This document shows, piece by piece, positions 1 through 64,000 of a stretch of DNA of 64,000 nt (within the stretch, counting starts at the first letter, position 1; the number at the start of each line of letters is the position of its first letter). The position numbers were made by a program, and so were the translations under genes. The notes under the pieces are model-generated. The model did no database searches. It was given only the letters and a program-made list of their open reading frames with translations, and was not told where the DNA came from. The stretch is from Candidatus Wolfebacteria bacterium RIFOXYB1_FULL_54_12. Lineage in GTDB: Bacteria > Patescibacteriota > Minisyncoccia > UBA6257 > UBA9933. The DNA lies in contig MGIT01000001.1 in assembly GCA_001793895.1 (NCBI GenBank), positions 106,508 through 170,507 on the forward strand, in the 5' to 3' direction.

Positions 1-530
1 AAATGCCGCCACCGAATGCCCGACACCAATACGAACCCGAACCACACCGAAAACATGAGCAACACGGAACCAAGATCGGGCTGCAAATAGATAAGCGCCG
101 CGGGAATGACGAAATAAATGAACGACTTCGCAAGCGTGGAAAGCCGGGCGATGCTTCGATGGCTTTTTCTGAAAAAGCTCGCCAGCACCACGATGAGCGC
201 AAGGTTCGCAAACACCGATGCCTGAAATTGAAAAGGGCCAATGGGGATCCATGCCTTGTTTCCCCGGATCTCGGGGGCAATGACCAGCGTCAATGCCAAT
301 AATCCGATAGCCGCCGCATAAACACCGAAGATAACCCCGCGGTAGTTTGCGAACGAACGCCAATCGAAATAGGTCACAAACAGCATGAGCGCGAACCCCA
401 TACCGATAAACAACAGCTGCTTCCAAAACAAATCCAAGCTTATGCTCGCCAACTCAAGCAACCCTGCGAACGAAAGAAGCGCAACCGCGCCATTCAACTT
501 CCAATCAAAATGTCGCAAATAAGATAACAT
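1..530 (-). CDS. FtsW/RodA/SpoVE family cell-cycle membrane protein; the 3' end runs off the window start
   Basis: The reverse-complement frame reads MLSYLRHFDWKLNGAVALLSFAGLLELASISLDLFWKQLLFIGMGFALMLF..., a multi-TM pattern typical of SEDS proteins. It is absent from the ORF track because it runs off the window edge. Confidence 0.55.
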   Translation of the reverse strand, partial: MLSYLRHFDWKLNGAVALLSFAGLLELASISLDLFWKQLLFIGMGFALMLFVTYFDWRSFANYRGVIFGVYAAAIGLLALTLVIAPEIRGNKAWIPIGPFQFQASVFANLALIVVLASFFRKSHRSIARLSTLAKSFIYFVIPAALIYLQPDLGSVLLMFSVWFGFVLVSGIRWRH

Positions 531-558
531 GTCCTTTTAATCACCGACGCCCTCTCTT

Positions 559-628
559 TGTCATCCTGAACTCGTTTCAGGATCTTATTGTCCATAAACG
601 AGATTCCGGCTCGTAGGCCGGAATGACA
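559..628. repeat. TGTCATTCC nested-palindrome element (composite, 18 bp spacer)
   Basis: tgtcatcctgaactcgtttcaggatc ttattgtccataaacgag attccggctcgtaggccggaatgaca. Confidence 0.85.
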
Positions 629-812
629 GCTCCTAACTCAAATCCCTTATAGAATACCCGTTAAACGTACCTTTGTCATCTTTCTTGCAATGTATCGACG
701 TTCAACGTCGATACAATCAATATTTGCGTCTTGCAATAACGCAAATATTGCCATTATTTAGCCATTACTTGCTTAAATTCAATTGAGCGACATCGAATGT
801 CGCTCATATTCA

Positions 813-1958
813 TCATAAATTCAAATCCCCATTCGCCTCAATTTTATACTTCTTGCCACGCAAATAGTCGATATATCCCGAAACGGCAATCATCAACGCA
901 TTATCGGTAGAAAATTCGCTCACGATCAACAGTGGTCGATCTTTCTTTAGCGTGAACTTCTTTTCGATTGCTTCCGTAAACAAAGCACGCAAGGTGCGGT
1001 TGGCCGAAACTCCGCCCGAGATCATAATGGACTTCGCACCGAATTCTTCTACCGCGCGGAGCGTCTTTTTGATCAGTACATCCGCCGCCGCCTTTTGAAA
1101 ACTCGCGGCAATATCCGCTTTCGGAATACTTTTCCCCGCTTTCGTCAGATCGCGGATATAATACAGCACAGAGGTCTTCAGGCCGGAAAAACTGAAATTA
1201 TAATTTTTATGCCCGATCATCGGACGCGGGAAATCGATCGCCATCGGGTTGCCATCTTTCGCCAAGCGTTCGATTTCAGGCCCGCCCGGATACGGGAGGC
1301 CAATCAAACGCGCAACCTTGTCGAACGCCTCCCCCACCGCATCGTCAACCGTCTCGCCCAATTTTTTAAAATGGGTCAGGTCGTCCATTCTCAACAAAAT
1401 GGTATGACCCCCGCTGATGATCAACGCGATCGCGGGGAATATCCCCGCATTGTCATTCCCGCGGAGGCGGGAATCCACATCCTTACTTACCAAAAAACTA
1501 TATAAGTGCCCCTCCAAATGATTAGTGGGCACCAGCGGCTTGCCATATTTGGCCGCAAGCTCCTTTGCAAATTCAATGCCGGTCCACAATGCAGGTTCCA
1601 AACCAGGCCCAACGGTCACGGTAATGAAATCTACCCGATTCATAAAATCAGCCTCCCCCGCATTGTCATTCCCGCCCTTCTCTTTGTCATTCCCGCGGAG
1701 GCGGGAATCCACCACTATTTTATCAACAATCTCTTTAAATAATAGTGGCAAATTCTCCAAATGCGCGCGCTTTGCCAATCCCGGCACTACGCCGCCATAC
1801 GGCTGGTGCAGCTTGATCTGCGACGCGACCACATCGCCATGTACCTCAAACTTCGGCTTTTCCAAACCCCCGCTCGCCGTAACAAAAGAAAGGGCTGTTT
1901 CATCACAGCTCGTTTCAATCGACAAGATATACACCTTTTGTTTCTTCTCTAAAGACAT
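813..1958 (-). CDS. tsaD: tRNA N6-adenosine threonylcarbamoyltransferase TsaD (Kae1/Gcp family). It carries two in-frame repeat-element insertions.
   Basis: The 381 aa ORF reads MSLEKKQKVYILSIETSCDETALS...HLEGHLYS...GGVSANRTLR. It is longer than a typical TsaD of about 340 aa. The extra segments VDSRLRGNDNAG and VDSRLRGNDKEKGGNDNAG are exact translations of the palindromic repeat. Confidence 0.9.
   Translation of the reverse strand: MSLEKKQKVYILSIETSCDETALSFVTASGGLEKPKFEVHGDVVASQIKLHQPYGGVVPGLAKRAHLENLPLLFKEIVDKIVVDSRLRGNDKEKGGNDNAGEADFMNRVDFITVTVGPGLEPALWTGIEFAKELAAKYGKPLVPTNHLEGHLYSFLVSKDVDSRLRGNDNAGIFPAIALIISGGHTILLRMDDLTHFKKLGETVDDAVGEAFDKVARLIGLPYPGGPEIERLAKDGNPMAIDFPRPMIGHKNYNFSFSGLKTSVLYYIRDLTKAGKSIPKADIAASFQKAAADVLIKKTLRAVEEFGAKSIMISGGVSANRTLRALFTEAIEKKFTLKKDRPLLIVSEFSTDNALMIAVSGYIDYLRGKKYKIEANGDLNL
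1451..1475. repeat. TGTCATTCC-family A-module inserted in frame in tsaD
   Basis: tgtcattcccgcggaggcgggaatc, which encodes DSRLRGND on the coding strand. Confidence 0.85.
1664..1709. repeat. TGTCATTCC-family A-module with a partial tandem duplication, inserted in frame in tsaD
   Basis: tgtcattcccgcccttctctttgtcattcccgcggaggcgggaatc. Confidence 0.85.
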
Positions 1959-2079
1959 AGCGAAATATATTTTAGCTTATCGCACCTTGCAGAACAATGC
2001 AAAAATCCATTAGCCATAAAGAAGAGGGCTTTAGCCCTCTTCTTATCCATAAACTATGAACTGTTGGCTGTGAACTTTT

Positions 2080-2376
2080 TTATATCCCCCAATGTCGTAC
2101 TCCTTTCTTTTCATAGCGGATGATGCCGGAAAGCACCAGCCCTACGCCCAAAAAACCGAACAGGTTAATAACGATCAATGCAATGTTGTGCAACAAAACG
2201 CTGTACAGTAGCAACACAAAATATCCGAATGAAAGGATGCTGTAGGTCAACAACGAAACATCCTTTGCACTGCGCCGTTTATATATTTTTAACGCTTGCG
2301 GAATATTGGCCAAACCCATAACAATTCCCATGAGTCCCGCCAATGAAGCAAATAGTTGAGTAAAGTCGATCATCAA
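2080..2376 (-). CDS. small membrane protein with a PQ-loop, SemiSWEET-like
   Basis: 98 aa with three predicted TM segments. A PQ motif (IPQALKIYKRRSAKDVSL) sits after the first TM. Confidence 0.5.
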   Translation of the reverse strand: MMIDFTQLFASLAGLMGIVMGLANIPQALKIYKRRSAKDVSLLTYSILSFGYFVLLLYSVLLHNIALIVINLFGFLGVGLVLSGIIRYEKKGVRHWGI

Positions 2377-2380
2377 TTTC

Positions 2381-2456
2381 TGTCATTCCCGTCCGCCAGC
2401 CGGCGGAGGAATCTATTTATAGAGTACTGGATTCCGGCTCGGAGGCCGGAATGACA
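2381..2456. repeat. TGTCATTCC nested-palindrome element (composite)
   Basis: tgtcattcccgtccgccagccggcggaggaatc tatttatagagtactgg attccggctcggaggccggaatgaca. Confidence 0.85.
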
Positions 2457-2548
2457 ATGCGGTGCCTGCAATAAGCAAAATGCCCATGTGGTTGAAGGAG
2501 GATAAAAAGAGCCCTCCTCCTGATGCCACATGGGCATTTTGCGATCAG

Positions 2549-5014
2549 TTATTTTGCTTTCTTGGCAAGTGCCGCCTCCTTCTCCGCGATAGCCATCGTA
2601 GTTTTTACCACCGTGTCGGGATTAAGCGAAATGCTTTCAATACCCGCTTCTACGAGAAACTGGGCAAAGTCCGGGTAATCGCTTGGTGCCTGTCCGCAAA
2701 TGCCGATATATTTCTTGCGGGCGATACACTTAGCAATCACATCCTTGATGAGTGTGGTTACTGCTTCATCCTTTTCGTTGGTGATATATTTAATCTTTTC
2801 ATTGCCGTCACGATCGATACCCACTGTCAGCTGGGTCAGATCGTTCGATCCAATACTCATGCCATCAAACACATCAAGAAACTTATCTGCCAAGATGACA
2901 TTTGCCGGGATTTCGCACATGACATAGGTGCGAATGCCGGTCTTTTTGCCAAGGCCGTTCTTTTCCATAATGGCAAGATTCTTTTTGCCTTCCTCGACGG
3001 TACGGCAAAACGGGATCATGACATGCACATTGTCCAAGCCCATAGCCTCGCGCACCTTTTTGATTGCCTTCAGCTCAAGCACGAATGCATCGGCAAAATC
3101 CGGATGATAATACCGCGAAGCCCCGCGCCAGCCGATCATCGGGTTTTCCTCCTTCGGTTCATACAGCTCACCGCCGATCAACGTACGGTATTCATTCGTT
3201 TTAAAATCGGAGAAACGTACGATGACCTGCTTCGGATAAAATGCCGCGCCGATCTTCGCAATGCCATAAGCAAGCTTATCGATATAGAACTGCACCTTGT
3301 CGTCGTAACCGACGGTCTTTTTGTCGATCTCGCCGACGATCTTCTTGGCGACCTTGTCGCCTTTCTTTGCCTGCGCCTGCAATTTCTTGTAGTTCAGCAA
3401 TGCGTTCGGGTGGATGCCAATCGAAGATGCAATGATGAATTCTTCACGTGCCAAACCAACGCCGCCATTCGGAAGGAACGATTTTTCAAACGCCGTATCC
3501 GGAGTCGCAATGTTCATCGTAATCTTTGTCTTCGTCTGCGGGATCTTTTTTACGTCATGCTCGCGCACGCTAAACTTCTTTGCGCCATCATAGACATATC
3601 CTTCGGTCCCTGCCGTATCAACGGTGACCAGCTTGCCGGTCTTGAGCTTTTTAGTCGCGTCAAGGCTGCCGACAATACACGGAATGCCGAGCTCGCGCGA
3701 CACAATGGCCGCATGCGATGTGCGCCCGCCCTTGTCGGTCACGATCGCGGAAGCGATCTTCATGATAGGCTCCCAATCCGGATCGGTCATGTCGGTCACC
3801 AACACTTCGCCCTGCTTGAACTGGGTAATATTCTTTACATTCATGATCATATGCACCTTGCCAGTCGCGATCTTGCTGCCCACGGAAATGCCCGTGACGA
3901 TCGGAGTGACCTTTTCTTCGAGCACATATTCCTTGACCTTGGTGAGGTCGCGTTCCGCGTGGATGGTTTCCGGTCGCGCCTGCACGATGAACAATTCACC
4001 GGTCTTGCCGTCGCGCGCCCATTCCATATCCATCGGAGTCCAACGATTGTGTACCTTGGTGTAGTGATCTTCGATCAGCACACCCCACTTTGCCAACTGC
4101 AAAACTTCCTTGTCATTCAATACAAATGAATTGCGCTCCTTCGGGCTTGTTTTTACGATCTTGGTCGACTTGGCACCCACGGACGTCGAGGTCATATAAA
4201 CCATTTTCGCATCCTTCGGCGCAAGCTTCTTGTCGATCACCGGATCCATGCCTCCGTTTTTGCCCGCCATCATCTCCTTCAAGCGCGGCTTGAATACCAA
4301 AAACTCATCGGGGGTCACTTCGCCCTGCACGATCATTTCACCCAAGCCCCACACAGCGTTGACCACGACCACATCTTTGAAGCCGGATTCGGTATCGAGC
4401 GTGAACATGACACCCGAGCTGCCAATATCGGAACGGACCATTTTTTGAACGCCCACGGACAAGGCCACCTTAAAGTGGTCGAAGCCCTTGTCGACGCGGT
4501 AGCTGGTTGCACGATCGGTAAAAAGTGACGCCATGGCGGCGCGCACGGCAAAAGAAACATCCTTTGCTCCACGGATGTTCAAAAAGGTTTCGTGCTCGCC
4601 GGCAAACGAAGCACCCGGAAGATCTTCGGCGGTCGCCGAAGAACGAACGGCAACATCTACATTCTTGCCGTATTTCTTTTCCATTTCACGATAGGCGTCT
4701 TCGATCTGCTTGCGCATATCGGCCGGAAACTCGGCTTTTTTGATCGCCTCGCGAATGAACTTGCACTTTTTCTGCAGTTGCGGAATATTCTTCGAATTAA
4801 GGTCCTTTAATGTGTCCTTGATCAACTTCTTCAAACCGGTCTCTTCCAAAAAATCGCGATAGGCTGTTGCCGTTACGATAAAACCGCCCGGGATGTTTAC
4901 CCCCTGCGGAACCAAGTGTTGTAGCATTTCGCCAAGCGATGCGTTTTTACCTCCAACCTCGCCGACATCATTGATGCCGACTTTGTCCATTTTCAGTGTA
5001 TATGATTTCTGCAT
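2549..5014 (-). CDS. ppsA: phosphoenolpyruvate synthase (pyruvate, water dikinase)
   Basis: 821 aa with an N-terminal ATP-grasp, the PEP-utilizing phospho-His motif GGRTSHAAIVSRELGIPCIVG, and a C-terminal PEP-binding TIM domain. Confidence 0.8.
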   Translation of the reverse strand: MQKSYTLKMDKVGINDVGEVGGKNASLGEMLQHLVPQGVNIPGGFIVTATAYRDFLEETGLKKLIKDTLKDLNSKNIPQLQKKCKFIREAIKKAEFPADMRKQIEDAYREMEKKYGKNVDVAVRSSATAEDLPGASFAGEHETFLNIRGAKDVSFAVRAAMASLFTDRATSYRVDKGFDHFKVALSVGVQKMVRSDIGSSGVMFTLDTESGFKDVVVVNAVWGLGEMIVQGEVTPDEFLVFKPRLKEMMAGKNGGMDPVIDKKLAPKDAKMVYMTSTSVGAKSTKIVKTSPKERNSFVLNDKEVLQLAKWGVLIEDHYTKVHNRWTPMDMEWARDGKTGELFIVQARPETIHAERDLTKVKEYVLEEKVTPIVTGISVGSKIATGKVHMIMNVKNITQFKQGEVLVTDMTDPDWEPIMKIASAIVTDKGGRTSHAAIVSRELGIPCIVGSLDATKKLKTGKLVTVDTAGTEGYVYDGAKKFSVREHDVKKIPQTKTKITMNIATPDTAFEKSFLPNGGVGLAREEFIIASSIGIHPNALLNYKKLQAQAKKGDKVAKKIVGEIDKKTVGYDDKVQFYIDKLAYGIAKIGAAFYPKQVIVRFSDFKTNEYRTLIGGELYEPKEENPMIGWRGASRYYHPDFADAFVLELKAIKKVREAMGLDNVHVMIPFCRTVEEGKKNLAIMEKNGLGKKTGIRTYVMCEIPANVILADKFLDVFDGMSIGSNDLTQLTVGIDRDGNEKIKYITNEKDEAVTTLIKDVIAKCIARKKYIGICGQAPSDYPDFAQFLVEAGIESISLNPDTVVKTTMAIAEKEAALAKKAK

Positions 5015-5142
5015 ACGATAGGATTCTTAAAATGTAATTTCTTATTGGTGTATGCGCCCAGTATACTACAATCAAAACCAAAAAAATACCCCAAATCATG
5101 GGATATTTTTGTCGAATTTGGCGATCATATTCAAGGCAACGG

Positions 5143-5436
5143 TCATTCCGCAGAATTTCCATCCAGTTGGCCAAAATGTTCTTTTGTGGCTCCGCAACTT
5201 GCGCATTCGGCCGGCGATTCGTCGGAAAGCTCCACGCGACCGCACGCATCGCACTCCCAACGCTTCTTATGGCGCGGTATGTGCTCCTCGGATACATATA
5301 CGCTTCCCAAAGGCTCAAACTCGAGCTTATTGAATTCCTCGCGCAAAGCGCCACAGTTCGGACATTCCGCAGGCGGCACCATGCCGTTATAGACATGACC
5401 GCATTTCTGACATTCCCATCGTGCAAGAGTTTCCAT
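5143..5436 (-). CDS. rubredoxin-like double zinc-ribbon protein
   Basis: 97 aa with four CxxC pairs: CQKC...CPNC and CDAC...CASC. Confidence 0.5.
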   Translation of the reverse strand: METLARWECQKCGHVYNGMVPPAECPNCGALREEFNKLEFEPLGSVYVSEEHIPRHKKRWECDACGRVELSDESPAECASCGATKEHFGQLDGNSAE

Positions 5437-5543
5437 GAAAAGATAAAATTATCGATTAATACAAAGTGCGCTGCGAATATCGCATCCGCACGCATATACA
5501 GTGTACACCACGCCACGAATATCGCGCAAACGTCCGCACACGA

Positions 5544-6095
5544 TCAGCGGATATGTTTTATGGTCGATGAACGAAACCGCGGCGGCTTGCCATAAATGGC
5601 GATGCCGCGATGCGTAATGTGCGGCCCCTTCGGCCCGTTGCCCACATCATGCCAACGCTCCAGAAATTCGGCAAAGGTAAGGTAGCCGCGATTCATAAGC
5701 GAAGGATCTTCAAAAATAAACTGTTCGTCATCATACCCGATGACCACGACATAATGCCCGTCATCGTAATCGCCCTTATAGTTTTGATGCCGATGCCCGG
5801 ACCATGCCTGAATATCCACGATGACGGGTACGCTCTTATCGATGTAACCCTTGATATCCGCAATGTTCATAGCGCGCATGTCCACGGAAAATCCTTCCGC
5901 CTTGGCAAAATCCGCTATCGCTTCCGGGTCCGTTCCGTCATGCGTGGTGTGCAGGCGCTTGATGAGCTGATCTTCACGAAATTCAATGCCGTAATAATAC
6001 AAAACCGACTGCATGGCGGAATCGCCACAGGTATAATCGGTCCCCTGCCGCACCTCAGGGAAATCAAGCAACCGCGTGTTGGAATGATTGGTCAT
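5544..6095 (-). CDS. peptidase C39-like (papain-fold) domain protein
   Basis: 183 aa. The YTCGDSAMQSVLYYYG segment holds a candidate catalytic Cys, followed by conserved His and Asp further on. Confidence 0.5.
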   Translation of the reverse strand: MTNHSNTRLLDFPEVRQGTDYTCGDSAMQSVLYYYGIEFREDQLIKRLHTTHDGTDPEAIADFAKAEGFSVDMRAMNIADIKGYIDKSVPVIVDIQAWSGHRHQNYKGDYDDGHYVVVIGYDDEQFIFEDPSLMNRGYLTFAEFLERWHDVGNGPKGPHITHRGIAIYGKPPRFRSSTIKHIR

Positions 6096-6126
6096 GATAT
6101 ATCAATACGCCACAAACAAAACGCCG

Positions 6127-6549
6127 TCAGTTAAAACCGTGCTGGTTGAAGAAAGGGGTAAATTTCTTATCCATGCCAAGAATATGCTCCTGCAACCATG
6201 TCCCCGAATACATCGCCATCTCTTCGGCAAGTTTTTGCACATCCACGTCCGGCTTTTGTATTTCATTCATAAAACGATTCGCGATCATGTCACGATACGC
6301 ATCATGCGCGGCGACATGTGTCGCAGTGTCCTCATAGTTGAATCCCCTGAAAAAACTTTCTTCGGTACTCAAATGATACAATGCATAATCTCCAAGTTCG
6401 CCGAACAAATTGGACAAAGCTTCCCGATCCGGGCTTTTCTCCCGGGAAATCGACGCCAGTTTATTTGCAATGGCAAAAAAATGTTGATGCTGTTCATCCA
6501 CCAACTGCACACCGACGCTGTACTCCGAAGTCCAAATAAATGTATCCAT
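6127..6549 (-). CDS. hemerythrin-like (bacteriohemerythrin) metal-binding protein
   Basis: 140 aa with an HHE cation-binding pattern: the start is MDTFIWTSEYSVGVQLVDEQHQHFF, and several H..H / H...D ligand positions follow. Confidence 0.6.
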   Translation of the reverse strand: MDTFIWTSEYSVGVQLVDEQHQHFFAIANKLASISREKSPDREALSNLFGELGDYALYHLSTEESFFRGFNYEDTATHVAAHDAYRDMIANRFMNEIQKPDVDVQKLAEEMAMYSGTWLQEHILGMDKKFTPFFNQHGFN

Positions 6550-6625
6550 AAAAAAATGGGTTAATTATTAAATATTCGCCTACACTTAAGAATAGCATAA
6601 GTAATCGGAATGCTCCACACAAAAC

Positions 6626-6649
6626 AAAAAACTCCTTTCGGAGTTTTTT
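6626..6649 (-). terminator. rho-independent terminator hairpin (bidirectional shape) downstream of tRNA-His
   Basis: The hairpin aaaaaactcc-tttc-ggagtttttt is flanked by T/A runs. Confidence 0.5.
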
Positions 6650-6655
6650 GCATAG

Positions 6656-6732
6656 TGGGGGTGCCCAGAGGGTATCGAACCCTCGACCTTCGGTACCACA
6701 AACCGACGTTCTACCACTGAACTATGGGCACC
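6656..6732 (-). tRNA. tRNA-His (GTG)
   Basis: Cloverleaf read from the reverse complement: acceptor GGTGCCC/GGGCACC, anticodon loop ttGTGgt, T-loop GGTTCGATACC. CCA is encoded. Confidence 0.8.
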
Positions 6733-6834
6733 ATGTACAATGTGGTCATTATAATAACCCGTTTGTTCATAAAAAACAAGCAAGAAAAAGCCCGGCCAAT
6801 AAACAGCCGGGCGTGGGTACCACAGAAACGTCAG

Positions 6835-7599
6835 TCAGAAAAGTGCACGAAAGATCCGGTCGCGCATCTTCCTATCGTCAAGTGCGATGACTTCTTCATA
6901 CAGCGTTACCAGATCATAGACCAGCTTGGCCCGATCGGTATACAACCGAAGGTCTTCGATGCGCCCGGCAGATACCATGCATTGCCCGCTCGCGGTAAAC
7001 GATGCCCGTGCGGCACTTTTTACCATGGCCAAGGTTCCGCACTCGCCTTGCATGCACTCAAGTTCATGGACCTTGTACGGAAAGCACTCGGAATGAAAAT
7101 CGCTTGCCTGAAACGCACTTTGCCCCGGATCATGCCGGATGAACTTGAATGCCTTCCCGTTTCCGGTGTAAAGAAATTTGATGTTTCCCGCGGTATCGGC
7201 CGGCGAGCTGCTCAAAGCGCCGCCGGTAAACACCGTGATGGCGACGTTGGTCGCAATACACGCTTTACCCTGACGCTCGACCGTCATAACCGTGCGTATC
7301 ACATCCGTCCTGCTTGCCCACATGGATATGGGCGTGATCGCGGCACCATTACGCAACCGCTGTCCGATCGCACGGCGGGTAAGCATTTCGATACTGCTCA
7401 ATCGCTGGGGGCTGGGATTGCCCCGCGCAGTCGCGCGCAATATCCTGCACACTCCATCCAATAAACTCTGCATCGACGATTCCTCCTCTCTTTCGGATTC
7501 CGTGATACTGAATATGTAAACAGAACTGCACCTATTTAACCCCACAATTATGTAAAAGTCAATAATAATCGTTTTATAACAAAAAAAGGGTTCCCTCAC
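6835..7599 (-). CDS. hypothetical protein between the tRNA genes; the true start is probably the internal MQSLLDGV
   Basis: 254 aa ORF. Its composition is more protein-like than the overlapping plus-strand ORF 6724..7464. No recognizable motif. Confidence 0.35.
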   Translation of the reverse strand: MREPFFCYKTIIIDFYIIVGLNRCSSVYIFSITESEREEESSMQSLLDGVCRILRATARGNPSPQRLSSIEMLTRRAIGQRLRNGAAITPISMWASRTDVIRTVMTVERQGKACIATNVAITVFTGGALSSSPADTAGNIKFLYTGNGKAFKFIRHDPGQSAFQASDFHSECFPYKVHELECMQGECGTLAMVKSAARASFTASGQCMVSAGRIEDLRLYTDRAKLVYDLVTLYEEVIALDDRKMRDRIFRALF

Positions 7600-7606
7600 A
7601 GAATCC
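7578..7606 (-). terminator. hairpin plus T-run downstream (minus-strand sense) of the tRNA-Phe 3'-end paralog
   Basis: aaaaaggg ttccctcacagaatcc tttttt. The loop motif CCTCACA is shared with the tRNA-Phe terminator at 7801..7830. Confidence 0.35.
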
Positions 7607-7621
7607 TTTTTTGTTTATTCA

Positions 7622-7775
7622 AATCCCTTTCGGTGCCGCGGGAGGGAGTTGCCTACAAGTCTCGCTTCGCCGCCGCTCAGCGAGCTCGCAGGCCGCCCCT
7701 CGCGATGTGCCCTGCTGGGCCGCATATCGCTGCGGTCTTAAACTCCCCACGCGGGCAAAGCAGTTTGCCCGCTCC
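7622..7775 (-). ncRNA. candidate structured RNA or att-site remnant. It is a 154 nt GC-rich segment closed by a GGTGCCG/CGGCACC stem, and it reuses the 3' 20 nt of tRNA-Phe.
   Basis: The segment has internal palindromes (gcgagctcgc, and gcgggcaaa-ctgc-tttgcccgc). Its GC content is far above the surrounding sequence. It shares a 38 bp exact direct repeat with the tRNA-Phe 3' flank. Confidence 0.2.
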
Positions 7776-7800
7776 ACGGCACCAACCAGATAAAAATAAA

Positions 7801-7830
7801 AAACATACTCCTCACAAGTATGTCTTTTAT
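7801..7830 (-). terminator. rho-independent terminator downstream of tRNA-Phe
   Basis: acatact-cctcaca-agtatgt, followed by a T-run on the minus strand. Confidence 0.5.
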
Positions 7831-7848
7831 TTTATTCAAATCCCTTTC

Positions 7849-7922
7849 GGTGCCGCGGGAGGGAGTTGAACCCCCGACGCTTGCCTCTTCAGGGCAACGC
7901 TCTACCGCTGAGCTACCGCGGC
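7849..7922 (-). tRNA. tRNA-Phe (GAA)
   Basis: Reverse complement reads GCCGCGGTAGCTCAGCGGTAGAGCGTTGCCCTGAAGAGGCAAGCGTCGGGGGTTCAACTCCCTCCCGCGGCACC. The anticodon loop is cTGAAga. Confidence 0.85.
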
Positions 7923-7998
7923 TTATACACCTATTCAAGATGTGCAATCATTATACATGGTTGGAATTTTTTTTCAATCCCAATCCCCTGTTATTGGT

Positions 7999-8033
7999 TA
8001 TAGGTTATTAGTTATTGGTTATCTTAGTCGGAG
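7999..8033. repeat. degenerate heptamer tandem tract (GGTTATN)n
   Basis: gttattggttataggttattagttattggttat. Confidence 0.6.
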
Positions 8034-8037
8034 AGCC

Positions 8038-8108
8038 GGGAATCGAACCCGGACCATATGCTCCCAAAGCATACATACTACCACTATACTACTCTCCGTT
8101 TGACAACT
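8038..8108 (-). tRNA. tRNA-Pro (TGG)
   Basis: Reverse complement reads CGGAGAGTAGTATAGTGGTAGTATGTATGCTTTGGGAGCATATGGTCCGGGTTCGATTCCCGGCTCTCCGA. The anticodon loop is ttTGGga. Confidence 0.8.
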
Positions 8109-8168
8109 GTTGCAGTTTGTCGCTTTCTTAGTATACTGAAATAGTCACAAAAGTAAATGCATTTGCAC

Positions 8169-8240
8169 GCCCCTGTAGTTCAATGGATAGAACAGGAGAC
8201 TTCTAATCTCCCAATATAGGTCCGATTCCTATCGGGGGCA
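8169..8240 (+). tRNA. tRNA-Arg (TCT)
   Basis: GCCCCTGTAGTTCAATGGATAGAACAGGAGACTTCTAATCTCCCAATATAGGTCCGATTCCTATCGGGGGCA. The anticodon loop is ctTCTaa. Confidence 0.8.
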
Positions 8241-8256
8241 CAAACCAAACACACAA

Positions 8257-8292
8257 ACACCCCGATGTAAACTGAACTGCGGGGTGTTTTTT
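8257..8292 (+). terminator. rho-independent terminator after tRNA-Arg
   Basis: acaccccg ... cggggtg, followed by tttttt. Confidence 0.6.
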
Positions 8293-8299
8293 GTATTCA

Positions 8300-10006
8300 T
8301 TAAGGGCAAATTTTGGGGGCAATATCCCGGGCAACGCCGGTAGTGCCAAGCAGCTCACCTACTTCGTTGTAAGTCGGCGTCTTGATCGTCTCTACCAAAA
8401 TAACATTACCTTTCGAGTCCGGCATGCCCTCTTCGATTCGTTTCTGCATGCGACCCTGCATAACGATCTTATCGTCAGCCATATATTTATCGGCGTACTC
8501 TTCGGGCCAGACATCGTGATCAGTCTTGCCAATGATATCCTCACGCCGTTTCCCTGCACGCGAAAGAAATGCTTCGTTGACCTCAAGATACTCGCCTGCC
8601 GCATTTTTCATCCACACCAAATCGGGAATGTTATCCAAACAAACGCGTTGCTGTAGCTGATACAGCTTCATCTTTTCCTCGGCGATAACCTGCTTGCTTA
8701 GATTCCACCCGGTACCGATGATCCCGATGTCGTTGCCCTTCGCGTCGCGCAACGGAGCAGCCGACCAGCGATACGGGATCGTTGTGCCGTCTTTTTTGAC
8801 AAGATGCGACCGAACCTCGGTATATCCTTTCACGTACGCATCATTGACCATGCCGATCACCAACGGTCGGTCGCGATCCGGAAGCAATTCAAATATCAAT
8901 TTATGGGAAAGTTCCTCCGCTGAATATCCGCTGGCGGTCTCTGCCATTCGATTCCACTTGACGATATTGCGCTCGGTATCCAATACATATACGACGTCAG
9001 GAATCGCATCCATAAGATTGCTTAGCTCGTTCAAGGATCTGCTAAGATTTTTTTCACTTTCCTGCAGATTGCGGTATGCCAATAGGCTCGTCAACCCGTC
9101 GGCCAATCGCCGGCTGATTTCCTGGAAAAGTTCCTGTTCGTCGGCCGTCCATACCCGTGGATGGGAGCACTGGTGCATGCCAAATATCCAAGGCTTGTCC
9201 AATTTTGGATGGACGGCGATAAGCATTTGAGATTGAACACCAAAGCGCCCTGTGGTAGATTTGTCTACCGGGTTTTCCGTACCGACGGTGTAGATCACCG
9301 GCTTCTGAGACGCCAAAACTTCACGCATGGCTTGGACCATGTCCGGACTATCCATCGGCACATCAATATTCAAGGCCTTGGCACCTGCATATTCCGGCTT
9401 GGTAACTTCCATGGGTATGCGATACGAGGGCGCTTCAGGATCGCACGGATAAAGAAGCCACGCTCGATCACAATCAAAAATAGAAAGTACCTTGCTGAGA
9501 ACATTGGTCAATATCTGCTCAGGATCAGTAGCCCCCTGCATTGATTGATTGATCTGATCCATGCTCTCAAAAAAGAGGCGCTTGGTCCGATCCTTTTCCT
9601 CTACATTTTTACGATCGGTAATATTGTCGAATGCGGCGGTAAAAAATCCCCGCTCGGCGCTATATACGGAAACGACGAACCACAGCTTGAACGGACTCAG
9701 ATAGATCTCTATTTTTTCCGGATTGCCGGTATCGGAGACCCGGGCATATGTTTCAAATAACTCGGGGTTGGTATTCCGTATATTAGGAACGAGCTCCGTA
9801 GCCCGCCTGCCGACAACCTGTTGTAGGCCGGTTAGCCATTCAAAAGAAGGGTTGACTTCAAGATACACAAAATCGACAGGCTTGCCCGCCTCGTCAAAAA
9901 TTATTTCACAATGGGCAAACCCGGAAAGCATGCTGTTAAACAACATTTGGTAATGTTCTATACCATGCTTCTTCATGTGATTTTTTACCTTCTCCGAGTA
10001 TTCCAT
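8300..10006 (-). CDS. PAS-GAF-PAS-PAS sensor protein with no recognizable output domain
   Basis: 568 aa. PAS-like segments include DAIPDVVYVLDTERNIVKWNRMAETASGYSAEEL and NIPDLVWMKNAAGEYLEVNEAFLSRAG. A GAF-like core lies between them. No HisKA, HATPase or GGDEF/EAL domain is present. Confidence 0.6.
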   Translation of the reverse strand: MEYSEKVKNHMKKHGIEHYQMLFNSMLSGFAHCEIIFDEAGKPVDFVYLEVNPSFEWLTGLQQVVGRRATELVPNIRNTNPELFETYARVSDTGNPEKIEIYLSPFKLWFVVSVYSAERGFFTAAFDNITDRKNVEEKDRTKRLFFESMDQINQSMQGATDPEQILTNVLSKVLSIFDCDRAWLLYPCDPEAPSYRIPMEVTKPEYAGAKALNIDVPMDSPDMVQAMREVLASQKPVIYTVGTENPVDKSTTGRFGVQSQMLIAVHPKLDKPWIFGMHQCSHPRVWTADEQELFQEISRRLADGLTSLLAYRNLQESEKNLSRSLNELSNLMDAIPDVVYVLDTERNIVKWNRMAETASGYSAEELSHKLIFELLPDRDRPLVIGMVNDAYVKGYTEVRSHLVKKDGTTIPYRWSAAPLRDAKGNDIGIIGTGWNLSKQVIAEEKMKLYQLQQRVCLDNIPDLVWMKNAAGEYLEVNEAFLSRAGKRREDIIGKTDHDVWPEEYADKYMADDKIVMQGRMQKRIEEGMPDSKGNVILVETIKTPTYNEVGELLGTTGVARDIAPKICP

Positions 10007-10065
10007 GATACATTCAGTATACTAAAGCAAATACCATGGGGCAAGGTCCCTGTGTGGCGGAAGCG

Positions 10066-10677
10066 TCAGAACCCCCGGTCAAATGTTGTCATTTGCTCAT
10101 TGAATGTGTCATTCAATTCATTGACCATGATCGATTCATCGTTGATCTTTTTTACCAACGCAGATACATCCGCACCAACCGCTTCCGGATCGCCGGTGAT
10201 CTTGCCTTTGATGATTACCAGCAGCTGGTTCAGATAGTCGTTATAGGTAAGCAAATGCCCTATGAGGGTGACTTCCGTACTGACCGCGCCCAAGGCCGTT
10301 TCTGCCGAAGTCTTTGGTTCAATAGAAGAAACACCGAGTGTCATGGTCTGCAGATGTCCGGACAATGCGATGGCCTTATCGCGGATCTGTCGATTGCGTT
10401 CAAGTTCCTGCTTTACCAATTCGAGCGCTTCGGCGTATTTTTTATCATTGTTCAATGCGGAAATATCGCCGATATGCTTCGCGGAATCTTTGGACATGCC
10501 AACAATGTCATGCGCAATAAGCGAAGCCTCCTGTCGCGCCTGCATGAAATCATCGGGAACCGTCTTTGTTTGGGCAAGCAAAAAGCGCCCCACAAAATAG
10601 GCAAAAAATACCATGATCAAAAGGATCACAAACAAACGGATCTTTCGGGGAACTCTAAAATACAATTCACTCATCAT
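10066..10677 (-). CDS. hypothetical protein with an N-terminal membrane anchor
   Basis: 203 aa with an N-terminal TM (LFVILLIMVFFAYFVGRFLL) and a helical soluble domain. The overlapping plus ORF 10036..10680 is less protein-like. Confidence 0.4.
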   Translation of the reverse strand: MMSELYFRVPRKIRLFVILLIMVFFAYFVGRFLLAQTKTVPDDFMQARQEASLIAHDIVGMSKDSAKHIGDISALNNDKKYAEALELVKQELERNRQIRDKAIALSGHLQTMTLGVSSIEPKTSAETALGAVSTEVTLIGHLLTYNDYLNQLLVIIKGKITGDPEAVGADVSALVKKINDESIMVNELNDTFNEQMTTFDRGF

Positions 10678-10760
10678 TAGGGATATTTAATAGCATTCCA
10701 GACCAAAAAGCAACAACGATCAAAGCAACAAGAAGTGCCAAAACCAAGCTTGTCAAGTCA

Positions 10761-12167
10761 TTGCAAAACCGCCCCCCCTTGCCATACAATGGAAGTATTA
10801 TTGCCATGTCCAAAGGAACCACCAAAGGAAATCTTGACCCAAAACTGCCGCCACAGGACATTGACGCCGAAAAGTCGGTCCTCGGTGCGTTGATGCTCGA
10901 CAAAAATGCCGTATTAAAGGTTCTCGATTTTCTCGAAGACCGGGATTTTTATATCCCCGCGCATCAAAAGATCTATCAGGCGATCATTGAGCTATTCGAA
11001 AAAAACCAGCCCATCGATGTACTGACCGTTACGACGAAGCTAAAAGATAGAAATCAAATAGATACCGTCGGCGGCTCGACCTACCTTACCGAGCTCATCA
11101 ACTCGGTTCCTTCATCCGCTCACGTGGACCACTACGGGGGCATCGTAAAGCAAAAAAAGGTATTGCGTGAATTGTTGACCACGGCCGCACGCATCAGCGA
11201 AGATGTGTTCCAAAATCAGGAAAATCCCGATGAGATGCTCGATATGATCGAGCAAAAGATCTTCGCGATCAACCAAAAGTCAAAGACATACGCATTTACG
11301 CCGATTTCCGACCACCTCAAGGCCGCGTACGAACGCATGGAAAAGAACTTAGGCATGCAAGGCCTTTCGGGCACCAGCTCGGGCTTCAAGGGGCTTGATA
11401 CGCTGCTTTCAGGGTTTCAAAAATCAGACATGATCATTCTCGGCGCGCGCCCGTCCATGGGTAAAACCGCGGTAACGCTCGACATGGTGCGCGGCGCGGC
11501 AAAGGCCGGCGCTTCGATCGCAGTGTTCTCGCTCGAAATGTCCAAAGAACAGATAATCGACCGTCTTATCGCCACCGAATCGGGCGTTCCATTGTGGAAC
11601 CTGCGCTCGGGCCGCATCACCGACGAAATGGACTTCCAAATGATCCAGGCCGCGCTCGACCGCCTATCACGCATGAAGATCTATGTCGATGACACGCCGT
11701 CCCCGACCGTACTGCAGATCCGCTCCATGGCGCGCAAACTCAAAATGGAACACGAACTCGACCTGATCGTCATCGACTATGTCCAGCTCATCCAACCGAG
11801 CCGCCACAGCGAAAACAGCGTTCAACAATTTACCGAGATCAGCCATGGCATCAAAGGCTTGGCGCGTGAATTAAATGTTCCTGTGCTTGCCTTGTCACAG
11901 TTGAGCCGTGGCGTAGAAAGCCGCGACGATAAAACACCGCGTCTTTCCGACCTGCGGGAAACCGGCTCATGGGAACAGGACGCCGACATCGTCATGTTCA
12001 TCCACCGTTTCAACCGCGATGCAAAGGACCTTATGTCAGCCGAAGAGAAAAACAAGTCGGCCCTGATCGTCACCAAACACCGCAACGGCCCACTTGGCGA
12101 TGTTCCGCTTTTGTGGAACCCGGAAAAGGTTTCCTTCACCGAAGTGGATACCGTGCATACGATTTAA
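10761..12167 (+). CDS. dnaB: replicative DNA helicase DnaB
   Basis: N-terminal DnaB domain (DIDAEKSVLGALML), Walker A (GARPSMGKT), and a RecA-like core (VIDYVQLI, SQLSRGVESR). Confidence 0.9.
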   Translation: MQNRPPLPYNGSIIAMSKGTTKGNLDPKLPPQDIDAEKSVLGALMLDKNAVLKVLDFLEDRDFYIPAHQKIYQAIIELFEKNQPIDVLTVTTKLKDRNQIDTVGGSTYLTELINSVPSSAHVDHYGGIVKQKKVLRELLTTAARISEDVFQNQENPDEMLDMIEQKIFAINQKSKTYAFTPISDHLKAAYERMEKNLGMQGLSGTSSGFKGLDTLLSGFQKSDMIILGARPSMGKTAVTLDMVRGAAKAGASIAVFSLEMSKEQIIDRLIATESGVPLWNLRSGRITDEMDFQMIQAALDRLSRMKIYVDDTPSPTVLQIRSMARKLKMEHELDLIVIDYVQLIQPSRHSENSVQQFTEISHGIKGLARELNVPVLALSQLSRGVESRDDKTPRLSDLRETGSWEQDADIVMFIHRFNRDAKDLMSAEEKNKSALIVTKHRNGPLGDVPLLWNPEKVSFTEVDTVHTI

Positions 12168-12175
12168 CATTGGCA

Positions 12176-12226
12176 GTAGGTATACAGCAGCTCGTATACC
12201 GTATAATACGGCAGCTTATTTCTATT
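12176..12226. promoter_or_regulatory. cluster of short palindromes (GGTATAC-N8-GTATACC; CCGTATAATACGG) upstream of recR
   Basis: aggtatacagcagctcgtataccgtataatacgg. It contains a TATAAT-like box. Confidence 0.2.
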
Positions 12227-12271
12227 CCTTCTTATACCGAATACTGTATACCTAATACCCGCTACTCCCCC

Positions 12272-12871
12272 ATGCTTCCCAACCAGATCCGCAACTTCAT
12301 CGACGTATTTTCAAAGCTCCCCGGCATCGGCCCGCGCCAAGCGACGCGGCTCGCTTTTTTTATGATTGGCGGAGGCAAAAGCAAAATAAATGAAACCGCG
12401 CGTGCCATCGTCGATCTCGCATCTATCAAGGTCTGCACGAACTGCTTCTTTATCCACTCCAACCAAGAAGCCTTGTGCGACATTTGCCAAAATCCCGACA
12501 GGACCAAAGAAACGATCATGATCGTTGAAAAAGAAACAGACCTTATATCCATCGAACGCACGCGTAAGTTCAAGGGCAGATATCTTATCATCGGTGAGCT
12601 CACCAAAGGCGGCATCCTCGACGCCGTGCAACGATTGCGCCTGAACCACCTAAAAGACGTCATAAAGAACCAGCTCGACGGCCAAGCCGACGAAGTAATC
12701 ATAGCCACCAACCCCACAACCTACGGCGATATGAATGCCATGGTCATCAAAAACGAACTCGAAGGATACGCGAAAAAGTTTACCCGTCTCGGCCGGGGCA
12801 TCCCGACCGGCGGCGAAATAGAATTCGCCGACGAAGATACGCTTGAGCAGGCACTCGAACGACGCATATAA
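12272..12871 (+). CDS. recR: recombination protein RecR
   Basis: MLPNQIRNFIDVFSKLPGIGPRQATRLAFF (HhH), a C4 zinc finger (CTNC...CDIC), and a Toprim domain. The listed ORF 11969..12871 has a spurious N-terminal extension. Confidence 0.9.
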   Translation: MLPNQIRNFIDVFSKLPGIGPRQATRLAFFMIGGGKSKINETARAIVDLASIKVCTNCFFIHSNQEALCDICQNPDRTKETIMIVEKETDLISIERTRKFKGRYLIIGELTKGGILDAVQRLRLNHLKDVIKNQLDGQADEVIIATNPTTYGDMNAMVIKNELEGYAKKFTRLGRGIPTGGEIEFADEDTLEQALERRI

Positions 12872-12898
12872 TGCACTAATCATATTTGTAACACAAAA

Positions 12899-12927
12899 AA
12901 AGAGGCGGATCGCTCCGCCTCTTCAAC
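12899..12927 (-). terminator. rho-independent terminator (bidirectional shape)
   Basis: gaggcgg-atcgct-ccgcctc, with an A-run on one side and a T-run on the other. Confidence 0.5.
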
Positions 12928-12949
12928 ATAGGTAAACATGCTATACCCG

Positions 12950-13291
12950 CTAATGCCGGGCTTTTTCTAGCTCTCGCAGAAAATCTTCGGCCCGCCACTT
13001 GGGAAAATTAGGAATTGCCGAGAATTTATACTTGACCATGCCTTCAATAACAACATTTTTCGGAAGGCCTAACCTCTCGACGGCTTCAGATATTTCCTTG
13101 ATAATCCTTTTCACTAACGCAATAAAGCATATAGTGAACACTATCTCGTACACCGCAAAGATAGACCAAAAGCCTTCTGCAAAAGACACTTTAAAGAAGT
13201 AATGGATGAGCCAACCGAGAATTGTTGAAATGCCGCACGCCTTAATACTATCCGCAAATACCATCATCAAAAGCCGCCAGTACAAAATCAT
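12950..13291 (-). CDS. small hypothetical membrane protein
   Basis: 113 aa with three hydrophobic helices. Confidence 0.4.
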   Translation of the reverse strand: MILYWRLLMMVFADSIKACGISTILGWLIHYFFKVSFAEGFWSIFAVYEIVFTICFIALVKRIIKEISEAVERLGLPKNVVIEGMVKYKFSAIPNFPKWRAEDFLRELEKARH

Positions 13292-13472
13292 CGCGCATAC
13301 CTCCGTAAATAAATTAAAGTTGATAAAGTTTCTGAATATAGCATATGTTATATACTATATTTTGTCAATACCTTGTAATGGTTCAATGCCTTTGCAACAC
13401 CCTATAAACATACGAAGCAGCAAATTCGCTTCATCACAGGCTAAGCGTCCGAGGTTCTGCGCGAAAAGAATA

Positions 13473-13503
13473 AAAAACACGACGCCCGCGCGTCGTGTTT
13501 TTT
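13473..13503 (-). terminator. rho-independent terminator (bidirectional shape)
   Basis: aaaaaacacgacgc-ccg-gcgtcgtgtttttt. Confidence 0.6.
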
Positions 13504-13515
13504 AAACAACTATTT

Positions 13516-13947
13516 TTATTGGGTAATGGCCGCTTGCGCCTTCATACCCCTGCCCTGTCCGCGTCCATGCATGCCCTGGCCCACGCCTCCCTGCTCGCCC
13601 AAGCCAAGCTCCTGGCGAATGGCATCTGCCTGCCCCATCAGTTTATGCATTTCGACGAATCGCCCGAAGTTGGCCTCGGTAATGCCACTTGTCATGTCGG
13701 CTCCGCGTCCGTTGCCCGGGAGTAAACTCATGGCTTCTTTCCAAGCCGTATAGTCACCAGCCTGAATGGCCGCTTCCACCGCAGTACGATGGGCTTCCAT
13801 AGCCTCACGCTGTGCCGCAACCGCCGCAGTTGGCGCAACATTGCCACCCATCATTCCTCCGCGAGCATAGGTCGTGTTTGCCGCAATCCCTGCGACGCCT
13901 GCGACAATGGCCAACCCGGCTACCCCTACTGCAATTTTTTTGTTCAT
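13516..13947 (-). CDS. secreted hypothetical protein with a Gly/Met/His-rich C-terminus (possible periplasmic metal-binding or chaperone-like protein)
   Basis: 143 aa with a signal peptide (MNKKIAVGVAGLAIVAGVAGIAA), a GGMMGG motif, and a C-terminal MHGRGQGRGM. Confidence 0.45.
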   Translation of the reverse strand: MNKKIAVGVAGLAIVAGVAGIAANTTYARGGMMGGNVAPTAAVAAQREAMEAHRTAVEAAIQAGDYTAWKEAMSLLPGNGRGADMTSGITEANFGRFVEMHKLMGQADAIRQELGLGEQGGVGQGMHGRGQGRGMKAQAAITQ

Positions 13948-14037
13948 AATGATATGCGTTAGATTATTTCAGGCAAAGCTACGGAGCAAAACAATGTGCA
14001 CGATCGAAAAGCAATGCAGCAAAGCCTTCATTGATTA

Positions 14038-14811
14038 CTACGAACGCAACGGCATTTTTCTTTCACGCATAAGCATCCCCCTGCCGTCAAATCGTTCGGG
14101 GATCATCATCGCGCCCTGTTTCGTCCAAGGGAACAGCTCGGTCGCGTGGAATACGCCCGGGGCAACCACGGAACCAAAAACTCGGATCCGTTCACCCGGC
14201 ACAGCCTCGATCGTTCCGCGCGAGACAACGGCATCAGTCTCGACGATCCATCTCATTCCCGTAAAATCTTCTATCGTCAGCGTAGTGGTCGCAGAGCCGG
14301 AAACAATCCTGCCGGCAATCACGCCTTCCTGCGGATGCATCCATAAGTGCATCTTGCGTGCATCCAATCCGCGATACTGCGGGACCACTTCGGCAAATCG
14401 TCGATCCACCAGCCGTCCAGCCCCGGCAGCATGCAACAATCCGCCAAGCACAATGCTAGCCAAAAAACTTGCGCCCACAATGGTCGCCATTCGATAGCGA
14501 TACCCGGCTTTGGTATGCCGCGCCTCGACATATGCCAAGGCACCGAACGCGATCATGACCAGCACCCAAACATACGGCAAGTAGGTAAACAGGAACGGGC
14601 CCGGATGCATGCGCATCATGCGCCCCATGCCTGTTTCAACCGCATCGGACAATGAAAACAAAATGACTGAAACGGATATGCCTCCGACAAGTACCGAAAG
14701 CAAAAAGGCACCGATCAGCCCCGCCTGTTGCGCAAAAAATATCCACCGGGGCAAAGGCTGTATGTTTTTCCGTTCTATGGTTTGTAAAATATTTTTGGAA
14801 AAATCTTTCAT
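14038..14811 (-). CDS. membrane protein immediately downstream of the ECF sigma factor; putative anti-sigma factor
   Basis: Internal start MKDFSKNILQ, TM helices, and co-directional adjacency to the sigma gene. The listed ORF start at 14949 overlaps the sigma gene and is likely spurious. Confidence 0.4.
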   Translation of the reverse strand: MKDFSKNILQTIERKNIQPLPRWIFFAQQAGLIGAFLLSVLVGGISVSVILFSLSDAVETGMGRMMRMHPGPFLFTYLPYVWVLVMIAFGALAYVEARHTKAGYRYRMATIVGASFLASIVLGGLLHAAGAGRLVDRRFAEVVPQYRGLDARKMHLWMHPQEGVIAGRIVSGSATTTLTIEDFTGMRWIVETDAVVSRGTIEAVPGERIRVFGSVVAPGVFHATELFPWTKQGAMMIPERFDGRGMLMRERKMPLRS

Positions 14812-14815
14812 AGTA

Positions 14816-15439
14816 TTAGCGGATTGTTGATAACGGACCGTCTTCGACCTTGCCCTTGAATTGCTTCTTCGCCCGATTGATAAGCGTGGCAATAGTGCCC
14901 ATCGGTTTCTGCAAAATGTCCGATATTTCGCGATAATCCTTGTCTTCAAGATATTTCAGAACAAGCACTTCACGATATTTCGGATCCATGGCATCAAGCA
15001 CAGCTCGAATGCGCATTGCGGTCATAGCACGATCCGCATCCCGTGCTACATCGACCTCGGACGCAAGCAATTCAAACACATCGTCATTCTCTTCGACCGA
15101 AACGGTCTGCGGTCGGGCGCGCCGCTTGCGGTGCTGGGATATGGTTTCGTTATGCACGATCCGGTATAGCCACGAAGAAAACTTGAGCGATGGATCAAAC
15201 CCATTCAAATTGCGATACGCGCTAATGAACGCATTTTGTAATATATCGGCAATGTCGTCATCCGAATAGCCAGAAATACGCCACACATAGCGGGCAAGTG
15301 GAGCTTCATAGCGACGGATCAAACACGCATATAGTTCACGATCCTTGAGCGTCAATGTGACCAGCTCCTCATCGGTTTTTTCGGCGCACTGCCCGTGGTC
15401 GGTCATATAGTTACAGTATACTACGCTTTTCAGCAACAT
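14816..15439 (-). CDS. ECF-type RNA polymerase sigma-70 family factor
   Basis: Region 2 (NAFISAYRNLNGFDPSLKFSSWLYRIVHNETISQHRKRR) and region 4 (REVLVLKYLEDKDYREISDILQKPMGTIATLINRAKKQ). Confidence 0.85.
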   Translation of the reverse strand: MLLKSVVYCNYMTDHGQCAEKTDEELVTLTLKDRELYACLIRRYEAPLARYVWRISGYSDDDIADILQNAFISAYRNLNGFDPSLKFSSWLYRIVHNETISQHRKRRARPQTVSVEENDDVFELLASEVDVARDADRAMTAMRIRAVLDAMDPKYREVLVLKYLEDKDYREISDILQKPMGTIATLINRAKKQFKGKVEDGPLSTIR

Positions 15440-15470
15440 TTTCTTTCAGAGCTGTGCCATCCCCGCGCTC

Positions 15471-15533
15471 TGTCATTCCCGCGGAGGCGGGAATCTATTT
15501 AATACTGGATTCCCGCCTCCGCAGGGATGATAC
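15471..15533. repeat. TGTCATTCC nested-palindrome element: composite of two A-modules with a 13 bp spacer; the right end is degenerate
   Basis: tgtcattcccgcggaggcgggaatc tatttaatactgg attcccgcctccgcagggatga. Confidence 0.8.
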
Positions 15534-15563
15534 CGTCTCTAATTAATACATTACTCAGCGCAT

Positions 15564-15654
15564 TGTCATTCCGGCCTAAGCCTGTCCGCCAACTGGAGGA
15601 AGCCGGAATCTTGTTGAAAGAACTCGAGATCCCGTGTCGAGGCACGGGATGACA
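15564..15654. repeat. TGTCATTCC nested-palindrome element: composite with an 18 bp spacer ending cgag
   Basis: tgtcattccggcctaagcctgtccgccaactggaggaagccggaatc ttgttgaaagaactcgag atcccgtgtcgaggcacgggatgaca. Confidence 0.8.
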
Positions 15655-15749
15655 TCGGAGAGCGACACAGGAAGCAATCGGAATGAATTTATTAGGGATG
15701 GCATGGCAGCTACAAAAAATCGCCGAATATCATTCGACGATTTTTATCG

Positions 15750-16073
15750 TTAGGAAATTTTACCAATTTCTACTTCGGTATAATCCTGCCTATGCGTCTT
15801 GAACTTTCGATAGCGGTTCTTGTTGTGGTAGCGGAAGACGATCTTTTTGTCGTCCCGATCCTTGCTCAACACGGTCGCTTCGACTTTCGCATTGGCCACA
15901 TACGGAGCTCCGATGGTCGCATCGGCGCCATCTTTCTGCTCGTCGGCGACAAGCAAAACCTTATCAAAAACGAACTGCTCGCCAATGGCGGCCTCCAGTT
16001 TTTCTACTCTTAGCTTTTGTCCGGCGGAAACCTTGTACTGCTTTCCACCCGTTTCGATGACTGCAAATTTCAT
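15750..16073 (-). CDS. rplU: 50S ribosomal protein L21
   Basis: MKFAVIETGGKQYKVSAGQKLRVEKL. Confidence 0.9.
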   Translation of the reverse strand: MKFAVIETGGKQYKVSAGQKLRVEKLEAAIGEQFVFDKVLLVADEQKDGADATIGAPYVANAKVEATVLSKDRDDKKIVFRYHNKNRYRKFKTHRQDYTEVEIGKIS

Positions 16074-16117
16074 ATCACTTAAAGATACCTGAAGACCCTT
16101 AAAATGTCAACAGAATT

Positions 16118-16189
16118 GTCATTCCCGCGAAGGCGGGAATCCACTACGTTCATATAGATCCCTCCGCCAGTCGGCGGACGGGAATGACA
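16118..16189. repeat. TGTCATTCC nested-palindrome element (composite)
   Basis: tgtcattcccgcgaaggcgggaatc cactacgttcatatagatc cctccgccagtcggcggacgggaatgaca. Confidence 0.8.
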
Positions 16190-16321
16190 GAAATAACCTG
16201 CACCCTATCCGAAAAATTGGAAAAATGCCGTCCACGCCAAGTACTTCCGCAAGCTTCGGGACACCCTCCGTTGATGTTCAATGATTTTATTTCTACCAAG
16301 GTCAAATCGGAAACAGCCTAT

Positions 16322-16897
16322 TCATAAGATGAATTTTAAGATGCTGTCACGCACGATCGGAAGTTCATAAATGCCGGCAGCTTCGCTAAAATGCCCCATG
16401 TCATGCATAACCGTAACGAAACCGCCCAAACGATCCTCAAATAACCGCTTGTTTTCATCAAGTGCAACATATGGGTCATTGTCGGAAAGGATAACGCACA
16501 ACGGACGGCATCGCTCACGCACAAAGGCAAGATTAATCGCGGTATCCAACCACGGCCTTGCGATATCCTCCTCTTCGGCGTTTTCCAGACCTTGCAACGA
16601 AAACCAGCCGGCAACAAAAATGACCGGCACAGATACGCCGTCCCCGTACAATTCCAAATAGCGCAAAATAGTCTGACACCCGATACTATGGCCAACTAAA
16701 ATATCCGTAGACCGTAACTCACCGATCTCCGTATGGAGCGCGCCGACCCACTCATCGATTGTTGGACGCATCGTATCGGGCATCGCAGGAATATGCACCG
16801 CAAGGCCATACGGCTCAAGCTGGTCCGCGAGCCATGGAAACCATTCTCGATCCGGAGCTGCGCTCCACCCATGTACGATAAATATGCGCTGTTTCAT
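16322..16897 (-). CDS. alpha/beta hydrolase (YdeN/RBBP9-like serine hydrolase)
   Basis: MKQRIFIVHGW, nucleophile elbow GHSIGC, and a downstream Asp/His. Confidence 0.55.
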   Translation of the reverse strand: MKQRIFIVHGWSAAPDREWFPWLADQLEPYGLAVHIPAMPDTMRPTIDEWVGALHTEIGELRSTDILVGHSIGCQTILRYLELYGDGVSVPVIFVAGWFSLQGLENAEEEDIARPWLDTAINLAFVRERCRPLCVILSDNDPYVALDENKRLFEDRLGGFVTVMHDMGHFSEAAGIYELPIVRDSILKFIL

Positions 16898-16899
16898 GA

Positions 16900-17235
16900 T
16901 TAGAAATATAAATAATACACCACCGATCCGATGGCCAATAATGCAATGCATACCAAAACAGATAGGGCAATGATCACGCGTTCCTTTTTTGCATCTTCAG
17001 GCTTCAATTGCGCCTCTTGGGCAATGTCATTGAACACCTCATCGGCCTTTTTAAGAACATCCTCGCCGGAAACCTGGGCAGGTTTCGCATCGCCCGTCGC
17101 AAGCACCGCCTGCATGATAGCATCCACATCGGCCGGCTCGACGCCCCGATACACGAGCAGTTCACGAACCTGGTCCTGTCCGATGCCCCCCTTCAGCTGG
17201 TCTTTTGCGATTGTGATGAGTTTTTGTTTATCCAT
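16900..17235 (-). CDS. hypothetical protein with a C-terminal TM anchor; it shares an N-terminal domain of about 45 aa with the next gene
   Basis: MDKQKLITIAKDQLKGGIGQDQVRELLVYRG aligns with MIQQALIEVVKNQLGGGVSEAEVREFLRRRG from 17374..19170. Confidence 0.5.
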   Translation of the reverse strand: MDKQKLITIAKDQLKGGIGQDQVRELLVYRGVEPADVDAIMQAVLATGDAKPAQVSGEDVLKKADEVFNDIAQEAQLKPEDAKKERVIIALSVLVCIALLAIGSVVYYLYF

Positions 17236-17286
17236 GGCTAAAATCTATTTTTCTATCGTTTTATTATTATGCAAACTTCGCTTATT

Positions 17287-17356
17287 TGTCATTCCGGCCT
17301 CCGAGCCGGAATCTTACCGTTTAACCGCGAGATCCTGAATCAAGTTCAGGATGACA
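17287..17356. repeat. TGTCATTCC nested-palindrome element (composite, 18 bp spacer)
   Basis: tgtcattccggcctccgagccggaatc ttaccgtttaaccgcgag atcctgaatcaagttcaggatgaca. Confidence 0.85.
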
Positions 17357-17373
17357 GTCGTAGACGCATCATC

Positions 17374-19170
17374 CTATTTAGTTGCACTGATTTTAACCCC
17401 TAATTCCGCATACGGCGCCCGCACGGTTATCTTTCCAGTCTTTGGGTCGCGAAGCACGGAATAGCCACTCATTGTTGCCGTTCCCCTGCTCGGGTCCCGC
17501 GGCAATGCGCGCAGATACCACGGCGCAAGGCAAGACTCGATGGCATATCCGCTCGTACCCAGAACCTTTGCAGTCGTCGGCAACGGTCCGGCAGAACAAG
17601 TAAATGCGCCGTCGTTATCGGCTTCGTTTTTCTTGATGGCGTTGGTGATCGCTTCGACATCAAAACTCCTGCGGGCGTTGCGCTCCAGCGCGGTCTTCGG
17701 CGCGGGGATGCGCGCATCGCCGCCAAGCATCTGCGTGAACAACGATTGCAAAGCGCTATCGATCGATCGCGCATCTTCCGGAGGGAAAATGTCCACAGGC
17801 TTATCGAAGCTGTTACCGGTAAGCGTTACCAGAACGCTCGCACTGCGCGCGCTGTCTTGCGGATCAATCGCAATGTGCATCTGCACTTTGCGTGGCGCCC
17901 CGCCAAGTTTCCCGATCCACACGTGCAAATCATCAATGGCGACGTTGGATAGCATGTCTCGCGCTTCCGGTGAACCATTTTTTTCAAGCCAACGAATAAA
18001 AGCTTCCTTATCGAACGCAAGCACATAGTGCCGCGATGAAACACCGTCAATGACCTCGTCTGCCAATGTACTTTGCACGGTCAAAAATCGATGTTCTTTC
18101 CATGCGGCAATACTCGTACTGCGCTCCTGCTTTGAAAGCCACGGCACAAGCCCACTCGCAGGATCCGTAGGTGATCCAAACTGTTCATGCGCATCTTTGT
18201 CCGACACCATGAACCACTGTTGCTGCAATGCGCTCAAGTTGAGAAACCCAAGGCTGGGCATGGCCGTTATATTTACATAACTGACCCGGTCGATATTGTT
18301 ATAAATAAATCCAAGCGTCGCTTCGCCCACGGCCCACTTGTCCATGGTCGATACGGCGGTAAAGGCCAACCGAGGATCGCCTTCTTGCGTTCCGTCAAAA
18401 GAACCGACGATATTTGATGTAAGCGTCGCCGGCCCATCAGCGGCAAACATGCTCACGAACGGCCCTGCGGCTCCCGTCGTTGCGACCAAGCCGGTCTTTG
18501 CATTTGCCATTTCCACCACGATCTCGCTCGCGAACGTAAACGATTCCACGCTATGCAATCGCGACATAGCCCGATCGATATCCCGCTCGGGCGATATGAA
18601 ATAGGCGGCATAAGCAAACCAAATACCCAGCGCCAATACCGCAATGCCAACGATCGCAATGGCGGTAAATGTAATGATTTTTTTCTTGTTGCGAATTTCG
18701 GAAACAGGTTTTTCTGCAACAGCGGAAGCGGTTGCTTTAAAAACAGAGGCTAACGGAGGTTGCTGTATTCCATTGGCAACGGCAAACGGAACGGTAGGCT
18801 GCAAAGGTGGCACAGGGCGGACCACGCCATGCGCTTCCGTGCGTGCAGGCGCAGGCTCAGGCGACGGCACCGTCGGCTTTGTAATAGGAGCAACCGGGAC
18901 TGCTTCTTGTACCACAGGAACAATCGGTCCGGGAGCTGGCGCTGGTTTAGGTGCCGGAGTCGGCTCGGCAACGATCTCAGGGGTTGGGATGGGATCAGCA
19001 ACCACTTCCTTACGCGCCATGCCCGTAACTCCGGGCGATACCAGTTCAAATATCTCGCGTATTTCTGCTTCATCGGTTCCCCTCCTACGCAAAAACTCGC
19101 GGACTTCCGCTTCACTCACCCCTCCACCCAATTGGTTTTTCACCACTTCAATAAGCGCCTGTTGTATCAT
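17374..19170 (-). CDS. hypothetical membrane-anchored protein: paralogous N-terminal domain, Pro-rich linker, one TM, and a large extracytoplasmic domain
   Basis: 598 aa with TM IITFTAIAIVGIAVLALGIWFAYAAYFI and a Pro/Ala-rich segment. Confidence 0.5.
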   Translation of the reverse strand: MIQQALIEVVKNQLGGGVSEAEVREFLRRRGTDEAEIREIFELVSPGVTGMARKEVVADPIPTPEIVAEPTPAPKPAPAPGPIVPVVQEAVPVAPITKPTVPSPEPAPARTEAHGVVRPVPPLQPTVPFAVANGIQQPPLASVFKATASAVAEKPVSEIRNKKKIITFTAIAIVGIAVLALGIWFAYAAYFISPERDIDRAMSRLHSVESFTFASEIVVEMANAKTGLVATTGAAGPFVSMFAADGPATLTSNIVGSFDGTQEGDPRLAFTAVSTMDKWAVGEATLGFIYNNIDRVSYVNITAMPSLGFLNLSALQQQWFMVSDKDAHEQFGSPTDPASGLVPWLSKQERSTSIAAWKEHRFLTVQSTLADEVIDGVSSRHYVLAFDKEAFIRWLEKNGSPEARDMLSNVAIDDLHVWIGKLGGAPRKVQMHIAIDPQDSARSASVLVTLTGNSFDKPVDIFPPEDARSIDSALQSLFTQMLGGDARIPAPKTALERNARRSFDVEAITNAIKKNEADNDGAFTCSAGPLPTTAKVLGTSGYAIESCLAPWYLRALPRDPSRGTATMSGYSVLRDPKTGKITVRAPYAELGVKISATK

Positions 19171-19223
19171 GCCTGCTCAAAAAATAACTATACACTAAGT
19201 ATATCCGACAACGCCCAACAAAA

Positions 19224-19264
19224 CAAAAACCATGCATTAAAATGCATGGTTTTTGTTTTTGTGG
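19224..19264 (-). terminator. rho-independent terminator, copy 1 of a duplicated hairpin
   Basis: aaaaaccatgcatt-aaa-atgcatggttttt gtttttgtgg. Confidence 0.6.
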
Positions 19265-19408
19265 TGTTTGTTTGAAAAAGTCAGAACCCATTTTGAGAAA
19301 GATCCCTAACCGCTCCGCTCGGGGTGCGGCGGAAAAAGAAAAAAAAAATTAGGGAGGCGGGAAGAATCCCGCGCCGTCCGAGTTAAAAAATTGGCACTGG
19401 GCGAATTT

Positions 19409-21829
19409 CTAATAAGTCGAATAGGCGTAGTCAAACACGGCATGAGCTACTGTCTCTAAACTTTTAGCACTACATTTATCGAGCGTATCGCCAGTCGTAT
19501 GATATGGCGGGTATTCAAAATCAATCAACAGGAAACTCGGAATTCCAGCTCGATTGAGCGGGGTGTGATCATCTTGGACACTTTGCCCAACCTTATCTTG
19601 AAAAACGTGGCTGTCCACTTTTTGCGCAATACTCCAAAATGCGTCCGCTTGAGACTGGGCATTTTGCACGGATGATTGCTCCTTGTAAATTCTCAAGTCT
19701 TTATCGCACACCATATCAAGAACAAGTGCGGATACCGGTATATTATTCCCATAAAGTTCGCTCAAATGTTCGGAAAAATAAGTAGAACCGAGAGGTCTCC
19801 AATTGCTATAATCACTGCCTTGATTTATATCTCCCTCTTCTCCATCAAAGAAAACGATGTCCACGCCAACACTCGGTATCACATGAGAATTGCCGAGTAT
19901 CCGCGCTAATTCCACAAGGACGGCAACACCCGAAGCAGAGTCGTTGCCCCCTGGCACTGGTTGATCTTTGTATACGTGATCCTTATCCGCAAGTTTTTTA
20001 CTGTCATAATGTGTCGCTAAAATAATGCGCCGTTCTTGGGTTGGGTATAGACGGCCTATGATATTCGATAATTTATGGATTTTACCGTCTGTCCCTTTGT
20101 AATCCCACGATTGTGTAATTACTTCGTTGGTTTGTTCTTTCATCTCCGCAATTAGAAATTTCTGCACGTTTTCATGCCCGGGTGCGCTCATGTGGCGCGG
20201 CCCATACCTTAGTTGTTGGTTTATCACGGCAAGCATTTCGTTGCCATCAATAAACGGTTTTTCCTTAAAAGTACGCCGGAGAACTTCGGACGTTAAGTAC
20301 TCAACCGGAGAAAAATTGTCGGTGAGAATTGGGTATGGAGACAAATTAAATCTGTCCAAGTTGATAACTTTATTTCGAAGCGAGCTAATGATTGAGTTCT
20401 CATTTTGCAGAATTGAAGCCGCGCTCAAATCAATTTTTTTATTACCATTCCATCCAACCAAAATAATATTTTGGGAATCTGTTTTTCCGGGAGTTTCAAC
20501 CGCAAAAAAATAACTATTTGGAAAAACACTTTGAAAAGTTTTTATCTCCGCAAAAATAAGAGATGGCTCTTGTCTTGATAAATCTCCGATTAAATTAGCG
20601 ATAAACAATCCATCGTCAGATAATTTCTCTTTTGCGATGGTAAAAAATTCCTGCGTTGTAAAGTGAGCAGGAATGGAAAAAAGAGAATGGTACGCATCGC
20701 TAAATATAAAATCATATTTTTTATTCGAATCCCAAAGCAGGCGACGACCATCTTCAGTATAATTGTATAGATTTGAATTGTCTTCTACGGCAAAATATTC
20801 TTTTGCTAATGCCAATAACGATGGTTCAATTTCTGAAACATCGAGTGTCGCGTTTGGCAACTCCGCTAAAAGGGCCTTCGGTATAGAATATGCGCCACCG
20901 CCTATAACTAAAGCATTTCGTACGTCCGGCTTGAAAACTTTGTAGAGAGAATAGTATTTCGTGTATTCATAAACGAGATCGGCCGGGTTATCCGAATCGA
21001 GAAACATCGCACCGGAACCACTCCGATCCTGTTGAAAAAATCTTGTCGGCCTGCTTTCAAACATACCATCGTAGATGGTGATTTTTTCGTAAATACCATC
21101 TTTGCTGTACAATACATCGCCTTTTGTTTGCTGAACCGCAACAATGGTAATAAGGGCTAAAGTGACAACGGCAACCAAAGACTGGGTTAGGCGTTTTTTG
21201 TCAAAACCAAATACCGTAAGTGGGATAAATCCGAGAAGGAAGAGAACAACTCCTGTGGCAATAAAAATATGGTCTATGCCAAAATTAGGTATAAGCACAA
21301 AACCCGCAAGTAGACTGCCAATGATACTCCCCAGAGTAGACCAAAAAAATATTTTACCCGAAACACTTCCCACTCCCTGCTCTGGTGCTTGAAGACTCTG
21401 TAATTTTATAGCATAGGGCGACAAAGTGCCGAGCAATAACGCAGGAACAAGGAACAGCAGCAAAGAAGAGATCAGTGGTCCGCTTGTAAGTGAAAGATTT
21501 TTGCTTAAAATTGGAAGAATTATCAAACCAAAAAAATGAAATACAAGGACAAGAAGACCGCTTACGAGAATTATCCCGAAGAACCACCGTAACGATGGGT
21601 GACGATCTGCAAATTTTCCGCCCACATAATATCCTATGCTAAGAGCTGCGAGTATAACACTTATTATACTTGATACAGTAAAAATTGTGTTTCCATAGTG
21701 AGGCGAAAGGACACGGACGGCAACGACTTCAATAATCAAAACACACGCCCCAGTGATAAATACTGAGATTGGCAGCAAATTTTGCTTTAAAAATTTGTTC
21801 ATGTATTTAATCATGGTAGCAGTTTGCAT
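19409..21829 (-). CDS. fusion protein: polytopic membrane domain plus spermidine/spermine synthase-like methyltransferase fold plus C-terminal M28 zinc peptidase domain
   Basis: 806 aa. The N-terminus has about 8 TM segments. The ALVIGGGAYSIPKALLAELPNATLDVSEIEPSLLALAKEYF segment is spermidine-synthase-like. The C-terminus has GGNDSASGVAVLVELARIL and VFFDGEE (M28 metal ligands). Confidence 0.55.
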   Translation of the reverse strand: MQTATMIKYMNKFLKQNLLPISVFITGACVLIIEVVAVRVLSPHYGNTIFTVSSIISVILAALSIGYYVGGKFADRHPSLRWFFGIILVSGLLVLVFHFFGLIILPILSKNLSLTSGPLISSLLLFLVPALLLGTLSPYAIKLQSLQAPEQGVGSVSGKIFFWSTLGSIIGSLLAGFVLIPNFGIDHIFIATGVVLFLLGFIPLTVFGFDKKRLTQSLVAVVTLALITIVAVQQTKGDVLYSKDGIYEKITIYDGMFESRPTRFFQQDRSGSGAMFLDSDNPADLVYEYTKYYSLYKVFKPDVRNALVIGGGAYSIPKALLAELPNATLDVSEIEPSLLALAKEYFAVEDNSNLYNYTEDGRRLLWDSNKKYDFIFSDAYHSLFSIPAHFTTQEFFTIAKEKLSDDGLFIANLIGDLSRQEPSLIFAEIKTFQSVFPNSYFFAVETPGKTDSQNIILVGWNGNKKIDLSAASILQNENSIISSLRNKVINLDRFNLSPYPILTDNFSPVEYLTSEVLRRTFKEKPFIDGNEMLAVINQQLRYGPRHMSAPGHENVQKFLIAEMKEQTNEVITQSWDYKGTDGKIHKLSNIIGRLYPTQERRIILATHYDSKKLADKDHVYKDQPVPGGNDSASGVAVLVELARILGNSHVIPSVGVDIVFFDGEEGDINQGSDYSNWRPLGSTYFSEHLSELYGNNIPVSALVLDMVCDKDLRIYKEQSSVQNAQSQADAFWSIAQKVDSHVFQDKVGQSVQDDHTPLNRAGIPSFLLIDFEYPPYHTTGDTLDKCSAKSLETVAHAVFDYAYSTY

Positions 21830-21887
21830 ATGATTAGTCTATCCGCCATTGTATTTTTTAAGCGAGGACTATTTTCAAAATATTTCA

Positions 21888-21934
21888 CAAAAACAAAGAC
21901 CACGCATTTTAATGCATGGTTTTTGTTTTTGTGG
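21888..21934 (-). terminator. rho-independent terminator, copy 2 of the duplicated hairpin; it abuts the tRNA-Ala 3' end
   Basis: aaaaacaaagaccacgcatt-ttaa-tgcatggtttttgtttttgtgg. Confidence 0.55.
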
Positions 21935-22002
21935 ACCTAGGCGGAATCGGACCGCCGTCTCAGCAATGCGAATGCCGTGTTCTACCACTAGACTATAGGC
22001 CC
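21932..22002 (-). tRNA. tRNA-Ala (CGC)
   Basis: Reverse complement reads GGGCCTATAGTCTAGTGGTAGAACACGGCATTCGCATTGCTGAGACGGCGGTCCGATTCCGCCTAGGTCCA. G3:U70 is present. The anticodon loop is ttCGCat. Confidence 0.8.
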
Positions 22003-22052
22003 TTTTATTAGCCTTTTTATTATAGGGATATTGGGGTAAAAATCAACCGGAT

Positions 22053-22173
22053 TGTCATATACCGGCGTCCGCCCGCAACGATGTAGCAACTTCTGGCGGG
22101 GAGGCCGGAATCCGGTAGTATATTTCCACAAAGACACTTAGTACTCTGGATCCCGATTTTCATCGGGATGACA
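22053..22173. repeat. TGTCATTCC-family element, degenerate composite
   Basis: tgtcatataccggcgtccgccc...ggcggggaggccggaatc ... tagtactctgg atcccgattttcatcgggatgaca. Confidence 0.6.
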
Positions 22174-22188
22174 ATACAAAAACTTGGT

Positions 22189-23457
22189 TTATTCGGGAAT
22201 TTCAACAAAATGGTAATTCTTCTTACCGCGCTTCACGATGATATATGTATTAAACAGGATATCGTCGTTACTCAATAGGGCGTCAACATCGGATATTTTC
22301 TTTCCGCTTATTTCAATCGCTCCGGATTCGATATCTTCCCGTGCCTGTCGCTTCGACAGCGGCGTCTTCCATGCAAGCGACGCGAGAAAATCGACGACGG
22401 TCATATCTTTGATGCTTGCGGCATCAATCTTTTGTACGGCAACATTCCCGACGAACAATGCTTCGCATTTCTTTTTGTCCGTCACAATCTCCGAAATATC
22501 TCCGCCAAACAGCGCCTCGGAAATATTCTGTGCCTGCTTCAGCGCTTCTTTCCCATGCACGAATTCCGTCACCGCTTCCGCAAGCGCCTTGTGTGCTTCG
22601 CGCTTCTCGGGTGCGGCCTGCAACGATCGTTCCAGTTCTGCAATTTCTTCAAGCGTCAAAAATGTATAGTATTTCAAAAATTTCACCACATCGGCGTCGT
22701 CAACATTCAACCAAAATTGGTAAAAATGATAGGGCGAGGTCAATGTCGCGTCGAGCCAAACAGCTCCCCCTTCGCTCTTGCCCATCTTCTTTCCGTCTGC
22801 CTTTGTGACGAGCGGCATGGTCAAGCCATACACTTCTTTGTGCAACGCCTTGCGAACCAACTCGATGCCCGCGGTAATATTTCCCCACTGGTCGGAACCG
22901 CCGATCTGCAATGCCACTTCGCGCGATTCATGCAGTTTCAAAAAATCATACGCCTGCAACAACATGTAGCTGAACTCGGTGAACGAGATGCCCGTTTCCA
23001 ATCGGCTCTTTACCGATTCCTTGGCAAGCATTTCATTGACGGTAAAATATTTTCCCGCATCGCGCAAAAAATCAACAAGCGGCATTTGCCCGAGCCAATC
23101 GTAATTGTTCACATATTGCGCATGTTTGAAATTAAATTGTCCGATTTGCTTTTCCAACCCGGCAGTCATCGATTCCACAACATCGCTTGTGTTAAGCGTA
23201 CGCTCCTGTGCCTTTCCGCTCGGGTCGCCGATCAGGCCCGTGGCCCCGCCCACCAGCATCACCGGCACCATGCCGGCATCCTCAAGCCGCTTGGCAAATA
23301 CGATACCCAAAAGACTGCCCACATGCAGGCTCGCCGCCGTCGGGTCGAAACCCATGTAAAACAGCCCGCCTTTGCGGTCTACGAGCGCCCGGAGCGCTTC
23401 TTCGTTGGATACCTGATAGATCAGTCCTCGTTCCTTTAATTCATCCAAAATATGCAT
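22189..23457 (-). CDS. tyrS: tyrosine--tRNA ligase
   Basis: HIGH-like HVGSL, KMSKS-like KMGKS, and a C-terminal S4 domain. Confidence 0.9.
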   Translation of the reverse strand: MHILDELKERGLIYQVSNEEALRALVDRKGGLFYMGFDPTAASLHVGSLLGIVFAKRLEDAGMVPVMLVGGATGLIGDPSGKAQERTLNTSDVVESMTAGLEKQIGQFNFKHAQYVNNYDWLGQMPLVDFLRDAGKYFTVNEMLAKESVKSRLETGISFTEFSYMLLQAYDFLKLHESREVALQIGGSDQWGNITAGIELVRKALHKEVYGLTMPLVTKADGKKMGKSEGGAVWLDATLTSPYHFYQFWLNVDDADVVKFLKYYTFLTLEEIAELERSLQAAPEKREAHKALAEAVTEFVHGKEALKQAQNISEALFGGDISEIVTDKKKCEALFVGNVAVQKIDAASIKDMTVVDFLASLAWKTPLSKRQAREDIESGAIEISGKKISDVDALLSNDDILFNTYIIVKRGKKNYHFVEIPE

Positions 23458-23498
23458 ATGTGTGTATTGTATCGCAAAAGGCCGGCCTTATGAAAGGG

Positions 23499-24440
23499 TT
23501 ACGGCACGATGCGGATTTCCTCCTCCAAAACGATCCCATACCGCCCAAGAGCCTTCTTTTTGGCGAGCTTGATCAAGCCGATAACATCGGCAAAGGTGGC
23601 CCGGTTTCGGTTGATGAAAAAATTGGGATGCTTTTCCGATATTTCGGCGCCGCCAATGCGCGACCCCTTCAGATCAAGCCGGTCAAGCACCGCGGCAACG
23701 GGAATCACAGGAAACGGATCCACCTTGACCACGCTGGCGAATTCTTTTCGCACCTGCGGGGTGACGGATGCGACGGGAATATTTTTGAATGTGCTTCCTG
23801 CGCTCGGATATTCGAGGGGCTGAAACCGTTCACGGTATGCGATGCATCGTTCCACTTCCGCACAAACCGCTTGCTTGTCTCCCGGCGTGGCACGCACCAC
23901 GACGCTCGCAATGATCTCGTTGCCGTTGCGCTTGAATACGCTATCGCGGTAACCAAACGCACATTCTGCGGCACTGCGAACACGGCGCTCTACCATTCCC
24001 GCTGCGCGATCATAAAAAATACTTTCCACCGAAACAACGCAGTCTTTCATTTCCCCGCCAAAGCACCCCGCATTCCCAAACACCGCACCGCCGACCGTAC
24101 CGGGCAACCCGCCTGCCCATGCAAGATCGTCGAGCCCCTGCGCCAAATGATAACGGACCGCATCCTGCATGGATGTCCCGGCGGAAATGCGCACGCCTCC
24201 CGCCTCTTTACGAATGTGCTTGTTTACATATTGCATGATCAATCCATCGTAACCCCGTTCGGAAAAAAGCATGTTCGTACCGGCTCCCAAAAAAAGAAAC
24301 GGGATACGACGCGCAAACGCCCATCGCACGGCACCGACGATATCGTGCGCGTTCTGCGGCTCGCAAAAATACCGGGCCTTTCCGCCGATCCGGTAATGCA
24401 TGCGCCGTGCAAGTGAAATGTTTCTTCGAATGGCTATCAT
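23499..24440 (-). CDS. murB: UDP-N-acetylenolpyruvoylglucosamine reductase
   Basis: 313 aa with an N-terminal FAD-binding PCMH domain (FLGAGTNML) and a MurB C-terminal domain. Confidence 0.8.
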   Translation of the reverse strand: MIAIRRNISLARRMHYRIGGKARYFCEPQNAHDIVGAVRWAFARRIPFLFLGAGTNMLFSERGYDGLIMQYVNKHIRKEAGGVRISAGTSMQDAVRYHLAQGLDDLAWAGGLPGTVGGAVFGNAGCFGGEMKDCVVSVESIFYDRAAGMVERRVRSAAECAFGYRDSVFKRNGNEIIASVVVRATPGDKQAVCAEVERCIAYRERFQPLEYPSAGSTFKNIPVASVTPQVRKEFASVVKVDPFPVIPVAAVLDRLDLKGSRIGGAEISEKHPNFFINRNRATFADVIGLIKLAKKKALGRYGIVLEEEIRIVP

Positions 24441-26632
24441 GAGAGTTTCTTTCCGCTCCAGCGCAACAACAGCGCGTTAGCCGCAACGACCACCGTACTC
24501 AACGACATGAGCGCCGCAGAAAGGGCAGGCGAAAGCACGATCCCCTGCGAATGCAGTACGCCCGCGGCAAGTGGAATGGCAATCACATTATATCCGGTCG
24601 CCCAAAACAGGTTCTGCAACATCTTGCGATAGGTCAATCGGGACAGTTCAAATATCTTTGCCACATCGCGCGGATCGCTCTTGGCCAAAATGATCCCCGC
24701 GGATTCGATGGCCACGTTCGTACCGGCACCGATGGCGACCCCGACGTTCGCCTGCATCAATGCAGGCGCATCGTTGATGCCGTCACCGACCATGGCAACG
24801 CGATAGCCCTGTTCCTGATACTTTTTAACCTTCTCGACTTTTTCATGTGGCGATATGCGGAAAAAATATTCCTCAATGCCGAGATCTTGCGCGACCCACT
24901 CGGCAACCTCCTCGGAGTCACCCGTCATCATGATCGGCTTGATGCCGAGGCGCTTTAATGTTTCGATCGCTTCTTTTGATTCCGGGCGGATGACATCGGC
25001 AAGCGCAATGACACCGATCGGCGCGTCATCCACTACGACGTACACGATGGTCTGCCCTTTGCCCGCGAGCAATGCAACTTCTTGGCGCACTTCTTGTGGC
25101 ATTTGGTCGACGATCTTTGCCCCTACAAGCGCTTCTCCGCCCACTTCCACACGAAGCCCGCGCAATGTACCCCGCACACCCTTGCCGGGCAATCGCTCGA
25201 AGCCGGTCACCAGAAACAGTTCAATCTCGCGTTGCCGCGCTTCCGCCACGATCGCGCGGGAAACGGGATGTTCCGAAGCGGTATCAACCGAAGCGGCAAG
25301 CCGCAATATGTTTTCTTCGACACGAGATTCCACTACACCCTGCGCATCACCCTCAACAGTTTCTTTTTCAAACGGAATGATCTTGTGGACTCCATATGCA
25401 CCGGCGGTCAATGTGCCGGTCTTATCAAACAGCACCATGTCGATGGTTCGCGCGGCCTCAAGTGCAAGCCGATCTTTGACAAACAACCCGTTGCGCGAAG
25501 CAAGTGAAGTCGATATGGCGACCACCAACGGCACGGCAAGCCCAAGTGCGTGCGGACACGCCACCACCAACACTGCGACGACCCGACCCAATACGAACGA
25601 AGGGTCGGCGCCCAATGTACTCCAAACAATCGCAGTGGCCAACGCGGCAGTAATGGCGATTCCGGTCAAATAAGAAGCGGCCCTGTCGGCGAGAATCTGC
25701 ATATGCGATTTTGACATCTGCGCCTTGACGACCAAACGCATGACACCCGCCAAAAAAGTATTCCCTCCGATTTGGGTAATGCGTATGACCAACCGGCCAT
25801 CTGCATTGATGGTGCCTGCAACGACCCCGCCGTCTATCCGCTTCGCAATAGGAGCCGACTCGCCCGTGATCATGGCCTCGTTGACCTGCGATTCCCCTTC
25901 GACGACAATTCCATCTGCCGGTATTTTCCCGCCCGGCTTCACCACGACCATGTCGCCTAAGTTCAGTTCATCCAACGTCACGGTCTTGGTCTCTTTTCCT
26001 GCGACGACCTCGGCGGTATCGGGCAGCAGCGCGGCAAGCGTCTGCAACGCACGTTGCGCGGTATCGATGGAACGCATTTCTATATAATGTCCAAGCAACA
26101 TGATGGTGATCAATGTTGCAAGCTCCCAAAACAAACCATGCGGATCGCCGGTGGCAAACACATACACGCTATAGGCATACGCATTAATGATCGCAAGTGA
26201 AATGAGCGTCATCATTCCCGGAACCTTTGCGCGCAATTCACGCACGGCGCCGACAAGAAAGATCCACCCGGCATAAACAAACACAATGGACCCAAGCGCG
26301 GGCGCAAGATAACGCACGCCACGAAACACAGGCACAGAAAACCCAAATAACGTCTCAGGGAGTTCGGAATACAATACGATCGGAATGGTCAATGCAAGCG
26401 AAATCCAGAATTTTTTCAAAAATGAACCGGCGGTATGGCCGGCATGTGCATCATGCACCGGAGCCTGTTCGCCCGGCAGCGCGTGGTCAACAAACCCGCG
26501 AACGGTCAATACCATGCCGCACTTCGGACAATTGCCCGCGCGCTCGGAAGAAACATCGGGATGCATGGGGCAAGTATATTCGACTACCGGATCATTCAGG
26601 AGATCGTGGACCATATTACAGCAGTATACCAT
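24437..26632 (-). CDS. heavy-metal translocating P1B-type ATPase (CPH membrane motif; CopB-like)
   Basis: N-terminal CPMHPDV...CPKCGM metal-binding domain, TM CPH (VVACPHALGLA), DKTGTLT, and GDGINDAP. Confidence 0.85.
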   Translation of the reverse strand: MVYCCNMVHDLLNDPVVEYTCPMHPDVSSERAGNCPKCGMVLTVRGFVDHALPGEQAPVHDAHAGHTAGSFLKKFWISLALTIPIVLYSELPETLFGFSVPVFRGVRYLAPALGSIVFVYAGWIFLVGAVRELRAKVPGMMTLISLAIINAYAYSVYVFATGDPHGLFWELATLITIMLLGHYIEMRSIDTAQRALQTLAALLPDTAEVVAGKETKTVTLDELNLGDMVVVKPGGKIPADGIVVEGESQVNEAMITGESAPIAKRIDGGVVAGTINADGRLVIRITQIGGNTFLAGVMRLVVKAQMSKSHMQILADRAASYLTGIAITAALATAIVWSTLGADPSFVLGRVVAVLVVACPHALGLAVPLVVAISTSLASRNGLFVKDRLALEAARTIDMVLFDKTGTLTAGAYGVHKIIPFEKETVEGDAQGVVESRVEENILRLAASVDTASEHPVSRAIVAEARQREIELFLVTGFERLPGKGVRGTLRGLRVEVGGEALVGAKIVDQMPQEVRQEVALLAGKGQTIVYVVVDDAPIGVIALADVIRPESKEAIETLKRLGIKPIMMTGDSEEVAEWVAQDLGIEEYFFRISPHEKVEKVKKYQEQGYRVAMVGDGINDAPALMQANVGVAIGAGTNVAIESAGIILAKSDPRDVAKIFELSRLTYRKMLQNLFWATGYNVIAIPLAAGVLHSQGIVLSPALSAALMSLSTVVVAANALLLRWSGKKLS

Positions 26633-26665
26633 ACCGAATAAGCCCTTAAAACCGTCCCTTGTGGC

Positions 26666-27760
26666 TCAACGCATAACCCCACCTCCGATGACAACTCCAT
26701 CGGCATCGTAAAATACGGCAGATTGTCCCACGGCAACAAACCGTTGCGGTTCATCGAATTGCAACCGATAGGCCTCACCATCGGCGACCAATGTCGCCGC
26801 AAACAACGGCTGGCGATAGCGGATGCGCACCATGACCGGAATGGACTTCGGGGGGGCTATGGCGCACATGCCCATGAAATTAAGTTCAACAAGGCCAATA
26901 TCCGCACATGCCTGCTCAAGCAAATGATCATCATGCGAAACCGTGATGACATTGCTTGCGACATCTTTTTTGACCACAAAATACGCCGGTCCGCCCCCGA
27001 CATGCAATCCGTGCCGTTGCCCGATGGTATAAAACCACACACCCTCGTGCTCGCCCACCTTCACTCCGTCGACGGTAACAATGTCGCCCTTCCGTTTCGG
27101 CAGATACTGTTCCAAAAATTCACGCAACGATATCTTCCCCAAAAAACAAATACCTTGGGAATCTTTTTTCTGCGCCGTCGGAAGTCCCGCGGCCGCCGCA
27201 ATCTCCCTGATCTTCGGCTTTTCATAGGCACCGATCGGAAACAAACAATGCCGCAGTTGCTCCTGCGTAAGCGTCCACAAAAAATAACTCTGATCTTTAT
27301 TCCCATCAATCCCTTTCTGTAATGAGTAAGTAGTTTCCTGTTTTTTGTTATCGGTTATAGGTTGTAGGTTATAGGTTGCGCTTCGCGCATAATGCCCCGT
27401 CGCCACATAATCAGCCCCCAACGCAAGCGCCTTTTGCAAAAACACGCCAAACTTGATTTCCTTGTTGCACATCACATCCGGGTTCGGGGTAATGCCGTTG
27501 CGATACCCGTTGACCAAATATTCCACCACGAATTGTTTGTATTCTTCTTCAAGATCGATGACATAAAACGGGATGCCCAAATGTTCGGCAACGCGCCGCG
27601 CATCTTCCGCTTCGCGGTCTTGGCATCCGTCCATGTTATATCCTTTAATGAACGCGCCGATCACATCATAAGTCCCCTGCTCGCGCAACAAAAAAGCGGC
27701 GACACTCGAATCGACGCCGCCCGACATCATGACAAATACTTTTGGCTTTAAACCATTCAT
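26666..27760 (-). CDS. mnmA: tRNA-specific 2-thiouridylase MnmA; an in-frame heptamer-repeat insertion encodes SATYNLQPITDN
   Basis: PP-loop MMSGGVDSSV, catalytic Cys residues, and a C-terminal beta-barrel. The insertion maps to 27347..27380. Confidence 0.9.
   Translation of the reverse strand: MNGLKPKVFVMMSGGVDSSVAAFLLREQGTYDVIGAFIKGYNMDGCQDREAEDARRVAEHLGIPFYVIDLEEEYKQFVVEYLVNGYRNGITPNPDVMCNKEIKFGVFLQKALALGADYVATGHYARSATYNLQPITDNKKQETTYSLQKGIDGNKDQSYFLWTLTQEQLRHCLFPIGAYEKPKIREIAAAAGLPTAQKKDSQGICFLGKISLREFLEQYLPKRKGDIVTVDGVKVGEHEGVWFYTIGQRHGLHVGGGPAYFVVKKDVASNVITVSHDDHLLEQACADIGLVELNFMGMCAIAPPKSIPVMVRIRYRQPLFAATLVADGEAYRLQFDEPQRFVAVGQSAVFYDADGVVIGGGVMR
27347..27380. repeat. degenerate heptamer tract (GGTTATN)n, intragenic and in frame in mnmA
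   Basis: gttatcggttataggttgtaggttataggttgcg. Confidence 0.7.
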
Positions 27761-27817
27761 ACTATCGGAAGCCTACCAAAAAAGACATAAAAGTAAACCC
27801 CCGCCGGTAAGGTGGGT

Positions 27818-28432
27818 TTATATGATGATGCTTGTCAGGCTTAATGCGGCAATAATGTATCCGGTCGATACAAGCGCGATTGCATACCCGATAAAAAACG
27901 GCAGGCCGAGCGCCGTATATGCTTCGCGCAAAAAAATGTCACGAATGAGGCTGATGACGACCACAGACAAAAACACGGCCGGCACGAACACCACAAAATG
28001 CGGCCACCCGACAACAAGTGCCAGCAACGCCCCAAGTTCCACTTCGCCTTCTTCAAAATAACGCGGATTATGCGCTCGCAACGCGCGCAGTACCGCAAAA
28101 AACAGCAAGGCCGCACCGATGGACACGATCGCGTTGAGCCAAAAATGGGTCCAACTGTAGTGCAACAGAACGGCAACGCTTTGATGTGGCGGCAGAAAAA
28201 ATCGCGTAAGTTCGGTTCGCATCCATGCATAATATTGCAATGCCGTTCGCACCCCCGCGAACAATAATCGAAAGACCGCGACGCCGAATGCAAATCGCAA
28301 GAATATGCGCCGTCTATCCGCCATTGGCCTGTAATACATAACGCATACCGCAATGGCAACCGCAAAAAGAGCGCCGGTGCGCACCCAATCGATCGAAGAA
28401 GAGAATAGAAACTGTAAAAATGATTCGCGCAT
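27818..28432 (-). CDS. polytopic membrane protein, possibly prepilin-peptidase (A24)-like
   Basis: 204 aa with multiple TM segments. The GEVELGALLALVVGW segment resembles the A24 motif GDVKLLAALGAWLGW, with D replaced by E. Confidence 0.35.
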   Translation of the reverse strand: MRESFLQFLFSSSIDWVRTGALFAVAIAVCVMYYRPMADRRRIFLRFAFGVAVFRLLFAGVRTALQYYAWMRTELTRFFLPPHQSVAVLLHYSWTHFWLNAIVSIGAALLFFAVLRALRAHNPRYFEEGEVELGALLALVVGWPHFVVFVPAVFLSVVVISLIRDIFLREAYTALGLPFFIGYAIALVSTGYIIAALSLTSIII

Positions 28433-28439
28433 GCGATCG

Positions 28440-29009
28440 TTACGCTTTTTCCACGCGCTCGGCGTACTCGCCAGTCTGCGTATTTACACGAATGATGTCG
28501 TTTTCGTTGATGAACATGGGTACATTCACCTTTGCGCCTGATTCAAGGACCACGACCTTAGTGCCGCCTTGTGCGGTATTGCCCTTGATGGCCGGAGGAG
28601 CTTCCGCAACCCGGTATTCCATTTTGACCGGCAACCGCACGGCGAATATCTTTTCGTTAAAAATAAGGGCGACCACTTCCATATCCGCCTTTAGAAAATC
28701 TTTTTGATCGCCGACAGTTTCTTCGGTCAAGCTGAACCGCTTGCCCGGATTTGCCGATTCGCAAAACCAAAACTCGCCTTTACTTGCATACAGATATTTC
28801 GATTTCAATTCTTCCACTTCGGCTTCTTCAAATTCGTCGGCCGGCTTAAAGTTGCGCGACAGCACCTGGCCGGTGCGCAGATTCTTCAATTTCGTCTGCA
28901 CGGAAGAACCTCCCCGTCCGACGTGCTGATGCGATATCTCGATCACGGTGAACGGATCTCCGTCCATAATGATAGAACTTCCTTTTTCCAAGTCGTTGAT
29001 GTCAAGCAT
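28440..29009 (-). CDS. efp: elongation factor P
   Basis: MLDINDLEKGSSIIMDGDPFTVIEISHQHVGRGGSSVQTKLKNLRTGQ. Confidence 0.9.
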   Translation of the reverse strand: MLDINDLEKGSSIIMDGDPFTVIEISHQHVGRGGSSVQTKLKNLRTGQVLSRNFKPADEFEEAEVEELKSKYLYASKGEFWFCESANPGKRFSLTEETVGDQKDFLKADMEVVALIFNEKIFAVRLPVKMEYRVAEAPPAIKGNTAQGGTKVVVLESGAKVNVPMFINENDIIRVNTQTGEYAERVEKA

Positions 29010-29026
29010 GTATTGTTTATAATCTC

Positions 29027-29088
29027 TGTCATTCCCGCGGAGGCGGGAATCTATTTAATACTGGATTCCCGCCTCCGCGGGAATGACA
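29027..29088. repeat. TGTCATTCC nested-palindrome element: canonical perfect composite
   Basis: tgtcattcccgcggaggcgggaatc tatttaatactgg attcccgcctccgcgggaatgaca. The terminal inverted repeats are perfect. Confidence 0.9.
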
Positions 29089-29106
29089 ACCTTTCTGATT
29101 CACTTA

Positions 29107-30843
29107 TTACAAATCCCCCTTCTCGCTCTTGTGTGGTTGCTTTGGTCGTTCTTCGGGGGTAGCTTCTTTTCTTTTTTGTAATGATTCTTCGATTGCCTTT
29201 TTCAGGTCATCAATATTGACCGCCTTTTTCTCGAACACATGTTTTGGCCTATCCTGCGGCATACTGCGAAGTCTATCGTCCATCGCTGGGCGATGCGGCA
29301 CAGGGCTGGCGCCACGATCTCCGCTAAATGGCCGCACGCTCGTCGGCCTATCGGTCAACGGCCCGTCCTGGGATGCCCGCGCAAACGACGGTCTGTCCTG
29401 CCTGCCCGCCGTAGTGTTAGCGGAGGAGGAATCCGCCGGCTGGCGGACGAAGGGTTTACGCTCGAAAGAAGGCTTCGGCGCTTGCGCACGAGGGGTTAGA
29501 GTCGAGCTCAACGACCGCTCGTCACGGCGCATAACCTTATCTGCCATGGATGTCTTACCCGACCCCATATATTCCTTGGCGATCATTTCATCCACCAACG
29601 CCTTAGGCATGGAATAATTTCTGCGGGAGTTTTCAATAATGACATCCTCGTAATTCGGCTGCGGGATTGGATACGGCGGCAAGGTCTCTGCCGAAAATGG
29701 TCTCGATGCCTGGCCGTCAACCAACAATTTAAGGTAAATATGCCGGTTTGACAAGCCGATCATATCTTGCGGCGTAAACTCGGGTTCGAATTCCTTTTCA
29801 AAAAATACGGCGTCGATGGCGCCAACGCGAAACATAGCCAAGGTGCCAATGTTGCCGACGATTGCCTCTGCAAGCCCTTCTTCTTTTTTAAGCTGATCGA
29901 CATACTGGTGGGCCAGCGTCAAGCCAAGTCCGTATTTGCGCGCCTCGGCGAAGATCTTCGTAAATGAACCGGTAGAAAAGTTTTGAAACTCGTCGATGTA
30001 CAAAAAGAACGGCCTGCGTTCGCTCTCGGGAATATCGATGCGGCTCATGGCGGCAAGCTGGATTTTGGTAATGATCATGGCGCCGAGCAATGCGGAATTG
30101 TCTTCGCCGAGACGGCCCTGCGAAAGATTGCAGATCAATATCTTGCCTTCATCCATTGCCTTGCGCATGTCGATGGTCGACTTCGGCTGGCCGATGATGT
30201 TACGGATGACCGGATTGGAACTGAACTGCCCTACCTTGTTCTGCAACGGTGCAATGGCCTCGGTCATGAACTTGTCGGTATATTTTGCAAATTCGTTTTC
30301 CCAGAACGACTTAATGACCGGGTCCTTTAAATTGGAAACGACCTTCAGGCGGTACTCTTTCTCCGCAAGCATGCGCATAATACTCAGTAAGGTCGTTCCC
30401 GGATATTCCAAAAGCGCCAACAGGGTATTGTTCAAAATATATTCCATGCGCGCAGACCATGCGTCCACCCAGATTTTTTGAAACACACCCATCACCGCCG
30501 ACGCGACAAGGTGCGCATGTTCGTCACCGACGCGTTCAAGCGGATTAAATCCGACCGGATTTTCGATATCGGCCGGATTGACATAAATGACATCCTTGAT
30601 GCGGTCTTCTGGCACATGCTTAAGCAACTCTTCGACGAATTCGCCATGCGGGTCGAGCACGGCAACACCAAATCCGTTCTTGATGTCGTTGATCATCAAG
30701 TTTTTCATCATGGTGGTCTTACCCGTGCCGCTCTTCCCGACGATGTACATATGCCGCAGGCGGTCGTTCATTTTGATGCCAAAATTAACGCTTTGATTGC
30801 GAAAATTCGTCTTTGCAAAAATTGAAATTTCTTTGTTGCTCAT
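29107..30843 (-). CDS. TraG/TraD/VirD4-family (type IV secretion coupling-protein-like) P-loop ATPase with a low-complexity C-terminal tail
   Basis: Walker A (IVGKSGTGKTT), Walker B-like (FLYIDEFQNF), and a C-terminal Pro/Ser/Arg-rich tail of about 150 aa. The alternative start at 30858 (MTNSPM) lies inside the repeat TIR. Confidence 0.6.
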   Translation of the reverse strand: MSNKEISIFAKTNFRNQSVNFGIKMNDRLRHMYIVGKSGTGKTTMMKNLMINDIKNGFGVAVLDPHGEFVEELLKHVPEDRIKDVIYVNPADIENPVGFNPLERVGDEHAHLVASAVMGVFQKIWVDAWSARMEYILNNTLLALLEYPGTTLLSIMRMLAEKEYRLKVVSNLKDPVIKSFWENEFAKYTDKFMTEAIAPLQNKVGQFSSNPVIRNIIGQPKSTIDMRKAMDEGKILICNLSQGRLGEDNSALLGAMIITKIQLAAMSRIDIPESERRPFFLYIDEFQNFSTGSFTKIFAEARKYGLGLTLAHQYVDQLKKEEGLAEAIVGNIGTLAMFRVGAIDAVFFEKEFEPEFTPQDMIGLSNRHIYLKLLVDGQASRPFSAETLPPYPIPQPNYEDVIIENSRRNYSMPKALVDEMIAKEYMGSGKTSMADKVMRRDERSLSSTLTPRAQAPKPSFERKPFVRQPADSSSANTTAGRQDRPSFARASQDGPLTDRPTSVRPFSGDRGASPVPHRPAMDDRLRSMPQDRPKHVFEKKAVNIDDLKKAIEESLQKRKEATPEERPKQPHKSEKGDL

Positions 30844-30852
30844 AGGGCTATT

Positions 30853-30990
30853 TGTCATTCCGAATTTATTTCGGAATCTCGTGGTAAAATGCCAAGATCC
30901 TGTATCCGTCAGCCGACGAACGGAAGGATCTGTTTTGCATTGTCATACCGGCGGGTGAGGGCCTGTCCTCGACCTGATCGGGGACCTGTC
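30853..30990. repeat. TGTCATTCC-family elements, degenerate cluster
   Basis: tgtcattccgaatttatttcggaatc ... atcctgtatccgtcagccgacgaacggaaggatc ... tgtcataccggcgggtgagggcc... Confidence 0.6.
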
Positions 30991-31030
30991 AATTTCGTGC
31001 GATACGCACACCATAATAATGCATTCTAAT

Positions 31031-31123
31031 TCCGTTATCCGTTATCGGTCATCCGTTTTCGTTTTCGGTTATAGGTTATTAGTTGTAGGTTTTAGGTTAT
31101 TGGTTATCAGTCATTGGTTATTC
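31031..31123. repeat. degenerate heptamer tract (GGTTATN)n, about 13 units
   Basis: ccgttatccgttatcggtcatccgttttcgttttcggttataggttattagttgtaggttttaggttattggttatcagtcattggttat. Confidence 0.7.
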
Positions 31124-32461
31124 TATCGGCAAATTCTCCGGAGGCTCGCCTTTCTTTGCCTCGATACGGCGCATACTCGGCGCGGTAACCAACGATGACG
31201 GAACATGGTAAAGCGTAGCCAACTCTTCTATGGAAAAGACGGGAGCCTTCTTTATCATGATCCGCTGGCGGTATGCAAAGAACATTGCCCTCTTTTTCAA
31301 AAATTCCTGATGCTTTTTCCACGCCGGAAACAGCCATGCCTTGAAACCTTTCGGCGGGTTTACCGACGTATCCCTGTTTGGCTTGAACGAATTGATATGC
31401 TGGGAACCGAATTGCTTGAATGAGCCGATGATCCCCCCTATATAGGACTTATGAAACGTTTCCTGCCGATCGATAAACACTGCACGCACGCTCACTTCAT
31501 AGCACAGTTTGGATATTTTTCCTTCAATGCCTTCAAGTACTTCCTTTTCAGAAAAGCTCAAAGACGCAATCGTCTTGGGTGGAGCGTCGGATTTTTTCGG
31601 CGGCTCGGGCCATTCCGGAGTGCTTATGAATACAAGAAAAAAATTCTTGATCCACATGACAAGATGATCAAATATGCTCAATTTAGGAGCGACCTTCACC
31701 TCACGGCCTAACATTTTATCGACGATCGCCTGTCCCTTCTTTTTGTAGTCGCTCGTTTTTTCGCCGGTCGGCTTGGATATATATTGCACGAAGATCATTT
31801 CATTCTCGCGGAGCTTCGACATGGTTTCCAAAATGACCGTAAGCGGATCAAGTCGTTGCTCTTCCTCTTTCTCTTCAAAATAGGCGTATGTCTTAATCGG
31901 ATATGCGCTGTCTTTGTCGAGAACCATATCGACGCCCCATACATCATAAACATCGTTGGGCAACATCATCGGCAAGAAGCTGAGATAGTCTTCGACAAGG
32001 GCTATTTCCGCGGCGGGATATTGCGCAAACAATGCGGACTCCACCAAATTGCGGTGCTCGGCAGGTACGCGCACATAAAAATATACACCGCCGCTTCGCC
32101 CGACCATTTCAAACGAAAGGGCGTTTTGAACCTTCCCTTTGATATTTTCATCCCACCATTTGATCTCGCCGGCATAGGTGCCATGTACCGTGGCAAACAC
32201 CTGTTCCATGGATTTCGGACTGCGCAAATTTTCCTTGGGGATGCGCAATTCAAGCACGACCCACTTTTGCGCCTTCTTTGCCGCTTTTTTGTTCGAGTCG
32301 ATGTACAGGTCCCAAAGATAGAACGCCAAAACAACCGGAACGACGGCCCACCATACGTACGAAAAGACCTCGCCAATGCTTTGCGCAATGCCAAGGATGA
32401 TATTCTGCACGACCGGTGTGATCGAAAAATAGTCCAGTAGAAAGTCTGAAATGTTTGCCAT
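31118..32461 (-). CDS. hypothetical membrane-anchored protein encoded directly upstream of the TraG-like ATPase
   Basis: 447 aa with an N-terminal TM (VVQNIILGIAQSIGEVFSYVWWAVVPVVLAFYLW). The soluble domain has no recognizable motif. Confidence 0.45.
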   Translation of the reverse strand: MANISDFLLDYFSITPVVQNIILGIAQSIGEVFSYVWWAVVPVVLAFYLWDLYIDSNKKAAKKAQKWVVLELRIPKENLRSPKSMEQVFATVHGTYAGEIKWWDENIKGKVQNALSFEMVGRSGGVYFYVRVPAEHRNLVESALFAQYPAAEIALVEDYLSFLPMMLPNDVYDVWGVDMVLDKDSAYPIKTYAYFEEKEEEQRLDPLTVILETMSKLRENEMIFVQYISKPTGEKTSDYKKKGQAIVDKMLGREVKVAPKLSIFDHLVMWIKNFFLVFISTPEWPEPPKKSDAPPKTIASLSFSEKEVLEGIEGKISKLCYEVSVRAVFIDRQETFHKSYIGGIIGSFKQFGSQHINSFKPNRDTSVNPPKGFKAWLFPAWKKHQEFLKKRAMFFAYRQRIMIKKAPVFSIEELATLYHVPSSLVTAPSMRRIEAKKGEPPENLPIE

Positions 32462-32524
32462 GTATCTCTTTTAGTATATCGCAAAATGGTCCAACAAAAA
32501 AGAGACACTCGTCTCTTTTTTGCA

Positions 32525-32575
32525 TTCCGTTATCCGTTATCCGTTTTCGGTTATTGGTTATTGGTTATCCGTTAT
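32525..32575. repeat. degenerate heptamer tract (GGTTATN)n
   Basis: tccgttatccgttatccgttttcggttattggttattggttatccgttatt. Confidence 0.7.
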
Positions 32576-33619
32576 TTACGCAACATGATATGTTCCGTTG
32601 TCCAATCGTTTGAAATATTTTTTGTTCTGCAAGTTAAGCAGAATGGTGTTTTCCTTCAAGAATCGCTGAGAGGAAACCAACTGCACGACCTCATGCTGGG
32701 CAAGCGGGCCATTGTCAACAAGCACCTGCTTGATGACGTCCTTTGCCGTACCCGGGAAAAATCCATGCTCGGTCAAACCATACATACCGCGACCTACAAG
32801 GACAAATCGTCCATCCTTGATCAATTCATTATGGATCGTCTGTGCATACACCGGCTTTTTATCGAACCCGACCGAATTGATCGTAGTGGCGATATCGCGG
32901 AAGTGCATCGGCTTGCCATGCTTGCGCAAGATAAGATATGCCTTTGCGCGCGCGGTCTTCGGCGTGATCTCTTCCCAATGGGAAAGACCAAAGTCGGAAT
33001 ACGGATTCACGGAAAACTGTTTCGAGATGCCGAGGTAGTTCATGCCGACGGCGCGGTCGACGTTCGAAGCGGTCGCAACCTGCTTGAAGTGCGGATCGAA
33101 TTGACCCTTGAAGACTATTTCTTCTTTCTTGCCGCCAAAGAACTTGACCGCCTTTTCAATGAAAGTCTCTGCCTTTTTGACGACAGCCTTGTCCGAAGCC
33201 CAAAACCCATAGGAATGATCGCTTTCAGCATGGTACATCGGCTCGCCGGCAATGCGGAAAAGGAAGCGGAACTGATACTTGTTCACGGTCGCATCTTTCA
33301 ACACCGTGCGCATGTCTTCGACAAAATCATCTTCCTTGCGAACGCCGCCCAAGGCAACGAGTTGCTCCTTGGCGATTTGCACCAGGCGATCGCCGCCTGC
33401 ATCGCTAAAACGTTCCCGCGCCAAACGAAGCCCTTCTGCCTCTATCTGGCGCACGCGCTCACGGGTAATGCCGTTGCGTTCGCCGAGTTCCTGCAGGGTC
33501 TTTTCCTGTCCATCGCGAAGTCCAAAACGTTCCTCGACTATTTCTCGCTGTCGAGCGGACAATGCGTGCGTTACCTGTTCGATGATATTGCCTGTGTTCT
33601 TCATAAGAGTTGAATCCAA
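32576..33619 (-). CDS. hypothetical protein with an N-terminal sigma-70 region-4-like HTH
   Basis: LSARQREIVEERFGL...TLQELGERNGITRERVRQIEAEGLRLAR, followed by a domain of about 270 aa with no known motif. Confidence 0.45.
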   Translation of the reverse strand: MDSTLMKNTGNIIEQVTHALSARQREIVEERFGLRDGQEKTLQELGERNGITRERVRQIEAEGLRLARERFSDAGGDRLVQIAKEQLVALGGVRKEDDFVEDMRTVLKDATVNKYQFRFLFRIAGEPMYHAESDHSYGFWASDKAVVKKAETFIEKAVKFFGGKKEEIVFKGQFDPHFKQVATASNVDRAVGMNYLGISKQFSVNPYSDFGLSHWEEITPKTARAKAYLILRKHGKPMHFRDIATTINSVGFDKKPVYAQTIHNELIKDGRFVLVGRGMYGLTEHGFFPGTAKDVIKQVLVDNGPLAQHEVVQLVSSQRFLKENTILLNLQNKKYFKRLDNGTYHVA

Positions 33620-33634
33620 TCTACCGATTAGTGA

Positions 33635-34534
33635 TTAAACTTTACTTAATTTACGGGATAATGTCAAGAGGGGGCTCGCCACGAAGATCGAGGAGTAAGT
33701 TCCCATGGCAATGCCGATCAATAGGGTCAAAACAAAGTACTGCAAGGTAGCGGGCCCGTAAAAATACATAGCCACCAAAACAATCAAAACGGTCAATGAC
33801 GTGTTAATGGAACGGGCGATCGTTTGGTTGACGCTCTTATTTACGACGTCGGAAAACGAAGTATTCCCGCTGTGGTTAAGCACGTTTTCACGGATCCGAT
33901 CAAACACCACAATGGTGTCGTGAACGGAAAAGCCCATGACCACAAGCAACGCGACGATGAAATTCGTGTCGATCTCGACGCCAAACTTCCAACCCAAAAA
34001 GGCAAAGAAGCCTGCGGGTACGATCACGTCATGCAACAAGGTGATCAGCGTGATGATGCCGTACTTCCATGATTTCACCGGATAGGAAACCTTACGGAAC
34101 GCATAGGTCACGTACAGTGAGATGCCCAAAACGACATACAGCATTGCCCACAATGCCTTGTTGCGCAATTCCTGCCCCACGGTCGCACCGATGGACTGAA
34201 ACTGTCCTTCTTCGATGATTCCAAAGCGGGTGCGCATATCCTGCAAGTGCTGTTGATGTACGACCTCGGAAATGGCCGGCATGCGGATCAAATAGCTTCC
34301 ATCTTCGACGGGAAACATGGTGAAATTTTTATCTTCGAGCGTGGTGCCCAAAAAATCTTTCAGTGCGGTTTCGTTCATGACGACCTCGCCGGAAACCTGC
34401 CTTACCTGCCACATCGTTCCCCCGCGGAAATCAATGCCGGTCTTCAGACCGAATATGGCGAGCGCGGCGATGCTCACGATAATCAAGATCGTCGAGAAGC
34501 CGAGAAACCATGCTTTGTGTTTTATGATATTCAT
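33635..34534 (-). CDS. secF: protein translocase subunit SecF
   Basis: 299 aa with the SecD/SecF C-terminal 6-TM domain. Confidence 0.85.
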   Translation of the reverse strand: MNIIKHKAWFLGFSTILIIVSIAALAIFGLKTGIDFRGGTMWQVRQVSGEVVMNETALKDFLGTTLEDKNFTMFPVEDGSYLIRMPAISEVVHQQHLQDMRTRFGIIEEGQFQSIGATVGQELRNKALWAMLYVVLGISLYVTYAFRKVSYPVKSWKYGIITLITLLHDVIVPAGFFAFLGWKFGVEIDTNFIVALLVVMGFSVHDTIVVFDRIRENVLNHSGNTSFSDVVNKSVNQTIARSINTSLTVLIVLVAMYFYGPATLQYFVLTLLIGIAMGTYSSIFVASPLLTLSRKLSKV

Positions 34535-34555
34535 AGACCGATTAAATGATGACGA

Positions 34556-35800
34556 TTAGTGCTTCTTTGTTTTTAGCGAAAACACATGCATGAGCAACCG
34601 GGTCACGGTAATGGCCGAGAACATGCTGACCAATACGCCGATGCCGAGTGTCAACGCAAATCCTTTCACAAAGCTGGATGTGGTAAAGAACAGAATCAAG
34701 CAGGTAATGCCCGTTGAAACGTTCGAATCGCGAATGGAAGACCACGCACGACGAAACCCTTCTTCAACCGCGGCCGATTTGGAAAGCCCGCGCTTCAGCT
34801 CTTCTTTGGTGCGCTCGAAAATAAGGATGTTCGCGTCCACGGCCATGCCGATGGAAAGTATGTAGCCCGCAATACCCGCAAGGGTCATGGTAATGCCCAA
34901 TTTGAAGATCGCGGCGGACAGTGCGATGTAAATGACCAATGCAACGGACGAATAGAGACCAAACCCGCGATAGTACGCGAGCATAAACAATATGATGGCG
35001 ATGGTGCCAAGATACCCGGCCTTGATCGCGTTCTTCAGCGATTCCTGGCCAAGGCTTGCGCCGACGGTCTGCTGGCTGATGAGCGACATCGGAGCGGACA
35101 ATGCGCCCGCGTTAAAACGCTCCACCATTTTGCGCGCTTCATCGGAAGTGAATTTGCCCGTGATCTGTGCGGTTCCGCCGGAGATCTTTTCCCGTACGGT
35201 CGGCACTTCGATAGGCTCTCCATCCAAAAAGATCGCAATCGGTTTGCCGATGTTGCGGGCGGTCAATTCTTCAAACAACGCGGCGCCTTCGTCATTGAAT
35301 TCAAGGCTTACGCTCGGCGTGCCAAGCGTTTGATCGAACGTCATCTGCGCATTTTTCAAATAACGGCCGGTGAGGCTGGTCGGCAAAAATGCGGTCGATG
35401 TGCCGACCTCATACACCTCACGAAAATCAAGCATCGGAGTTTCGCCGATCTGCTTGATGGCCTCCTCTACGGGAATGCCCGCGAGCTCCACGATCAATCG
35501 ATGCGACTCGCCTTCTTTCGCGGTAACGACCTGCGGCTCGCTGACGCCGAACATATTCACGCGACGTTCGATGACATCCTTGAGTCCGTTCATGACGGAA
35601 TCGCGATCTTTTACTTCGACGCTGGACATGTCGACCTCGTATACCAAATGGGAACCACCTACCAGATCAAGCCCCAGCCTCCATGGAGCGATCCTTGAAC
35701 CAAAATCAAACGGTTTTTTCGATATTGGGAGAACAAACACTGCGGCCAACACGGCCACAACGGCAATACCGGTTAAGATAAGTTTTGCGTATGTTTTCAC
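34556..35800 (-). CDS. secD: protein translocase subunit SecD
   Basis: 414 aa with an N-terminal TM, a periplasmic domain, and a C-terminal 6-TM domain. Confidence 0.85.
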   Translation of the reverse strand: MKTYAKLILTGIAVVAVLAAVFVLPISKKPFDFGSRIAPWRLGLDLVGGSHLVYEVDMSSVEVKDRDSVMNGLKDVIERRVNMFGVSEPQVVTAKEGESHRLIVELAGIPVEEAIKQIGETPMLDFREVYEVGTSTAFLPTSLTGRYLKNAQMTFDQTLGTPSVSLEFNDEGAALFEELTARNIGKPIAIFLDGEPIEVPTVREKISGGTAQITGKFTSDEARKMVERFNAGALSAPMSLISQQTVGASLGQESLKNAIKAGYLGTIAIILFMLAYYRGFGLYSSVALVIYIALSAAIFKLGITMTLAGIAGYILSIGMAVDANILIFERTKEELKRGLSKSAAVEEGFRRAWSSIRDSNVSTGITCLILFFTTSSFVKGFALTLGIGVLVSMFSAITVTRLLMHVFSLKTKKH

Positions 35801-35899
35801 GATGAAAAGAATATATCACAAAAAATAAAAGGGTGCAAGAAACGGCGCAAAAAAAGAGGGGCCGAAGCCCCTCCATATGGTTTTACCGGTAGACCGGTG

Positions 35900-36940
35900 T
35901 TACGCCGCCGTAGCGCGGCGCCCCGCGACCACAGCCGCACTAAGAACGCGAATGAATTTGTCGGAAAATACCAACAGTTCGCCCGCAAGGTTCTTGTCGC
36001 TTGCGTCGCGACGGAACGATGAGAGGGAAATCCACGTCCCCTTGTGTTCGTTCATCCACGCCAACGTGCCGGCGCCCTTGCCGATCTTGATGATCGTCAT
36101 CTCGCCACCCTTGCCGATCTTTTTCTGTTCGACAGCGACGAGCGCCGCTCCGGCGCGGAAGACCTTTCCCTTGACCTCCCGATGGGGGAGGTTGAGGACG
36201 TAGGTTCCGACAATGCCTTTCCGCATATTGCCAAGATCGGCCTCTCCACTTTGCAGGATGTGGTCGATCTCGGCCTGCTCGGCCTTGCCGTCGTTTTTCT
36301 TGACAGCGCCGATGAACTTGCGCAACTCCGCTTCGAGCGCGCGTTGCGGGGCACCGGTGTGGACCGACAGATATGCCTTCTTGGCATAGAACAAGGTCCC
36401 CGAGGGGTACTTGTTGTCGGCAACACGGAAAGCCTGCTTCTCGGCATCGGTCGGTTCGCGGAACCGTCCGATCTCCACGGCACGCGCCAGAAAAGCGAGC
36501 GCGTTTTCTGCGCTGGCCACGCCAGAGCGGATCTCTTCAATGAAGAGCGCGAACCGCAAAGACTTCTGCAGCTCTTCATCGCCCGCGCCGAGGATCTTTT
36601 CCTCCTCGGCCTTGAGCTTCTTAAGCTCGGCGACATCACTGGAAGTCAGCATGCCACCACGCTCCTTGACCAGATTGATCTGGAGCTGGCGGGCGCGGAT
36701 CATAATGATCTTCTGCGCCGCCTTTTGGGCATACGCGCTACGCCCGCGCGCTTCCTTGATCTGCTCCTCAATGTCGTCATCACTGACGACCGCCACCTGA
36801 ATGGCGTCGAGGTCGGGCAGAACGGGTTTTACTTTTTCCTTGCTCCTCTTTGCGAGGGCAAGTTCAAACTGCTGGGCAAGCGGGGCGGTAAGTTTCTTGG
36901 TGGGGCCTTGGGGATCGGTTGATGCGGTTGATGCGTTCAT
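35900..36940 (-). CDS. hypothetical protein
   Basis: 346 aa, Lys/Glu/Ala-rich and helical. The antisense ORF 36044..36922 is judged spurious. Confidence 0.4.
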   Translation of the reverse strand: MNASTASTDPQGPTKKLTAPLAQQFELALAKRSKEKVKPVLPDLDAIQVAVVSDDDIEEQIKEARGRSAYAQKAAQKIIMIRARQLQINLVKERGGMLTSSDVAELKKLKAEEEKILGAGDEELQKSLRFALFIEEIRSGVASAENALAFLARAVEIGRFREPTDAEKQAFRVADNKYPSGTLFYAKKAYLSVHTGAPQRALEAELRKFIGAVKKNDGKAEQAEIDHILQSGEADLGNMRKGIVGTYVLNLPHREVKGKVFRAGAALVAVEQKKIGKGGEMTIIKIGKGAGTLAWMNEHKGTWISLSSFRRDASDKNLAGELLVFSDKFIRVLSAAVVAGRRATAA

Positions 36941-37115
36941 CGTTCTTCCTCCGTTGTTTTTCTTCCAAACTTCCTTGGTTTCTTCCTGTAAACAACATTC
37001 CGATAATTAGCACTCTCCGATAATTCACCTCCTTGGTATATGGTTTTGTAAACGAACTGCGTATATTTAAATTAAAGCATATTTGTGGCAATAAGTCAAT
37101 ACCGCCAAAAAACGC

Positions 37116-37658
37116 TTAGAATGGCCCAAAATTGAAGGTCGCCCGTTCCGGCTCGTCGCTCCCCCACTGCGGAACCAACAAATAGCCCTGCGCGCGGGCA
37201 AGCTCATATAGATCTTTTGTTATGCGCACATCGTGCAAACAATAATCGGCAAGCTCCTCCAGCCTGCCCTCGCGATACATCACCGGAGCCTCAAGGCTAT
37301 GGTGCGTTTTTTGCGTTCCCAAATTTATTTTTGCCAAAAGATCCAAGCTGATCCGTCTTCCTAATTGCATTTCAATGTCATCGAGCAGATCGATGCGCGG
37401 CACGCCGAACAGGTTGAACTTGCAGTGCTTATTCAATACGGGAATGTCGAATCGGGTAATACTGAACCCGATGATGCATTCGGCATCGCGTAACAGTTCA
37501 CTGCATTCGATCATGTGGTGCTCGTCGAACGAAATATATTTGTCTTGCGCGTAGGAAAAAAGACCCACCACGGAAACCTGCAGGTCGTTGAAATTATCCC
37601 GCCCCACCTCGGCGAGCGTATTTTTTGTCTCGATGTCGAAAACGATAAAGTCGCGCAT
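37116..37658 (-). CDS. DEDDh 3'-5' exonuclease (DnaQ/RNase T-like)
   Basis: Exo I (VFDIETKN), Exo II (IGFSITRFDIPVL), and Exo III (YCLHDVRITKDLY). The listed start at 37736 translates a heptamer repeat. Confidence 0.65.
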   Translation of the reverse strand: MRDFIVFDIETKNTLAEVGRDNFNDLQVSVVGLFSYAQDKYISFDEHHMIECSELLRDAECIIGFSITRFDIPVLNKHCKFNLFGVPRIDLLDDIEMQLGRRISLDLLAKINLGTQKTHHSLEAPVMYREGRLEELADYCLHDVRITKDLYELARAQGYLLVPQWGSDEPERATFNFGPF

Positions 37659-37665
37659 ACATAAA

Positions 37666-37700
37666 AATAACCTATGACCCATAACCAACAACCCATAACA
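37666..37700. repeat. degenerate heptamer tract (reverse orientation)
   Basis: aataacctatgacccataaccaacaacccataac. Confidence 0.6.
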
Positions 37701-37741
37701 AAAGAAATCGGGATGCAAGGGTGAAACAGAAAGCAAACATA

Positions 37742-37847
37742 TGTCATCCTGATCCGTCAGCCGACGGATTCAGGATCTCCCCGCAAAAACACGAGATTCC
37801 GGCTCCCCGTATCGTGGTACGGGGCAGGCTCCGGGCCAGAATGACAA
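37742..37847. repeat. TGTCATTCC nested-palindrome element: composite with extra nested hairpins in both loops
   Basis: tgtcatcctgatccgtcagccgacggattcaggatc tccccgcaaaaacacgag attccggctccccgtatcgtggtacggggcaggctccgggccagaatgaca. Confidence 0.8.
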
Positions 37848-37865
37848 CACATAAGAGTCGATACC

Positions 37866-38825
37866 TTACTTAATACCCCTCTTAAGCACTGTTGTCAATT
37901 TTTTCAATTGCGCATCATAGGTGGCCTTGTCGCGCGCTTCCACATTTAACCGAACTAACGATTCGGTATTGGAAAGCCGCACGTTGAACCACCAATCGGG
38001 ATCGGCAAAGTCCATGGCAATGCCATCGATCTTCGATATAGCCTTTGCGTCTTTTTTATATGTCCGTTCTATGTGCGCAAACAATCCGGCGGGCGCAATG
38101 GAAGACGAAACAGGGACATTGATCTCCGGCGACCGATACGTTTCCGGCAAGAGGTCTACGAATTCCGACAGCGCATACGGCAATCGCGCAAGCGCGTTCA
38201 GCACCGCGACGGCCGCCATGATGCCCGAATCGCAATAAAAAAAGTTTTTAAAATAATAGTGCCCCGATCGCTCGCACCCGAATTCGGCGCCATTTTTCCG
38301 CATGGCGTGTTTCATGGCGTAATGCCCTGTCTTGCCCGCAATGCGTTTTGCGCCAAGCAGCGACTCGTCCCGAGTGAAATCGAGGGATTGCCGACGCACA
38401 AGCCATCCGTCTTTTGCATCGGTCACAAATCGATTCGGACGCAAGGACCACAGCAACAGATACGCCACGACATCCGGGTCCACAAAACGACCCTTGTCGT
38501 CGACGAAGAAAACACGGTCTCCATCCGCATCAAAGATGACACCTATATCGGCACCATTGGAAACAACGCTCTTTTGTAACGCGCGCAACGAACCGGCATG
38601 CAACGGATCCGGCGCATGATTCGGGAAGTTCCCATCAGGCTGACCATTCAAAATAGCCCATTCCCTTTTTTCCTTTTTCCTTTTTCCTTTTTCCCTGAGT
38701 GCCTCCATGATCGGCCCTGTAGCCCCGCTGGAACAATCAAAAACAACATCAAGCGTTTTTGCATCGTCGCGCAAAAACCCGTTCAAAAACGAAACATATT
38801 CATCGACAAAGGGTGAGGTATTCAT
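37866..38825 (-). pseudogene. phosphohexomutase (PMM/PGM family) lacking the N-terminal catalytic domain I; it contains an in-frame (TTTTCC)4 tract
   Basis: 319 aa covering only domains II-IV (GVIFDADGDRVFFVDDKGRF). No active-site Ser loop is encoded upstream. The insertion encodes GKRKKEKRE. Confidence 0.5.
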
Positions 38826-38874
38826 GCTTAAATATTGACTAATCCAGGAAAGTAGCCTACGATTACTTATATCA

Positions 38875-39471
38875 CTACGAAAAAGACCCTTGCAAGGTTC
38901 CGTCCTTGCCGGGGGCTTTTTTATTTAGTTCTATTTTATGCCGCACATCATGGCAATACACGATCGGCGCATCCGTTCGCTTCAACAGGATCGAGCACTT
39001 CTCGACCTTGCTCGGAGAAATAACCACTTCTAACTTTTCTTTCGTCTGCAAAAATTTTACCAGCCCGGCGTAATCACCATCGCTCGTGACAAGGACTTGT
39101 TTGTCGCAATTATTCTCAAATGCATCTACTGACGATTGCAATACGAGATCGGCATCGCAATTTCCCTTAGCCTCGCCCGAGCCATTATAAACGACCTCCT
39201 TGAATATCAATGTAAAGCCTGCCTTTTGCAAAGCGGTATAAAGATCTTTTTGCTTGGGAACAAGCCCTATAAAATAATACGCACAAACAACGCCATACTT
39301 ATCCGAAAGCCACCTTCTTAAGCGATACATGTCAACGCTCCAGCCGTCATTGCCCGTTCCGCGATACAAATTATTCCCGTCAATATACGCAAAATTTTTC
39401 TTGTAGCGATTCATGCCATACTCAGTATACCAAAAATAAAACCAAAGCCCCATGTCAAACTCAAAAACCAA
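38875..39471 (-). CDS. NYN-domain (LabA-like) protein
   Basis: NFAYIDGNNLY...VLVTSDGDYAGLV. Confidence 0.6.
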   Translation of the reverse strand: MVFEFDMGLWFYFWYTEYGMNRYKKNFAYIDGNNLYRGTGNDGWSVDMYRLRRWLSDKYGVVCAYYFIGLVPKQKDLYTALQKAGFTLIFKEVVYNGSGEAKGNCDADLVLQSSVDAFENNCDKQVLVTSDGDYAGLVKFLQTKEKLEVVISPSKVEKCSILLKRTDAPIVYCHDVRHKIELNKKAPGKDGTLQGSFS

Positions 39472-39500
39472 TCGTAAAAAATAGCACCCCCACGCTCATC

Positions 39501-39536
39501 TGGTGTCCAAAATGACGATCGTCATTTTGGACACCA
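39501..39536. promoter_or_regulatory. perfect 36 bp palindrome (candidate operator) upstream of the NYN gene
   Basis: tggtgtccaaaatgacgatcgtcattttggacacca. Confidence 0.35.
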
Positions 39537-39567
39537 AATTGAATTGTAGGTCTCGATACTATGCAAT

Positions 39568-39597
39568 AAAAAAAGCCACGGGATGTCCGTGGCTTTT
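39568..39597 (-). terminator. rho-independent terminator
   Basis: gccacggg-atgt-cccgtggc, with a T7 run on the minus strand. Confidence 0.65.
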
Positions 39598-39618
39598 GCG
39601 CAATGGAACGTCGACACC

Positions 39619-39957
39619 TTATTCATGCATGTCGGATAAAAACCCTTCTGAGTAATTAGCAGGCTTAGGCATCATTTTGGTCGCCTCCGCCATAAGCTCC
39701 TCGATCAACTGCCCAAGAAACAAATAGCACGCGTTCATATCGGTCCCGTCGGAAGGCATGGCGGTGCGAATCTCTGACAAATGACGCGCCGCGACGACAA
39801 GATATTCCGCCGACTGCCATTCCGACATGCGCAGCAGATTCCCAAGCTCGAAAAGTTCTTTTTCATGCGCCTGCGATACACGCACCCGCTGTGCCTTCGC
39901 TTTCATCAGCTTGATAACCCCGAGATACAACGGCAACTTCCCTTCGATTGTATGCAT
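39619..39957 (-). CDS. hypothetical small helical protein
   Basis: 112 aa with no recognizable motif. Confidence 0.4.
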   Translation of the reverse strand: MHTIEGKLPLYLGVIKLMKAKAQRVRVSQAHEKELFELGNLLRMSEWQSAEYLVVAARHLSEIRTAMPSDGTDMNACYLFLGQLIEELMAEATKMMPKPANYSEGFLSDMHE

Positions 39958-40211
39958 ACCGGCTCCTCCTTTCTGCGCTAATGATGAATAATGGAATAGT
40001 ACTAAGCCCAGTAAAGCGCATAGTGGAAGAACTTGTCAAATCCCGTAACCTACAAAAAATCGGAACATCTGTCCCGATTTTTAACATTATACAACCCTCC
40101 TATATCTTATGAAGCGCCAAACGGGGACATGGTCCGGAAACCCAAACGGAAGCGCAGCGCGAAGCGCGTGAGCGGGTTGACGGGCATGTCCTCGTTTGGG
40201 CGCCCCCACAC

Positions 40212-41219
40212 TTAACGCTTATTCAACAGCGTCCGCTTGTACACATCCAAATGGGTCAATATAAGCCCAGCGCCTTTTGCCACACAGAACAGCGGCTCTT
40301 CGGCGACATAGGCATTCACGCCCAACATGCGCTTCAGGAAGTCGGCCAAATACGGGATTTGCGCTCCGCCACCGGAAATGATAATACCTTTTTCCATGAC
40401 ATCAGCGACCAGTTCGGGCGGCGTTTCATTGAACACGTTCTGTACTTCACTTGCAATGTCGAGCAGGTACGGATGGATCGCTTCTGCGACCTCGTTCGAT
40501 GTGACCATGATATCTTTCGGCAATCCGGTAATAAGGTCGCGCCCGCGCACTTCCATAGTGCGCTTGTCTTTGGTCGTCAATGCGGAACCGATCTGGATCT
40601 TGATCGCTTCGGATGTTTGCTGTCCTATGGAAAGCGAATATTTTTTCTTGATGTAGTCGACGATGGCCATATCGAACTTGTTTCCCGCCACGCGCAAGCT
40701 CGCCCATGACACGATGCCGCCCAGCGAAACAACCGCAGTTTCGGTAGTACCGCCGCCGATATTGATGATCATGTTGCCCGCATGGGAATTGATCGGAATG
40801 CCCGCGCCCAATGCGGCGAGCATCGGTTCACGCACGATATAGGCTTCGCGTGCGCCCGCTTCCTTTGCGGCATTGATCACCGCGCGGCGTTCCGTTTGCG
40901 TAATGCCGGCCGGGACGGAAATGACGATGTCCGGCTTAAACACGTTAAATGACCCGATGGCCTTGTTGATGAAATATTTCAACATCGCCTTGGTAATATA
41001 GTAGTCGGCGATGACACCATCACGTAACGGCTGATAGGCCACAATGTCGCTCGGCGTTCTGCCGATCATTTCCTTTGCCTCCCTGCCGACGGCAAGCACC
41101 GTATTGTCGGGCGCGCTCAACGCAACGATGGTCGGTTCGTTAATGACAAATCCCTTCCCTTCCACAAATACGATGGTATTTGCGGTTCCCAAATCGATTC
41201 CAATTTTTCGTGTAAACAT
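40212..41219 (-). CDS. mreB: rod shape-determining protein MreB
   Basis: IGIDLGTANT...actin-fold phosphate loops. Confidence 0.9.
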   Translation of the reverse strand: MFTRKIGIDLGTANTIVFVEGKGFVINEPTIVALSAPDNTVLAVGREAKEMIGRTPSDIVAYQPLRDGVIADYYITKAMLKYFINKAIGSFNVFKPDIVISVPAGITQTERRAVINAAKEAGAREAYIVREPMLAALGAGIPINSHAGNMIINIGGGTTETAVVSLGGIVSWASLRVAGNKFDMAIVDYIKKKYSLSIGQQTSEAIKIQIGSALTTKDKRTMEVRGRDLITGLPKDIMVTSNEVAEAIHPYLLDIASEVQNVFNETPPELVADVMEKGIIISGGGAQIPYLADFLKRMLGVNAYVAEEPLFCVAKGAGLILTHLDVYKRTLLNKR

Positions 41220-41354
41220 GCGATTATTTCTTAAAAACGGGCTGATGCATAACGCAAAATCACCCGCGATATACTTGGTTATACTACTCGATACTACCCT
41301 TTTTTCCCCGATTGCACAAATCGCTCCCTCCTGCGCAGAAATTAAAAACGATCG

Positions 41355-42653
41355 TCAATCAACCCGCCGTATATCCGCCCCGATAGCACGCAATCGGGTA
41401 TCAAGATCTTCGTATCCCCGATCGATCTCTTCAATCCCCTCGATAGTCGATTCACCTTCGGCAACCAATGCGGCGATCATGTGCGCCATGCCGGCACGCA
41501 AATCGCGCACCTTGAGCGTGATGCCGGTAAGCGGCGTAGGCCCGGAAACAATGGCGCTATGCGGATGTCCTTGCCCATTATAACGACACGGCAGTTCGCC
41601 TAAACATTTGGAGAAGACTGCGATGTTCGCCCCCATAGCCCTCAATTCTTCAGCATAGCCAAATCGATCCTCATAGACGGTCTCGTGTATGACGGACGTA
41701 CCCACTGCTTGCGTCAACAAAATCAAAAATGGCTGTTGCCAATCGGTCATGAATCCGGGGTGCGTATCGGTTTCCACTTCGCTTGCCACCAGTCCATCTT
41801 TACGGAAAAAGGTAATGCCGTCGTCTTCGATACGGTACTCCCCGCCGATCTTGCGGACCGCATTCAAAAATGTGATCAGATCTTTTTGCACGGCGTTCTT
41901 TACTGTTACCTCGTTGCCCGGAAACGCCAGCCCAAGACAGGCGAACGAAACCGCCTCGTTGCGGTCGGGAAGAATGCGATGGCGCGCGCCATGCATTTTT
42001 TTGACGCCTTCAATATAAATCGTACGGTCGGAACCAAGTCCGATGATCGCGCCCATTTTTTGCAAAAGCAAAATAATGTCCATGATCTCGGGCTCGACGG
42101 CCGCGTTATGAATGACCGTGCGCCCCTTCGCCAACACGGATGCCAGTATAATATTTTCCGTGGCACCGACACTCGGATAACGCAGCGTGATCGTCGCGCC
42201 TGTCAATCCGTTCGGAGCGCTGGCGTAGAAAAATTTGTCGTCATGCGTGATCTCGGCGCCGAGCTGCTTCAATCCGTCGAGATGAATGTCGACCGGCCGG
42301 GCGCCGATCTTGTCGCCGCCCAACACGGGAACCTCCGCCTTGCCGACGCGGTTCAACAGCGGCCCAAGCGCAAGGATCGGAATGCGATTTCTGCGGGTCA
42401 ATTGCGTTACCCGATGACTTTTTATATTCGGAGTGCACAGACGCGCAGTGGAGCCGTCAATGGTCACGGTTGCCCCGATATGCTCGCACAGCTCTTTTGT
42501 GATCTCCGTATCTCCTATCGACGGAAAGTTTTCCAGCACGCATTCTTCGTCGGTAAGAAGCGACGCGATCATCATTTTCGTCGTGGCATTTTTCGAACCT
42601 TTGACCTCGATAGTCCCCCGCAATGGCTTCCCTCCGTTGATAATAAACCGCAT
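41355..42653 (-). CDS. murA: UDP-N-acetylglucosamine 1-carboxyvinyltransferase
   Basis: MRFIINGGKPLRGTIEVKGSKNA, EPT fold. The listed start at 42737 adds 28 spurious residues. Confidence 0.9.
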   Translation of the reverse strand: MRFIINGGKPLRGTIEVKGSKNATTKMMIASLLTDEECVLENFPSIGDTEITKELCEHIGATVTIDGSTARLCTPNIKSHRVTQLTRRNRIPILALGPLLNRVGKAEVPVLGGDKIGARPVDIHLDGLKQLGAEITHDDKFFYASAPNGLTGATITLRYPSVGATENIILASVLAKGRTVIHNAAVEPEIMDIILLLQKMGAIIGLGSDRTIYIEGVKKMHGARHRILPDRNEAVSFACLGLAFPGNEVTVKNAVQKDLITFLNAVRKIGGEYRIEDDGITFFRKDGLVASEVETDTHPGFMTDWQQPFLILLTQAVGTSVIHETVYEDRFGYAEELRAMGANIAVFSKCLGELPCRYNGQGHPHSAIVSGPTPLTGITLKVRDLRAGMAHMIAALVAEGESTIEGIEEIDRGYEDLDTRLRAIGADIRRVD

Positions 42654-42728
42654 GGATTGTTGCTTAATTAGTGTTTTTATACTATAACATATATATTGCA
42701 AACGCAAAAAATTGCACAATAAGACACC

Positions 42729-44015
42729 ATGCCCCATAAGACACGCTTAATCCTTTTCTATCTGTTCGTAGCCGCTTTTCTCATGGGAGGAACCGGGGTG
42801 CTCCTCTACTCATACGGATGGCGATTTTCCACCGAAACAAGGATGTTTCAAAAAATCGGTGCGATCTATATCAAAACGAATGTCCGCGATGCCGCCATTA
42901 CGATAAATGGAAAACCGTACAAGGATGCGTCGGGCATCCTGCAAAGCGGCACGCTCATATCAAATTTACTACCCAAAACATATCGGGTGGAAATTACAAA
43001 AGATGGTTACCATACCTACCGCAAAACCCTTACGGTAAAACCATCGCAGGTAGAGGAGCTGTTGAACGTCCAACTTATTCCAAAAACCCCTGAGTCGGCA
43101 TTCGTGGCGCCAACCAAAGGAACGCGCTTTATCGACGCAACCCGATCGGCGGATAAAATGATCCTGCAAGATGCCGCGACCGGAATCTATTATTTGTACG
43201 ATAAGGCAAACGCGTCCAGCACGCTCAACCTAAGCCTTGCCGCTGCCAATGCACAACGGGGACTAAAGATCAAAAAGGTCATGTTCGTTCCGTTCAAGCC
43301 GACCCAGTTCATCATCGAAGACGCAACCGGCCTCAAGTTGTTCGATTCCGAAAAAAAGACGGTCGAGGTCTTGCTCAAAGGATCGCTCGCCACATGGGGC
43401 ATGCAAGATTCGACGATCGTCGGAGTTGAGCTGGTTGGCACCGGCGCACGACCGCGCACGCAAAAGGCATTCACGCTCAATCTGATCTTCAAGTCAAAGG
43501 CCTTGCTCGATGAATTGAACGCGCGCATGGCAACCACGACCGTCATTACGGCACTGTCCACGACCGGAAGCGGATCAATGGCGTTTTCCGACACGGCATA
43601 TGCGTTGTCTCTATTCGACCCAAAAACAAAGACGATCCGACGCGTTTCAAGCAATGTAACCTCGTTTACATTCTCTCCGGATGGAAAAAAGTTGGCCTTT
43701 GTCGAAGCAACCGGCGAAGCAGGTGTGCTGTTCATCGAAGATTTCAATGGCGACATCCGCAAAAAGGCGGGCGAACTCATTCCTATTACACTGCCACAAG
43801 AAAAACCGGTACAAACCGTTCGCTGGCATAGGGATTCCTATCACCTGTTGATCGAATGGACCGGCGAACTTGCGATCACGGAATTAGACGACCGAAAACC
43901 CCTAAATACATTTCCCCTCATAAGCGGGTTCACCGACTATCGCTATATTGCTGAAAACGATTTTGTTTATTTCATCGACAATAAAGGTATCCATACAATA
44001 CGCATAGAGCGTTAA
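42729..44015 (+). CDS. membrane-anchored PEGA-domain / beta-propeller protein
   Basis: N-terminal TM, a PEGA-like segment (IKTNVRDAAITINGKPY...YRVEITKDGYHTYRKTLTV), and a C-terminal repetitive beta-rich domain. Confidence 0.5.
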   Translation: MPHKTRLILFYLFVAAFLMGGTGVLLYSYGWRFSTETRMFQKIGAIYIKTNVRDAAITINGKPYKDASGILQSGTLISNLLPKTYRVEITKDGYHTYRKTLTVKPSQVEELLNVQLIPKTPESAFVAPTKGTRFIDATRSADKMILQDAATGIYYLYDKANASSTLNLSLAAANAQRGLKIKKVMFVPFKPTQFIIEDATGLKLFDSEKKTVEVLLKGSLATWGMQDSTIVGVELVGTGARPRTQKAFTLNLIFKSKALLDELNARMATTTVITALSTTGSGSMAFSDTAYALSLFDPKTKTIRRVSSNVTSFTFSPDGKKLAFVEATGEAGVLFIEDFNGDIRKKAGELIPITLPQEKPVQTVRWHRDSYHLLIEWTGELAITELDDRKPLNTFPLISGFTDYRYIAENDFVYFIDNKGIHTIRIER

Positions 44016-45317
44016 ATGCGTACGACAATCCGTCTTCACTGCGCAATAACGCCCACCCCCATCATGCAAACCATCCGAACAACGACCGGCATCCTTATCG
44101 CAGCCCCGCTTCTTTTTTGGGGTGGATGGAACATCGGCAAAGCGGTCTATCCGGAACCCGCACAACAACTGGCGGCACAGTCGCAAGTGGCGACACTTTC
44201 ACGCCGGCTGATCGCCATGTCGCAAGAAGAAACACAAAAGAACATTTGCGCAGAAACGCTGCAATTGGCAGACGAAGCCGACCGGCATTACTGTTTTGAA
44301 GCCCCAAAATTGACCGAACAAAAAGGAGCGCAGATCGATCTTACGACGCAAAAGATTATTTTGTTTGAAAACGGAAAGATCGTCGACATACTGCCCGTCG
44401 CCTATCAATCGCCGGAAAACGTATGGTTTCAAACGCCGACGGGTTACTTCCGCGTGGGGTTTATGAACGAAAAGCACCGGTCTTCATTGTTTCCGGTCAA
44501 TATGCCCTATGCGATCCAGATAACCGAAGACTTTTTCATGCATGAGATCCCATTTTATGACGATGGCACAAAAGTGACATCGAAGTTCAGCGGCGGATGC
44601 CTGCGCTTCGAAACGGATATCGCAAAACGCTTGTTCGCTTTTTTGGATCGCGGCGACCAGCTTGTCATTTATAAGACCTTCGGAGACCGAACGATCAAAC
44701 CGACCTTACATGCGCCTGTAGCCATGGATCAATTCTGGATTCGTCAGCGGTTCTATAGCCCATTGCGATCCTTGTGGAATTACTCGGGTAACCTCGACAA
44801 ACTCATGCTCGATTACGATGAACACGCGGGCGTAGACCTTGCTCCGAACCGCGATGCGACGAACCTTAGCGCATATGCGATAACTGACGGAACGGTCATG
44901 CGAGTACAACCGAACGATGGAACGGATCATGGCATGGGAGCAACGGTCATCGTCGAACACACTATTGACGGGAAAACGCTTTACGGCGTCTATGCGCATC
45001 TTGCCTCGATAGCCGCATCGATCACGGAAGGCTGCACGGTACACGCCGGCGACACACTCGGAACGGTCGGTAACAGCGCCTATGACTGCCAAAACAACTG
45101 GAAAGTCGGTACCGATGGATGCGACAGCACCAACCCTGATGACATTCATTTGCATTTTGAATTGAAGACGAAGCCGGTATTGGAAAATCCCGAAGGCGAC
45201 GAAGCATGCAAACTGAAGACGACAGGCGAACCGCACGCGTGTTATGGCTACACGCCGGGCGATCCGCGCGATTACGGCTACCTCGATCCGATCAAGGAGC
45301 TATTCGATAAACAATGA
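44016..45317 (+). CDS. L,D-transpeptidase (YkuD) plus M23 (LytM) peptidase fusion protein
   Basis: YkuD core (HEIPFYDD...SGGCLRF), then an M23 domain (HAGVDLAP...HLHFEL). Confidence 0.65.
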   Translation: MRTTIRLHCAITPTPIMQTIRTTTGILIAAPLLFWGGWNIGKAVYPEPAQQLAAQSQVATLSRRLIAMSQEETQKNICAETLQLADEADRHYCFEAPKLTEQKGAQIDLTTQKIILFENGKIVDILPVAYQSPENVWFQTPTGYFRVGFMNEKHRSSLFPVNMPYAIQITEDFFMHEIPFYDDGTKVTSKFSGGCLRFETDIAKRLFAFLDRGDQLVIYKTFGDRTIKPTLHAPVAMDQFWIRQRFYSPLRSLWNYSGNLDKLMLDYDEHAGVDLAPNRDATNLSAYAITDGTVMRVQPNDGTDHGMGATVIVEHTIDGKTLYGVYAHLASIAASITEGCTVHAGDTLGTVGNSAYDCQNNWKVGTDGCDSTNPDDIHLHFELKTKPVLENPEGDEACKLKTTGEPHACYGYTPGDPRDYGYLDPIKELFDKQ

Positions 45318-45326
45318 GTTTCAATT

Positions 45327-45412
45327 TGTCATTCCGAGCCTGCTGTCATCCTGAACTCGTTTCAGGATCTCGCGTACAAACAGTGAGCTTCTGAAATAAA
45401 TTCAGAATGACA
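45327..45412. repeat. TGTCATTCC nested-palindrome element: composite with an extra truncated left end
   Basis: tgtcattccgagcc tgctgtcatcctgaactcgtttcaggatc tcgcgtacaaacagtgag cttctgaaataaattcagaatgaca. Confidence 0.8.
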
Positions 45413-45425
45413 CTTTAAAAAATAT

Positions 45426-45458
45426 TGTCATTCCCGTCCGCCCACCAGCAGAGGAATC
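45426..45458. repeat. TGTCATTCC-family half element (left module, degenerate)
   Basis: tgtcattcccgtccgcccaccagcagaggaatc. Confidence 0.6.
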
Positions 45459-45471
45459 CAGTACCCCGCAT

Positions 45472-45496
45472 TGTCATTCCCGCGAAAGCGGGAATC
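45472..45496. repeat. TGTCATTCC-family solo A-module
   Basis: tgtcattcccgcgaaagcgggaatc. Confidence 0.8.
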
Positions 45497-45513
45497 TAGT
45501 ACACTAAAAAAGG

Positions 45514-46236
45514 ATGTACCAAATAAACACCGCACAATTCACCGGCCCCATAGAAACACTGCTCGAAATGATCGAGGCGCGCAAATTGGAGATCACACAA
45601 GTGAGTCTTGCTTTGGTGACCGATGATTTTCTTAAATTCGTACAGGAAATGAATCTGTCGGGCAAGGAGCGCAACGAAGCGGAAATTCGGTTTCTTTCGG
45701 ACTTTGTCGCAATCGCATCGCGCCTATTATTGATCAAATCAAAAGCACTTCTTCCCTCGCTTGAATTATCGACTGAAGATCAGGAAGATATCAAAGATCT
45801 CGAACATCGCTTGAAGTTCTACCAACAATTCAAACCTGCCATGGTACATGTAAAAACGCTCTATGAACAAGAATCGGTGGCGGTCGCGCGTCCGCTTTTG
45901 CTCGGCCGGCCGACCATTTTCTACCCATCACCCGAAATAACACCGTCAACAATGCACGCGGCGATGGCAACCCTATTCGAAACCCTTAAAGCCGCGGCAC
46001 TTGAGTTCAAAAAGGTTGAGAACACGGTAGTAAGGCTCGAAGAAAAGATCGAGGAAATACTCATGAAGGTTACTGCGGGCATAAAAAGCTTCGGCAACCT
46101 GATCAATGAAAAATCAAAGAAGGAGGTCGTGGTCCTCTTTCTTGCGCTGCTTCACCTGCTACGCGACCAACATATTCACGTGGAACAACCCGACCGCTTC
46201 GGCGACATCGCCATCAAAAAATCCCCCCACGAATGA
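45514..46236 (+). CDS. scpA: segregation and condensation protein A
   Basis: MYQINTAQFTGPIETLLEMIEARKLEITQVSLALVTDDFL. Confidence 0.8.
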   Translation: MYQINTAQFTGPIETLLEMIEARKLEITQVSLALVTDDFLKFVQEMNLSGKERNEAEIRFLSDFVAIASRLLLIKSKALLPSLELSTEDQEDIKDLEHRLKFYQQFKPAMVHVKTLYEQESVAVARPLLLGRPTIFYPSPEITPSTMHAAMATLFETLKAAALEFKKVENTVVRLEEKIEEILMKVTAGIKSFGNLINEKSKKEVVVLFLALLHLLRDQHIHVEQPDRFGDIAIKKSPHE

Positions 46237-46244
46237 TGCGGATA

Positions 46245-46291
46245 AAAAACGCTTAATAATATTGCTATAGCAATATTATTAAGCGTTTTTT
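46245..46291 (+). terminator. rho-independent terminator (perfect palindrome) after scpA
   Basis: aaaaaacgcttaataatattgctatagcaatattattaagcgtttttt. Confidence 0.7.
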
Positions 46292-46339
46292 ATTTCAGAA
46301 TTTCTCTGACTCTTGTCGCAGTCATCCATGTCACCGCCC

Positions 46340-46393
46340 TTATACCCTTTGGTGATAGAATATATCCACGATCAGGCGGTTATCGGGTTTCAT
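46340..46393 (-). pseudogene. duplicated 3' terminal fragment (17 codons plus stop) of the SDR gene; left direct repeat of the HEPN insert
   Basis: Reverse complement encodes MKPDNRLIVDIFYHQRV*. The SDR C-terminus is MKPDNRLIVDTFYHQRV*. 50 of 54 nt are identical to 47039..47092. Confidence 0.7.
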
Positions 46394-46394
46394 A

Positions 46395-47030
46395 TTACAT
46401 CGGTATTAGTTTAGCGCCCTCACTTTGTATCTTCTTATATATTCTTTCTATTCCATCAATATGTCTCACCCCTCTTTCATTATTACCCGCTTGCGCTTCA
46501 TGAATATTTTTTATCCAATCTTTTAACATTAGGATGCCTCCTTGCTTAATCAACTCATAAAGATCCTTTGGTTTCACCATAATTACAAGAGACTCTCCTA
46601 ATTTATTAATTCCACTCTCATACTCATCAACTTCTTTATCAGAAAATTTATTCGACGCCAGCGCCATATAAATACCATCACTTTCATTAGATAACCCGAA
46701 GAAATGGACTAAGGAATTTCTAAGATGCCAAAGACGTTCACTGCTTAATTTATGCCACCGTGTATTTTTAACATATTCCACATTTTGGCCTATTAAACAA
46801 AATGTACGGAGCCAAGAAGTAAACCGCTTGCTTTGTGTTTCGCATTTTCCATCATATTCATACCAGTAACTTGCAAGAATATCTAACAAGCTAAAAACAA
46901 TTATCGCTTGAATTCTAGGAGAAGAAGGATAATCACATAAAAAAATACTGTTGATATCTCTTATCACATCGTTAATGAAATCAACCACCTCCTTCTTCCG
47001 CTCATTATGCTTTTCAATCATTTGAACCAA
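46395..47030 (-). CDS. HEPN-like protein (Rx4-6H motif) on an AT-rich insert; possible toxin or abortive-infection-type nuclease
   Basis: 211 aa. The LWHLRNSLVHF segment carries an R-x4-H motif. The gene is visibly AT-rich compared with its flanks. Confidence 0.5.
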   Translation of the reverse strand: MVQMIEKHNERKKEVVDFINDVIRDINSIFLCDYPSSPRIQAIIVFSLLDILASYWYEYDGKCETQSKRFTSWLRTFCLIGQNVEYVKNTRWHKLSSERLWHLRNSLVHFFGLSNESDGIYMALASNKFSDKEVDEYESGINKLGESLVIMVKPKDLYELIKQGGILMLKDWIKNIHEAQAGNNERGVRHIDGIERIYKKIQSEGAKLIPM

Positions 47031-47038
47031 ATATAATA

Positions 47039-47770
47039 TTATACCCTTTGATGATAGAATGTATCCACGATTAGGCGGTTATCGGGTTTCATTTCTCCGA
47101 TGACCGTCTTGTAAATGACCTCCGCGACATCTGCGGGCGTATGGTGCGCCTCTGTGCCTTTGAACAGTTCTTTGAACATGTTCGTCCCTACTGACCCGGG
47201 GGTAATGGTGATCACATCGATCCCCGACTGCACCAGCTCGGCCGACAACGCCTGCGTAAACGCGATCACGCCGGCCTTGGTCGCCGAATAGACGGCAAGC
47301 TCGGGAATGCCACAGAGTCCCGCTCCCGATGAAATATTAATGATGCATTTTCGTTTCACGGTACAACCGTCATGATCGGTTTCCGCAACGCCGGTATCCA
47401 TGCTCTTCAAAGCCTCCTGCGTAACAATAAACATGCCGCCCAGGTTCACATTGACCATGCTTTGCCACTCGGCTTCCGTCGTATCCGCAAATCGCTTGCG
47501 CTGGGCAACGCCCGCATTGTTGATAAGCACATCGATGCCGCCAAAACGCTTCTTCGCTTCCGCAATGGCAAGGGCGACCTGCGCCCGATCGCACACATCC
47601 CCTTCTATGACCAATGTGCGATCAATAGGAAGCGTCATCGCTTCCGAGCTTGTCGCACCATGGGAATAAATGACAACATTCGCACCTTCGGCAATGAACT
47701 TTTTCGCGGTTTCCAATCCGATGCCCGTCGCCCCACCGGTAATGAATACTGTCTTTCCTTTGATATCCAT
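47039..47770 (-). CDS. short-chain dehydrogenase/reductase (SDR) family oxidoreductase
   Basis: MDIKGKTVFITGGATGIGLETAKKF (TGxxxGxG), NNAG, and a YxxxK-like motif. The listed start at 47842 lies inside the repeat TIR. Confidence 0.8.
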   Translation of the reverse strand: MDIKGKTVFITGGATGIGLETAKKFIAEGANVVIYSHGATSSEAMTLPIDRTLVIEGDVCDRAQVALAIAEAKKRFGGIDVLINNAGVAQRKRFADTTEAEWQSMVNVNLGGMFIVTQEALKSMDTGVAETDHDGCTVKRKCIINISSGAGLCGIPELAVYSATKAGVIAFTQALSAELVQSGIDVITITPGSVGTNMFKELFKGTEAHHTPADVAEVIYKTVIGEMKPDNRLIVDTFYHQRV

Positions 47771-47796
47771 AATGGTATTAGTATAGCATAACTTTT

Positions 47797-47824
47797 TGTC
47801 ATTCCGGCGGAGGCCGGAATGACA
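47797..47824. repeat. TGTCATTCC-family minimal single-module element
   Basis: tgtcattccggcggaggccggaatgaca. Confidence 0.85.
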
Positions 47825-47836
47825 ACATAAGAAGTT

Positions 47837-47904
47837 TGTCATCCTGAACTCGTTTCAGGATCTCATGGTAGTGCGATGAGATTCCGGCCTCCGCCGGAAT
47901 GACA
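47837..47904. repeat. TGTCATTCC nested-palindrome element (composite, 18 bp spacer)
   Basis: tgtcatcctgaactcgtttcaggatc tcatggtagtgcgatgag attccggcctccgccggaatgaca. Confidence 0.85.
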
Positions 47905-47937
47905 AATGCGCGGTTCTATTAATAGAACCGCGCATTC
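47904..47937. promoter_or_regulatory. perfect 34 bp palindrome abutting the repeat element
   Basis: aatgcgcggttctattaatagaaccgcgcatt. Confidence 0.3.
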
Positions 47938-48012
47938 ACCACCCTCCCACAAAAACAAAGAATCCGCTCGTCCATCAAATGGCGGACGAACAGATCCGGT
48001 AGAATTTCGCAT

Positions 48013-48046
48013 CCCTGTTATTAGTTATAGGTTGCTGGTTGTTAGC
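48013..48046. repeat. degenerate heptamer tract
   Basis: cctgttattagttataggttgctggttgttagcc. Confidence 0.5.
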
Positions 48047-48051
48047 CTGAA

Positions 48052-48088
48052 GTCAAATAAAAAACGCCTATGGCGTTTTTTATTTGAC
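48052..48088 (-). terminator. rho-independent terminator (37 bp perfect palindrome) overlapping the rplK stop codon
   Basis: gtcaaataaaaaacgcc-tat-ggcgttttttatttgac. Confidence 0.65.
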
Positions 48089-48502
48089 TTCGATTCCCAT
48101 CGATCGGGCTGCGCCCTTGATGATCTTTGCGGCCTGCTCGACGTCTTCAGTGTTAAGATCCACCATTTTCTTTTCGGCGATCTCACGCACCTGCGCCTCG
48201 GTAACGGTTCCCACCTTGATCTTCAGCGGATTCGCCGATCCCTTGGCGACGCCTGCCGCTTTGCGCAACAGATCGGATGCCGGGGAGGTCTTCAGCTTGA
48301 AGTCGAAGGTTCGATCTTCATAGATGTTGATCTCTGCGGGAATGATGCTTCCGACCATATCTTTGGTCGCTTCGTTGAACTGCTGGCAGAACTGCGCGAT
48401 ATTCACGCCGTGCTGACCCAATGCCGGACCAATCGGAGGAGCAGGGTTTGCCGCGCCACCCGGGATCTGAAGCTTAATGATAGTTTTGATTGCTTTTGCC
48501 AT
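48080..48502 (-). CDS. rplK: 50S ribosomal protein L11
   Basis: [35 protein letters not shown]. Confidence 0.9.
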
Positions 48503-48504
48503 AC

Positions 48505-48608
48505 TGTATATGAATTATGAATACTAAATAATGGATTATGGTAAGGAATATGTCAAGAATCTCATCTGCATTCATTCATTATTCATGATTCATGCTTCTT
48601 GATTCACG
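48505..48608. promoter_or_regulatory. long imperfect inverted repeat (ATGAAT/ATTCAT-rich) in the nusG-rplK intergenic region; candidate rplK leader or promoter region
   Basis: atgaattatgaatactaaataatggattatgg ... gcattcattcattattcatgattcatgcttcttgattcac. Confidence 0.25.
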
Positions 48609-48609
48609 C

Positions 48610-49206
48610 TTATATTTTTTGCAACTGCAACGAGTCCAACTCGACCGCAGTCTCTCGCCCGAAGATCGGCACAAGTACCTTGATCTTTGCGTGCTCCTGA
48701 TCGATATCGGATATCTTTCCTTCGTAGTCTTTGAACGGTCCGTCGGTGATCTTTACGATATCGCCAACGACATAATCCAAGGTAATTTTCTTCTCGCCAC
48801 CTTCCATGCGGGCGAGCAGAAAATCAACCTCTTCCTTCGACAACGGCGTCGGCTCGGTAGAATCCGATCCGACAAAACCGGTAACGCGCGGCGTATTGCG
48901 CACGACATACCATGAGTCTTCGCCCATGATCATGTCAACAAGCACATACCCGGGATAGATCTTTTCCTCGACTTCCTTGCGCTTTCCGTTCTTGATCTTG
49001 ATGCTCTTTTCCTTGGGAACGACGACGTTAAAGATCTTGTCATCCATTTCCAAAGAATCGACGCGCTGTTTCAAATAGCGCGCGACGGCATCTTCGTAGC
49101 CGGAATAGGTGTGCACGGCATACCAATGCCGCTCCCCTTTTTGGGAAAGTTCCTTTTTCTTCTCGGCCTTCTTTTCCGAAGTCGGTTGTGATGTTGTTTC
49201 AGTCAT
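48610..49206 (-). CDS. nusG: transcription termination/antitermination factor NusG
   Basis: NGN domain (WYAVHTYSGYEDAV) and KOW (GDIVKITDGPFKDYEGKI). The N-terminus has a Lys-rich extension. Confidence 0.85.
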   Translation of the reverse strand: MTETTSQPTSEKKAEKKKELSQKGERHWYAVHTYSGYEDAVARYLKQRVDSLEMDDKIFNVVVPKEKSIKIKNGKRKEVEEKIYPGYVLVDMIMGEDSWYVVRNTPRVTGFVGSDSTEPTPLSKEEVDFLLARMEGGEKKITLDYVVGDIVKITDGPFKDYEGKISDIDQEHAKIKVLVPIFGRETAVELDSLQLQKI

Positions 49207-49243
49207 GAATAATGTGCATTAATGCGCCACGCGCAATTCTTTG

Positions 49244-49465
49244 TTATATGAAGTACTGGACAAGCGCATAATTAAATACCATGTCCAATACACCCAAAAA
49301 GACGGCGAATATGAGCGAAAGTCCAATAACCATGCCGGTTAATCGAATGGTCTCCTGCCGGGTTGGCCAATTGACCCGCTTGAATTCGAGCTGCGACTCC
49401 TGAAAATACGAGGTAAGACGTGAAAACATAAGAATATAATAAGTTAGACAGTAATTACCATACAC
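49244..49465 (-). CDS. secE: preprotein translocase subunit SecE
   Basis: 73 aa, single TM, immediately upstream of nusG. Confidence 0.7.
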   Translation of the reverse strand: MYGNYCLTYYILMFSRLTSYFQESQLEFKRVNWPTRQETIRLTGMVIGLSLIFAVFLGVLDMVFNYALVQYFI

Positions 49466-49490
49466 TAAACCTTGAGAAAATGCAAGCCAT

Positions 49491-51494
49491 TTAAGTTATA
49501 TCCAAGTTGCGCACCAATGTTGCATTTGACTGGATGAACTGCTTGCGTGGCGCGACTTCGTCGCCCATCAATATCTCAAACAATCGATCGGCTTCCTGAG
49601 CGTCATCGATCTCAACCTGAAGCAACGTACGGAACTCCGGATTCATAGTCGTTTCCCAAAGCTGGTCGGGGTTCATTTCACCAAGACCCTTATAGCGCTG
49701 CACATTTACGTTCGACTCGCTCTTTTTACCGGCGGTCATTTCCGAAACGGCCTTGTCTTTTTGCTCGGGCGTGTACACATAGCGCACATCCTTACCAAGC
49801 TGGAGGCGGAACAATGGCGGCTGTGCAATGTACAAGAAACCTCCATCGATCACCGGGCGGAAGAAACGATAGAACAAGGTCAATAACAATGTTCGAATGT
49901 GCGCTCCATCAGTATCGGCGTCGGTCATGATGACAACTTTATGGTACCGCAACTTCTCGATATCAAAGCTATCGGAAATGGCAGTGCCGAGCGCAATGAC
50001 CAATGACTTGATTTCGTTATTGACAAGCATCTTGTCGAGCCGCGCGCGCTCGACGTTCAAGATCTTTCCCTTAAGCGGAAGAATGGCCTGGAACCGGCGA
50101 TCACGACCCTGCTTGGCCGAGCCTCCGGCAGAATCGCCTTCGACTATGTACAGCTCGGAATCAGCAGCTTTGCGACTGGAACAATCGGCAAGCTTCCCCG
50201 GCAGAGTCATACCCTCGAGCATGCCTTTGCGCAACACGGTATCCTTTGCGGCTTTTGCGGCCTTACGGGCCTTTTGGGCCAAGATACATTTTTCGATGAT
50301 CGCTTTGCCATCACCCGAATATTTTTCAAAGTATTCCTTTAGCGCTTCAGAGAGCACGGACTCCACTGCTCCGCGCGCTGCCGGCGTTCCTAAGCGGGCC
50401 TTGGTCTGCCCCTCGAATTGCGGATCGCGCAGCTTCACGGAGATGATCGCCGTAATACCCTCGCGCACATCATCGCCGGTCAAGTTATCTTCCGTTCCTT
50501 TTAATGCATTTATGTTGCGCGCGAATTCATTCAACGCGCGCGTCAGGGCCGTGCGAAAACCGGTCACATGCATACCGCCATCCGATGTATAGATATTGTT
50601 TGCAAAACTCAACTCACGAGCATCAGGGTCGTCGTTATAAATAAATGCCGCCTCAACATCAATACTCTCGTAACTTTTATGCGCATAGAAAGTCTCCTTG
50701 TGCACTGGGGTATGATTGCGATTTACATAACGGACGAACGAAATAAGTCCCCCTTCAAAATAGAAGGAGTAATAGAATGGAAGATCCTCTCGATCATCAA
50801 CGATCTCGATGCGGATCCCTTTGGTCAAAAACGCCTGTTGGCGCAAATGGCTTACGATTTCTTTGCGGTCGAATTCGAGCGTGGAGAAAATGGACCCGTC
50901 CGGCTTAAATAAGACCTTTGTTCCGTTGGCCGTGCACTTACCCGCTTTCTTTACATCGTATTGCGGTTTGCCGATCTTATATTCCTGCACATACATCGTG
51001 CCTTCTTTGCACACTTCGATCTTCATCCATGTCGAAAGTGCGTTTACGACCGAAAGGCCCACGCCGTGCAGACCGCCGGAAACCTTGTACGAATCGCCGT
51101 CAAACTTACCGCCGGCATGTAATGTAGTAGCCGCGGTTTCGAGTGCGGATTTTTTTGTCTTCGGGTGAATGTCTACGGGGATACCGCGCCCATCGTCGGC
51201 AACCGTAACCGTGCCGTCTTTCAACAGCTCTACCTTAATGCTCTTGGCATACCCAGCCATGGCTTCATCGAGCGAGTTGTCAAACACCTCCCAGATCAAA
51301 TGATGCAATCCCTGTTCGCCGGTCGAACCGATATACATACCGGGGCGCTTGCGCACCGGCTCCAATCCTTCGAGTACCTGAATATCCTTCGCGCTATACG
51401 AAGCATTCCCCCTGTTGTCGGTCGGTTCGTCCAACTTTTTGGCAGCCGCTTTCCGAGGCTTTTCTTCTTCTATGTTTTCTGCTTTTTTCGCCAT
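49491..51494 (-). CDS. gyrB: DNA gyrase subunit B (short form of 667 aa)
   Basis: GHKL ATPase (LHHLIWEVFDNSLDEAMAGY), Toprim (EGDSAGGSAKQGRDRRFQAILPLKGKILNVE), and a C-terminal QFIQSNA. Confidence 0.85.
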   Translation of the reverse strand: MAKKAENIEEEKPRKAAAKKLDEPTDNRGNASYSAKDIQVLEGLEPVRKRPGMYIGSTGEQGLHHLIWEVFDNSLDEAMAGYAKSIKVELLKDGTVTVADDGRGIPVDIHPKTKKSALETAATTLHAGGKFDGDSYKVSGGLHGVGLSVVNALSTWMKIEVCKEGTMYVQEYKIGKPQYDVKKAGKCTANGTKVLFKPDGSIFSTLEFDRKEIVSHLRQQAFLTKGIRIEIVDDREDLPFYYSFYFEGGLISFVRYVNRNHTPVHKETFYAHKSYESIDVEAAFIYNDDPDARELSFANNIYTSDGGMHVTGFRTALTRALNEFARNINALKGTEDNLTGDDVREGITAIISVKLRDPQFEGQTKARLGTPAARGAVESVLSEALKEYFEKYSGDGKAIIEKCILAQKARKAAKAAKDTVLRKGMLEGMTLPGKLADCSSRKAADSELYIVEGDSAGGSAKQGRDRRFQAILPLKGKILNVERARLDKMLVNNEIKSLVIALGTAISDSFDIEKLRYHKVVIMTDADTDGAHIRTLLLTLFYRFFRPVIDGGFLYIAQPPLFRLQLGKDVRYVYTPEQKDKAVSEMTAGKKSESNVNVQRYKGLGEMNPDQLWETTMNPEFRTLLQVEIDDAQEADRLFEILMGDEVAPRKQFIQSNATLVRNLDIT

Positions 51495-51538
51495 GTCTTA
51501 GAAAATAAAAGGCCATTGTCTGGCGCTTATGTAAATTC

Positions 51539-51563
51539 TGTCATTCCCGCGGAGGCGGGAATC
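51539..51563. repeat. TGTCATTCC-family solo A-module upstream of gyrB
   Basis: tgtcattcccgcggaggcgggaatc. Confidence 0.8.
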
Positions 51564-51656
51564 CATTACCATTATGATAGCAAAAACGAGCCAAAAAAGC
51601 CAGCGGCCAGAGGAGTAAAGCCCCTTCAAAACAACCGGGACGCTACAACAAAAAAA

Positions 51657-51692
51657 GCCCGATGGCACACCCTATAAAGGTGCCCACCGGGC
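51657..51692 (-). terminator. candidate rho-independent terminator
   Basis: An imperfect hairpin, gcccgatggcacc...ggtgcccaccgggc, with a T7 run on the minus strand. Confidence 0.35.
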
Positions 51693-51714
51693 TTTGCCCT
51701 AAAAAGAAAGGGGG

Positions 51715-52329
51715 CTATTCCAATGCCAACGGGATGCAGGAAGGGACGTCTATTTCACAACCCTCCCGATCCAAACAGATCGTGGTCCAATTGACCTCCG
51801 GCGAATATGATTTTCCAATGATCAAGCAACCCGTCGCCAGCACATTGCCCTCAGTCAGCTCATTCGGAAACTTGGACCGTTTATTACTTCGCAGGGCAAT
51901 CGGAAGTCGAGGAGCCAACTCCACCCAGCCGGTTTTATCAAGACGGATAAGAACCGAGCTATTAAACCCCCTGCGCGGAGCTTCAACGACGATCTCACCA
52001 CTACCTGTTAAAATATCTCCCGGCATAAGCGCCCGCGGCTGGGAAATTGTCGGCGTGCGCAACATGCTTGAACCGTTGCTCTTTTGCCTCTCGTAATATT
52101 CGCGAAGATCGTATGAACGCTCGTGGATCTCGTCGGGCCAACCGGGAGTTTCCAGCTCGGCCAGTCTTCCCGCTCTCATAAGGATCATTGTATTGCTTTT
52201 GCTATCAGCAAAAACGATCCCGACATGATCGCAGGCCTTGTTAGTCCGGATGACGCAATGCTTTCCTTTGTGCTCGCCCGAAATAATACGAAATACCTTA
52301 CTGTCCGGCCTAATGATAGACATGCCCAC
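51715..52329 (-). CDS. hypothetical protein
   Basis: 204 aa with no confident motif. Confidence 0.35.
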   Translation of the reverse strand: MGMSIIRPDSKVFRIISGEHKGKHCVIRTNKACDHVGIVFADSKSNTMILMRAGRLAELETPGWPDEIHERSYDLREYYERQKSNGSSMLRTPTISQPRALMPGDILTGSGEIVVEAPRRGFNSSVLIRLDKTGWVELAPRLPIALRSNKRSKFPNELTEGNVLATGCLIIGKSYSPEVNWTTICLDREGCEIDVPSCIPLALE

Positions 52330-52426
52330 ACCCTCCTCTTTCTATGGATATATATGTAAAATAAGAGCTAACTCAAACTAACACCTGCGTTGCGCACTGT
52401 CAAACGATATTTAAAAAAATATTTTG

Positions 52427-52497
52427 AGCGGGTAAAGGGAATCGAACCCTCGCTTCAACCTTGGGAAGGTTGCGCACTACCACTATGCAATACCCGC
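52427..52497 (-). tRNA. tRNA-Gly (CCC)
   Basis: Reverse complement reads GCGGGTATTGCATAGTGGTAGTGCGCAACCTTCCCAAGGTTGAAGCGAGGGTTCGATTCCCTTTACCCGCT. The anticodon loop is ttCCCaa. Confidence 0.75.
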
Positions 52498-52880
52498 AAA
52501 AACGATACAGGCATTATAAAGAACAACCGGACAAAAGTGAAGTCATGGAAATAAAAAAACGACCTCTATGGTCGACGCGAATAAAGAAAACAAACCCGGT
52601 TGATGGCGATCGAACGAACCCAGTATTCCACGCAAGAAGAATGTAAGAATTCCCATATGAAATTGTCTGCCCATGCGCACAATAAAATACTGTATTTAGT
52701 ATAGGGCAACCAAATAAGATATACAACACCCGCACACCTTTTCTGTAACCCCGGCGGAGCTCGCCACGTGGAAAGTAGAAACTTTCTTTACGTGGGCCGG
52801 AGGAGTCCAGCGTTTTCCGCGATAGCGGTAGCTGGACATTCAGACCCTAACAATGCCGGGAATGACGATGCGAGATTGGG

Positions 52881-52987
52881 TGTCATCCCCGTCCGTCCGC
52901 CAGCCGGCGGACGGAGGGATCCATGGTTTTTGCAGTAGTAGGGCTGGGATACCCAGACTCTGGATTCCCGTTTTCACGGGAATGACA
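52881..52987. repeat. TGTCATTCC nested-palindrome element (composite, long spacer)
   Basis: tgtcatccccgtccgtccgccagccggcggacggagggatc ... gactctgg attcccgttttcacgggaatgaca. Confidence 0.75.
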
Positions 52988-53054
52988 ATACCGAGGTGAC
53001 AAAGCAAGAAAATACTCATACAAAAAGGTTGTGACCCCGGCGGAGCTCGCCACG

Positions 53055-53084
53055 TGGTCCGCCAATGGCGGATCGGAATGACAC
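53055..53084. repeat. TGTCATTCC-family right-end fragment
   Basis: tccgccaatggcggatcggaatgaca. Confidence 0.5.
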
Positions 53085-53151
53085 CATCCACGCATTGTCA
53101 TGTCGACGCCTACCCGCCTTGGTCGGGAAGGCCGGTATCCGGTGTCTTGCA

Positions 53152-53289
53152 TTGTCATTCCGAGAGTAGCGGAGCGGAGCCAAGGAATCTGTTTTTAGTA
53201 CGGATCCCTGCTCCACCTCCGCCAGCTGGCGGATATGGCGGCACGCGGTCGATTTAATTCCGCTTCGCTATATTGCACTCGGGATGACA
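53152..53289. repeat. TGTCATTCC-family element, degenerate long composite
   Basis: tgtcattccgagagtagcggagcggagccaaggaatc ... ctccgccagctggcggatatggcgg ... cgggatgaca. Confidence 0.55.
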
Positions 53290-53476
53290 GAAAGAACTGC
53301 TATCGAATTAGTAAACAATTTGCCGTGTTTATTACCACCGCTTGAATTCGTTTGGTATGCGCGTTAGCTAAGCAATAATTGACTACAGCCAATAAGTGTT
53401 CTATACTTGTTCTATATTAGAATAAATACATTGAATACTGCTCACGTTTTATTGTTCTATCTACGTTCTAACATAT

Positions 53477-53938
53477 ATGTCCATAACAAAAACACAAAAA
53501 CAAATATTGGATATCTTTGAAAAAAATGGCGGGGCACTTCCTTCGTTTCGCGAAATAGCCCGTCAGATTGGAGTGTCGTCGACAAACACTGTCTCCTATC
53601 ATATAGAGCGCCTGCGAAAGAATGGCTACCTCGATATCGGACACTCCCCCCAAGGGATGGCAAACCTGTCACTTAAAACGATTCTTGCCTTGGATGCGAA
53701 GCCGGGAGTCTACGTGGTTCTCTGCGCGAACAAACCATTTTATATTGGGTCGTCCACGAACATCCGAAAGGACATTCTTGAAACGGTCATTGGCATAGAC
53801 CGGTCCCCGTTTCCACAGATCGTCGGCAAGCCGGAAGAACTGTCCATTGCCTACCACATCATCGAAAGCGAACCCGAACGGGCCGACCTCAAACAATACC
53901 TGCTCGAATTTTACCAAGCCAAGGGCATCGACATATGA
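53477..53938 (+). CDS. LexA-like winged-HTH DNA-binding domain fused to a GIY-YIG nuclease domain
   Basis: The N-terminus LTKTQKQILDIFEKNGGALPSFREIARQIGVSSTNTVSYHIERLRKNGYL resembles the LexA N-domain. The C-terminus carries GVYVVLCANKPFYIGSSTNIRKDI (GIY-YIG). Confidence 0.55.
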   Translation: MSITKTQKQILDIFEKNGGALPSFREIARQIGVSSTNTVSYHIERLRKNGYLDIGHSPQGMANLSLKTILALDAKPGVYVVLCANKPFYIGSSTNIRKDILETVIGIDRSPFPQIVGKPEELSIAYHIIESEPERADLKQYLLEFYQAKGIDI

Positions 53939-53980
53939 ACAATAAAACGGTCCGCCAACATGGCGGACCGTTTTATTGTT
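53939..53980 (+). terminator. rho-independent terminator (bidirectional palindrome)
   Basis: aacaataaaacggtccgcc-aacat-ggcggaccgttttattgtt, followed by ttttatt. Confidence 0.7.
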
Positions 53981-53984
53981 TTTA

Positions 53985-55064
53985 TTAATACAGGAACTTG
54001 CTCAAGAAATACAGAATCAGACCAAGCCCGGAGAAAATCGATGACAACAACCAGAAGCGCATCGTGATCTGGCTCTCGCTCCACCCCAACGCTTCGAAGT
54101 GATGGTGGATCGGAGCGGCGAGAAACACTTTTTTCCCGTGACGCAACTTTTTTGAGGTCAGCTGTATGATGACCGACAACGATTCGATAACGAGCACAAT
54201 GCCGATGATCGGAAGCAGTACGACCGAGTTGGTCAGGAACGCGATCACGGCAAGCACCGCCGTAAGCCCAAGGATGCCCGTCTCGCCCATATAAAACTTT
54301 GCGGGCGGTACATTGTACCACAGGTAGGTCAACATCGCCCCGACAATGATCACGATCAAGGTAACCAGGTCATACAATCCGCGCGAATATGCAATGACGC
54401 CAAAGGATATGAAGATGGGGGTCAACACGCCCGCCGACAATCCATCAAGTCCATCCACGACGCCGCTCGAAAACGTGGCGAGCATCGTCAACACGAACAG
54501 CACCATGTACAATCCGTCGATCTCGATATTGCCATGAAACGGAATGTAAATGCTGCTCCAGCCGAGCTTGAAATGAAACCACCACGCGCCCACGAATGCG
54601 ATCAGACAAACGATGGCCAATCGCCACTTAAAACGAAGGCCTCCGCTGATATAGTTTCCGCTGTTGCGTACCGTCATAATATCGTCGACCAACCCAAGTA
54701 GCGAGGCGGCGATCAACGTGAACAACGGAAGCCATGTCTGCGAACGGCTTAGAAAATTGACTTGTTCGGAAAGCGGGTATGGAAGCACCTGCACCAAAAT
54801 AAGATCGAGTATGGCGATCGCCAATACGGTTCCCCATATCAAAATGCCACCCATGCGCGGCGTGGTAACTTCTTTCTTTGCATGAAACTTCTGAAATATC
54901 GGCGTGGCATAACCGCCGATGGATAATTCCTTTGGCTTCTTTTTCCACGCCTTGTATTTATAAAGAAAATGGATCAGTACCGGGGCAAACAAAATGGCGA
55001 CAAGAAATGATGCCATAAAAAAACTGAGGAACTTTACGATAAGGAATGCGTGTGTCAGATACAT
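53985..55064 (-). CDS. mraY: phospho-N-acetylmuramoyl-pentapeptide transferase
   Basis: LVDDI, VVDGLDGLSAG, and PIHHHFEALGW. Confidence 0.85.
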   Translation of the reverse strand: MYLTHAFLIVKFLSFFMASFLVAILFAPVLIHFLYKYKAWKKKPKELSIGGYATPIFQKFHAKKEVTTPRMGGILIWGTVLAIAILDLILVQVLPYPLSEQVNFLSRSQTWLPLFTLIAASLLGLVDDIMTVRNSGNYISGGLRFKWRLAIVCLIAFVGAWWFHFKLGWSSIYIPFHGNIEIDGLYMVLFVLTMLATFSSGVVDGLDGLSAGVLTPIFISFGVIAYSRGLYDLVTLIVIIVGAMLTYLWYNVPPAKFYMGETGILGLTAVLAVIAFLTNSVVLLPIIGIVLVIESLSVIIQLTSKKLRHGKKVFLAAPIHHHFEALGWSESQITMRFWLLSSIFSGLGLILYFLSKFLY

Positions 55065-56008
55065 TTGAGCAGTGTTTTTGTTTCGCCAAATCGATCGGGG
55101 CTCCCCAGGACGATGATCGTGAACGGTTGGCCATTATGCGTAAATACGGAAAGCAGATTTCCATTTCCCTCAGCTTCGACGATGTAGCCTGTCTTTCCTC
55201 CAAGAAATGCAGCCTGTCCGGCAAAATCATTAATGGTGGTAATGACGCGCTTACGATTCGTATTCAGATCGACGATCGTCGCCTTGCGCTGGCTGGAGAT
55301 TTTCAAAATGTCCGGGTGGATCGCATGCAGATACCCCGCCAATTTATACAGATCGCTCGGAGTTGATTGGTTCAAAGGAGACAAGCCCGATGGGTCGACG
55401 TAATGCGTGCTCAGCATACGCAGCTCCTGTGCCTTTACGTTCATGCGCCGAATAAATGCGTCCCTGCCATATGACTGGGCAAACACCTCTGCGGCATCAT
55501 TACTTGAAGACAACAGCATGGCCGCAAGCAGGTCATCTCCCGCAAACGATTCCCCTGTTTTAAAACCGCCGGCATCTCCCTCGGTCTTGACCGCTGCTTC
55601 CGTAACGGTAAAATCCTGATCGTTCATGCCGAGATCGGTTGCAACGATGGCGGTCATCAACTTGGTGATCGATGCGATGGGCCATCGACCTTCCGCTTTC
55701 CGCTCAAAAAAAACTTCGTCACTATTAAGATAGCTCGCCAACCCTTCCCGCATGCCCACGCCAGCCCCGCACTGTTGATCCGAGTCTACCGCAGGAGGAG
55801 GCACAAAAGCACCCTGTGCGGCAAGCTCGGGAGCAACACCTTCGGTAACAATGATTGGCGACCAGTCGGACTCCGAATCGGAAATGCTATCTTTCACGAC
55901 GGCGGTTTGGTCGATAATGTAATGGTTTCCTTCTTCTCCCATTGCCTTGAACACCACTAACGAAAGTGATGCGAAAAGGATAAGGAGTATGATTCGGCTC
56001 TTTCTCAT
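55055..56008 (-). CDS. D-alanyl-D-alanine carboxypeptidase (S11, PBP5/DacA-like)
   Basis: SxxK (SITKLM), SxN (SSSND), KTG (GKTGYI), and an N-terminal signal/TM. Confidence 0.8.
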   Translation of the reverse strand: MRKSRIILLILFASLSLVVFKAMGEEGNHYIIDQTAVVKDSISDSESDWSPIIVTEGVAPELAAQGAFVPPPAVDSDQQCGAGVGMREGLASYLNSDEVFFERKAEGRWPIASITKLMTAIVATDLGMNDQDFTVTEAAVKTEGDAGGFKTGESFAGDDLLAAMLLSSSNDAAEVFAQSYGRDAFIRRMNVKAQELRMLSTHYVDPSGLSPLNQSTPSDLYKLAGYLHAIHPDILKISSQRKATIVDLNTNRKRVITTINDFAGQAAFLGGKTGYIVEAEGNGNLLSVFTHNGQPFTIIVLGSPDRFGETKTLLKCI

Positions 56009-56137
56009 GAAGATTATTTCGGTTCAGGGGAACAAAATGACGCACATTTCACGCTATATTCATTCTACCAAAAGTACCGGGGATAATCAAAAGGCCGCAA
56101 AAGTGGCCTTTTCTGAGTTCATAGACAAACAAACACG

Positions 56138-56773
56138 TTATGCTTCGACTTCCGAAGAGATGGCCTTATATTTTTGATAATCAGGGAGATCTTCGATGGA
56201 AGAAACGCCCAGATGCTTAAGCAGGTCGAAGCTGACACGATATGCGACGACATGCGGACTTTGCGGATCGGAGGTCTTTTCAACCAATCCACGCATCAAT
56301 AAATTGCGAACCGAATAAGAAGAATTGACTCCACGCAGATAATCCACCCGCGCACGGGAAATGGGCCCCAAATATGCGATCAACGAAAGTGTTTCAAGTG
56401 CGGCAGGCGTAAGCTTTTCTTCGAACTCATCCTTTACCAAATGCTCCACCATAGAAGCAAACGTCGGCTTGGTGGCCAACTGCACCCGCGATTCTTGACG
56501 CACAAGCATCAAGCCGCGTTCTGCGTGTTCCAAATGTCCGGCAAGCGTGGCAATCGCCTGTTCGACATCCTGCTTTTCCGCCTTAAGCACCGATGATATC
56601 TTTTTGACATCCAACGGATCTCCATGCACGAACAAAAGCGCCTCAAGGGCGGCGACAAGCCCTTCGGCAGGCTCAGGGTAGGACCGCTCGCTTTTGCTCG
56701 AGGCGGACGGATTGGACTGTTCGGGATCAATAGACATAAGATAATTTCCTCCTTTATGACGATTATAGTACAA
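56138..56773 (-). CDS. scpB: segregation and condensation protein B
   Basis: VAALEALLFVHGDPLDVKKIS...LETLSLIAYLGPISRARVDYLRGVNSSYSVRNLLMRGLV (tandem wHTH). Confidence 0.8.
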   Translation of the reverse strand: MYYNRHKGGNYLMSIDPEQSNPSASSKSERSYPEPAEGLVAALEALLFVHGDPLDVKKISSVLKAEKQDVEQAIATLAGHLEHAERGLMLVRQESRVQLATKPTFASMVEHLVKDEFEEKLTPAALETLSLIAYLGPISRARVDYLRGVNSSYSVRNLLMRGLVEKTSDPQSPHVVAYRVSFDLLKHLGVSSIEDLPDYQKYKAISSEVEA

Positions 56774-56804
56774 TTAACGCAAAGAAAAAAGACTTCTCTG
56801 CTCT

Positions 56805-57374
56805 ATGCACGCTCCGCTCACATCTGATTTTTTCAATAGGCCAACTCCCCTTGTCGCCGAAGCGCTCATAGGCAAATTTTTAATCCGTGAATACGACGGG
56901 CATCTTTGGACGCTCATGATAACCGAGGTCGAGGCATATGACGGCCCCGACGACAAGGCATCACATGCACACAAGGGACGCACACCACGTACCGAACCCA
57001 TGTTCGCCCATGCGGGTTCGCTCTATGTCTACCTCGTCTATGGCATGCACTGGATGCTGAACATCGTAACCGGCCCAAAAGATTATCCCGCCGCGATATT
57101 GATCCGGAGCGCACTCATCATGCTTCCGACCGGAGAAATTGAACACATTGACGGCCCGGCAAAACTCACAAAGTTTTTAAGAATAGGAAAGAAATATGAT
57201 GCACTTGAAGCAACGGAACAAAACGGCATTTGGTTCGAAGACCGGGGCATTACCATCCCGCCGGAGCATATCATCCGCAAAAAACGCATCGGCGTAGACT
57301 ATGCCGCAGAATGGAAAGATGCGCTCTACAACTTTAGCATTGCGGTCGTAAAGAATAGGCACCCCGCAGACTGA
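56805..57374 (+). CDS. mpg: DNA-3-methyladenine glycosylase (Mpg/AAG family)
   Basis: TEVEAYDGPDDKASHAHKGRTPRTEPMFAHAGSLYVYLVYGMHWMLNIV. Confidence 0.85.
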   Translation: MHAPLTSDFFNRPTPLVAEALIGKFLIREYDGHLWTLMITEVEAYDGPDDKASHAHKGRTPRTEPMFAHAGSLYVYLVYGMHWMLNIVTGPKDYPAAILIRSALIMLPTGEIEHIDGPAKLTKFLRIGKKYDALEATEQNGIWFEDRGITIPPEHIIRKKRIGVDYAAEWKDALYNFSIAVVKNRHPAD

Positions 57375-57383
57375 CCGCCACGA

Positions 57384-59093
57384 TCACGCAAACCGCCTTG
57401 CATCGCCAAGTGCATGCTCCTGTTCTCTCTGCTCCTTCTTAAGATCAGAGAATGTCTTTGCGGTCCAACGCTTTGTCTTTACTACGTCGGCTATCCAATT
57501 GCCGCCCAAAAGATGGGGCATCATGACATAATCGGCACCGGCCCGATACAGGATATCCATATCCGGATATTGCGCCGCATTGGCGACGATCAGGGTCGTT
57601 CCGCCCGATTTACGGATGTGGTTGATCAAGCTGATCTGGTCATCGGTTGATGGCAAGGTCATGACCAGAAGCTTGCCGTTCGCCAATGGAAGATCCTGCA
57701 CAAACTCAATATCGCCGATATCACCAAAAAAAGAAGGGATCTTTTGGCGCCGCAAATGCTTTATGGCGGACGGATCAAAATCCACTACTGCAAATTTCAC
57801 GCGCATATCCTGCAATGCTTCGCAGACCCTGCGCCCGATGCGATGATAGCCGACGACCCATGCGTCGTACATGACAGGAACTTGATTGTCCTGCCGATGC
57901 TTATCTTTTCCGAACAAATTAAATACCGGCAATAGGACGTTATAGATCCGCTCGCTGTAGGTAATAAGATAGGAAGAAATGAAGATGGTCGAAAGCGCCA
58001 CGATTGTAAAAATAGGCAGCTCCGTGCCGGAAAGATGCCCCATTTGTTCGCCCGTAAACAAAATGACAAATCCGAATTCACTGACCTGAGCGGCCGTCAC
58101 CCCTGCCAAAAAACTATTTCGCCGGGTAAACTTAAGGCTTCTAAAAAGCAGGTAGAGCACAAGTGGATTGCCGATCAAAATAAATAGGGAAAGAATTACG
58201 CCGGGGAACCAAATCGAAGCAACGCTTGCAAATGCCATTTTACTGCCCAATACCACAAAGAACAGTACAAGGAAAAAATCCCGCAACGGCTTGATGCGAC
58301 TCCCTATTTCCGGCTGATACGGCGACGATCCAAGCGAAAGGCCGGCGGCTATCGCCCCAAGCTCGACGGAAAATCCGGAAAGGTAAATGAGGCTCGAAAT
58401 GCCAAAACACCACGTGATCGTAAATATGAAAAGCAATTCGCTCGAATAGGATACCTTGTCCAATATTCTTGGCAGGAGATATTTTGAGGCAGCCACGACA
58501 AGGGTGATTATCAGGAAAATCTTTACGATAAGCATTCCCAATGAATCCATGATCGCTCCTTCATATTTTAAAATGCCTATTGCGACCAAAATGAGTACCG
58601 CAATGATATCTTGGACCAGCATGAGTCCGATCGTATATTTTCCATAAATGGTCTCCGTATCTTTTTTGTCCGTCAAAAACTTCATGATGATAATGGTGCT
58701 GGAAAATGTCATCGCCGCCGCCAAATAGATCGATGCCGTTACGGACATGCCCATTGCCAACAAAATAAGGGCGCCAATGACACCCGTAAATACGACTTGC
58801 CCCGCACCGGTAATAAAAGAGACTCTGCCGATGCTCTTTAGATGGTTGAAGTTCAGGTTGAGTCCGATGACAAAAAGTAGCAGCACCACGCCAAACTGGG
58901 CGAACACCTCATACAGATCCTTCCCGCCATGCAGCAGGTTAAAGAACATCGGCCCCGCTATGATGCCGGCTACGATATATGCAATGATCAACGGCTGTTT
59001 TAATAACCGCACCAAAAAAGCGATGGACACGGTCAGCGCAAGCAACGTGCTTAGTTGTAAGAAAATATTTCCTTCCATACCATTAAAACTCAC
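57384..59093 (-). CDS. monovalent cation:proton antiporter (CPA2/Kef-type) with a C-terminal RCK/TrkA-N domain
   Basis: 12-13 TM Na+/H+ exchanger domain, then a Rossmann segment (VVGYHRIGRRVCEAL). Confidence 0.8.
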   Translation of the reverse strand: MSFNGMEGNIFLQLSTLLALTVSIAFLVRLLKQPLIIAYIVAGIIAGPMFFNLLHGGKDLYEVFAQFGVVLLLFVIGLNLNFNHLKSIGRVSFITGAGQVVFTGVIGALILLAMGMSVTASIYLAAAMTFSSTIIIMKFLTDKKDTETIYGKYTIGLMLVQDIIAVLILVAIGILKYEGAIMDSLGMLIVKIFLIITLVVAASKYLLPRILDKVSYSSELLFIFTITWCFGISSLIYLSGFSVELGAIAAGLSLGSSPYQPEIGSRIKPLRDFFLVLFFVVLGSKMAFASVASIWFPGVILSLFILIGNPLVLYLLFRSLKFTRRNSFLAGVTAAQVSEFGFVILFTGEQMGHLSGTELPIFTIVALSTIFISSYLITYSERIYNVLLPVFNLFGKDKHRQDNQVPVMYDAWVVGYHRIGRRVCEALQDMRVKFAVVDFDPSAIKHLRRQKIPSFFGDIGDIEFVQDLPLANGKLLVMTLPSTDDQISLINHIRKSGGTTLIVANAAQYPDMDILYRAGADYVMMPHLLGGNWIADVVKTKRWTAKTFSDLKKEQREQEHALGDARRFA

Positions 59094-59154
59094 TCCATTC
59101 TATCATACCTAACACCCTTTTAAAAACAGGCTCGCACGTGCTTCAGGAGGATTC

Positions 59155-60123
59155 TTATCGGTAATATGCCCTGTTTTCCGACCGCAGATCGACATATCCG
59201 AGCTTGCTCCAACTGCCCGATCGTTTTATGGCCTCAATGGCACTCAGCGCAAAATCAGGGTCTGTGTGGAGCGAGAAATAAAGCGTGGGGTCCGAAACGG
59301 AATCGGCAGACGCCTCCTCGAGCGCAAGATCGCGAATGGATACTGTTTTCGTATTGATGTCGGCAGCTTCCAAAAGAGCAAAGATCTTGACCAAATTGAC
59401 GAACAGGCGATCGGAAAGTATCTTATCGCGCAATTCAAGCGCGCGCCCCGTAGAATCATGCACCCGATTGAACAACTCGCTTTGTACATGCGGCGCCTTG
59501 GCAAACAAAACGCCATCGCGATCAAACCAATAACATTCATCTGCATGGTCATTGGCGGCAATACCGCTATCGATCGCGGTCGCACCGCCATCATCCTCGA
59601 TCGGCTGAGTAACGCCCTCGCTTCCCGCTCCGCACCATACGCCAAATTTTTCACGCACATCAATGGTGATTCTTATCGCGCGACGTACGGGGTCCTTTTG
59701 CAAGCGCAATGTCTTGAATTGCGGATTCGCAGCAAGAAACTCCTCCATATCGGAACTCCACGCAAGCATGTTATCCGCTCCCAAAAATCGGAATGCCAAC
59801 GAATGCGCACGGGAAAACACTTCCATGTCGCGAAGCACCTGCTCGCCGTAAATAGCCGGTACACCGGAAACCTCCTTGGCACGAACCGTAAAAAGTCCCG
59901 ATTGCTTTACGGCAAGCAGCGCCAATCCGACCAATAACAAAAAAACAACACCGGCAACGGCGATGAAATATTTTTTACGTGCATCCCGTTTGTCGCGCTT
60001 TTTGCGCAGATCGGTAGGCCGCCGAATGTTCATACGATACAGTATAGCATGCATTGTTATTCCAGTGAACGCATGAATGACACGCTCACATGCTTCATGG
60101 TACAATAGAATCATATGGAACAT
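59155..60123 (-). CDS. FtsQ/DivIB-like cell division protein (single TM plus POTRA-like domain)
   Basis: Basic cytoplasmic N-terminus (RRPTDLRKKRDKRDARKK), TM (YFIAVAGVVFLLLVGLALLAV), and an extracytoplasmic domain. Confidence 0.45.
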   Translation of the reverse strand: MFHMILLYHEACERVIHAFTGITMHAILYRMNIRRPTDLRKKRDKRDARKKYFIAVAGVVFLLLVGLALLAVKQSGLFTVRAKEVSGVPAIYGEQVLRDMEVFSRAHSLAFRFLGADNMLAWSSDMEEFLAANPQFKTLRLQKDPVRRAIRITIDVREKFGVWCGAGSEGVTQPIEDDGGATAIDSGIAANDHADECYWFDRDGVLFAKAPHVQSELFNRVHDSTGRALELRDKILSDRLFVNLVKIFALLEAADINTKTVSIRDLALEEASADSVSDPTLYFSLHTDPDFALSAIEAIKRSGSWSKLGYVDLRSENRAYYR

Positions 60124-61170
60124 ACGGATAGCTTTGTATCGGTCGTCAGAAAGGCACTACCCGCCACGGTAACGATCGTCGTATCGAAAAAATTTGGTGA
60201 AATAGAAAAAGAGGCAACGGAACAGTACCCGGATATCCCGTTGTGGCTCAAGCGACGCGAGCTCGGATTTTTGAAGCAGCAAACGGATAAGCGCGGCATG
60301 TTGAAGGTCGGGAATGGATCGGGGTTCATCATCGATCCGTCGGGAATCGTGGTCAGTAATCGGCACATCGTAAGCGATGTGAAAAACGCCTACACCGTCA
60401 TCACCAATGACGGACAAAAATATCAGGCAAAAATACTTGCACGCGACCCGTTGAGTGATATCGCCATCTTGAAGATCGACAATGGGGCTACATTCCCCTT
60501 TCTCTCCTTGGGCGACTCGGCACACCTTGAGCTGGGCGAACCCGTCATAACCGTAGGCAATGCGCTTGGCATGTTCCAAAACACCGTTTCCAAAGGAATC
60601 ATTTCCGGCCTCTCCCGGGCGATCACTGCGCAAATAGACGCACGTTCCCCCATTCAAGAGATCCACGGACTCATTCAAACCGATGCGGCGATCAACCCGG
60701 GTAACTCGGGAGGTCCGCTGATAAACAGCGCCGGAAAGGTCATCGGCATCAACGTAGCCATCATACAAGGCGCGCAAAACATCGGTTTTGCATTACCGAT
60801 CAACACGCTCAAAAGGGATCTTATCGATCTACAGCACTATGGCCGCATTCGCCAACCGTTTCTCGGAGTGCACTACGTTACGGTCACGGAAAACATGCAA
60901 GATAAATTAAAACTCCCCGCCGATCATGGCGCGCTTGTAGTAAGTCCGAGCCCCTACATGAAGAGCGTCATCGATAAAAGCCCCGCGGCCATTGCCGGAC
61001 TCAAAGAACACGACCTAATCGTAGAGTGCAATAAGGAGCTGATCAGCGGCGAAAAACCACTCGGCGAGCTGCTCGAGAAATACGAGGTGGGAGACACCAT
61101 TCATCTCACGGTATTGCGCAAAAACCGCACGCTTTCCCTGTCCGCAAAATTGACGGAGAAAAATGGCTGA
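60115..61170 (+). CDS. htrA: HtrA/DegP-family serine protease with a PDZ domain
   Basis: GSGFIIDPSGIVVSNRHIV (His), GNSGGPL (Ser), and a C-terminal PDZ. Confidence 0.85.
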   Translation: MEHTDSFVSVVRKALPATVTIVVSKKFGEIEKEATEQYPDIPLWLKRRELGFLKQQTDKRGMLKVGNGSGFIIDPSGIVVSNRHIVSDVKNAYTVITNDGQKYQAKILARDPLSDIAILKIDNGATFPFLSLGDSAHLELGEPVITVGNALGMFQNTVSKGIISGLSRAITAQIDARSPIQEIHGLIQTDAAINPGNSGGPLINSAGKVIGINVAIIQGAQNIGFALPINTLKRDLIDLQHYGRIRQPFLGVHYVTVTENMQDKLKLPADHGALVVSPSPYMKSVIDKSPAAIAGLKEHDLIVECNKELISGEKPLGELLEKYEVGDTIHLTVLRKNRTLSLSAKLTEKNG

Positions 61171-61215
61171 CGCAAAAAACAGCGACGAGAGTCGCTGTTT
61201 TTTTATGCAAAGGCG

Positions 61216-61339
61216 ATCATTCAAACAATCCCCGCACCACAGGGACGACGCCCGCAAGCTCGGCGAAATGCCGGACAACATACAGCGCGACACCCGCAAT
61301 GATGATCCACGCGATGATCGTACCAAGATATTTCGTCAT
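61216..61339 (-). CDS. candidate 40 aa single-TM micro-protein translationally coupled (ATGA overlap) to the leuS stop
   Basis: MTKYLGTIIAWIIIAGVALYVVRHFAELAGVVPVVRGLFE. It is below the ORF-track length cutoff. Confidence 0.3.
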
Positions 61340-64000
61340 GACTCAATAACAAGATTAATGAGACGGTCGGGCACAAAAATGACCTTTTTGATTTGCATGC
61401 CGGGAGCGGCATCGAACACCTTTTTCGAAGCAAGCGCAAGTTCACGCGCACGCTCCTGCGTGATTCCCTTCGATACGCGCACGGTATCGCGCGTCTTTCC
61501 GTTGATCTGCACTACCAATTCAAATTCGTCTTCAGCCACCAGCCGGGTATTGTATTTAGGCCATGCCGCAATGTGAACGGACGTCTTTTTTCCCAGCACG
61601 CTCCGATATAGCTCTTCGGAAAAATGCGGGGCAAAAGGGGCAAGCATGATCAGAAATTGCTCCAGCGTTTCGGCATCGATCGCATCGCGTCGGTCTTCCA
61701 TGGCGTTGAGCAGTATCATCAACGCACTGACTGCCGTATTAAACCGAAACTCGCCGACATCTTCCCCTACCTTTTTAATGGTCTGATGCAATATCTTTTT
61801 CAATGAGGCACTCGCAGCAACCTGCCTTGCGGAAGATGCGTGCTTCCTATGCGCGTCAAACAGCCGCTCGACGCGTTGCAAAAACCGGGCAATGCCGACC
61901 ATTCCTCCGGGTTGCCATGGCCCGCCCTGATCATACGGCCCCATAAAACACAGGTACATGCGCACGGCATCGGCACCAAACGTATCCACCAGATCATCAG
62001 GATCGATGACATTGCCTTTCGACTTGGACATTTTCTGTCCATCGGGACCGAGAATCGTGCCTTGGTGCCGCAGCGCAGTAAACGGCTCTTTAAACTTAAA
62101 AAGCTTAAGGTCATGCAATACCTTGGTAAAGAAACGTGCGTAGAGCAAATGCATTACGGAATGCTCGGCTCCGCCGACATACATATCGGCCGGCAACCAC
62201 GCCGCAAGCTTCTTTTCATCGGCAAACCGCTTCGCATTATGCGGGTCGGGATAGCGCAGATAATACCACGACGAACACATGAACGTGTCCATGGTATCGG
62301 TCTCGCGCGCACCCTTTCCTTTGCATCGCGGGCAGGGAGCATTCACGAATGCTTTCGAATGCGCCAAGGGTGATTTTCCTTCTTCGGTCGGCAAATAGTT
62401 TTTTACCGTCGGCAACAACACCGGAAGCGCTTTTTCGGTAACACCGATCCAGCCGGGGTTTGCGAGTTCGCCTTTGGTAAACTCGCCCTTTTTATATTCA
62501 CCTGATTCGATGCGCGCCTTGCAATGTGCGCAAAATACAAGCGGAATGGGAGAGCCCCAATAGCGCTGGCGCGATATGAGCCAATCACGGAGCTTATAAT
62601 TTACCTTCCCCGTTCCGCGCCGCTCATGCTCAAGCCACGCCGTCATATGCGTGCGGGCCGCGGCCGAATCCATGCCGGTAAACGATTCGGAATCGACAAG
62701 TACGCCGTCTTCGGCCATGCACCCGTCGGCTGGCGCGGCATCTTTTGCGACAACAGAGGTCTTGATAGGCAGCTTGAACTGCTTCGCAAATGCAAGATCA
62801 CGCTCGTCATGCGCGGGAACGGCCATAACGGCACCCGTACCATAGCCACCCAAAACATAGTCGGCAACAAATACCGGCACGCGCTCGCCCGTAAATGGAT
62901 TGATCGCCTTGATCCCTTGCAACTCGACGCCGGTCTTTTTCTTTTCTTCGATCATGCGCTCGCGCTCCAACTTTTTACGCGCCTTTGCGACATATGCGGA
63001 AACCTCCTTGCCATTCGTTATTTGTTTTTGCAATGCGCCGATAAGCCGGTGTTCGGGAGCGACCACAACGTACGTACAGCCAAAAATGGTATCCACACGC
63101 GTAGTGAACACGTCGATGGAATCATCGACGACCGCCATATGATACATCCACATATCGGTATCATCGGCAACCTTCCTGTCGTAGTACCTGGAATATGTAT
63201 CATAGAACTCCTTTCGACTTTTAAATTTCTCGTGCCCTTCATGCGTTTCGGACACCTGTTTCATCGTTGTCTTTACCACCTTGGTGATGCGCGCCAACGC
63301 AAAGCGTTCTTTGCTTGCGTGGTTGACGAGCTGCACGATATCACCGACTTTTACCTTTTTCGGCTCAAGCCGATACGTGATGTTTTTTTCACCGGACAAC
63401 ACTAATGGAATAAGATGCGGCATGAACTTGAATGTTTCCTTGGAAATAGCCGCGTCAATCCCGTCGATCATGAACTTGACTGTCGTACCTTCGGATTTGC
63501 CGATCCAATTGCGCTGCATGGCCTTGGTCTTTTCCGGCCAATCAAGTCCGTCCAGATCCTGCAATAAACGCTCCGCATAATCGGTGATCTTCAAAAGCCA
63601 CTGGTCGATGTCGCGTTGAACGACCTCCGCTCCGCACCGGTCGCACTTGCCGTCGATGACCTGTTCATTTGCAAGAACGGTCCGATCCTTCGGACACCAG
63701 TTCGCTTTCGCCTTTGTGCGGTACGCAAGTCCTGCATGGAACAACTGCAGAAACATCCATTGCGTCCATTTGTAATATTCCGGGTCGGCGGTAATGACAC
63801 GCCGATCCCAATCGTACATCGTGCCCATGTTCTCCAGCTGGGCCGTCATGGTCTTGATATTCTTGTACGTCCACGTCTTCGGATGAATGCCTCGTTTGAT
63901 GGCCGCATTTTCTGCGGGCAGACCAAACGCATCAAACCCGATTGGAGAGAGTACATTGAAACCGCTCATGCGCTTGAACCGCGTAAAAACATCCGCAGGA
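61336..64000 (-). CDS. leuS: leucine--tRNA ligase; the 5' end runs off the window end
   Basis: The PIGFDAFGLPAE segment, the CP1 editing domain, KMSKS, and the anticodon-binding domain are present. The reading frame stays open to position 64000 (...PADVFTRFKRMSGF). Confidence 0.9.
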   Translation of the reverse strand, partial: PADVFTRFKRMSGFNVLSPIGFDAFGLPAENAAIKRGIHPKTWTYKNIKTMTAQLENMGTMYDWDRRVITADPEYYKWTQWMFLQLFHAGLAYRTKAKANWCPKDRTVLANEQVIDGKCDRCGAEVVQRDIDQWLLKITDYAERLLQDLDGLDWPEKTKAMQRNWIGKSEGTTVKFMIDGIDAAISKETFKFMPHLIPLVLSGEKNITYRLEPKKVKVGDIVQLVNHASKERFALARITKVVKTTMKQVSETHEGHEKFKSRKEFYDTYSRYYDRKVADDTDMWMYHMAVVDDSIDVFTTRVDTIFGCTYVVVAPEHRLIGALQKQITNGKEVSAYVAKARKKLERERMIEEKKKTGVELQGIKAINPFTGERVPVFVADYVLGGYGTGAVMAVPAHDERDLAFAKQFKLPIKTSVVAKDAAPADGCMAEDGVLVDSESFTGMDSAAARTHMTAWLEHERRGTGKVNYKLRDWLISRQRYWGSPIPLVFCAHCKARIESGEYKKGEFTKGELANPGWIGVTEKALPVLLPTVKNYLPTEEGKSPLAHSKAFVNAPCPRCKGKGARETDTMDTFMCSSWYYLRYPDPHNAKRFADEKKLAAWLPADMYVGGAEHSVMHLLYARFFTKVLHDLKLFKFKEPFTALRHQGTILGPDGQKMSKSKGNVIDPDDLVDTFGADAVRMYLCFMGPYDQGGPWQPGGMVGIARFLQRVERLFDAHRKHASSARQVAASASLKKILHQTIKKVGEDVGEFRFNTAVSALMILLNAMEDRRDAIDAETLEQFLIMLAPFAPHFSEELYRSVLGKKTSVHIAAWPKYNTRLVAEDEFELVVQINGKTRDTVRVSKGITQERARELALASKKVFDAAPGMQIKKVIFVPDRLINLVIES

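What the first reader, a model, noticed from the sequence alone, without database searches (positions are those of the whole stretch)
559..53289. Dense family of nested-palindrome miniature elements (TGTCATTCC...GGAATGACA), about 20 copies in 64 kb
**What the sequence shows.** At least 20 intergenic sites, plus 2 sites inside tsaD, carry elements built from the same parts.
- Terminal inverted repeats: (T)TGTCAT(T)CC on one end and GGAATGACA on the other.
- One or two internal hairpin modules whose stems start ATTCC or ATCC and end GGAAT or GGAT. Examples: ATTCCCGCGGAGGCGGGAAT, ATTCCGGCGGAGGCCGGAAT, ATCCTGAACTCGTTTCAGGAT, ATTCCCGTCCGCCAGCCGGCGGACGGGAAT, ATCCCGTGCCTCGACACGGGAT.
- Composite copies join two modules through one of two stereotyped spacers: a 13 bp spacer (tatttaatactgg) or an 18 bp spacer ending (c)gag.
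- Minimal copies are 28 bp (47797..47824). The canonical perfect copy is 62 bp (29027..29088). Some copies carry extra hairpins nested inside the loops (37742..37847).

**Interpretation.** No transposase or integrase is present in the window, so these look non-autonomous (MITE/REP-like). The module ATTCCC-N8-GGGAAT has the same form as Neisseria dRS3. Insertion in frame into genes resembles Rickettsia palindromic elements. The gene content here does not look neisserial or rickettsial. If this genome is uncharacterized, this would be a new abundant repeat family. It may nucleate rearrangements, provide terminators or promoters, or be targeted by a site-specific recombinase encoded elsewhere.
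Basis: partly seen in the sequence, partly recalled or inferred. Interest (0 to 1): 0.85.

Follow-up and report, generated by a model that had tools for sequence, protein, structure and literature searches.

The report
Known tagged hairpin repeats in Wolfebacteria
This stretch of a groundwater Candidatus Wolfebacteria (CPR) genome carries about 36 copies of a short tagged DNA hairpin from an already described pan-bacterial repeat family (Neisseria dRS3/NTS, 'CGTC' REPs, Rickettsia RPE-4/6), which elsewhere is cut by small Ssn nucleases, so it is a new host for a known element, not a new kind of element.

Summary
TGTCATYCC occurs 28 times against 1 expected, and a covariance model finds about 30 full units.

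The "terminal inverted repeats plus modules" are better read as inverted dimers of one oriented unit. That unit is a 5' TGTC tag, an 8-bp stem beginning AT, a 4-6 nt loop and a C(C/T)N tail. This is the published CGTC-1 REP. It matches the 28-nt Neisseria NTS, which contains dRS3, with 1-3 mismatches at 9 sites.

The exact 24-mer GTCATTCCCGCGGAGGCGGGAATC occurs in genomes of more than ten phyla. In at least 120 metagenome contigs, units of this type sit directly before an ssnA-type GIY-YIG gene.

The host is Candidatus Wolfebacteria from the Rifle aquifer. Relatives show filled and empty orthologous spacers. They also show patchy in-frame insertions at two loops of TsaD, so the elements are gained and lost.

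No ssnA, RAYT or IS110 gene lies in the 64 kb window or the 9 kb upstream. Whether this genome has a cognate nuclease is untested.

Verdict: a new member (new host lineage, high density) of a known kind, of modest interest.

The parts
556..631 (.). Inverted heterodimer between ftsW and tsaD. It joins a TGTC-ATCCTGAA/CTCGT unit (556-588, +) and a TGTC-ATTCCGGC unit (598-631, -), with tags outward and a 19-nt spacer.
   Evidence: Covariance-model hits of 36.8 and 38.6 bits; alignment A2.
813..1958 (-). tsaD gene (381 aa) carrying two in-frame insertions made of units.
   Evidence: Pfam TsaD. Alignment to T. maritima TsaD 6n9a shows extra residues 82-107 and about 159-169. Translation. Relatives with and without the inserts.
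1448..1479 (+). Single unit TGTCATTCCCGCGGAGGCGGGAATCCAC inside tsaD. Read on the opposite strand it encodes VDSRLRGNDNAG (insertion site 2).
   Evidence: Covariance-model hit of 41.2 bits; three mismatches to the NTS consensus.
1664..1713 (+). One and a half units in tandem inside tsaD: a truncated unit at 1664-1684 and a full unit at 1685-1712. They encode VVDSRLRGNDKEKGGNDNAG (insertion site 1).
2378..2459 (.). Inverted heterodimer between the SWEET gene and PPDK. It joins a nested-hairpin unit (2378-2417, +) and an ATTCCGGC unit (2426-2459, -). The spacer is a variant of TATTTAATACTG.
   Evidence: Covariance-model hits of 21.4 and 40.1 bits; alignment A3; fold.
15468..15535 (.). Copy of the 62-bp homodimer (spacer TATTTAATACTG) with a decayed right arm, between the sigma-factor gene and rplU.
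   Evidence: The orthologous spacer is empty in L140 and L141.
15561..15657 (.). Inverted heterodimer with a nested hairpin in the left unit and a 19-nt spacer.
   Evidence: Covariance-model hits of 32.9 and 32.8 bits; alignment A2.
16114..16192 (.). Inverted dimer between rplU and the Ser_hydrolase gene. It joins a GAAG-loop unit (+) and a nested CCGCCAGTCGGCGG unit (-).
   Evidence: Covariance-model hits of 41.0 bits and 14.6 bits, the latter at E = 0.22; two mismatches to the NTS consensus.
17284..17359 (.). Inverted heterodimer (ATTCCGGC unit + 19-nt spacer + ATCCTGAA unit) between the 111-aa and 598-aa hypothetical genes.
   Evidence: The spacer is about 20 nt and empty in L140 and L141. 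In L139 it holds a different dimer.
22145..22176 (-). Single unit TGTCATCCCGATGAAAATCGGGATCCAG just downstream of tyrS.
   Evidence: Covariance-model hit of 39.7 bits. Relatives L140 and L141 have an ordinary terminator hairpin here. L139 has a different unit behind the same tag.
29024..29091 (.). Canonical perfect 62-bp inverted homodimer (29027-29088) between efp and the DUF87 ATPase gene.
   Evidence: The spacer is empty in L140 and L141. A 60/62-identical dimer sits 1.8 kb away in L140.
30850..30882 (+). Single A+T-rich unit TGTCATTCCGAATTTATTTCGGAATCTC, about 10 nt upstream of the likely DUF87 start codon.
   Evidence: Covariance-model hit of 40.5 bits. The spacer is empty in L141. In L140 the same position holds the right arm of a dimer.
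37739..37849 (.). Inverted heterodimer with extra hairpins nested in both loops and a 19-nt spacer CTCCCCGCAAAAACACGAG.
   Evidence: Covariance-model hits of 21.7 and 27.0 bits.
45327..45500 (.). Cluster of about five units between ykuD and scpA: a truncated tag, an ATCCTGAA unit, a reverse A+T-rich unit, a nested unit and a GAAA-loop unit. The last has one mismatch to the Neisseria NTS.
47794..47907 (.). The 28-bp doubly tagged palindrome (47797-47824), followed by an inverted heterodimer (47834-47907).
51536..51567 (+). Single unit upstream of gyrB.
   Evidence: Covariance-model hit of 41.2 bits.
52859..53289 (.). Largest cluster, about six units including nested ones, in the 1-kb spacer between a tRNA gene and a lexA-like gene.
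   Evidence: One strain assembly (L016) lacks 287 bp of it between two copies of a 23-bp direct repeat.

Best explanation
These are the Candidatus Wolfebacteria representatives of the CGTC-tagged REP superfamily. The same family is known as Neisseria dRS3/NTS and as the 'Ssn-related motifs' (SRM).

**Shown: the unit.** The unit is an oriented single-strand hairpin with four parts:
- an unpaired 5' tag, always TGTC here;
- an 8-bp stem beginning A-T, T-A;
- a 4-6 nt loop;
- a short tail, C-C-A or C-T-C.

Units occur as singletons, as inverted dimers with tags outward, and as clusters.

**Shown: turnover.** The units have been gained and lost in this lineage. This has happened in intergenic spacers and, in frame, in two surface loops of TsaD.

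**Inferred: the partner.** By analogy with Chenal et al. 2025, the tagged strand, when single-stranded during replication, repair or DNA uptake, is bound and nicked just 5' of the tag by a roughly 95-aa single-domain GIY-YIG nuclease (Ssn). That nuclease would be encoded elsewhere in the genome, typically inside its own unit-ssnA-unit cassette.

**Inferred: effect.** The repeats then behave as selfish or domesticated sites that modulate recombination of incoming or single-stranded DNA. They are not classical transposons.

**Unknown.** How new copies are made is not known in the literature or here.
For: **Sequence identity with the described family**
- Nine sites match the 28-nt NTS consensus with 1-3 mismatches, against 0 expected.
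- The strict SRM expression matches 4 times against 0.24 expected.
- All 21 aligned units have TGTC, an AT-start 8-bp stem and the tail. This is as defined for CGTC-1, including the stated TGTC variant.
- Stems keep pairing through changes on both sides at 5 of 8 positions.
- Units fold as ssDNA hairpins.

**Distribution**
- The exact 24-mer occurs in at least 120 stretches of GTDB genomes from more than ten phyla. Fifteen of these stretches are labelled as CPR lineages.
- The flanks across these genomes give Y-[24-mer]-CAG, which is the NTS consensus.

**Link to ssnA**
- The same unit flanks a GIY-YIG gene on both sides in L134, L143 and L287.
- In those hits, 111 of 113 ORFs are GIY-YIG homologues, and 65 of 94 full-length ORFs have an inverted unit within 80 nt of the stop.

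**Mobility**
- Four orthologous spacers are empty in relatives L140 and/or L141 and filled in the window and, where that region is present, in L139.
- Covariance-model hits number 12, about 5, 2 and 0 in the same 21-kb region of four genomes of decreasing relatedness.
- Presence and absence are patchy at two TsaD loops across 14 orthologues.
- A nearly identical 62-bp dimer lies at different sites in two genomes.
Against: **No nuclease gene found**
- There is no ssnA-like gene or pseudogene in the 64 kb window, the 9 kb upstream, or 3 x 21 kb of relatives. This was tested by phmmer on ORFs and by a 120-sequence profile on six-frame translations.
- I could not reach the rest of the genome, so the nuclease partner is unverified for this organism.

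**Imperfect fit to the published motif**
- Most copies fail the published strict SRM expression, because their loop is GGAG.

**Limits of the supporting tests**
- The stem statistics are biased, because units were selected for perfect outer stems.
- The metagenome scan pattern contained the YYVYI codons, so the association test is partly circular. The remainder of each protein and the downstream inverted unit are independent of the pattern.

**Limits of the literature**
- The published role of Ssn (limiting transformation) was shown only in Neisseria meningitidis.
Confidence: 0.8

Rival explanations
1. A classical MITE family: terminal inverted repeats TGTCATTCC/GGAATGACA bound variable internal modules, and a DDE transposase encoded elsewhere moves them by cut-and-paste.
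For: Many copies have inverted ends. A near-identical 62-bp composite occurs at several sites and in a second genome.
Against: About a third of units are singletons with one tag only and a non-complementary tail. No target-site duplication flanks any dimer in the flanks printed. No transposase is called in the window or in relatives' loci. The same single unit is conserved across phyla with its own orientation.
Confidence: 0.04
2. GTAG-type REP/REPIN elements mobilised by a RAYT (IS200/IS605-like Y1 transposase).
For: The general look is the same: short tagged hairpins, inverted doublets, intergenic clusters.
Against: The tag is TGTC, not GTAG. No Y1_Tnp gene appears in any gene list. Di Nocera et al. 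state that CGTC REPs lack a dedicated RAYT.
Confidence: 0.02
3. The hairpins are primarily host regulatory signals (terminators, mRNA stabilisers or attenuators) conserved by selection, not mobile DNA.
For: Nearly all lie between genes transcribed in the same direction. Downstream of tyrS, a unit occupies the place where relatives have a terminator hairpin.
Against: There is no T-run after the stems. Units occur in both orientations and inside the tsaD reading frame. Orthologous spacers are empty in close relatives. Next to rplU, the ordinary terminator is retained alongside the insert. A secondary effect on transcripts is not excluded.
Confidence: 0.06
4. The units are attachment or target sites for a site-specific recombinase, as dRS3 is for the Piv/IS110-type recombinase of Neisseria filamentous prophages. 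They spread or persist for that reason.
For: [quoted passage not shown] The exact 24-mer is present on 21 IMG/VR viral contigs.
Against: No recombinase, IS110 or phage genes lie next to any unit in the window. This reading is compatible with, rather than opposed to, the Ssn reading.
Confidence: 0.05

Closest known systems
NTS / Ssn-related motifs (SRM) with the SsnA GIY-YIG ssDNA nuclease (Chenal et al., Nat Commun 2025, PMC11893778)
   Same: The 28-nt unit is the same, with 1-3 mismatches to CGTCATTCCCGCGMAVGCGGGAATCYRG. It has an oriented 5' tag plus hairpin and forms intergenic clusters. It occurs at high copy number in a host-dependent organism, and the paper notes enrichment in symbionts. 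The identical unit flanks ssnA genes in other genomes.
   Different: The tag is TGTC rather than CGTC. The dominant loop is GGAG, which falls outside the published SRM expression. The host is a CPR bacterium, a group not named in the paper's text. No ssnA was found in the 73 kb I could read.
CGTC-tagged REPs, family CGTC-1 (Di Nocera et al., BMC Genomics 2013, PMC3733652)
   Same: It has an 8-bp stem starting AT, a 4-nt loop and a CCA-type tail. The TGTC variant of the tag is explicitly described. Inverted dimers with conserved spacers or spacers with complementary ends are described, as are occasional intragenic in-frame copies.
   Different: That survey found CGTC REPs in five phyla, mostly alpha-Proteobacteria. 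Here several stem subfamilies (ATTCCCGC, ATTCCGGC, ATCCTGAA and nested GC-rich hairpins) coexist in one small genome.
Neisseria dRS3 / NIME arrays
   Same: The ATTCCC-N8-GGGAAT core is present at 9 sites, and units cluster in mosaics.
   Different: The host is not Neisseria. It has no DUS and no Correia elements. The RS segments between units are not conserved.
Rickettsia palindromic elements RPE-4 / RPE-6
   Same: In-frame insertion of the hairpin into essential genes. Per Di Nocera et al., these RPEs are themselves CGTC REPs.
   Different: Only one gene in this window (tsaD) is affected. The inserts are 12 and 26 aa.
REPINs / BIMEs with RAYT transposases
   Same: They work alike in outline: an inverted doublet of a tagged hairpin appears to be the unit that is copied, and a single-copy gene flanked by the repeats is associated with them.
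   Different: The tag differs (GTAG) and the enzyme differs (HUH Y1 transposase). Neither is present here.

Membership tests
CGTC-1 REP (Di Nocera 2013) | Unpaired 5' tag CGTC, or its described variants TGTC/CCTC | tested here: met
   TGTC is invariant in 21 of 21 aligned units and in all 26 scanned units.
CGTC-1 REP (Di Nocera 2013) | 8-bp stem with complementary A-T residues at positions 1 and 2, and a 4-nt loop | tested here: met
   Pairs 1 and 2 are A-T and T-A in 20 of 20 distinct units, and all 8 pairs are formed. The loop is 4 nt in 12 of 21 units and 5-6 nt in the rest, which resemble CGTC-2 to CGTC-4.
CGTC-1 REP (Di Nocera 2013) | Short unpaired tail fitting CCA | tested here: met
   The tail is CCA in the ATTCCCGC subfamily and CTC or CTA in the others. 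Across phyla the consensus is CAG after ...AATC.
NTS/SRM-Ssn system (Chenal 2025) | Sequence match to the NTS consensus or the SRM expression | tested here: met
   Nine NTS matches at 3 or fewer mismatches against 0 expected. Four strict SRM matches against 0.24 expected. The remaining units differ in loop bases only.
NTS/SRM-Ssn system (Chenal 2025) | Forms a hairpin as single-stranded DNA, with the tag unpaired | tested here: met
   ssDNA folds give -9.5 to -17 kcal/mol for single units (z = -3 to -8) and -34.5 kcal/mol for the dimer. These are predictions only.
NTS/SRM-Ssn system (Chenal 2025) | The genome encodes a roughly 95-aa single-domain GIY-YIG (cd10448) nuclease, usually flanked by the repeats | tested here: inconclusive
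   None in the window, 9 kb upstream, or the relatives' 21-kb loci. The rest of the genome could not be read. Attempts through searches found cassettes only in other organisms.
NTS/SRM-Ssn system (Chenal 2025) | Strand-specific binding and cleavage of the ssDNA unit by the cognate Ssn | not testable with these tools
   This needs biochemistry.
Neisseria NIME/dRS3 | Occurs in Neisseria genomes together with DUS and Correia repeats, with dRS3 bounding RS segments | tested here: not met
   The host is Candidatus Wolfebacteria. DUS and Correia searches both gave 0 matches. The dRS3 core itself is present.
GTAG REP / RAYT | GTAG tag and a RAYT gene flanked by the repeats | tested here: not met
   The tag is TGTC. 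No Y1 transposase appears in any gene list.
MITE | Terminal inverted repeats, target-site duplication, and a related autonomous IS | tested here: not met
   Singletons lack a second end. No duplicated flanks are visible. No transposase gene is called.
Rfam RNA families | Match to a curated structured-RNA model | tested here: not met
   Only six tRNAs reach gathering scores in the window.

The most novel reading that the evidence does not exclude
This Wolfebacteria clade may carry a dense, recently expanding population of SRM hairpins (about 0.5 per kb) without any cognate ssnA in its roughly 1-Mb genome.

Alternatively, the copied unit may be the inverted dimer (REPIN-like), and hairpins may be overwritten behind a fixed tag. 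The sites downstream of tyrS and upstream of the DUF87 gene carry different hairpins behind identical tags in close relatives.

Either result would point to a copying mechanism not yet described for this family. Examples are nick-primed template switching between copies, or mobilisation in trans by a nuclease from the host bacterium or a phage.
Probability: 0.15. Interest if true: 0.6.

Novelty: new member of a known kind. Interest (0 to 1): 0.3.

Why it matters
It extends the dRS3/NTS/CGTC-REP superfamily to the Candidate Phyla Radiation. The density here, about 36 units in 64 kb, is high, and the host is an obligate episymbiont. That fits the published remark that very repeat-rich genomes are mostly symbionts.

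CPR genomes are tiny and streamlined. Tolerating 16% of intergenic DNA as selfish hairpins, and in-frame copies inside the essential tsaD gene, is therefore noteworthy.

The Rifle time series and the several Wolfebacteria relatives with filled and empty sites offer a natural system for one open question about this family: how new copies arise.

For annotation, the practical value is a warning. Peptides such as VIPAEAGIQ and LDSRLRGND in predicted proteins are repeat-encoded.

Tried and rejected
**Looking for the cognate nuclease of this organism. No route below found an ssnA assignable to Wolfebacteria.**
- phmmer with two GIY-YIG seeds on all ORFs of the window and loci: nothing in Wolfebacteria DNA.
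- A profile of 120 SsnA homologues on six-frame translations: nothing.
- The search for homologous proteins with the L134 SsnA: 4307 hits, and none of the 120 listed is named Wolfebacteria.
- The listing of cluster members on 10 of those hits: no names returned.
- Contig look-ups of P0061, P0054 and P0132: the cassettes lie in other organisms. They sit beside 6PGD, inside the S10 ribosomal operon, and in a third contig with unrelated gene content.
- The metagenome scan for unit + YYVYI: only L275 carries the Wolfebacteria-type GCATT flank. Its ssnA has an in-frame TGA and its taxon is unknown.
- blastp of all cassette loci against Wolfebacteria proteins: no close relative.

**Other checks**
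- Pfam on ten hypothetical ORFs of the window: no nuclease or transposase.
- Neisserial origin rejected. There is no DUS and no Correia element, and proteins are named Wolfebacteria.
- Chimeric assembly rejected.
- Rfam: only tRNAs.
- The supplements of the Ssn paper are not held in the library, so I could not check whether any CPR genome was in its tables.
- Strain-level comparison was mostly uninformative, because all strain contigs are at least 99.75% identical. The one exception is the L016 deletion.

Full report

Yes. TGTCATYCC occurs 28 times in the window against 1.0 expected from dinucleotide-preserving shuffles, with a largest shuffle of 4. ATTCC-N10-GGAAT occurs 11 times against 0.06 expected. 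The most frequent 10- to 14-mers of the window are all pieces of one motif.

A structural scan looked for GTCAT followed by a perfect inverted repeat of the next 6 bases. It gives 26 hits, and only one (40984, inside mreB) is an evident chance match.

- The 28-bp palindrome at 47797-47824 is exact.
- The 62-bp copy at 29027-29088 is a perfect inverted dimer.
- The nested copy at 37742-37847 is confirmed.

The window is not an assembly artefact. ENA, JGI and NCBI assemblies of the same population agree at 99.75-100% identity.

**2. Anatomy**

Aligning 21 simple copies shows that the repeated thing is one oriented unit, not a pair of terminal repeats. The unit has four parts:
- an invariant TGTC tag;
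- an 8-bp stem that always begins A-T, T-A;
- a loop of 4-6 nt;
- then C and a short tail (CCA, CTC or CTA).

Five of the eight stem pairs change on both sides between subfamilies, and none is ever unpaired. The subfamily stems are ATTCCCGC, ATTCCGGC, ATCCTGAA, ATCCCGTG and ATTCCGAA. This statistic is biased, because I chose copies with perfect outer stems.

Single units are predicted to fold as ssDNA hairpins with the tag left unpaired. The 62-bp dimer folds at -34.5 kcal/mol, z = -13.

There are two dimer types:
- A homodimer with the conserved 12-nt spacer TATTTAATACTG. It occurs at 29027, at 15471 and, as a variant, at 2381.
- A heterodimer with a spacer of constant length (19 nt) and constant ends but variable interior. 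It occurs at 556, 15561, 17284, 37739 and 47834.

A covariance model built from the 21 units finds about 30 full-length hits with E<0.05 in the window. It also finds a further cluster in the upstream flank of the scaffold, at L003 20770-21064.

My census is 33 units in 13 intergenic spacers. Twelve of the 33 spacers of at least 100 bp are occupied, and almost all occupied spacers lie between co-directional genes. Three more units lie at two sites in tsaD. Together the units cover about 1.27 kb, or 16% of the intergenic DNA. No duplicated flanks (target-site duplications) are visible at any dimer.

**3. Host**

Exact protein look-ups place the window on scaffold_93 of a Rifle aquifer metagenome. 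They name the proteins as Candidatus Wolfebacteria bacterium RIFOXYB1_FULL_54_12 / RIFOXYB2_FULL_49_7, a Candidate Phyla Radiation (Parcubacteria) organism.

The gene content is ordinary housekeeping: tsaD, PPDK, dnaB, recR, rplU, tyrS, murB, mnmA, efp, secDF, mreB, gyrB, nusG, rplK and leuS. No transposase, integrase, RAYT, IS110 or GIY-YIG domain is on record for any called gene. Ten ORFs without annotation give no Pfam match. There is no Neisseria DUS and no Correia element.

**4. What it is**

The unit is a described element.
- Chenal et al. 2025 (PMC11893778) showed that the Neisseria dRS3 palindrome is the core of a 28-nt oriented 'NTS', CGTCATTCCCGCGMAVGCGGGAATCYRG. They showed that NTS-like 'Ssn-related motifs' occur in many phyla. 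They also showed that a 94-aa single-domain GIY-YIG protein, SsnA, usually flanked by the repeats, binds and cuts the tagged strand only as ssDNA.
- Di Nocera et al. 2013 (PMC3733652) had classified the same sequences as 'CGTC-tagged REPs'. [quoted passage not shown] Inverted dimers predominate. dRS3 is a CGTC-1 REP, Rickettsia RPE-6 and RPE-4 are CGTC-1 and CGTC-4 REPs, and intragenic in-frame copies are recorded.

The window's units fit these definitions feature by feature:
- Nine sites match the Neisseria NTS consensus with 1-3 mismatches, against 0 expected.
- The strict SRM expression matches 4 sites against 0.24 expected. The others fail only because their loop is GGAG.

**5. Distribution and link to the nuclease, tested here**

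The exact 24-mer GTCATTCCCGCGGAGGCGGGAATC is the commonest variant in the window.
- The genomes span Pseudomonadota, Planctomycetota, Chloroflexota, Nitrospirota, Desulfobacterota, Cloacimonadota, Bacteroidota/Ignavibacteria, Acidobacteriota, Bdellovibrionota, Deferribacteres and others.
- Fifteen stretches come from CPR lineages.
- Across these genomes the flanks give Y-[24-mer]-C-A-G, exactly the NTS consensus.
- A GCATT extension 5' of the tag is peculiar to the Wolfebacteria copies.

In L134 the same unit, inverted, brackets a 95-aa GIY-YIG gene inserted between recA and recX. The same architecture is seen in a Rifle organism (L143) and inside the S10 ribosomal-protein operon of another genome (L287).

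Of the resulting ORFs, 111 of 113 are GIY-YIG homologues by phmmer. Of the 94 full-length ones, 65 have an inverted unit within 80 nt after the stop. The pattern itself contains five codons of the protein, so only the rest of the protein and the downstream unit count as independent evidence.

**6. Is it mobile in this lineage?**

Three relatives were fetched through their TyrRS, which is 93, 84 and 81% identical. In the same 21-kb region the model finds 12 units in the window, about 5 in L139, 2 in L140 and 0 in L141.

Orthologous spacers compare as follows:
- **efp-DUF87.** It holds the 62-bp dimer in the window and nothing in L140 or L141.
- **DUF8128-DUF87.** It is 15 nt and empty in L141. 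It holds a 60/62-identical copy of that same dimer in L140 and a different unit in the window.
- **hyp598-hyp111.** It is about 20 nt and empty in L140 and L141. It holds different dimers in L139 and the window.
- **rplU-sigma.** It keeps the rplU terminator in all four genomes. It has gained one dimer in L139 and two in the window.
- **Downstream of tyrS.** L140 and L141 have a plain terminator hairpin. The window and L139 have different hairpins behind an identical tag and identical flanks.

One strain assembly (L016) lacks 287 bp of the 52.9-kb cluster, between two copies of a 23-bp direct repeat. This could be a real deletion or a collapsed assembly.

**7. Copies inside tsaD**

The 381-aa TsaD aligns with T. 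maritima TsaD (6n9a) except for two extra segments:
- residues 82-107, VVDSRLRGNDKEKGGNDNAGEADFMN;
- residues about 159-169, VDSRLRGNDNAG.

LDSRLRGND is the reverse-strand reading of the unit, and VIPAEAGIQ is the tag-strand reading.

Among 14 Wolfebacteria-clade orthologues, occupancy is patchy:
- Site 1 is occupied in six. In P0260, P0261 and P0266 a whole inverted dimer is read through as TPAEAGVQEGIDSDLRRNDN. Site 1 is empty in eight.
- Site 2 is occupied in three.
- One orthologue has only site 2, several have only site 1, and the window has both.

This argues for repeated gain or loss at two permissive loops. The behaviour is already known for RPEs and other intragenic CGTC REPs.

**8. 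Mechanism, and what is inferred**

*Shown.*
- Family identity.
- Hairpin potential.
- Gain and loss among relatives.
- Physical association of this exact unit with ssnA genes in many other genomes.

*Inferred.*
- That this Wolfebacteria encodes a cognate Ssn.
- That this Ssn nicks the tagged strand when it is single-stranded.

I put the probability of the first inference at about 0.5-0.6, by analogy with the paper's figure that 81% of genomes with more than 200 SRMs have ssnA.

No ssnA gene or relic is detectable in the window, the 9 kb upstream, or the relatives' loci. A 120-sequence profile on six-frame translations also found nothing. I could not reach the rest of the genome.

How copies multiply is unknown in the literature. 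The recurrence of a near-identical dimer at different sites suggests that the dimer is a copied unit. The replacement of hairpins behind fixed tags suggests that copy-to-copy conversion occurs. Neither is proven.

**9. Verdict**

This is a real and dense repeat family that was correctly noticed.

It is not a new family. It is the CPR/Wolfebacteria instance of the CGTC-REP = NTS/SRM superfamily. I found no report of it in CPR in the searchable literature, so it counts as a new member of a known kind. Interest is modest, at 0.3.

The one open point that could raise the interest is whether these genomes lack ssnA altogether.

Noticed in passing
window 22145-22330 versus L139 11270-11400; window 30850-30882 versus L140 2550-2581: At orthologous positions, close relatives share the tag (TGTCATCCCGA..., ...GGAATGACA) and identical outer flanks. 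The hairpin and the roughly 150 bp behind it are unrelated. Elements seem to be overwritten or re-inserted at the same point.
   Followed up: partly
window 52749-53058 versus L016: A 287-bp piece of the largest repeat cluster is absent from one strain assembly. It lies between two copies of the direct repeat ccccggcggagctcgccacgtgg. This may be a real deletion or a collapsed assembly.
   Followed up: partly
L134 1737-2088; L287 1680-2080; L143 5971-6320: Unit-ssnA-unit cassettes of about 350 bp sit inside otherwise conserved gene pairs: recA-recX, rplB-rpsS and after 6PGD. The gap between the two units is nearly constant at about 300 nt, as expected of a small mobile cassette.
   Followed up: partly
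L275 (reverse strand) 1780-2230: This is the only metagenome cassette with the Wolfebacteria-type GCATT flank. Its ssnA has an in-frame TGA at codon 29 and an E-to-L change in the EHK motif, so it looks like a pseudogene. Four tandem ...GGAATGACA units follow it. The host is unknown.
   Followed up: partly
L146-L166 (IMG/VR contigs): Twenty-one viral contigs carry the exact 24-mer GTCATTCCCGCGGAGGCGGGAATC, some with up to 10 tag motifs. None of the fetched stretches encodes a GIY-YIG protein.
   Followed up: partly
L028 4100-4529: In a Paceibacterota contig, a different small GIY-YIG gene (84 aa) lies between two copies of the start of a tRNA-like sequence (ggagaggtcgcatagtgg). This suggests an insertion into, or duplication of, a tRNA gene.
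   Followed up: no
window 20001-22000: G+C drops to 0.40 against about 0.50 elsewhere. The drop lies within the 806-aa gene with MFS, spermine-synthase and M28-peptidase matches. This gene is absent from the orthologous position in L139, L140 and L141.
   Followed up: no
window 37116-37658 and 38875-39453: Two nuclease-superfamily genes (a weak RNase_H_2 match and a NYN domain) flank the region of the nested dimer at 37739-37849. Nothing links them to the repeats.
   Followed up: no
window 6660-8240: Four tRNA genes cluster within 1.6 kb. None of the spacers around them carries a repeat unit. No unit occurs between 2.5 and 15.4 kb, or after 53.3 kb.
   Followed up: no
window, all units: Singletons are mostly tag-on-plus-strand (about 8 against 2). 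The whole window has negative GC skew and genes mostly on the minus strand. There are too few singletons to tell whether orientation follows replication or transcription.
   Followed up: no

What the first reader, a model, noticed from the sequence alone, without database searches (positions are those of the whole stretch)
1451..1709. Two in-frame insertions of the palindromic element inside the essential gene tsaD
The 381 aa tsaD ORF stays open across two copies of the A-module, at 1451..1475 and 1664..1709.
- On the coding strand the copies translate to ...SKDVDSRLRGNDNAGIFPAI... and ...VVDSRLRGNDKEKGGNDNAGEADFM....
- These are extra loops compared with a typical TsaD of about 340 aa.
- The second copy carries a partial internal tandem duplication (tgtcattcccgcc cttctctt tgtcattcccgcggaggcgggaatc).

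Tolerated in-frame insertion of a mobile palindrome into an essential gene is the signature described for RPE elements in Rickettsia. It implies selection for length divisible by 3 and surface-loop placement.
Basis: seen in the sequence. Interest (0 to 1): 0.8.

Follow-up and report, generated by a model that had tools for sequence, protein, structure and literature searches.

The report
Hairpin repeats inserted in-frame in tsaD
An essential tRNA-modification gene (tsaD) of an uncultured groundwater bacterium (Candidatus Wolfebacteria) carries two in-frame copies of a short hairpin DNA repeat that matches the Neisseria "NTS" repeat cut by Ssn nucleases, and the same two protein loops have been hit repeatedly in related bacteria.

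Summary
tsaD (813..1958, minus strand, 381 aa) is intact, under purifying selection, and assembled identically in 8 independent datasets. It holds two copies of a repeat that occurs about 25 times in the window, otherwise only between genes.

- **True unit:** 36 nt, CCCCGCAT-TGTCATTCCCGCGGAGGCGGGAATC-CAC, at 1443..1478 (12 aa). At 1656..1712 the same unit carries an extra 21-nt half-module (19 aa). Both copies have the same orientation and reading frame (VDSRLRGND...NAG).
- **Lineage-specific:** orthologs 78-84% identical (353 aa) lack both segments.
- **Placement:** the AlphaFold2 model dips in confidence only at the two inserts.

New points:
1. The repeat is not Rickettsia RPE-like in sequence or size. 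It matches the Neisseria NTS/dRS3 "Ssn-related motif" hairpin at 25/28 positions (27/28 in one ortholog's tsaD copy). Ssn-like GIY-YIG genes flanked by this repeat occur in Patescibacteria-type contigs and a Wolfebacteria contig.
2. The two TsaD sites are hot spots. Close relatives carry different repeats at the same sites, and the hairpin is kept through compensatory changes.
3. The same 25-mer sits in-frame inside Fmt, PyrF and a radical-SAM enzyme elsewhere.

It is an RPE-like phenomenon with a different, recently described element class. How the repeat moves is inferred, not shown.

The parts
813..1958 (-). tsaD coding sequence, 381 aa. Intact; the metal-binding residues H147, H151 and D352 are conserved.
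   Evidence: TIGR03723 341 bits against a 296-bit cutoff. Foldseek target-normalised TM-score 0.82-0.88 to the top bacterial TsaD structures. Invariant columns in the 92-sequence alignment. dN/dS 0.09 against L001.
1443..1478 (+). Site-2 repeat unit, 36 nt. The NTS-forward strand is the + strand, which is antisense to tsaD. It encodes aa 161-172, VDSRLRGNDNAG.
   Evidence: Exact 36-mer shared with site 1. Matches the Neisseria NTS consensus at 25/28 positions. Absent from the 353-aa orthologs.
1455..1474 (+). Site-2 hairpin: stem 1455-1462 / 1467-1474 (ATTCCCGC / GCGGGAAT), loop GGAG. This fits the dRS3 pattern ATTCCC-N8-GGGAAT. GTC lies upstream and C downstream.
   Evidence: ssDNA fold -8.9 kcal/mol, z-score -2.5. 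dRS3 and NTS definitions from PMC11893778.
1656..1712 (+). Site-1 repeat-derived segment, 57 nt. It encodes aa 83-101, VDSRLRGNDKEKGGNDNAG.
   Evidence: Homologous insertions are present in L001, L006 and L008 and absent in L002, L007, L009 and L011-L013.
1664..1684 (+). Extra 21 nt within site 1: a left half-module TGTCATTCCCGC (1664-1675) plus a 9-nt spacer CCTTCTCTT (1676-1684).
   Evidence: Read directly from the sequence. The same half-module-then-full-module arrangement is seen at 45328-45368 and in the L009 and L010 tsaD inserts.
1685..1712 (+). Site-1 full module with its hairpin (stem 1689-1696 / 1701-1708).
1642..1655 (+). 14 nt next to the site-1 repeat (coding strand GAGGCTGATTTTAT, encoding 'EADFM'). 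Insert-free orthologs lack it; L001, L006 and L008 share it.
   Evidence: Site-by-site DNA comparison. L006 shows a clean 42-nt difference between ATGGATCC and GGAGCAG relative to insert-free orthologs.
52866..53288 (.). Largest cluster of the same module family in the window, upstream of the HTH gene 53477-53938. The syntenic spot in a related Wolfebacteria contig (L140) holds an Ssn-like GIY-YIG gene flanked by inverted modules.

Best explanation
**What it is.** The two segments are copies of a short hairpin repeat of the NTS / Ssn-related-motif (SRM) class.
- Its anatomy is a conserved TGTC lead, an 8-bp stem, a 4-nt loop and a trailing C, often preceded by CCCCGCAT.
- In Patescibacteria-type DNA this class occurs as solo arms and as two-arm elements with inverted arms. 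It also occurs as inverted arms flanking a 94-aa GIY-YIG (Ssn-like) nuclease gene. That layout looks like an autonomous element with its non-autonomous derivatives.

**How it got there (partly inferred).**
1. Copies spread to many places in the genome.
2. Inside genes, nearly all are removed by selection.
3. In essential tsaD, only copies that met four conditions survived: a length that is a multiple of three, no stop codon, a hydrophilic reading frame (DSRLRGND), and a position in one of two permissive connections.
4. Those connections are the end of the long helix before strand beta4, and the link after the HxxxH metal-binding helix.

**What it does.** The encoded peptides are passengers on the protein surface, and TsaD stays functional.

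**Turnover.** The two sites behave as hot spots, because related lineages carry other variants or other repeats there. The hairpin stays intact and close to the genome's own consensus. That implies recent re-insertion, or gene conversion from other copies, rather than one ancient event that then drifted.

**Shown:** repeat identity, in-frame status, lineage specificity, gene integrity, hot-spot pattern, link to Ssn-like genes in related DNA.

**Inferred:** the mobilising enzyme, the direction of each insertion or deletion, and that the peptides have no function.

**On the confidence value.** 0.8 refers to the core claim: in-frame, tolerated insertions of NTS/SRM-class hairpin repeats in a functional tsaD. 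For Ssn-driven mobilisation or gene conversion specifically, I would put it at about 0.4.
For: **Repeat family and exclusion from genes**
- 11 copies of the 25-mer against 0 expected.
- 25 hairpin modules against 0.8 expected.
- Greedy ORFs cover 90% of the window, yet tsaD is the only real gene hit.

**Lineage specificity**
- The 353-aa orthologs at 78-84% identity lack both segments.
- The alignment to T. maritima TsaD leaves query residues 82-107 unmatched and shows an 11-aa gap at site 2.

**Gene integrity**
- TIGR03723 score above its cutoff.
- dN/dS 0.03-0.09.
- AF2 pLDDT 92 and pTM 0.90, with dips only at residues 81-100 and 161-170.
- TsaD fold confirmed.
- 8 assemblies agree.

**Class assignment**
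- The NTS is CGTCATTCCCGCGMAVGCGGGAATCYRG, and the SRM definition comes from PMC11893778.
- The tsaD copies match the NTS at 25/28 positions, copy 45472-45499 at 27/28, and the copy inside tsaD of L010 at 27/28.
- The strict SRM pattern gives 4 hits against 0.24 in shuffles.

**Link to Ssn-like genes**
- The exact 25-mer abuts a 94-aa GIY-YIG gene flanked by inverted modules in L039, and a 101-aa one in L131.
- Homologs of the L039 protein are named GIY-YIG nucleases in Patescibacteria, Parcubacteria and Liptonbacteria.
- The Wolfebacteria-type contig L140 has a 69%-identical copy flanked by modules.

**Hot spots and turnover**
- Different inserts occupy the same two sites in P0002, P0003, P0004, P0005, P0007, P0008, P0013, P0018 and P0024.
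- The sister lineage (99% bootstrap, dS 0.53) has unrelated content at site 2.
- The L010 insertion lies 5 aa away from the window's, so it is an independent event.
- The longest exact run between window and L007 anywhere in tsaD is the 29-nt site-2 module, although synonymous sites are saturated (pS 0.70).
- The hairpin is kept in 96.9% of pair cells, and 4 of 8 pairs show compensatory changes.

**Generality**
- The same 25-mer lies in frame inside the Pfam domains of Fmt (L069), a radical-SAM enzyme (L097) and OMP decarboxylase (L121).
Against: - No Ssn-like gene was found in the 64-kb window (tblastn). The rest of this genome could not be searched.
- The L140 Ssn-like gene has a stop at codon 3 and may be a pseudogene.
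- No target-site duplication or clear target motif was seen, so transposition itself is not demonstrated.
- The dominant GGAG-loop variant fails the published strict SRM pattern at one degenerate position.
- The backbone of the ortholog tree is unresolved (bootstrap 5-25%). Single ancient insertions followed by losses or recombination cannot be separated from repeated insertions.
- The shared non-repeat flank 'E-x-[DE]-F-M' points to one origin for the site-1 insertion.
- Insert-free site 1 reads GG-ATGGATCC-GAG, which resembles the repeat's own end. That sequence could be a footprint or a microhomology target.
- The compensatory changes may reflect different pre-formed variants arriving, not evolution in place.
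Confidence: 0.8

Rival explanations
1. Ancient, functional loops. The segments were acquired once in an ancestor and are kept because the peptides contribute to TsaD function, for example contacts with TsaB, TsaE or tRNA. Their resemblance to the repeat is historical.
For: - Site 1 extends the helix that I assign, by inference, to the TsaD-TsaB bundle where tRNA is modelled to bind (PMC11648230; secondary structure).
- All tsaD copies use the same hydrophilic frame.
- The non-repeat flank E-x-[DE]-F-M is shared by all four site-1 bearers.
Against: - The closest orthologs work without the segments, as 353-aa proteins under the same constraint.
- The sister lineage has unrelated sequence at site 2.
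- The inserts match intergenic copies exactly at the DNA level, while synonymous sites elsewhere are saturated. That is conservation of DNA sequence, not of protein.
- The model is least confident at the inserts.
Confidence: 0.1
2. Recombination cassettes rather than insertions. The repeats act as recombination break or join points, as NTS/dRS3 repeats do in Neisseria. The differing loop contents would then arise from exchange of tsaD segments between Wolfebacteria lineages, not from new element insertions.
For: - Each site-2 insert type is shared by non-sister lineages. Module A is in the window and P0005, the GATACGA type in P0002/P0003 and P0018, and the AATTACG type in P0004 and P0007.
- L006 and L011 share an identical 30-nt loop segment.
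- In Neisseria, NTS repeats plus SsnA modulate how transforming DNA is integrated (PMC11893778).
Against: - The tree backbone is too weak to prove incongruence.
- No mosaic breakpoints were mapped.
- Natural transformation in these organisms is unknown.
- This would explain how loop variants spread, not where the repeat copy in the gene first came from.
Confidence: 0.2
3. Artefact or pseudogene. The repeats were mis-joined during metagenome assembly, or tsaD is decaying.
For: Short repeats are a classic cause of assembly errors, and the genome is a metagenome-assembled genome.
Against: - The CDS is identical in 8 assemblies made with different assemblers and from different samples.
- The frame is open for 381 aa, and the catalytic H147, H151 and D352 are kept.
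- dN/dS is 0.09.
- Homologous inserts are present in independent genomes.
Confidence: 0.02

Closest known systems
Neisseria NTS / dRS3 repeats and Ssn-related motifs (SRM), paired with SsnA GIY-YIG single-strand nucleases (PMC11893778, Nat Commun 2025)
   Same: - Near-identical sequence and anatomy: (C/T)GTC + ATTCCCGC + 4-nt loop + GCGGGAAT + C.
- 25-27 of 28 positions match the NTS consensus, and the dRS3 pattern ATTCCC-N8-GGGAAT is met exactly.
- The repeat has an orientation, is abundant, and forms clusters.
- Inverted copies flank 94-aa GIY-YIG genes in Patescibacteria-type DNA (L039) and Wolfebacteria-type DNA (L140).
   Different: - The host is a candidate-phyla-radiation bacterium. The paper does not mention Patescibacteria or copies inside genes.
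- Here the copies sit in frame inside an essential gene.
- The dominant GGAG loop misses the strict SRM pattern at one position.
- No ssn gene was found in this window.
- Cleavage by an Ssn enzyme is untested.
Rickettsia palindromic elements (RPE)
   Same: Palindromic repeats inserted in frame into unrelated housekeeping genes, tolerated without loss of the protein fold, adding extra peptide segments (review PMC10969869).
   Different: - RPEs are about 150 bp, fall into 10 families, and encode a conserved peptide of tens of residues.
- Here the unit is 36 nt (12 aa), reaching about 60-75 nt as two-arm elements.
- No sequence relationship was tested or seen.
- In this window only 2 of about 23 module loci are in a gene, whereas nearly half of RPEs are.
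REP / BIME elements with RAYT (IS200/IS605-like) transposases
   Same: Short GC-rich hairpins with a conserved lead sequence next to the stem. They occur singly or as inverted pairs, cluster between genes, and are associated with a small enzyme gene flanked by inverted copies.
   Different: - The associated enzyme class here is GIY-YIG, not a HUH Y1 transposase.
- REPs are by definition extragenic.
- No RAYT was looked for beyond the window.
MITEs generating in-frame fusions (ERIC, BOX, Correia/NEMIS, QMITE1)
   Same: Non-autonomous derivatives with inverted ends. Occasional in-frame insertions inside genes are reported (PMC10969869).
   Different: No target-site duplication was found here. 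Each 'terminal inverted repeat' is itself a hairpin, and solo arms are common.

Membership tests
NTS / Ssn-related motif (SRM) repeats | Sequence consensus CGTCATTCCCGCGMAVGCGGGAATCYRG, containing dRS3 ATTCCC-N8-GGGAAT | tested here: met
   The tsaD copies match at 25/28 positions. The window copy 45472-45499 and the L010 tsaD copy match at 27/28. The dRS3 pattern is met exactly.
NTS / Ssn-related motif (SRM) repeats | Match to the published degenerate SRM pattern HGTCWYN(0-2)YYVSBRHN(0-5)WNVSBRGN(0-2)RNCYNB, enriched over shuffles | tested here: inconclusive
   4 strict hits in the window against 0.24 in shuffles. The dominant GGAG-loop variant, including both tsaD copies, fails at one degenerate position, where H is required and G is present.
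NTS / Ssn-related motif (SRM) repeats | Hairpin with the conserved GTC immediately 5' (needed for cleavage) and a C immediately 3' of the palindrome (needed for binding) | tested here: met
   Both tsaD copies have GTC-ATTCCCGC-GGAG-GCGGGAAT-C. 23 of 25 window modules have the 3' C. The requirements are from PMC11893778.
NTS / Ssn-related motif (SRM) repeats | Genomic association with a small single-domain GIY-YIG (Ssn, cd10448) gene, typically flanked by the repeats | tested here: inconclusive
   - Met in related DNA. L039 and L131 carry the exact 25-mer, and the Wolfebacteria-type contig L140 has the arrangement at the syntenic locus.
- Not found in this 64-kb window.
- The rest of the genome was not searchable.
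- Assignment to cd10448 could not be run; only Pfam PF01541 was available.
NTS / Ssn-related motif (SRM) repeats | Site-specific cleavage of the single-stranded forward strand by the cognate Ssn enzyme | not testable with these tools
   Needs a biochemical assay.
Rickettsia palindromic elements (RPE) | Element of about 100-150 bp belonging to one of the RPE families, encoding a conserved peptide | tested here: not met
   The unit is 36 nt (57 nt with the half-module). Sizes for comparison are from PMC10969869. Sequence similarity to RPE consensus sequences was not tested, because none were held.
Rickettsia palindromic elements (RPE) | In-frame insertion in housekeeping genes, compatible with the protein fold | tested here: met
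   tsaD. Fmt, OMP decarboxylase and a radical-SAM enzyme in other contigs.
MITE (transposase-mobilised) | Terminal inverted repeats plus a target-site duplication | tested here: not met
   Two-arm forms have inverted ends TGTCAT...ATGACA. No target-site duplication was seen at the tsaD sites or at 8 other intragenic copies.
TsaD (TIGR03723) functional enzyme | Full-length match above the curated cutoff, with the H-x3-H ... D metal site | tested here: met
   341 bits against a 296-bit cutoff. H147, H151 and D352 are invariant columns. The motif is named in PMC11648230.

The most novel reading that the evidence does not exclude
Ssn-type hairpin repeats are not just tolerated debris in candidate-phyla-radiation genes. 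They are actively kept as hairpins inside essential coding sequence, by gene conversion or by repeated targeted insertion. Particular protein loops, such as the two in TsaD, then act as landing pads where different repeats replace one another. This would be a repeat-driven mechanism of loop diversification, and possibly of recombination control, within housekeeping genes of tiny symbiotic bacteria. It might be mechanistically the same as what produces RPE insertions in Rickettsia, which is also SRM-rich according to PMC11893778.
Probability: 0.25. Interest if true: 0.75.

Novelty: new variant of a known kind. Interest (0 to 1): 0.55.

Why it matters
In-frame palindromic insertions in essential genes have been treated largely as a Rickettsia curiosity with no known mobilising enzyme. 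Here the same outcome appears in a distant, reduced-genome lineage. The element belongs to a class for which a cognate enzyme family, the Ssn single-strand nucleases, has just been characterised.

That makes the mechanism testable:
- Does an Ssn-like enzyme cut these hairpins?
- Does it drive insertion or gene conversion?
- Does hairpin content inside genes affect recombination or expression?

There is also a practical side. Proteins from candidate-phyla-radiation genomes may carry repeat-derived loops (DSRLRGND, SFPRRRES, VIPAEAGIQ). These distort alignments, ortholog lengths and structure predictions.

Tried and rejected
- **Rfam, whole window, gathering thresholds.** Only 6 tRNAs were found. 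No RNA family covers the repeat.
- **Candidate nuclease in the window.** ORF 53477-53938 has a LexA-like HTH plus a weak GIY-YIG N-terminal motif (Pfam E=0.005). It shows no similarity to the Ssn-like proteins (BLASTP E=8). Its 17 homologs carry only HTH annotations. It was rejected as an Ssn homolog.
- **tblastn with Ssn-like proteins against the window.** Nothing better than E=3.
- **Small ORF 15750-16073 flanked by modules.** It is ribosomal protein L21, not a nuclease.
- **Apparent intragenic modules elsewhere in the window.** Those in 47039-47842, 16931-17338 and 52883-53158 lie upstream of the true start or inside spurious ORFs.
- **Partial match at 103-110 in ftsW/rodA.** This is native coding sequence conserved in L001, not a module.
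- **Target-site duplication or insertion motif.** None was convincing. The ATGGA repeat at the L006 junction does not reproduce the insert-free allele when collapsed.
- **GATACGA-type and AATTACG-type site-2 inserts.** No other copies were found in about 100 kb of Wolfebacteria DNA held, so their status as repeats rests only on my recollection.
- **Literature searches.** Nothing was found for the repeat peptides or for in-frame palindromes in candidate-phyla-radiation or Patescibacteria genomes.
- **Genome-contig scan.** It gave only 5 tsaD loci. The first tree script timed out.
Full report
**1. Source and gene**

The 381-aa product of ORF 813..1958 (-) is 100% identical to a protein of Candidatus Wolfebacteria bacterium RIFOXYB1_FULL_54_12, a member of the candidate phyla radiation (Patescibacteria).
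- It matches the TsaD equivalog TIGR03723 at 341 bits, above the 296-bit cutoff.
- Its best solved relatives are bacterial TsaD chains such as 6n9a and 8iey (E about 1e-72) and 4ydu (about 1e-62).
- Gene order ppsA - PQ-loop gene - tsaD - ftsW/rodA - yceG is conserved in relatives.

**2. Checking the observation**

- The 25-mer TGTCATTCCCGCGGAGGCGGGAATC is exact at 1451-1475 and 1685-1709. It has 11 copies with up to 3 mismatches in the window against none in shuffles.
- A structure-based census (GTCA followed by a 7-12 bp hairpin) finds 25 modules against 0.8 in shuffles.
- Greedy ORFs cover 90% of the window, yet tsaD is the only genuine gene containing modules. The other apparent cases lie upstream of a true start codon or in spurious antisense ORFs. 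With about 23 module loci and only 2 in a real gene, random placement would give a binomial probability of about 2e-19 (my arithmetic). Copies inside genes are therefore strongly removed by selection.
- The unit shared by the two tsaD copies is 36 nt, CCCCGCAT + the 25-mer + CAC, at 1443-1478. This encodes 12 aa, VDSRLRGNDNAG, residues 161-172.
- The site-1 copy (1656-1712, 57 nt, residues 83-101) is the same unit interrupted by 21 extra bases. These are a left half-module TGTCATTCCCGC plus CCTTCTCTT.
- Both copies have the same orientation and frame. Five of the six frames of the unit have no stop codon (my translation of the unit), so an open frame alone is a weak filter. Length divisible by three and placement matter more.
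- The hairpin has an 8-bp stem and a 4-nt loop, with a folding energy of -8.9 kcal/mol as single-stranded DNA.

**3. Not an artefact, not a pseudogene**

- The same protein is on 13 contigs. In 8 independent assemblies the CDS is identical, or differs at 5 synonymous sites, with the inserts unchanged.
- dN/dS against the closest relative L001 is 0.09 at dS 0.53. Against more distant orthologs it is 0.03-0.06.
- H147, H151 and D352 are invariant in a 92-sequence alignment. These correspond to the H-x3-H...D metal-binding motif named in PMC11648230.

**4. Lineage specificity and structure**

- Orthologs at 78-84% identity and 353 aa (P0006, P0009, P0010, P0012, P0014 and others) lack both segments.
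- The difference of 28 aa is made up of +22 at site 1 and +6 at site 2.
- An AlphaFold2 model built on 92 sequences has pLDDT 92 and pTM 0.90. Confidence dips only at residues 81-100 (79 and 69) and 161-170 (63).
- The model superposes on the top bacterial TsaD structures with target-normalised TM-scores of 0.82-0.88.
- Site 1 lengthens the C-terminal end of the long helix 59-88 and adds a short helix at 98-108 before strand beta4. By my assignment, that long helix is one of the two TsaD helices of the TsaD-TsaB helical bundle, where the tRNA anticodon arm is modelled to bind (PMC11648230). So site 1 is a tolerant tip of a functional helix rather than an arbitrary loop.
- Site 2 lies about 10 residues after the HxxxH helix, in the link to the second domain.
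- I could not obtain model coordinates, so exposure is inferred from confidence and secondary structure.

**5. What the repeat is**

- The module matches the Neisseria Transformation Sequence CGTCATTCCCGCGMAVGCGGGAATCYRG, which contains dRS3 (ATTCCC-N8-GGGAAT).
- It also has the features that matter for the cognate enzyme SsnA: the GTC just 5' of the palindrome, needed for cleavage, and the C just 3' of it, needed for binding (PMC11893778).
- The tsaD copies match the NTS at 25/28 positions. Window copy 45472-45499, and the copy inside tsaD of the 60%-identical ortholog L010, match at 27/28.
- The published degenerate SRM pattern gives 4 strict hits in the window against 0.24 expected. The dominant GGAG-loop variant misses it at one position.
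- That paper reports SRMs with Ssn GIY-YIG nucleases across several phyla, enriched in symbionts including Rickettsia and Wolbachia. It does not mention Patescibacteria or intragenic copies.
- In two of these the 25-mer directly abuts a small single-domain GIY-YIG gene:
  - L039 is 94 aa, the same length as SsnA, with inverted modules on both sides and 43% GC.
  - L131 is 101 aa.
- Named homologs of the L039 protein are GIY-YIG nucleases from Patescibacteria, Parcubacteria, Moraniibacteria and Liptonbacteria.
- A contig carrying a protein identical to one of Wolfebacteria GW2011_GWC2_39_22 (L140) has a 69%-identical Ssn-like gene flanked by inverted modules. It sits at the position syntenic to the window's largest module cluster (52866-53288). 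It has a stop at codon 3 and may be decayed.
- The window itself has no detectable ssn gene.
- Two-arm elements (TGTCAT-hairpin-ATC, spacer, GAT-hairpin-ATGACA) occur at 15471-15532 and 29027-29088. They look like gene-less derivatives of the module-ssn-module unit. This reading is an inference.

**6. Hot spots and turnover**

- At site 1:
  - L001/P0002, P0003 and L008 carry a two-arm element (GVTPAEAGVQEG-DS.LRRNDN).
  - L006 carries a single arm, seen as a clean 42-nt difference between ATGGATCC and GGAGCAG.
  - L010 carries an independent insertion 5 residues upstream.
- At site 2:
  - L007 has the same module as the window.
  - L009 has a different module plus a half-module.
  - L001, P0003 and P0018 have a GATACGA-rich segment.
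  - L006 and L011 have an AATTACG-rich segment.
- The window groups with P0002/P0003 at 99% bootstrap, yet their site-2 contents are unrelated.
- Between window and L007, synonymous sites are saturated (pS 0.70). Even so, the longest exact run in the whole gene is the 29-nt site-2 module.
- Across 8 distinct tsaD-internal module variants, 96.9% of stem positions pair and 4 of 8 pairs show changes on both sides. None of 500 shuffles reaches this.
- The same pattern, position kept and content changed, holds in the tsaD-ftsW spacer between window and L001.
- Among 120 Parcubacteria-type TsaD homologs, the two connections vary from 22 to 56 aa and from 18 to 46 aa.
- Taken together, these are recurrent landing sites whose hairpins are young or homogenised.
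- The unresolved tree backbone and the shared non-repeat flank at site 1 mean I cannot separate repeated insertion from a single insertion followed by gene conversion or recombination.

**7. Generality**

- Of the 124 metagenomic copies of the exact 25-mer, the following lie in frame:
  - inside Pfam-verified domains of methionyl-tRNA formyltransferase (L069, a two-arm element, SFPRRRES frame);
  - inside an ELP3-like radical-SAM enzyme (L097, which also carries a second insert);
  - inside OMP decarboxylase (L121).
- In-frame copies also occur in two membrane proteins, a DNA methylase and a TatC tail.
- The frames seen inside genes were DSRLRGND (most cases), SFPRRRES and VIPAEAGIQ. The numbers are too small for a test.

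**8. Comparison with known systems and verdict**

- The outcome is what is described for Rickettsia RPEs: in-frame, fold-compatible insertions in housekeeping genes (PMC10969869).
- The element is several-fold shorter and belongs to the NTS/SRM class. It also resembles REP/BIME elements in organisation.
- I found no report of such insertions in candidate-phyla-radiation genomes in the searchable library.
- I rate it a new variant of a known kind.
- The mobilisation mechanism (Ssn-like nuclease, gene conversion, or recombination) remains inferred.

Noticed in passing
window 53477-53938 (+) and 52866-53288: A 153-aa LexA-like HTH protein with a weak GIY-YIG-like N-terminal motif (GVYVV...FYIGSS; Pfam E=0.005) sits next to the densest module cluster. 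Its family is tiny: 17 proteins, all Wolfebacteria-type. In L140 the syntenic upstream spacer holds an Ssn-like GIY-YIG gene flanked by modules.
   Followed up: partly
window 15471-15653 and 16117-16188, flanking 15750-16073: The ribosomal protein L21 gene (rplU) is bracketed on both sides by clusters of the hairpin modules. This is a module-gene-module arrangement like the one discussed for Neisseria NTS.
   Followed up: partly
window 19195-19284 and 21886-21933: A second, unrelated inverted-repeat family (…AAAAACAAA.ACCA.GCATT / AATGCATGGTTTTTGTTTTTGTG) occurs at two places. One lies beside a tRNA gene (21932-22002).
   Followed up: no
window 46242-46293; 48049-48091; 53933-53985: Perfect or near-perfect AT-rich palindromes at gene ends (26+26 nt, 20+20 nt, 25+25 nt). 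They look like bidirectional terminators and are distinct from the TGTCAT module family.
   Followed up: no
window 640-812: The spacer between tsaD and ftsW/rodA holds further palindromes (…gtatcgacgttcaacgtcgatac…, …caatatttgcgtcttgcaataacgcaaatattg…) in addition to modules at 560-583 and 603-627. L001 has about 500 extra bases here.
   Followed up: partly
TsaD homologs P0025-P0120: Across Parcubacteria-type TsaD the two connections carry low-complexity, repeat-like peptides (NSEFRIKNSE, KHEARNSKQK..FGFRNSDF, ISNFQFPISN, SKIKNQKSK). Other short repeat families may also land in these two loops.
   Followed up: partly
L097 6326-8038 (-): An ELP3-like radical-SAM protein carries two separate in-frame repeat-derived segments: CHSGLDPES...LDSRLRGNDK and CHSELDPES..FRFHGNDK.
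   Followed up: partly
window 1-64000: GC skew is negative along the whole window and most genes are on the minus strand. The NTS-like GGAG/GAAG variant is mostly in forward orientation on the plus strand (8 of 10 copies with up to 3 mismatches). Possible strand bias was not analysed.
   Followed up: no
L140 939-1230 (-): The Wolfebacteria-type Ssn-like gene reads ATG AAA TAA and then continues in frame as YYVYILASKRNGTLYIGVTNDL... It is either a recent pseudogene or a sequencing or recoding oddity.
   Followed up: no

Follow-up and report, generated by a model that had tools for sequence, protein, structure and literature searches.

A structured RNA element with a tRNA-derived tail downstream of tRNA and tmRNA genes in Patescibacteria

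Introduction

A repeat at the tyrT locus of E. coli, first described in 1978, is the closest analogue of the element reported here. Its 178-bp units each end in a tRNA copy that runs from the T-loop (AAUCC...) through the 3' end into the trailer, as our element does, and tandem copies are found in both. The RNA encoded there, RttR (RtT RNA, RF00391), is to our knowledge confined to the enterobacterial tyrT locus. As checked on E. coli K-12, it likewise follows a tRNA gene directly and on the same strand, and an internal stretch, GGGGAAGGAU, closes the RNA by pairing with the tail taken from the tRNA, AUCCUUCCCC, as in the element. RttR is a known stable RNA, the function of which is still unclear (bioRxiv 10.1101/2024.07.17.603846).

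Tyrosine-integrase elements (attP x attB) share other features with our locus: a direct repeat from the T-loop to or past the gene 3' end, inserted DNA that restores this 3' end, and the use of both tRNA and tmRNA genes. The T-loop is a classical integrase sublocation in tRNA genes. Outside the integrase-driven elements, LTR retroelements have primer-binding sites that can pair with the last 18-22 nt of a particular tRNA, the segment from the T-loop to the 3' end, and RNA replicons and retroplasmids carry tRNA-like 3' tags. The element resembles both in combining a tRNA-complementary segment with a tRNA-like RNA 3' end. Group I introns occur in Patescibacteria tRNA genes, and no group II introns have been reported in this phylum (PMC13011429).

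Here we analyse a stretch of 64,000 nt (hereafter the window) from Candidatus Wolfebacteria bacterium RIFOXYB1_FULL_54_12 (GCA_001793895.1, contig MGIT01000001.1, positions 106,508-170,507 of the forward strand). A preliminary description, made from the letters of the window, had pointed to a duplicated tRNA-Phe 3' end joined to a GC-rich segment and had read it either as the att-site remnant of an integrative element or as a tRNA-derived structured non-coding RNA.

Results

The tRNA-Phe 3' end is repeated downstream of the gene

The tRNA-Phe gene encodes no CCA, has no intron, and is preceded by a sigma-70-like promoter (TTGAAA-16-TATAAT at 7977-7950). Its final 20 nt together with 18 nt of 3' flank form one copy of an exact 38-nt direct repeat, tttattcaaatccctttcggtgccgcgggagggagttg, as the preliminary description had recognised; the other copy had been set 10 nt off, at 7604-7641, whereas we find it at 7614-7651, so that the repeat spacing is 217 nt and not 227. 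The repeat lengthens to 44 nt at 95% identity, and the 20 nt of it that derive from the tRNA have exactly two occurrences in the window, compared with 0.01 expected by chance. On the minus strand each repeat copy is followed by a hairpin with the loop UGUGAGG (CCTCACA on the plus strand), which bears out the shared loop noted before. With its flanks, the hairpin at 7793-7833 makes up an imperfect long palindrome that links the tRNA 3' end to the 5' arm of the element. The promoter scan found no promoter of the element's own ahead of it.

Between the two repeat copies the GC content is indeed high (0.67, against about 0.37-0.42 in the flanks), over an extent of about 7652-7783 instead of 7642-7775. 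The proposed pairing of cggcacc at the far end of the segment (7777-7783) with ggtgccg (7632-7638) holds. Table 1 lists the features.

Table 1. Features of the tRNA-Phe locus and the adjoining element, in minus-strand order
Feature	Position in window	Strand	Sequence or evidence
tRNA-Phe(GAA), host gene	7849..7922	- (7922->7849)	ARAGORN; Rfam RF00005, 68.5 bits
Direct repeat, copy upstream in RNA sense	7831..7868	-	tRNA-Phe T-loop C56 to 3' end (20 nt) + 18 nt trailer
Hairpin between tRNA-Phe and element	7793..7833	-	loop UGUGAGG + U-run, terminator-like; inverted repeat I2, 17 nt, 94% complementary
5' arm A2'	7774..7783	-	GGUGCCGUGG; complementary to acceptor 3' strand + ACC of tRNA-Phe tail (CCGCGGCACC)
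P2 side hairpin	7751..7772	-	GCGGGCAAA-CUGC-UUUGCCCGC; found in most lineages
P1 5' strand (arm A1')	7741..7748	-	GGGGAGUU; pairs with AACUCCCU of tail
Conserved three-way-junction core	7652..7740	-	alignment, pair counts, covariance model R1
Direct repeat, downstream copy (tRNA-like tail of element)	7614..7651	-	CAACUCCCUCCCGCGGCACC at 7651->7632, then 18 nt trailer
Second hairpin, after element	7582..7612	-	terminator-like; 12 pairs, loop of 7 (UGUGAGG), T-run

A structured core is enclosed by arms that pair with the tail

Read on the minus strand, tRNA-Phe is followed by the first hairpin, A2', P2, A1', a core of about 95 nt, the tRNA copy from T-loop C56 with its trailer, and the second hairpin. 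A1' is complementary to the T-loop and the 3' strand of the T-stem. The core consists of J1/3 (UAAGA), P3, P4 (loop AGCA), J3/5 (GGCGG), P5a, P5b, the invariant apex GAGCGRCGGCGA, and the end ACUUGUAGG. P5a (CCUGCGAG:CUUGUAGG) is invariant and contains two G.U pairs, and P5b is CUCGCU:AGCGAG. Of the two internal hairpins proposed earlier, gcgggcaaa/tttgcccgc is genuine and corresponds to P2; the palindrome gcgagctcgc is no helix of its own, as covariation assigns its bases to P5a and P5b. In its fold the arms pair with the tRNA-like tail of the RNA itself, which produces an acceptor/T-stem-like coaxial helix; P2 stands where a tRNA has its body, and the core where it has its T-loop. The genuine tRNA directly upstream is as complementary to the arms as this tail is. 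The closed tRNA-like fold is not universal, because several copies miss arms or have truncated tails: some, namely L038 and the Colwellbacteria copies, are without A2' and P2 or without a good P1 5' strand, and the tails of L057, L068 and L098 are truncated.

The 152-nt RNA (7783->7632, minus strand) folds at -95.4 kcal/mol (z = -7.2 against shuffles; z = -8.3 with flanks included). In an alignment of 21 sequences 91.9% of the cells are paired, compared with 34-51% in slid controls; double changes are seen in 24 of the 35 pairs, and the covariation score is 0.522 against 0.075-0.18 in the slid controls. For four of the five summary measures, percentage paired and covariation score among them, not one of 500 shuffles came up to the value observed. 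In P1 (helix 1) 89.9% of the cells are paired, and in seven of its eight pairs there are double changes, which track the T-arm of the host. Compensatory base changes thus support the helices. A2' differs among relatives by C to U changes only, with G.U pairs kept (GGUGUCGUGG in L020, GGUGCUGCGG in L013), and on other hosts it matches the acceptor strand of each; in L011 the P2 stem is wholly replaced (ACAAGUGAA-CUGC-UUCACUUGU) and its loop is retained. Given that the G.U pairs of P5a are invariant and the arm variants retain theirs, selection acts at the level of the RNA.

A covariance model of the family (R1) matches the window at 7638-7759 with 120 bits (E = 6e-33). It detects 29 copies in the sequences examined, including two tandem copies outside its training set, and found zero matches in chance loci. 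A scan with Rfam and ARAGORN, in line with a check suggested earlier, detected only the true tRNA-Phe (7849-7922) and nothing on the element. In the window and nine loci, Rfam 15 gave no match on the element at either gathering or permissive thresholds. RF00391 was not matched in the window, even at E <= 10, nor at E <= 0.5 in any of six CPR loci. The group I intron model RF00028 detects the tRNA-Phe intron of L003 at 61.3 bits, and the same search found nothing on the element. The searchable literature yielded no description of the element, only the paper on Patescibacteria tRNA introns and a mention of RttR.

Several other readings of the core were rejected. A 39-codon ATG ORF crosses it in the window and is broken by a 2-nt indel in L003, which speaks against a peptide gene. 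It is not an intron of the T-loop, because its removal leaves no loop and no functional T-arm. Judged by sequence, a hammerhead or another three-way-junction ribozyme is improbable: the signature motifs are absent and Rfam gives no match.

The core recurs beside many tRNA genes and tmRNA

Pattern scans of metagenomes and GTDB yielded about 30 copies, and every named source genome belongs to Patescibacteria (Wolfe-, Jorgensen-, Colwell-, Gribaldo-, Uhr- and Nomurabacteria, Paceibacteria, and Saccharibacteria); since the collection scans used exact patterns, this restricted range may partly reflect the pattern chosen. GTDB pattern matches with gaps of 5, 7 or 8 nt fall in coding sequence of GC-rich genomes and were set aside as chance. 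The same structure was recovered in independent assemblies from ENA, JGI and GTDB genomes.

The hosts comprise 13 tRNA species and tmRNA. Wherever the upstream gene is identifiable (16 tRNA-hosted and 2 tmRNA-hosted loci), the copy lies just 3' of it on the same strand, and the orientation of the element goes with the tRNA, not with the gene downstream. The distance from the host 3' end to its copy is 166-286 nt at the 22 loci measured, with the same conserved core throughout. Almost all copies end in a stretch copied from the host gene, and in most (15 of these 22) the match starts no more than one base from where the core ends, at T-loop position 56/57; the longest exact matches between tail and host span 7-38 nt, and in L038 the match extends over about 66 nt at about 92%. 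At L015 the core follows a tmRNA gene, and both arms and tail match the tmRNA end. Arms and tail, including the sequences of P1 and A2', vary with the host while the core is conserved. The core is an independent conserved module, found also beside 12 other tRNA species and tmRNA.

No conserved protein recurs within +/-4 kb at 24 loci, no Pfam integrase is found in the window ORFs neighbouring the element, and no linked recombinase, reverse transcriptase or nuclease was found beside it. Neither BLAST against phages and plasmids nor either of two viral pattern scans returned a match, IMG/VR included.

Filled, decayed and empty sites

Comparison with relatives, also suggested earlier as a check, revealed filled, decayed and empty sites. 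Among relatives of the source genome, L012 has an empty and L013 a decayed site. The sequence beyond the downstream repeat copy is orthologous to the tRNA-Phe trailer of L012, and a filled site has exactly one unit and one repeat more than an empty one. Repeats and an empty site in relatives are present as in integrating elements, and no recombinase is encoded or adjacent. The element is retained at tRNA-Phe across several Wolfebacteria species. Copy number per genome ranges from one to at least four: one Colwellbacteria contig holds four copies, on tRNA-Tyr, Arg, Val and Leu, which are mutual nearest neighbours. L088 and L071 contain tandem copies, and some copies are tandem and degenerate.

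Relatives also carry a MITE-like insert nearby, and close relatives a group I intron inside tRNA-Phe; it is in this limited sense that the earlier designation of the region as an integration hotspot can be kept. An ORF of 254 aa had been taken as a further sign of former integration. Its start is most likely the ATG at 7473, with an AGGAGG ribosome-binding site, giving 212 aa as in public assemblies; because it is present with or without the element (L012, L013), it is a resident syntenic gene and no island cargo. Neither Pfam nor PADLOC assigns it to a family.

Discussion

We find that the region 7614-7868 is best explained as a tRNA-Phe gene with, behind it, a single copy of an RNA element that is small and dispensable and has spread among the tRNA and tmRNA genes of Patescibacteria, an interpretation in which we place reasonable though not strong confidence. 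The element is probably mobile and targets tRNA tails. The unit would enter the T-loop of a tRNA or tmRNA gene, as tRNA-targeting integrative elements do, and would supply a replacement gene 3' end and hairpin, the old 3' end becoming the tail of the unit. The unit would be transcribed in the same sense as the tRNA, most likely from the tRNA promoter by read-through; such read-through is an assumption, as a terminator-like hairpin separates tRNA and element. Through its tRNA-like tail the element may, as RttR, have its 3' end defined and stabilised by the tRNA 3'-end machinery (RNase Z-type trimming, CCA addition), and the arms would constitute the target-recognition part. The matching of arms and tail to the host could also come from gene conversion with the adjacent tRNA and not from re-templating at each insertion. 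Within the Wolfebacteria lineage the element has been passed on vertically at tRNA-Phe, and mobility is inferred from other genomes.

A bolder version of the mobile element, which we regard as doubtful, would be a novel type of mobile unit programmed by RNA, in which the split 5' arm (A2'-P2-A1') serves as a guide and the core drives joining at 55/56. The guide would pair with the segment from the T-loop to the 3' end of the tRNA or tmRNA, in the transcript or in the gene, and the core would either catalyse the joining at position 55/56 or recruit an unlinked host enzyme. Such a mechanism would explain why direct and inverted target copies are both renewed per host and why the tail can extend across the trailer and even into the terminator, as though a primary transcript had served as its template.

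Could the element instead be a small RNA of the tRNA operon that benefits its host? In such a case it would be an equivalent of RttR, a tRNA processing product with a role in maturation or stress, inherited mainly vertically, and the repeats would reflect processing. The core is strongly conserved and covarying across class-level lineages of Patescibacteria, selection maintains G.U pairs, retention at tRNA-Phe extends over several Wolfebacteria species, and E. coli rttR, a known stable RNA, has the same layout (bioRxiv 10.1101/2024.07.17.603846). Nevertheless, the host differs among genomes (13 tRNA species and tmRNA), genomes hold one to at least four copies that are closest to each other, sites in close relatives are empty or decayed, and several copies are tail-truncated or tandem and degenerate. 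On account of this host variety, multicopy kinship, and loss and decay, a selfish element fits better than a housekeeping RNA, and we consider the beneficial RNA unlikely, if still deserving attention.

The remaining explanations fare worse. The tRNA 3' duplication does have the form of an att site, and a scar that consists of the attL and attR of a deleted integrase-driven island or prophage, with the GC-rich piece as leftover, would account for a direct repeat that begins in the T-loop and for a context past the second copy equal to the empty site. It is not the remnant of a larger island, as at every one of the 22 loci measured the repeats lie only 166-286 bp apart and enclose the same structured core, with no integrase or recurring neighbour gene and no phage, plasmid or IMG/VR match; moreover, the core shows RNA covariation, and 5' arms complementary to the tail would serve no purpose in a scar. 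This reading is largely refuted and very improbable. The alternative offered with it, a tRNA-derived structured RNA, was closer to the truth: covariation strongly backs the RNA structure, although only the arms and tail are tRNA-derived. That the element lies about 140 nt upstream of the 212-aa ORF on the same strand might suggest a leader or riboswitch-like cis-regulator; yet a U-run hairpin and the ORF's own conserved TTGACT promoter lie between them, ORF position and promoter are kept in L012 without the element, and in other genomes the downstream genes are unrelated and orientation follows the tRNA, which leaves this role hardly credible. We give equally little credence to a degenerate duplicate tRNA or an assembly artefact. 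The tail is identical to that of tRNA-Phe and the closing stem is acceptor-like, but ARAGORN and the Rfam tRNA model RF00005 do not detect the element, its middle is the conserved non-tRNA core common to elements on other hosts, and its recovery from independent assemblies (ENA, JGI, GTDB) speaks against an artefact.

How does the element relate to the described systems? Homology to RttR was rejected: the best that R1 attains on E. coli rttR is 8.8 bits, a local match at the P5 apex that is not significant, although the RttR hairpin CUC-GAGCGCCAGCGA-GAG resembles that apex (GAGCGACGGCGA). Against shuffles the fold of RttR reaches no significance (z = -1.1, compared with -7.2 for the element). 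Unlike RttR, the element uses 13 tRNA species and tmRNA as hosts, its arms being fitted anew to each; its three-way-junction core is also different, and a hairpin separates it from the tRNA. Compared with integrative elements, the unit measures only about 170-290 bp without integrase or cargo, comprises a conserved structured RNA with RNA-type covariation, carries an inverted target copy besides the direct one, and is a single sequence family with many targets, even in one genome. From LTR retroelements it differs in having no linked reverse transcriptase and an arm split by P2, and at L015 the complementarity follows the genomic trailer (ACA) and not an added CCA; retro-type models are further weakened by the lack of reported group II introns in Patescibacteria (PMC13011429). 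The group I introns of Patescibacteria are likewise small, consist of RNA only and occur in the same genomes and genes, whereas the element lies outside the tRNA and has no RF00028 match.

The element represents a covariation-supported structured RNA family that is new with respect to Rfam 15 and the searchable literature and extends across much of Patescibacteria, whose genomes are tiny and in which conserved non-coding sequence is unexpected. It offers a comparative handle on RttR. On the practical side, duplicated tRNA and tmRNA 3' ends and long palindromes may break assemblies and could mislead predictors of att sites and islands. Regardless of its mode of spread, the design is unusual, a fixed core with exchangeable arms and a tail copied from the tRNA or tmRNA gene ahead, and it implies that targeting re-templates both strands of the target or that homogenisation is exceptionally efficient, each of which would be new biology.

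Results

An element bounded by copies of the tRNA-Phe 3' end

The duplication of the tRNA-Phe 3' end is real once its coordinates are corrected. The exact 38-nt direct repeat of the preliminary description exists and its second copy was placed correctly, its first copy having been put 10 nt off. At 95% identity the repeat widens to 44 nt, and its tRNA-derived 20 nt occur exactly twice in the window, as against 0.01 expected by chance. On the minus strand, tRNA-Phe is followed by an 18-nt trailer, a hairpin, a GC-rich RNA, an identical 18-nt trailer and a second hairpin. The predicted fold of this RNA has an energy of -95.4 kcal/mol (z = -7.2), and its closing stem, GGUGCCGUGG:CCGCGGCACC, draws on the duplicated tRNA end. 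The proposed Rfam scan (Rfam 15) placed no family on the element, even at E <= 10, and a search of the window with R1, a covariance model built from aligned element cores, returned one copy only.

Table. Positions of the element, its neighbours and related features
Feature	Locus	Position	Strand	Remarks
tRNA-Phe(GAA)	window	7922->7849	minus	
Direct repeat, exact 38 nt	window	7614-7651 and 7831-7868		spacing 217 nt
First hairpin	window	7833-7793	minus	loop UGUGAGG; between tRNA-Phe trailer and element
Element RNA, 152 nt	window	7783->7632	minus	GC ~0.67
Second hairpin	window	7612-7582	minus	loop as in first; after second trailer copy
ORF, 212 aa	window	6835-7473	minus	ATG at 7473
Group I intron, ~245 nt	L003	3092-3346		RF00028, 61.3 bits
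MITE-like insert, ~227 bp	L003	3673-3899		21-nt terminal inverted repeats (CTAACGCACATTTTGGACAAA)
Core with extra domain	L079	2818-3028		between P4 and J3/5
Core with extra domain	L057	1084-1198		between arm A1' and P4
Core with extra domain	L059	6515-6611		
Two-element tandem array	L088	1957-2255		
Two-element tandem array	L071	373-635		
RttR	L100 (E. coli K-12)	1287066-1287236		

Filled, decayed and empty sites among relatives

The ORF adjoining the element has no Pfam or PADLOC match, and its family is very small, with six homologue clusters among 5.8 billion proteins, all metagenomic; in Wolfebacteria it is syntenic beside the tRNA cluster. Contigs carrying these clusters served as relatives of the locus, and the presence/absence comparison called for in the preliminary description yields filled, decayed and empty sites. 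In contigs L003-L006 (ORF 92% identical to that of the window) the element is present and 98% identical, and in L011 (86%) it is present with the stem of its side hairpin P2 wholly replaced (ACAAGUGAA-CUGC-UUCACUUGU) and the loop retained. L013 (62%) keeps roughly the first 60 nt, joined to the ORF promoter, and in L012 (65%) the site is empty, tRNA-Phe, trailer and hairpin running directly into that promoter. All sequence past the tail, the element's 3' copy of its host's end, aligns as orthologous to sequence past tRNA-Phe in the empty site; thus the element behaves as a repeat-bounded insertion that can decay or be lost. Trailer copies are identical within each genome and differ between genomes (GAAAGGGAUUUGAAUAAA in the window, AAUAUGGGAUUUGA in the relative L020), a sign of concerted evolution or of recent re-insertion.

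In the window, L003, L011, L012, L013 and L020, the terminator-like hairpins that accompany tRNA-Phe and the element all keep the loop UGUGAGG on entirely different stems with preserved pairing, and hairpin types trade places between genomes, the GACAUACU type following the tRNA in the window and the element in L011. The pattern suggests that units recombine with one another or that the loop has a function. In L003 a MITE-like insert separates the element's hairpin from the ORF promoter; all of L003-L006 carry it before that promoter, and it is missing from the window, L011, L012 and L020. A group I intron occupies the anticodon loop of tRNA-Phe in L003, L004, L005, L006 and L020, so ARAGORN misses that gene; in the window tRNA-Phe is intron-free, and intron presence is therefore polymorphic in this Wolfebacteria group. 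Group I introns of this kind have been reported in tRNA genes from Patescibacteria (PMC13011429). Two public contigs with the exact window ORF, L001 and L002, stop 43-85 nt upstream of it, beside the element, as if assemblies broke at the repeat or palindrome or the population were polymorphic there.

Copies behind many tRNA genes and tmRNA

A conserved 19-mer searched against metagenomes, and BLAST, yielded further copies. The decisive one is L015, in which the core lies behind a tmRNA gene (RF00023) and the tail reproduces, exactly and over 20 nt, the tmRNA 3' end, to which the 5' arm, UGUGGAGAU, is complementary. Scanning GTDB with the core pattern gave 62 loci. True homologues, those with 6-nt spacing and a downstream ACUUGUAGG, all lie in Patescibacteria genomes (Wolfe-, Jorgensen-, Colwell-, Gribaldo-, Uhr- and Nomurabacteria, Paceibacteria and Saccharibacteria), the Wolfebacteria locus L061 carrying an element of the L003 type; matches in GC-rich genomes are not homologues and fall in coding sequence by chance. 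Every true copy with its upstream region covered and the gene identifiable directly follows the 3' end of a tRNA or tmRNA gene and shares its strand; the host set comprises Phe, Glu(CUC, UUC), Tyr, Ser, Arg, Trp, Val, Ala(GGC, UGC), Gly(UCC, CCC), Leu and tmRNA. The host match starts at most one base from the core's end, that is, at T-loop position 56/57, in 15 of 22 measured copies, and repeat spacing across measured copies is 166-286 nt. Where the upstream region is covered, the longest exact tail-host match is 7-38 nt; in L038 the match extends to ~66 nt at ~92%, terminator included. In the L088 tandem array the second copy has arms that fit tRNA-Gly(CCC) and a tail (CGATTCTCGTACCGCGCACA) derived from a different tRNA-like end, which suggests recombination between units at different hosts.

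A covarying core with host-matched arms

The structural alignment of 21 cores is nearly gap-free and describes a three-way junction. P1 pairs arm A1' with the T-loop and T-stem 3' strand of the tail; P3/P4 is a variable stem with loop AGCA; P5a is invariant with two G.U pairs, P5b covaries, and the invariant apex GAGCGRCGGCGA can be read, as a predicted fold, as tandem G.A pairs, two G-C pairs and a tetraloop. Base pairing fits 91.9% of cells, versus 34-51% with partners slid, and double changes occur in 24 of 35 pairs, pair 26:64 by itself appearing as C-G, G-C, A-U and U-A. On four of five summary measures, including percentage paired and covariation score, none of 500 shuffles attains the observed values. 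P1 covaries because A1' tracks the host T-arm (GGGGAGUU/AACUCCCU in the window, GGUGGGAUUC/GAAUCCCACC in L047, GGGAUUUG/CAAAUCCC in L066). R1 retrieves all copies and two tandem copies outside its training set (L088, 104.8 bits; L071, 33.6 bits), and none from chance loci. Some cores hold extra domains of ~95-100 nt; the core thus tolerates peripheral expansions, like large ribozymes and other structured RNAs.

Upstream of A1', most lineages have P2 and then arm A2', complementary to the host acceptor 3' strand and discriminator and host-specific (UGUGGACCC for tRNA-Ala, UGCGGGCCCAC for tRNA-Trp, GGUGGAGAUG for tmRNA). When it pairs with its own tail, the RNA is predicted to mimic the top half of a tRNA, with P2 at the place of the D and anticodon arms and the core at that of the T-loop. 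The arms pair equally well with the real upstream gene, producing a long palindrome (host 3' end, trailer, hairpin, trailer', A2', [P2], A1') whose perfect stretch measures 39 bp in L068 and 29 bp in L057. In L057, L068, L098 and L041 tails are truncated or mutated and the palindrome with the upstream tRNA is still perfect. The full design is absent from some copies, those of Colwellbacteria having neither P2 nor A2'. Arm variants in Wolfebacteria are exclusively C->U changes that retain G.U pairs, which points to selection on the RNA.

One Colwellbacteria contig carries four copies, on tRNA-Tyr, Arg, Val and Leu, whose cores are mutual nearest relatives (74-89% identity) and whose arms each fit their own host; the L015 core is nearest to that of L047 (91%), hosted by tRNA-Ser. 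Taken with the sites found empty, decayed or in tandem, these relationships argue that the element spreads to new tRNA genes and is not essential.

Discussion

We demonstrate the element's anatomy, RNA structure, host linkage and host-matched arms, as well as multiple hosts inside one genome and gain and loss among relatives. Insertion in the T-loop would give the gene a new 3' end and hairpin. Transcription would proceed in the tRNA sense; a promoter scan detected none of the element's own. The tRNA-like tail would set the 3' end and the arms may serve as the target-recognition part. Any mechanism is constrained in that each new copy bears the target twice, in direct and in inverted orientation, and the two could both be templated at insertion or later be homogenised by gene conversion with the adjacent gene. 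A survey of 95 complete genomes reported no group II introns from Patescibacteria (PMC13011429), and the element has no linked reverse transcriptase; retro-type models are therefore at present without support. That the element represents a novel RNA-programmed insertion mechanism is a less likely but real possibility.

The closest analogue is the 178-bp repeat of E. coli tyrT/tyrV, encoding RttR. In K-12 the stretch that the repeat shares with tRNA-Tyr begins in the T-loop and extends into the trailer, as in the element, and RttR is likewise closed by the complement of the tRNA tail (GGGGAAGGAU:AUCCUUCCCC). Its hairpin CUC-GAGCGCCAGCGA-GAG is similar to the P5 apex, the loop sharing 10 of 12 bases with it at a score, 8.8 bits, that is not significant; the resemblance may be convergence or very distant homology. 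Homology is not demonstrable, as the Rfam RttR family (RF00391) gives no match to the element and R1 scores at most 8.8 bits on rttR. A preprint still calls the role of RttR unclear (bioRxiv 10.1101/2024.07.17.603846). Integrase-type elements that integrate into tRNA genes have a similar repeat geometry, but the element differs from them in size, RNA core, inverted target copy and lack of a recombinase. Across 24 loci, the surrounding +/-4 kb contain no recurrent protein family, apparent families being spurious ORFs that run across the element itself, and phages, plasmids and IMG/VR hold no match to it.

The element is thus RttR-like in layout and att-like in repeat geometry. Its preliminary reading as an att remnant of an island is not supported; the alternative, a structured non-coding RNA, is, and can be made far more specific. 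The element, apparently undescribed so far, is a conserved host-matching RNA at the tails of tRNA and tmRNA genes, widespread in Patescibacteria.
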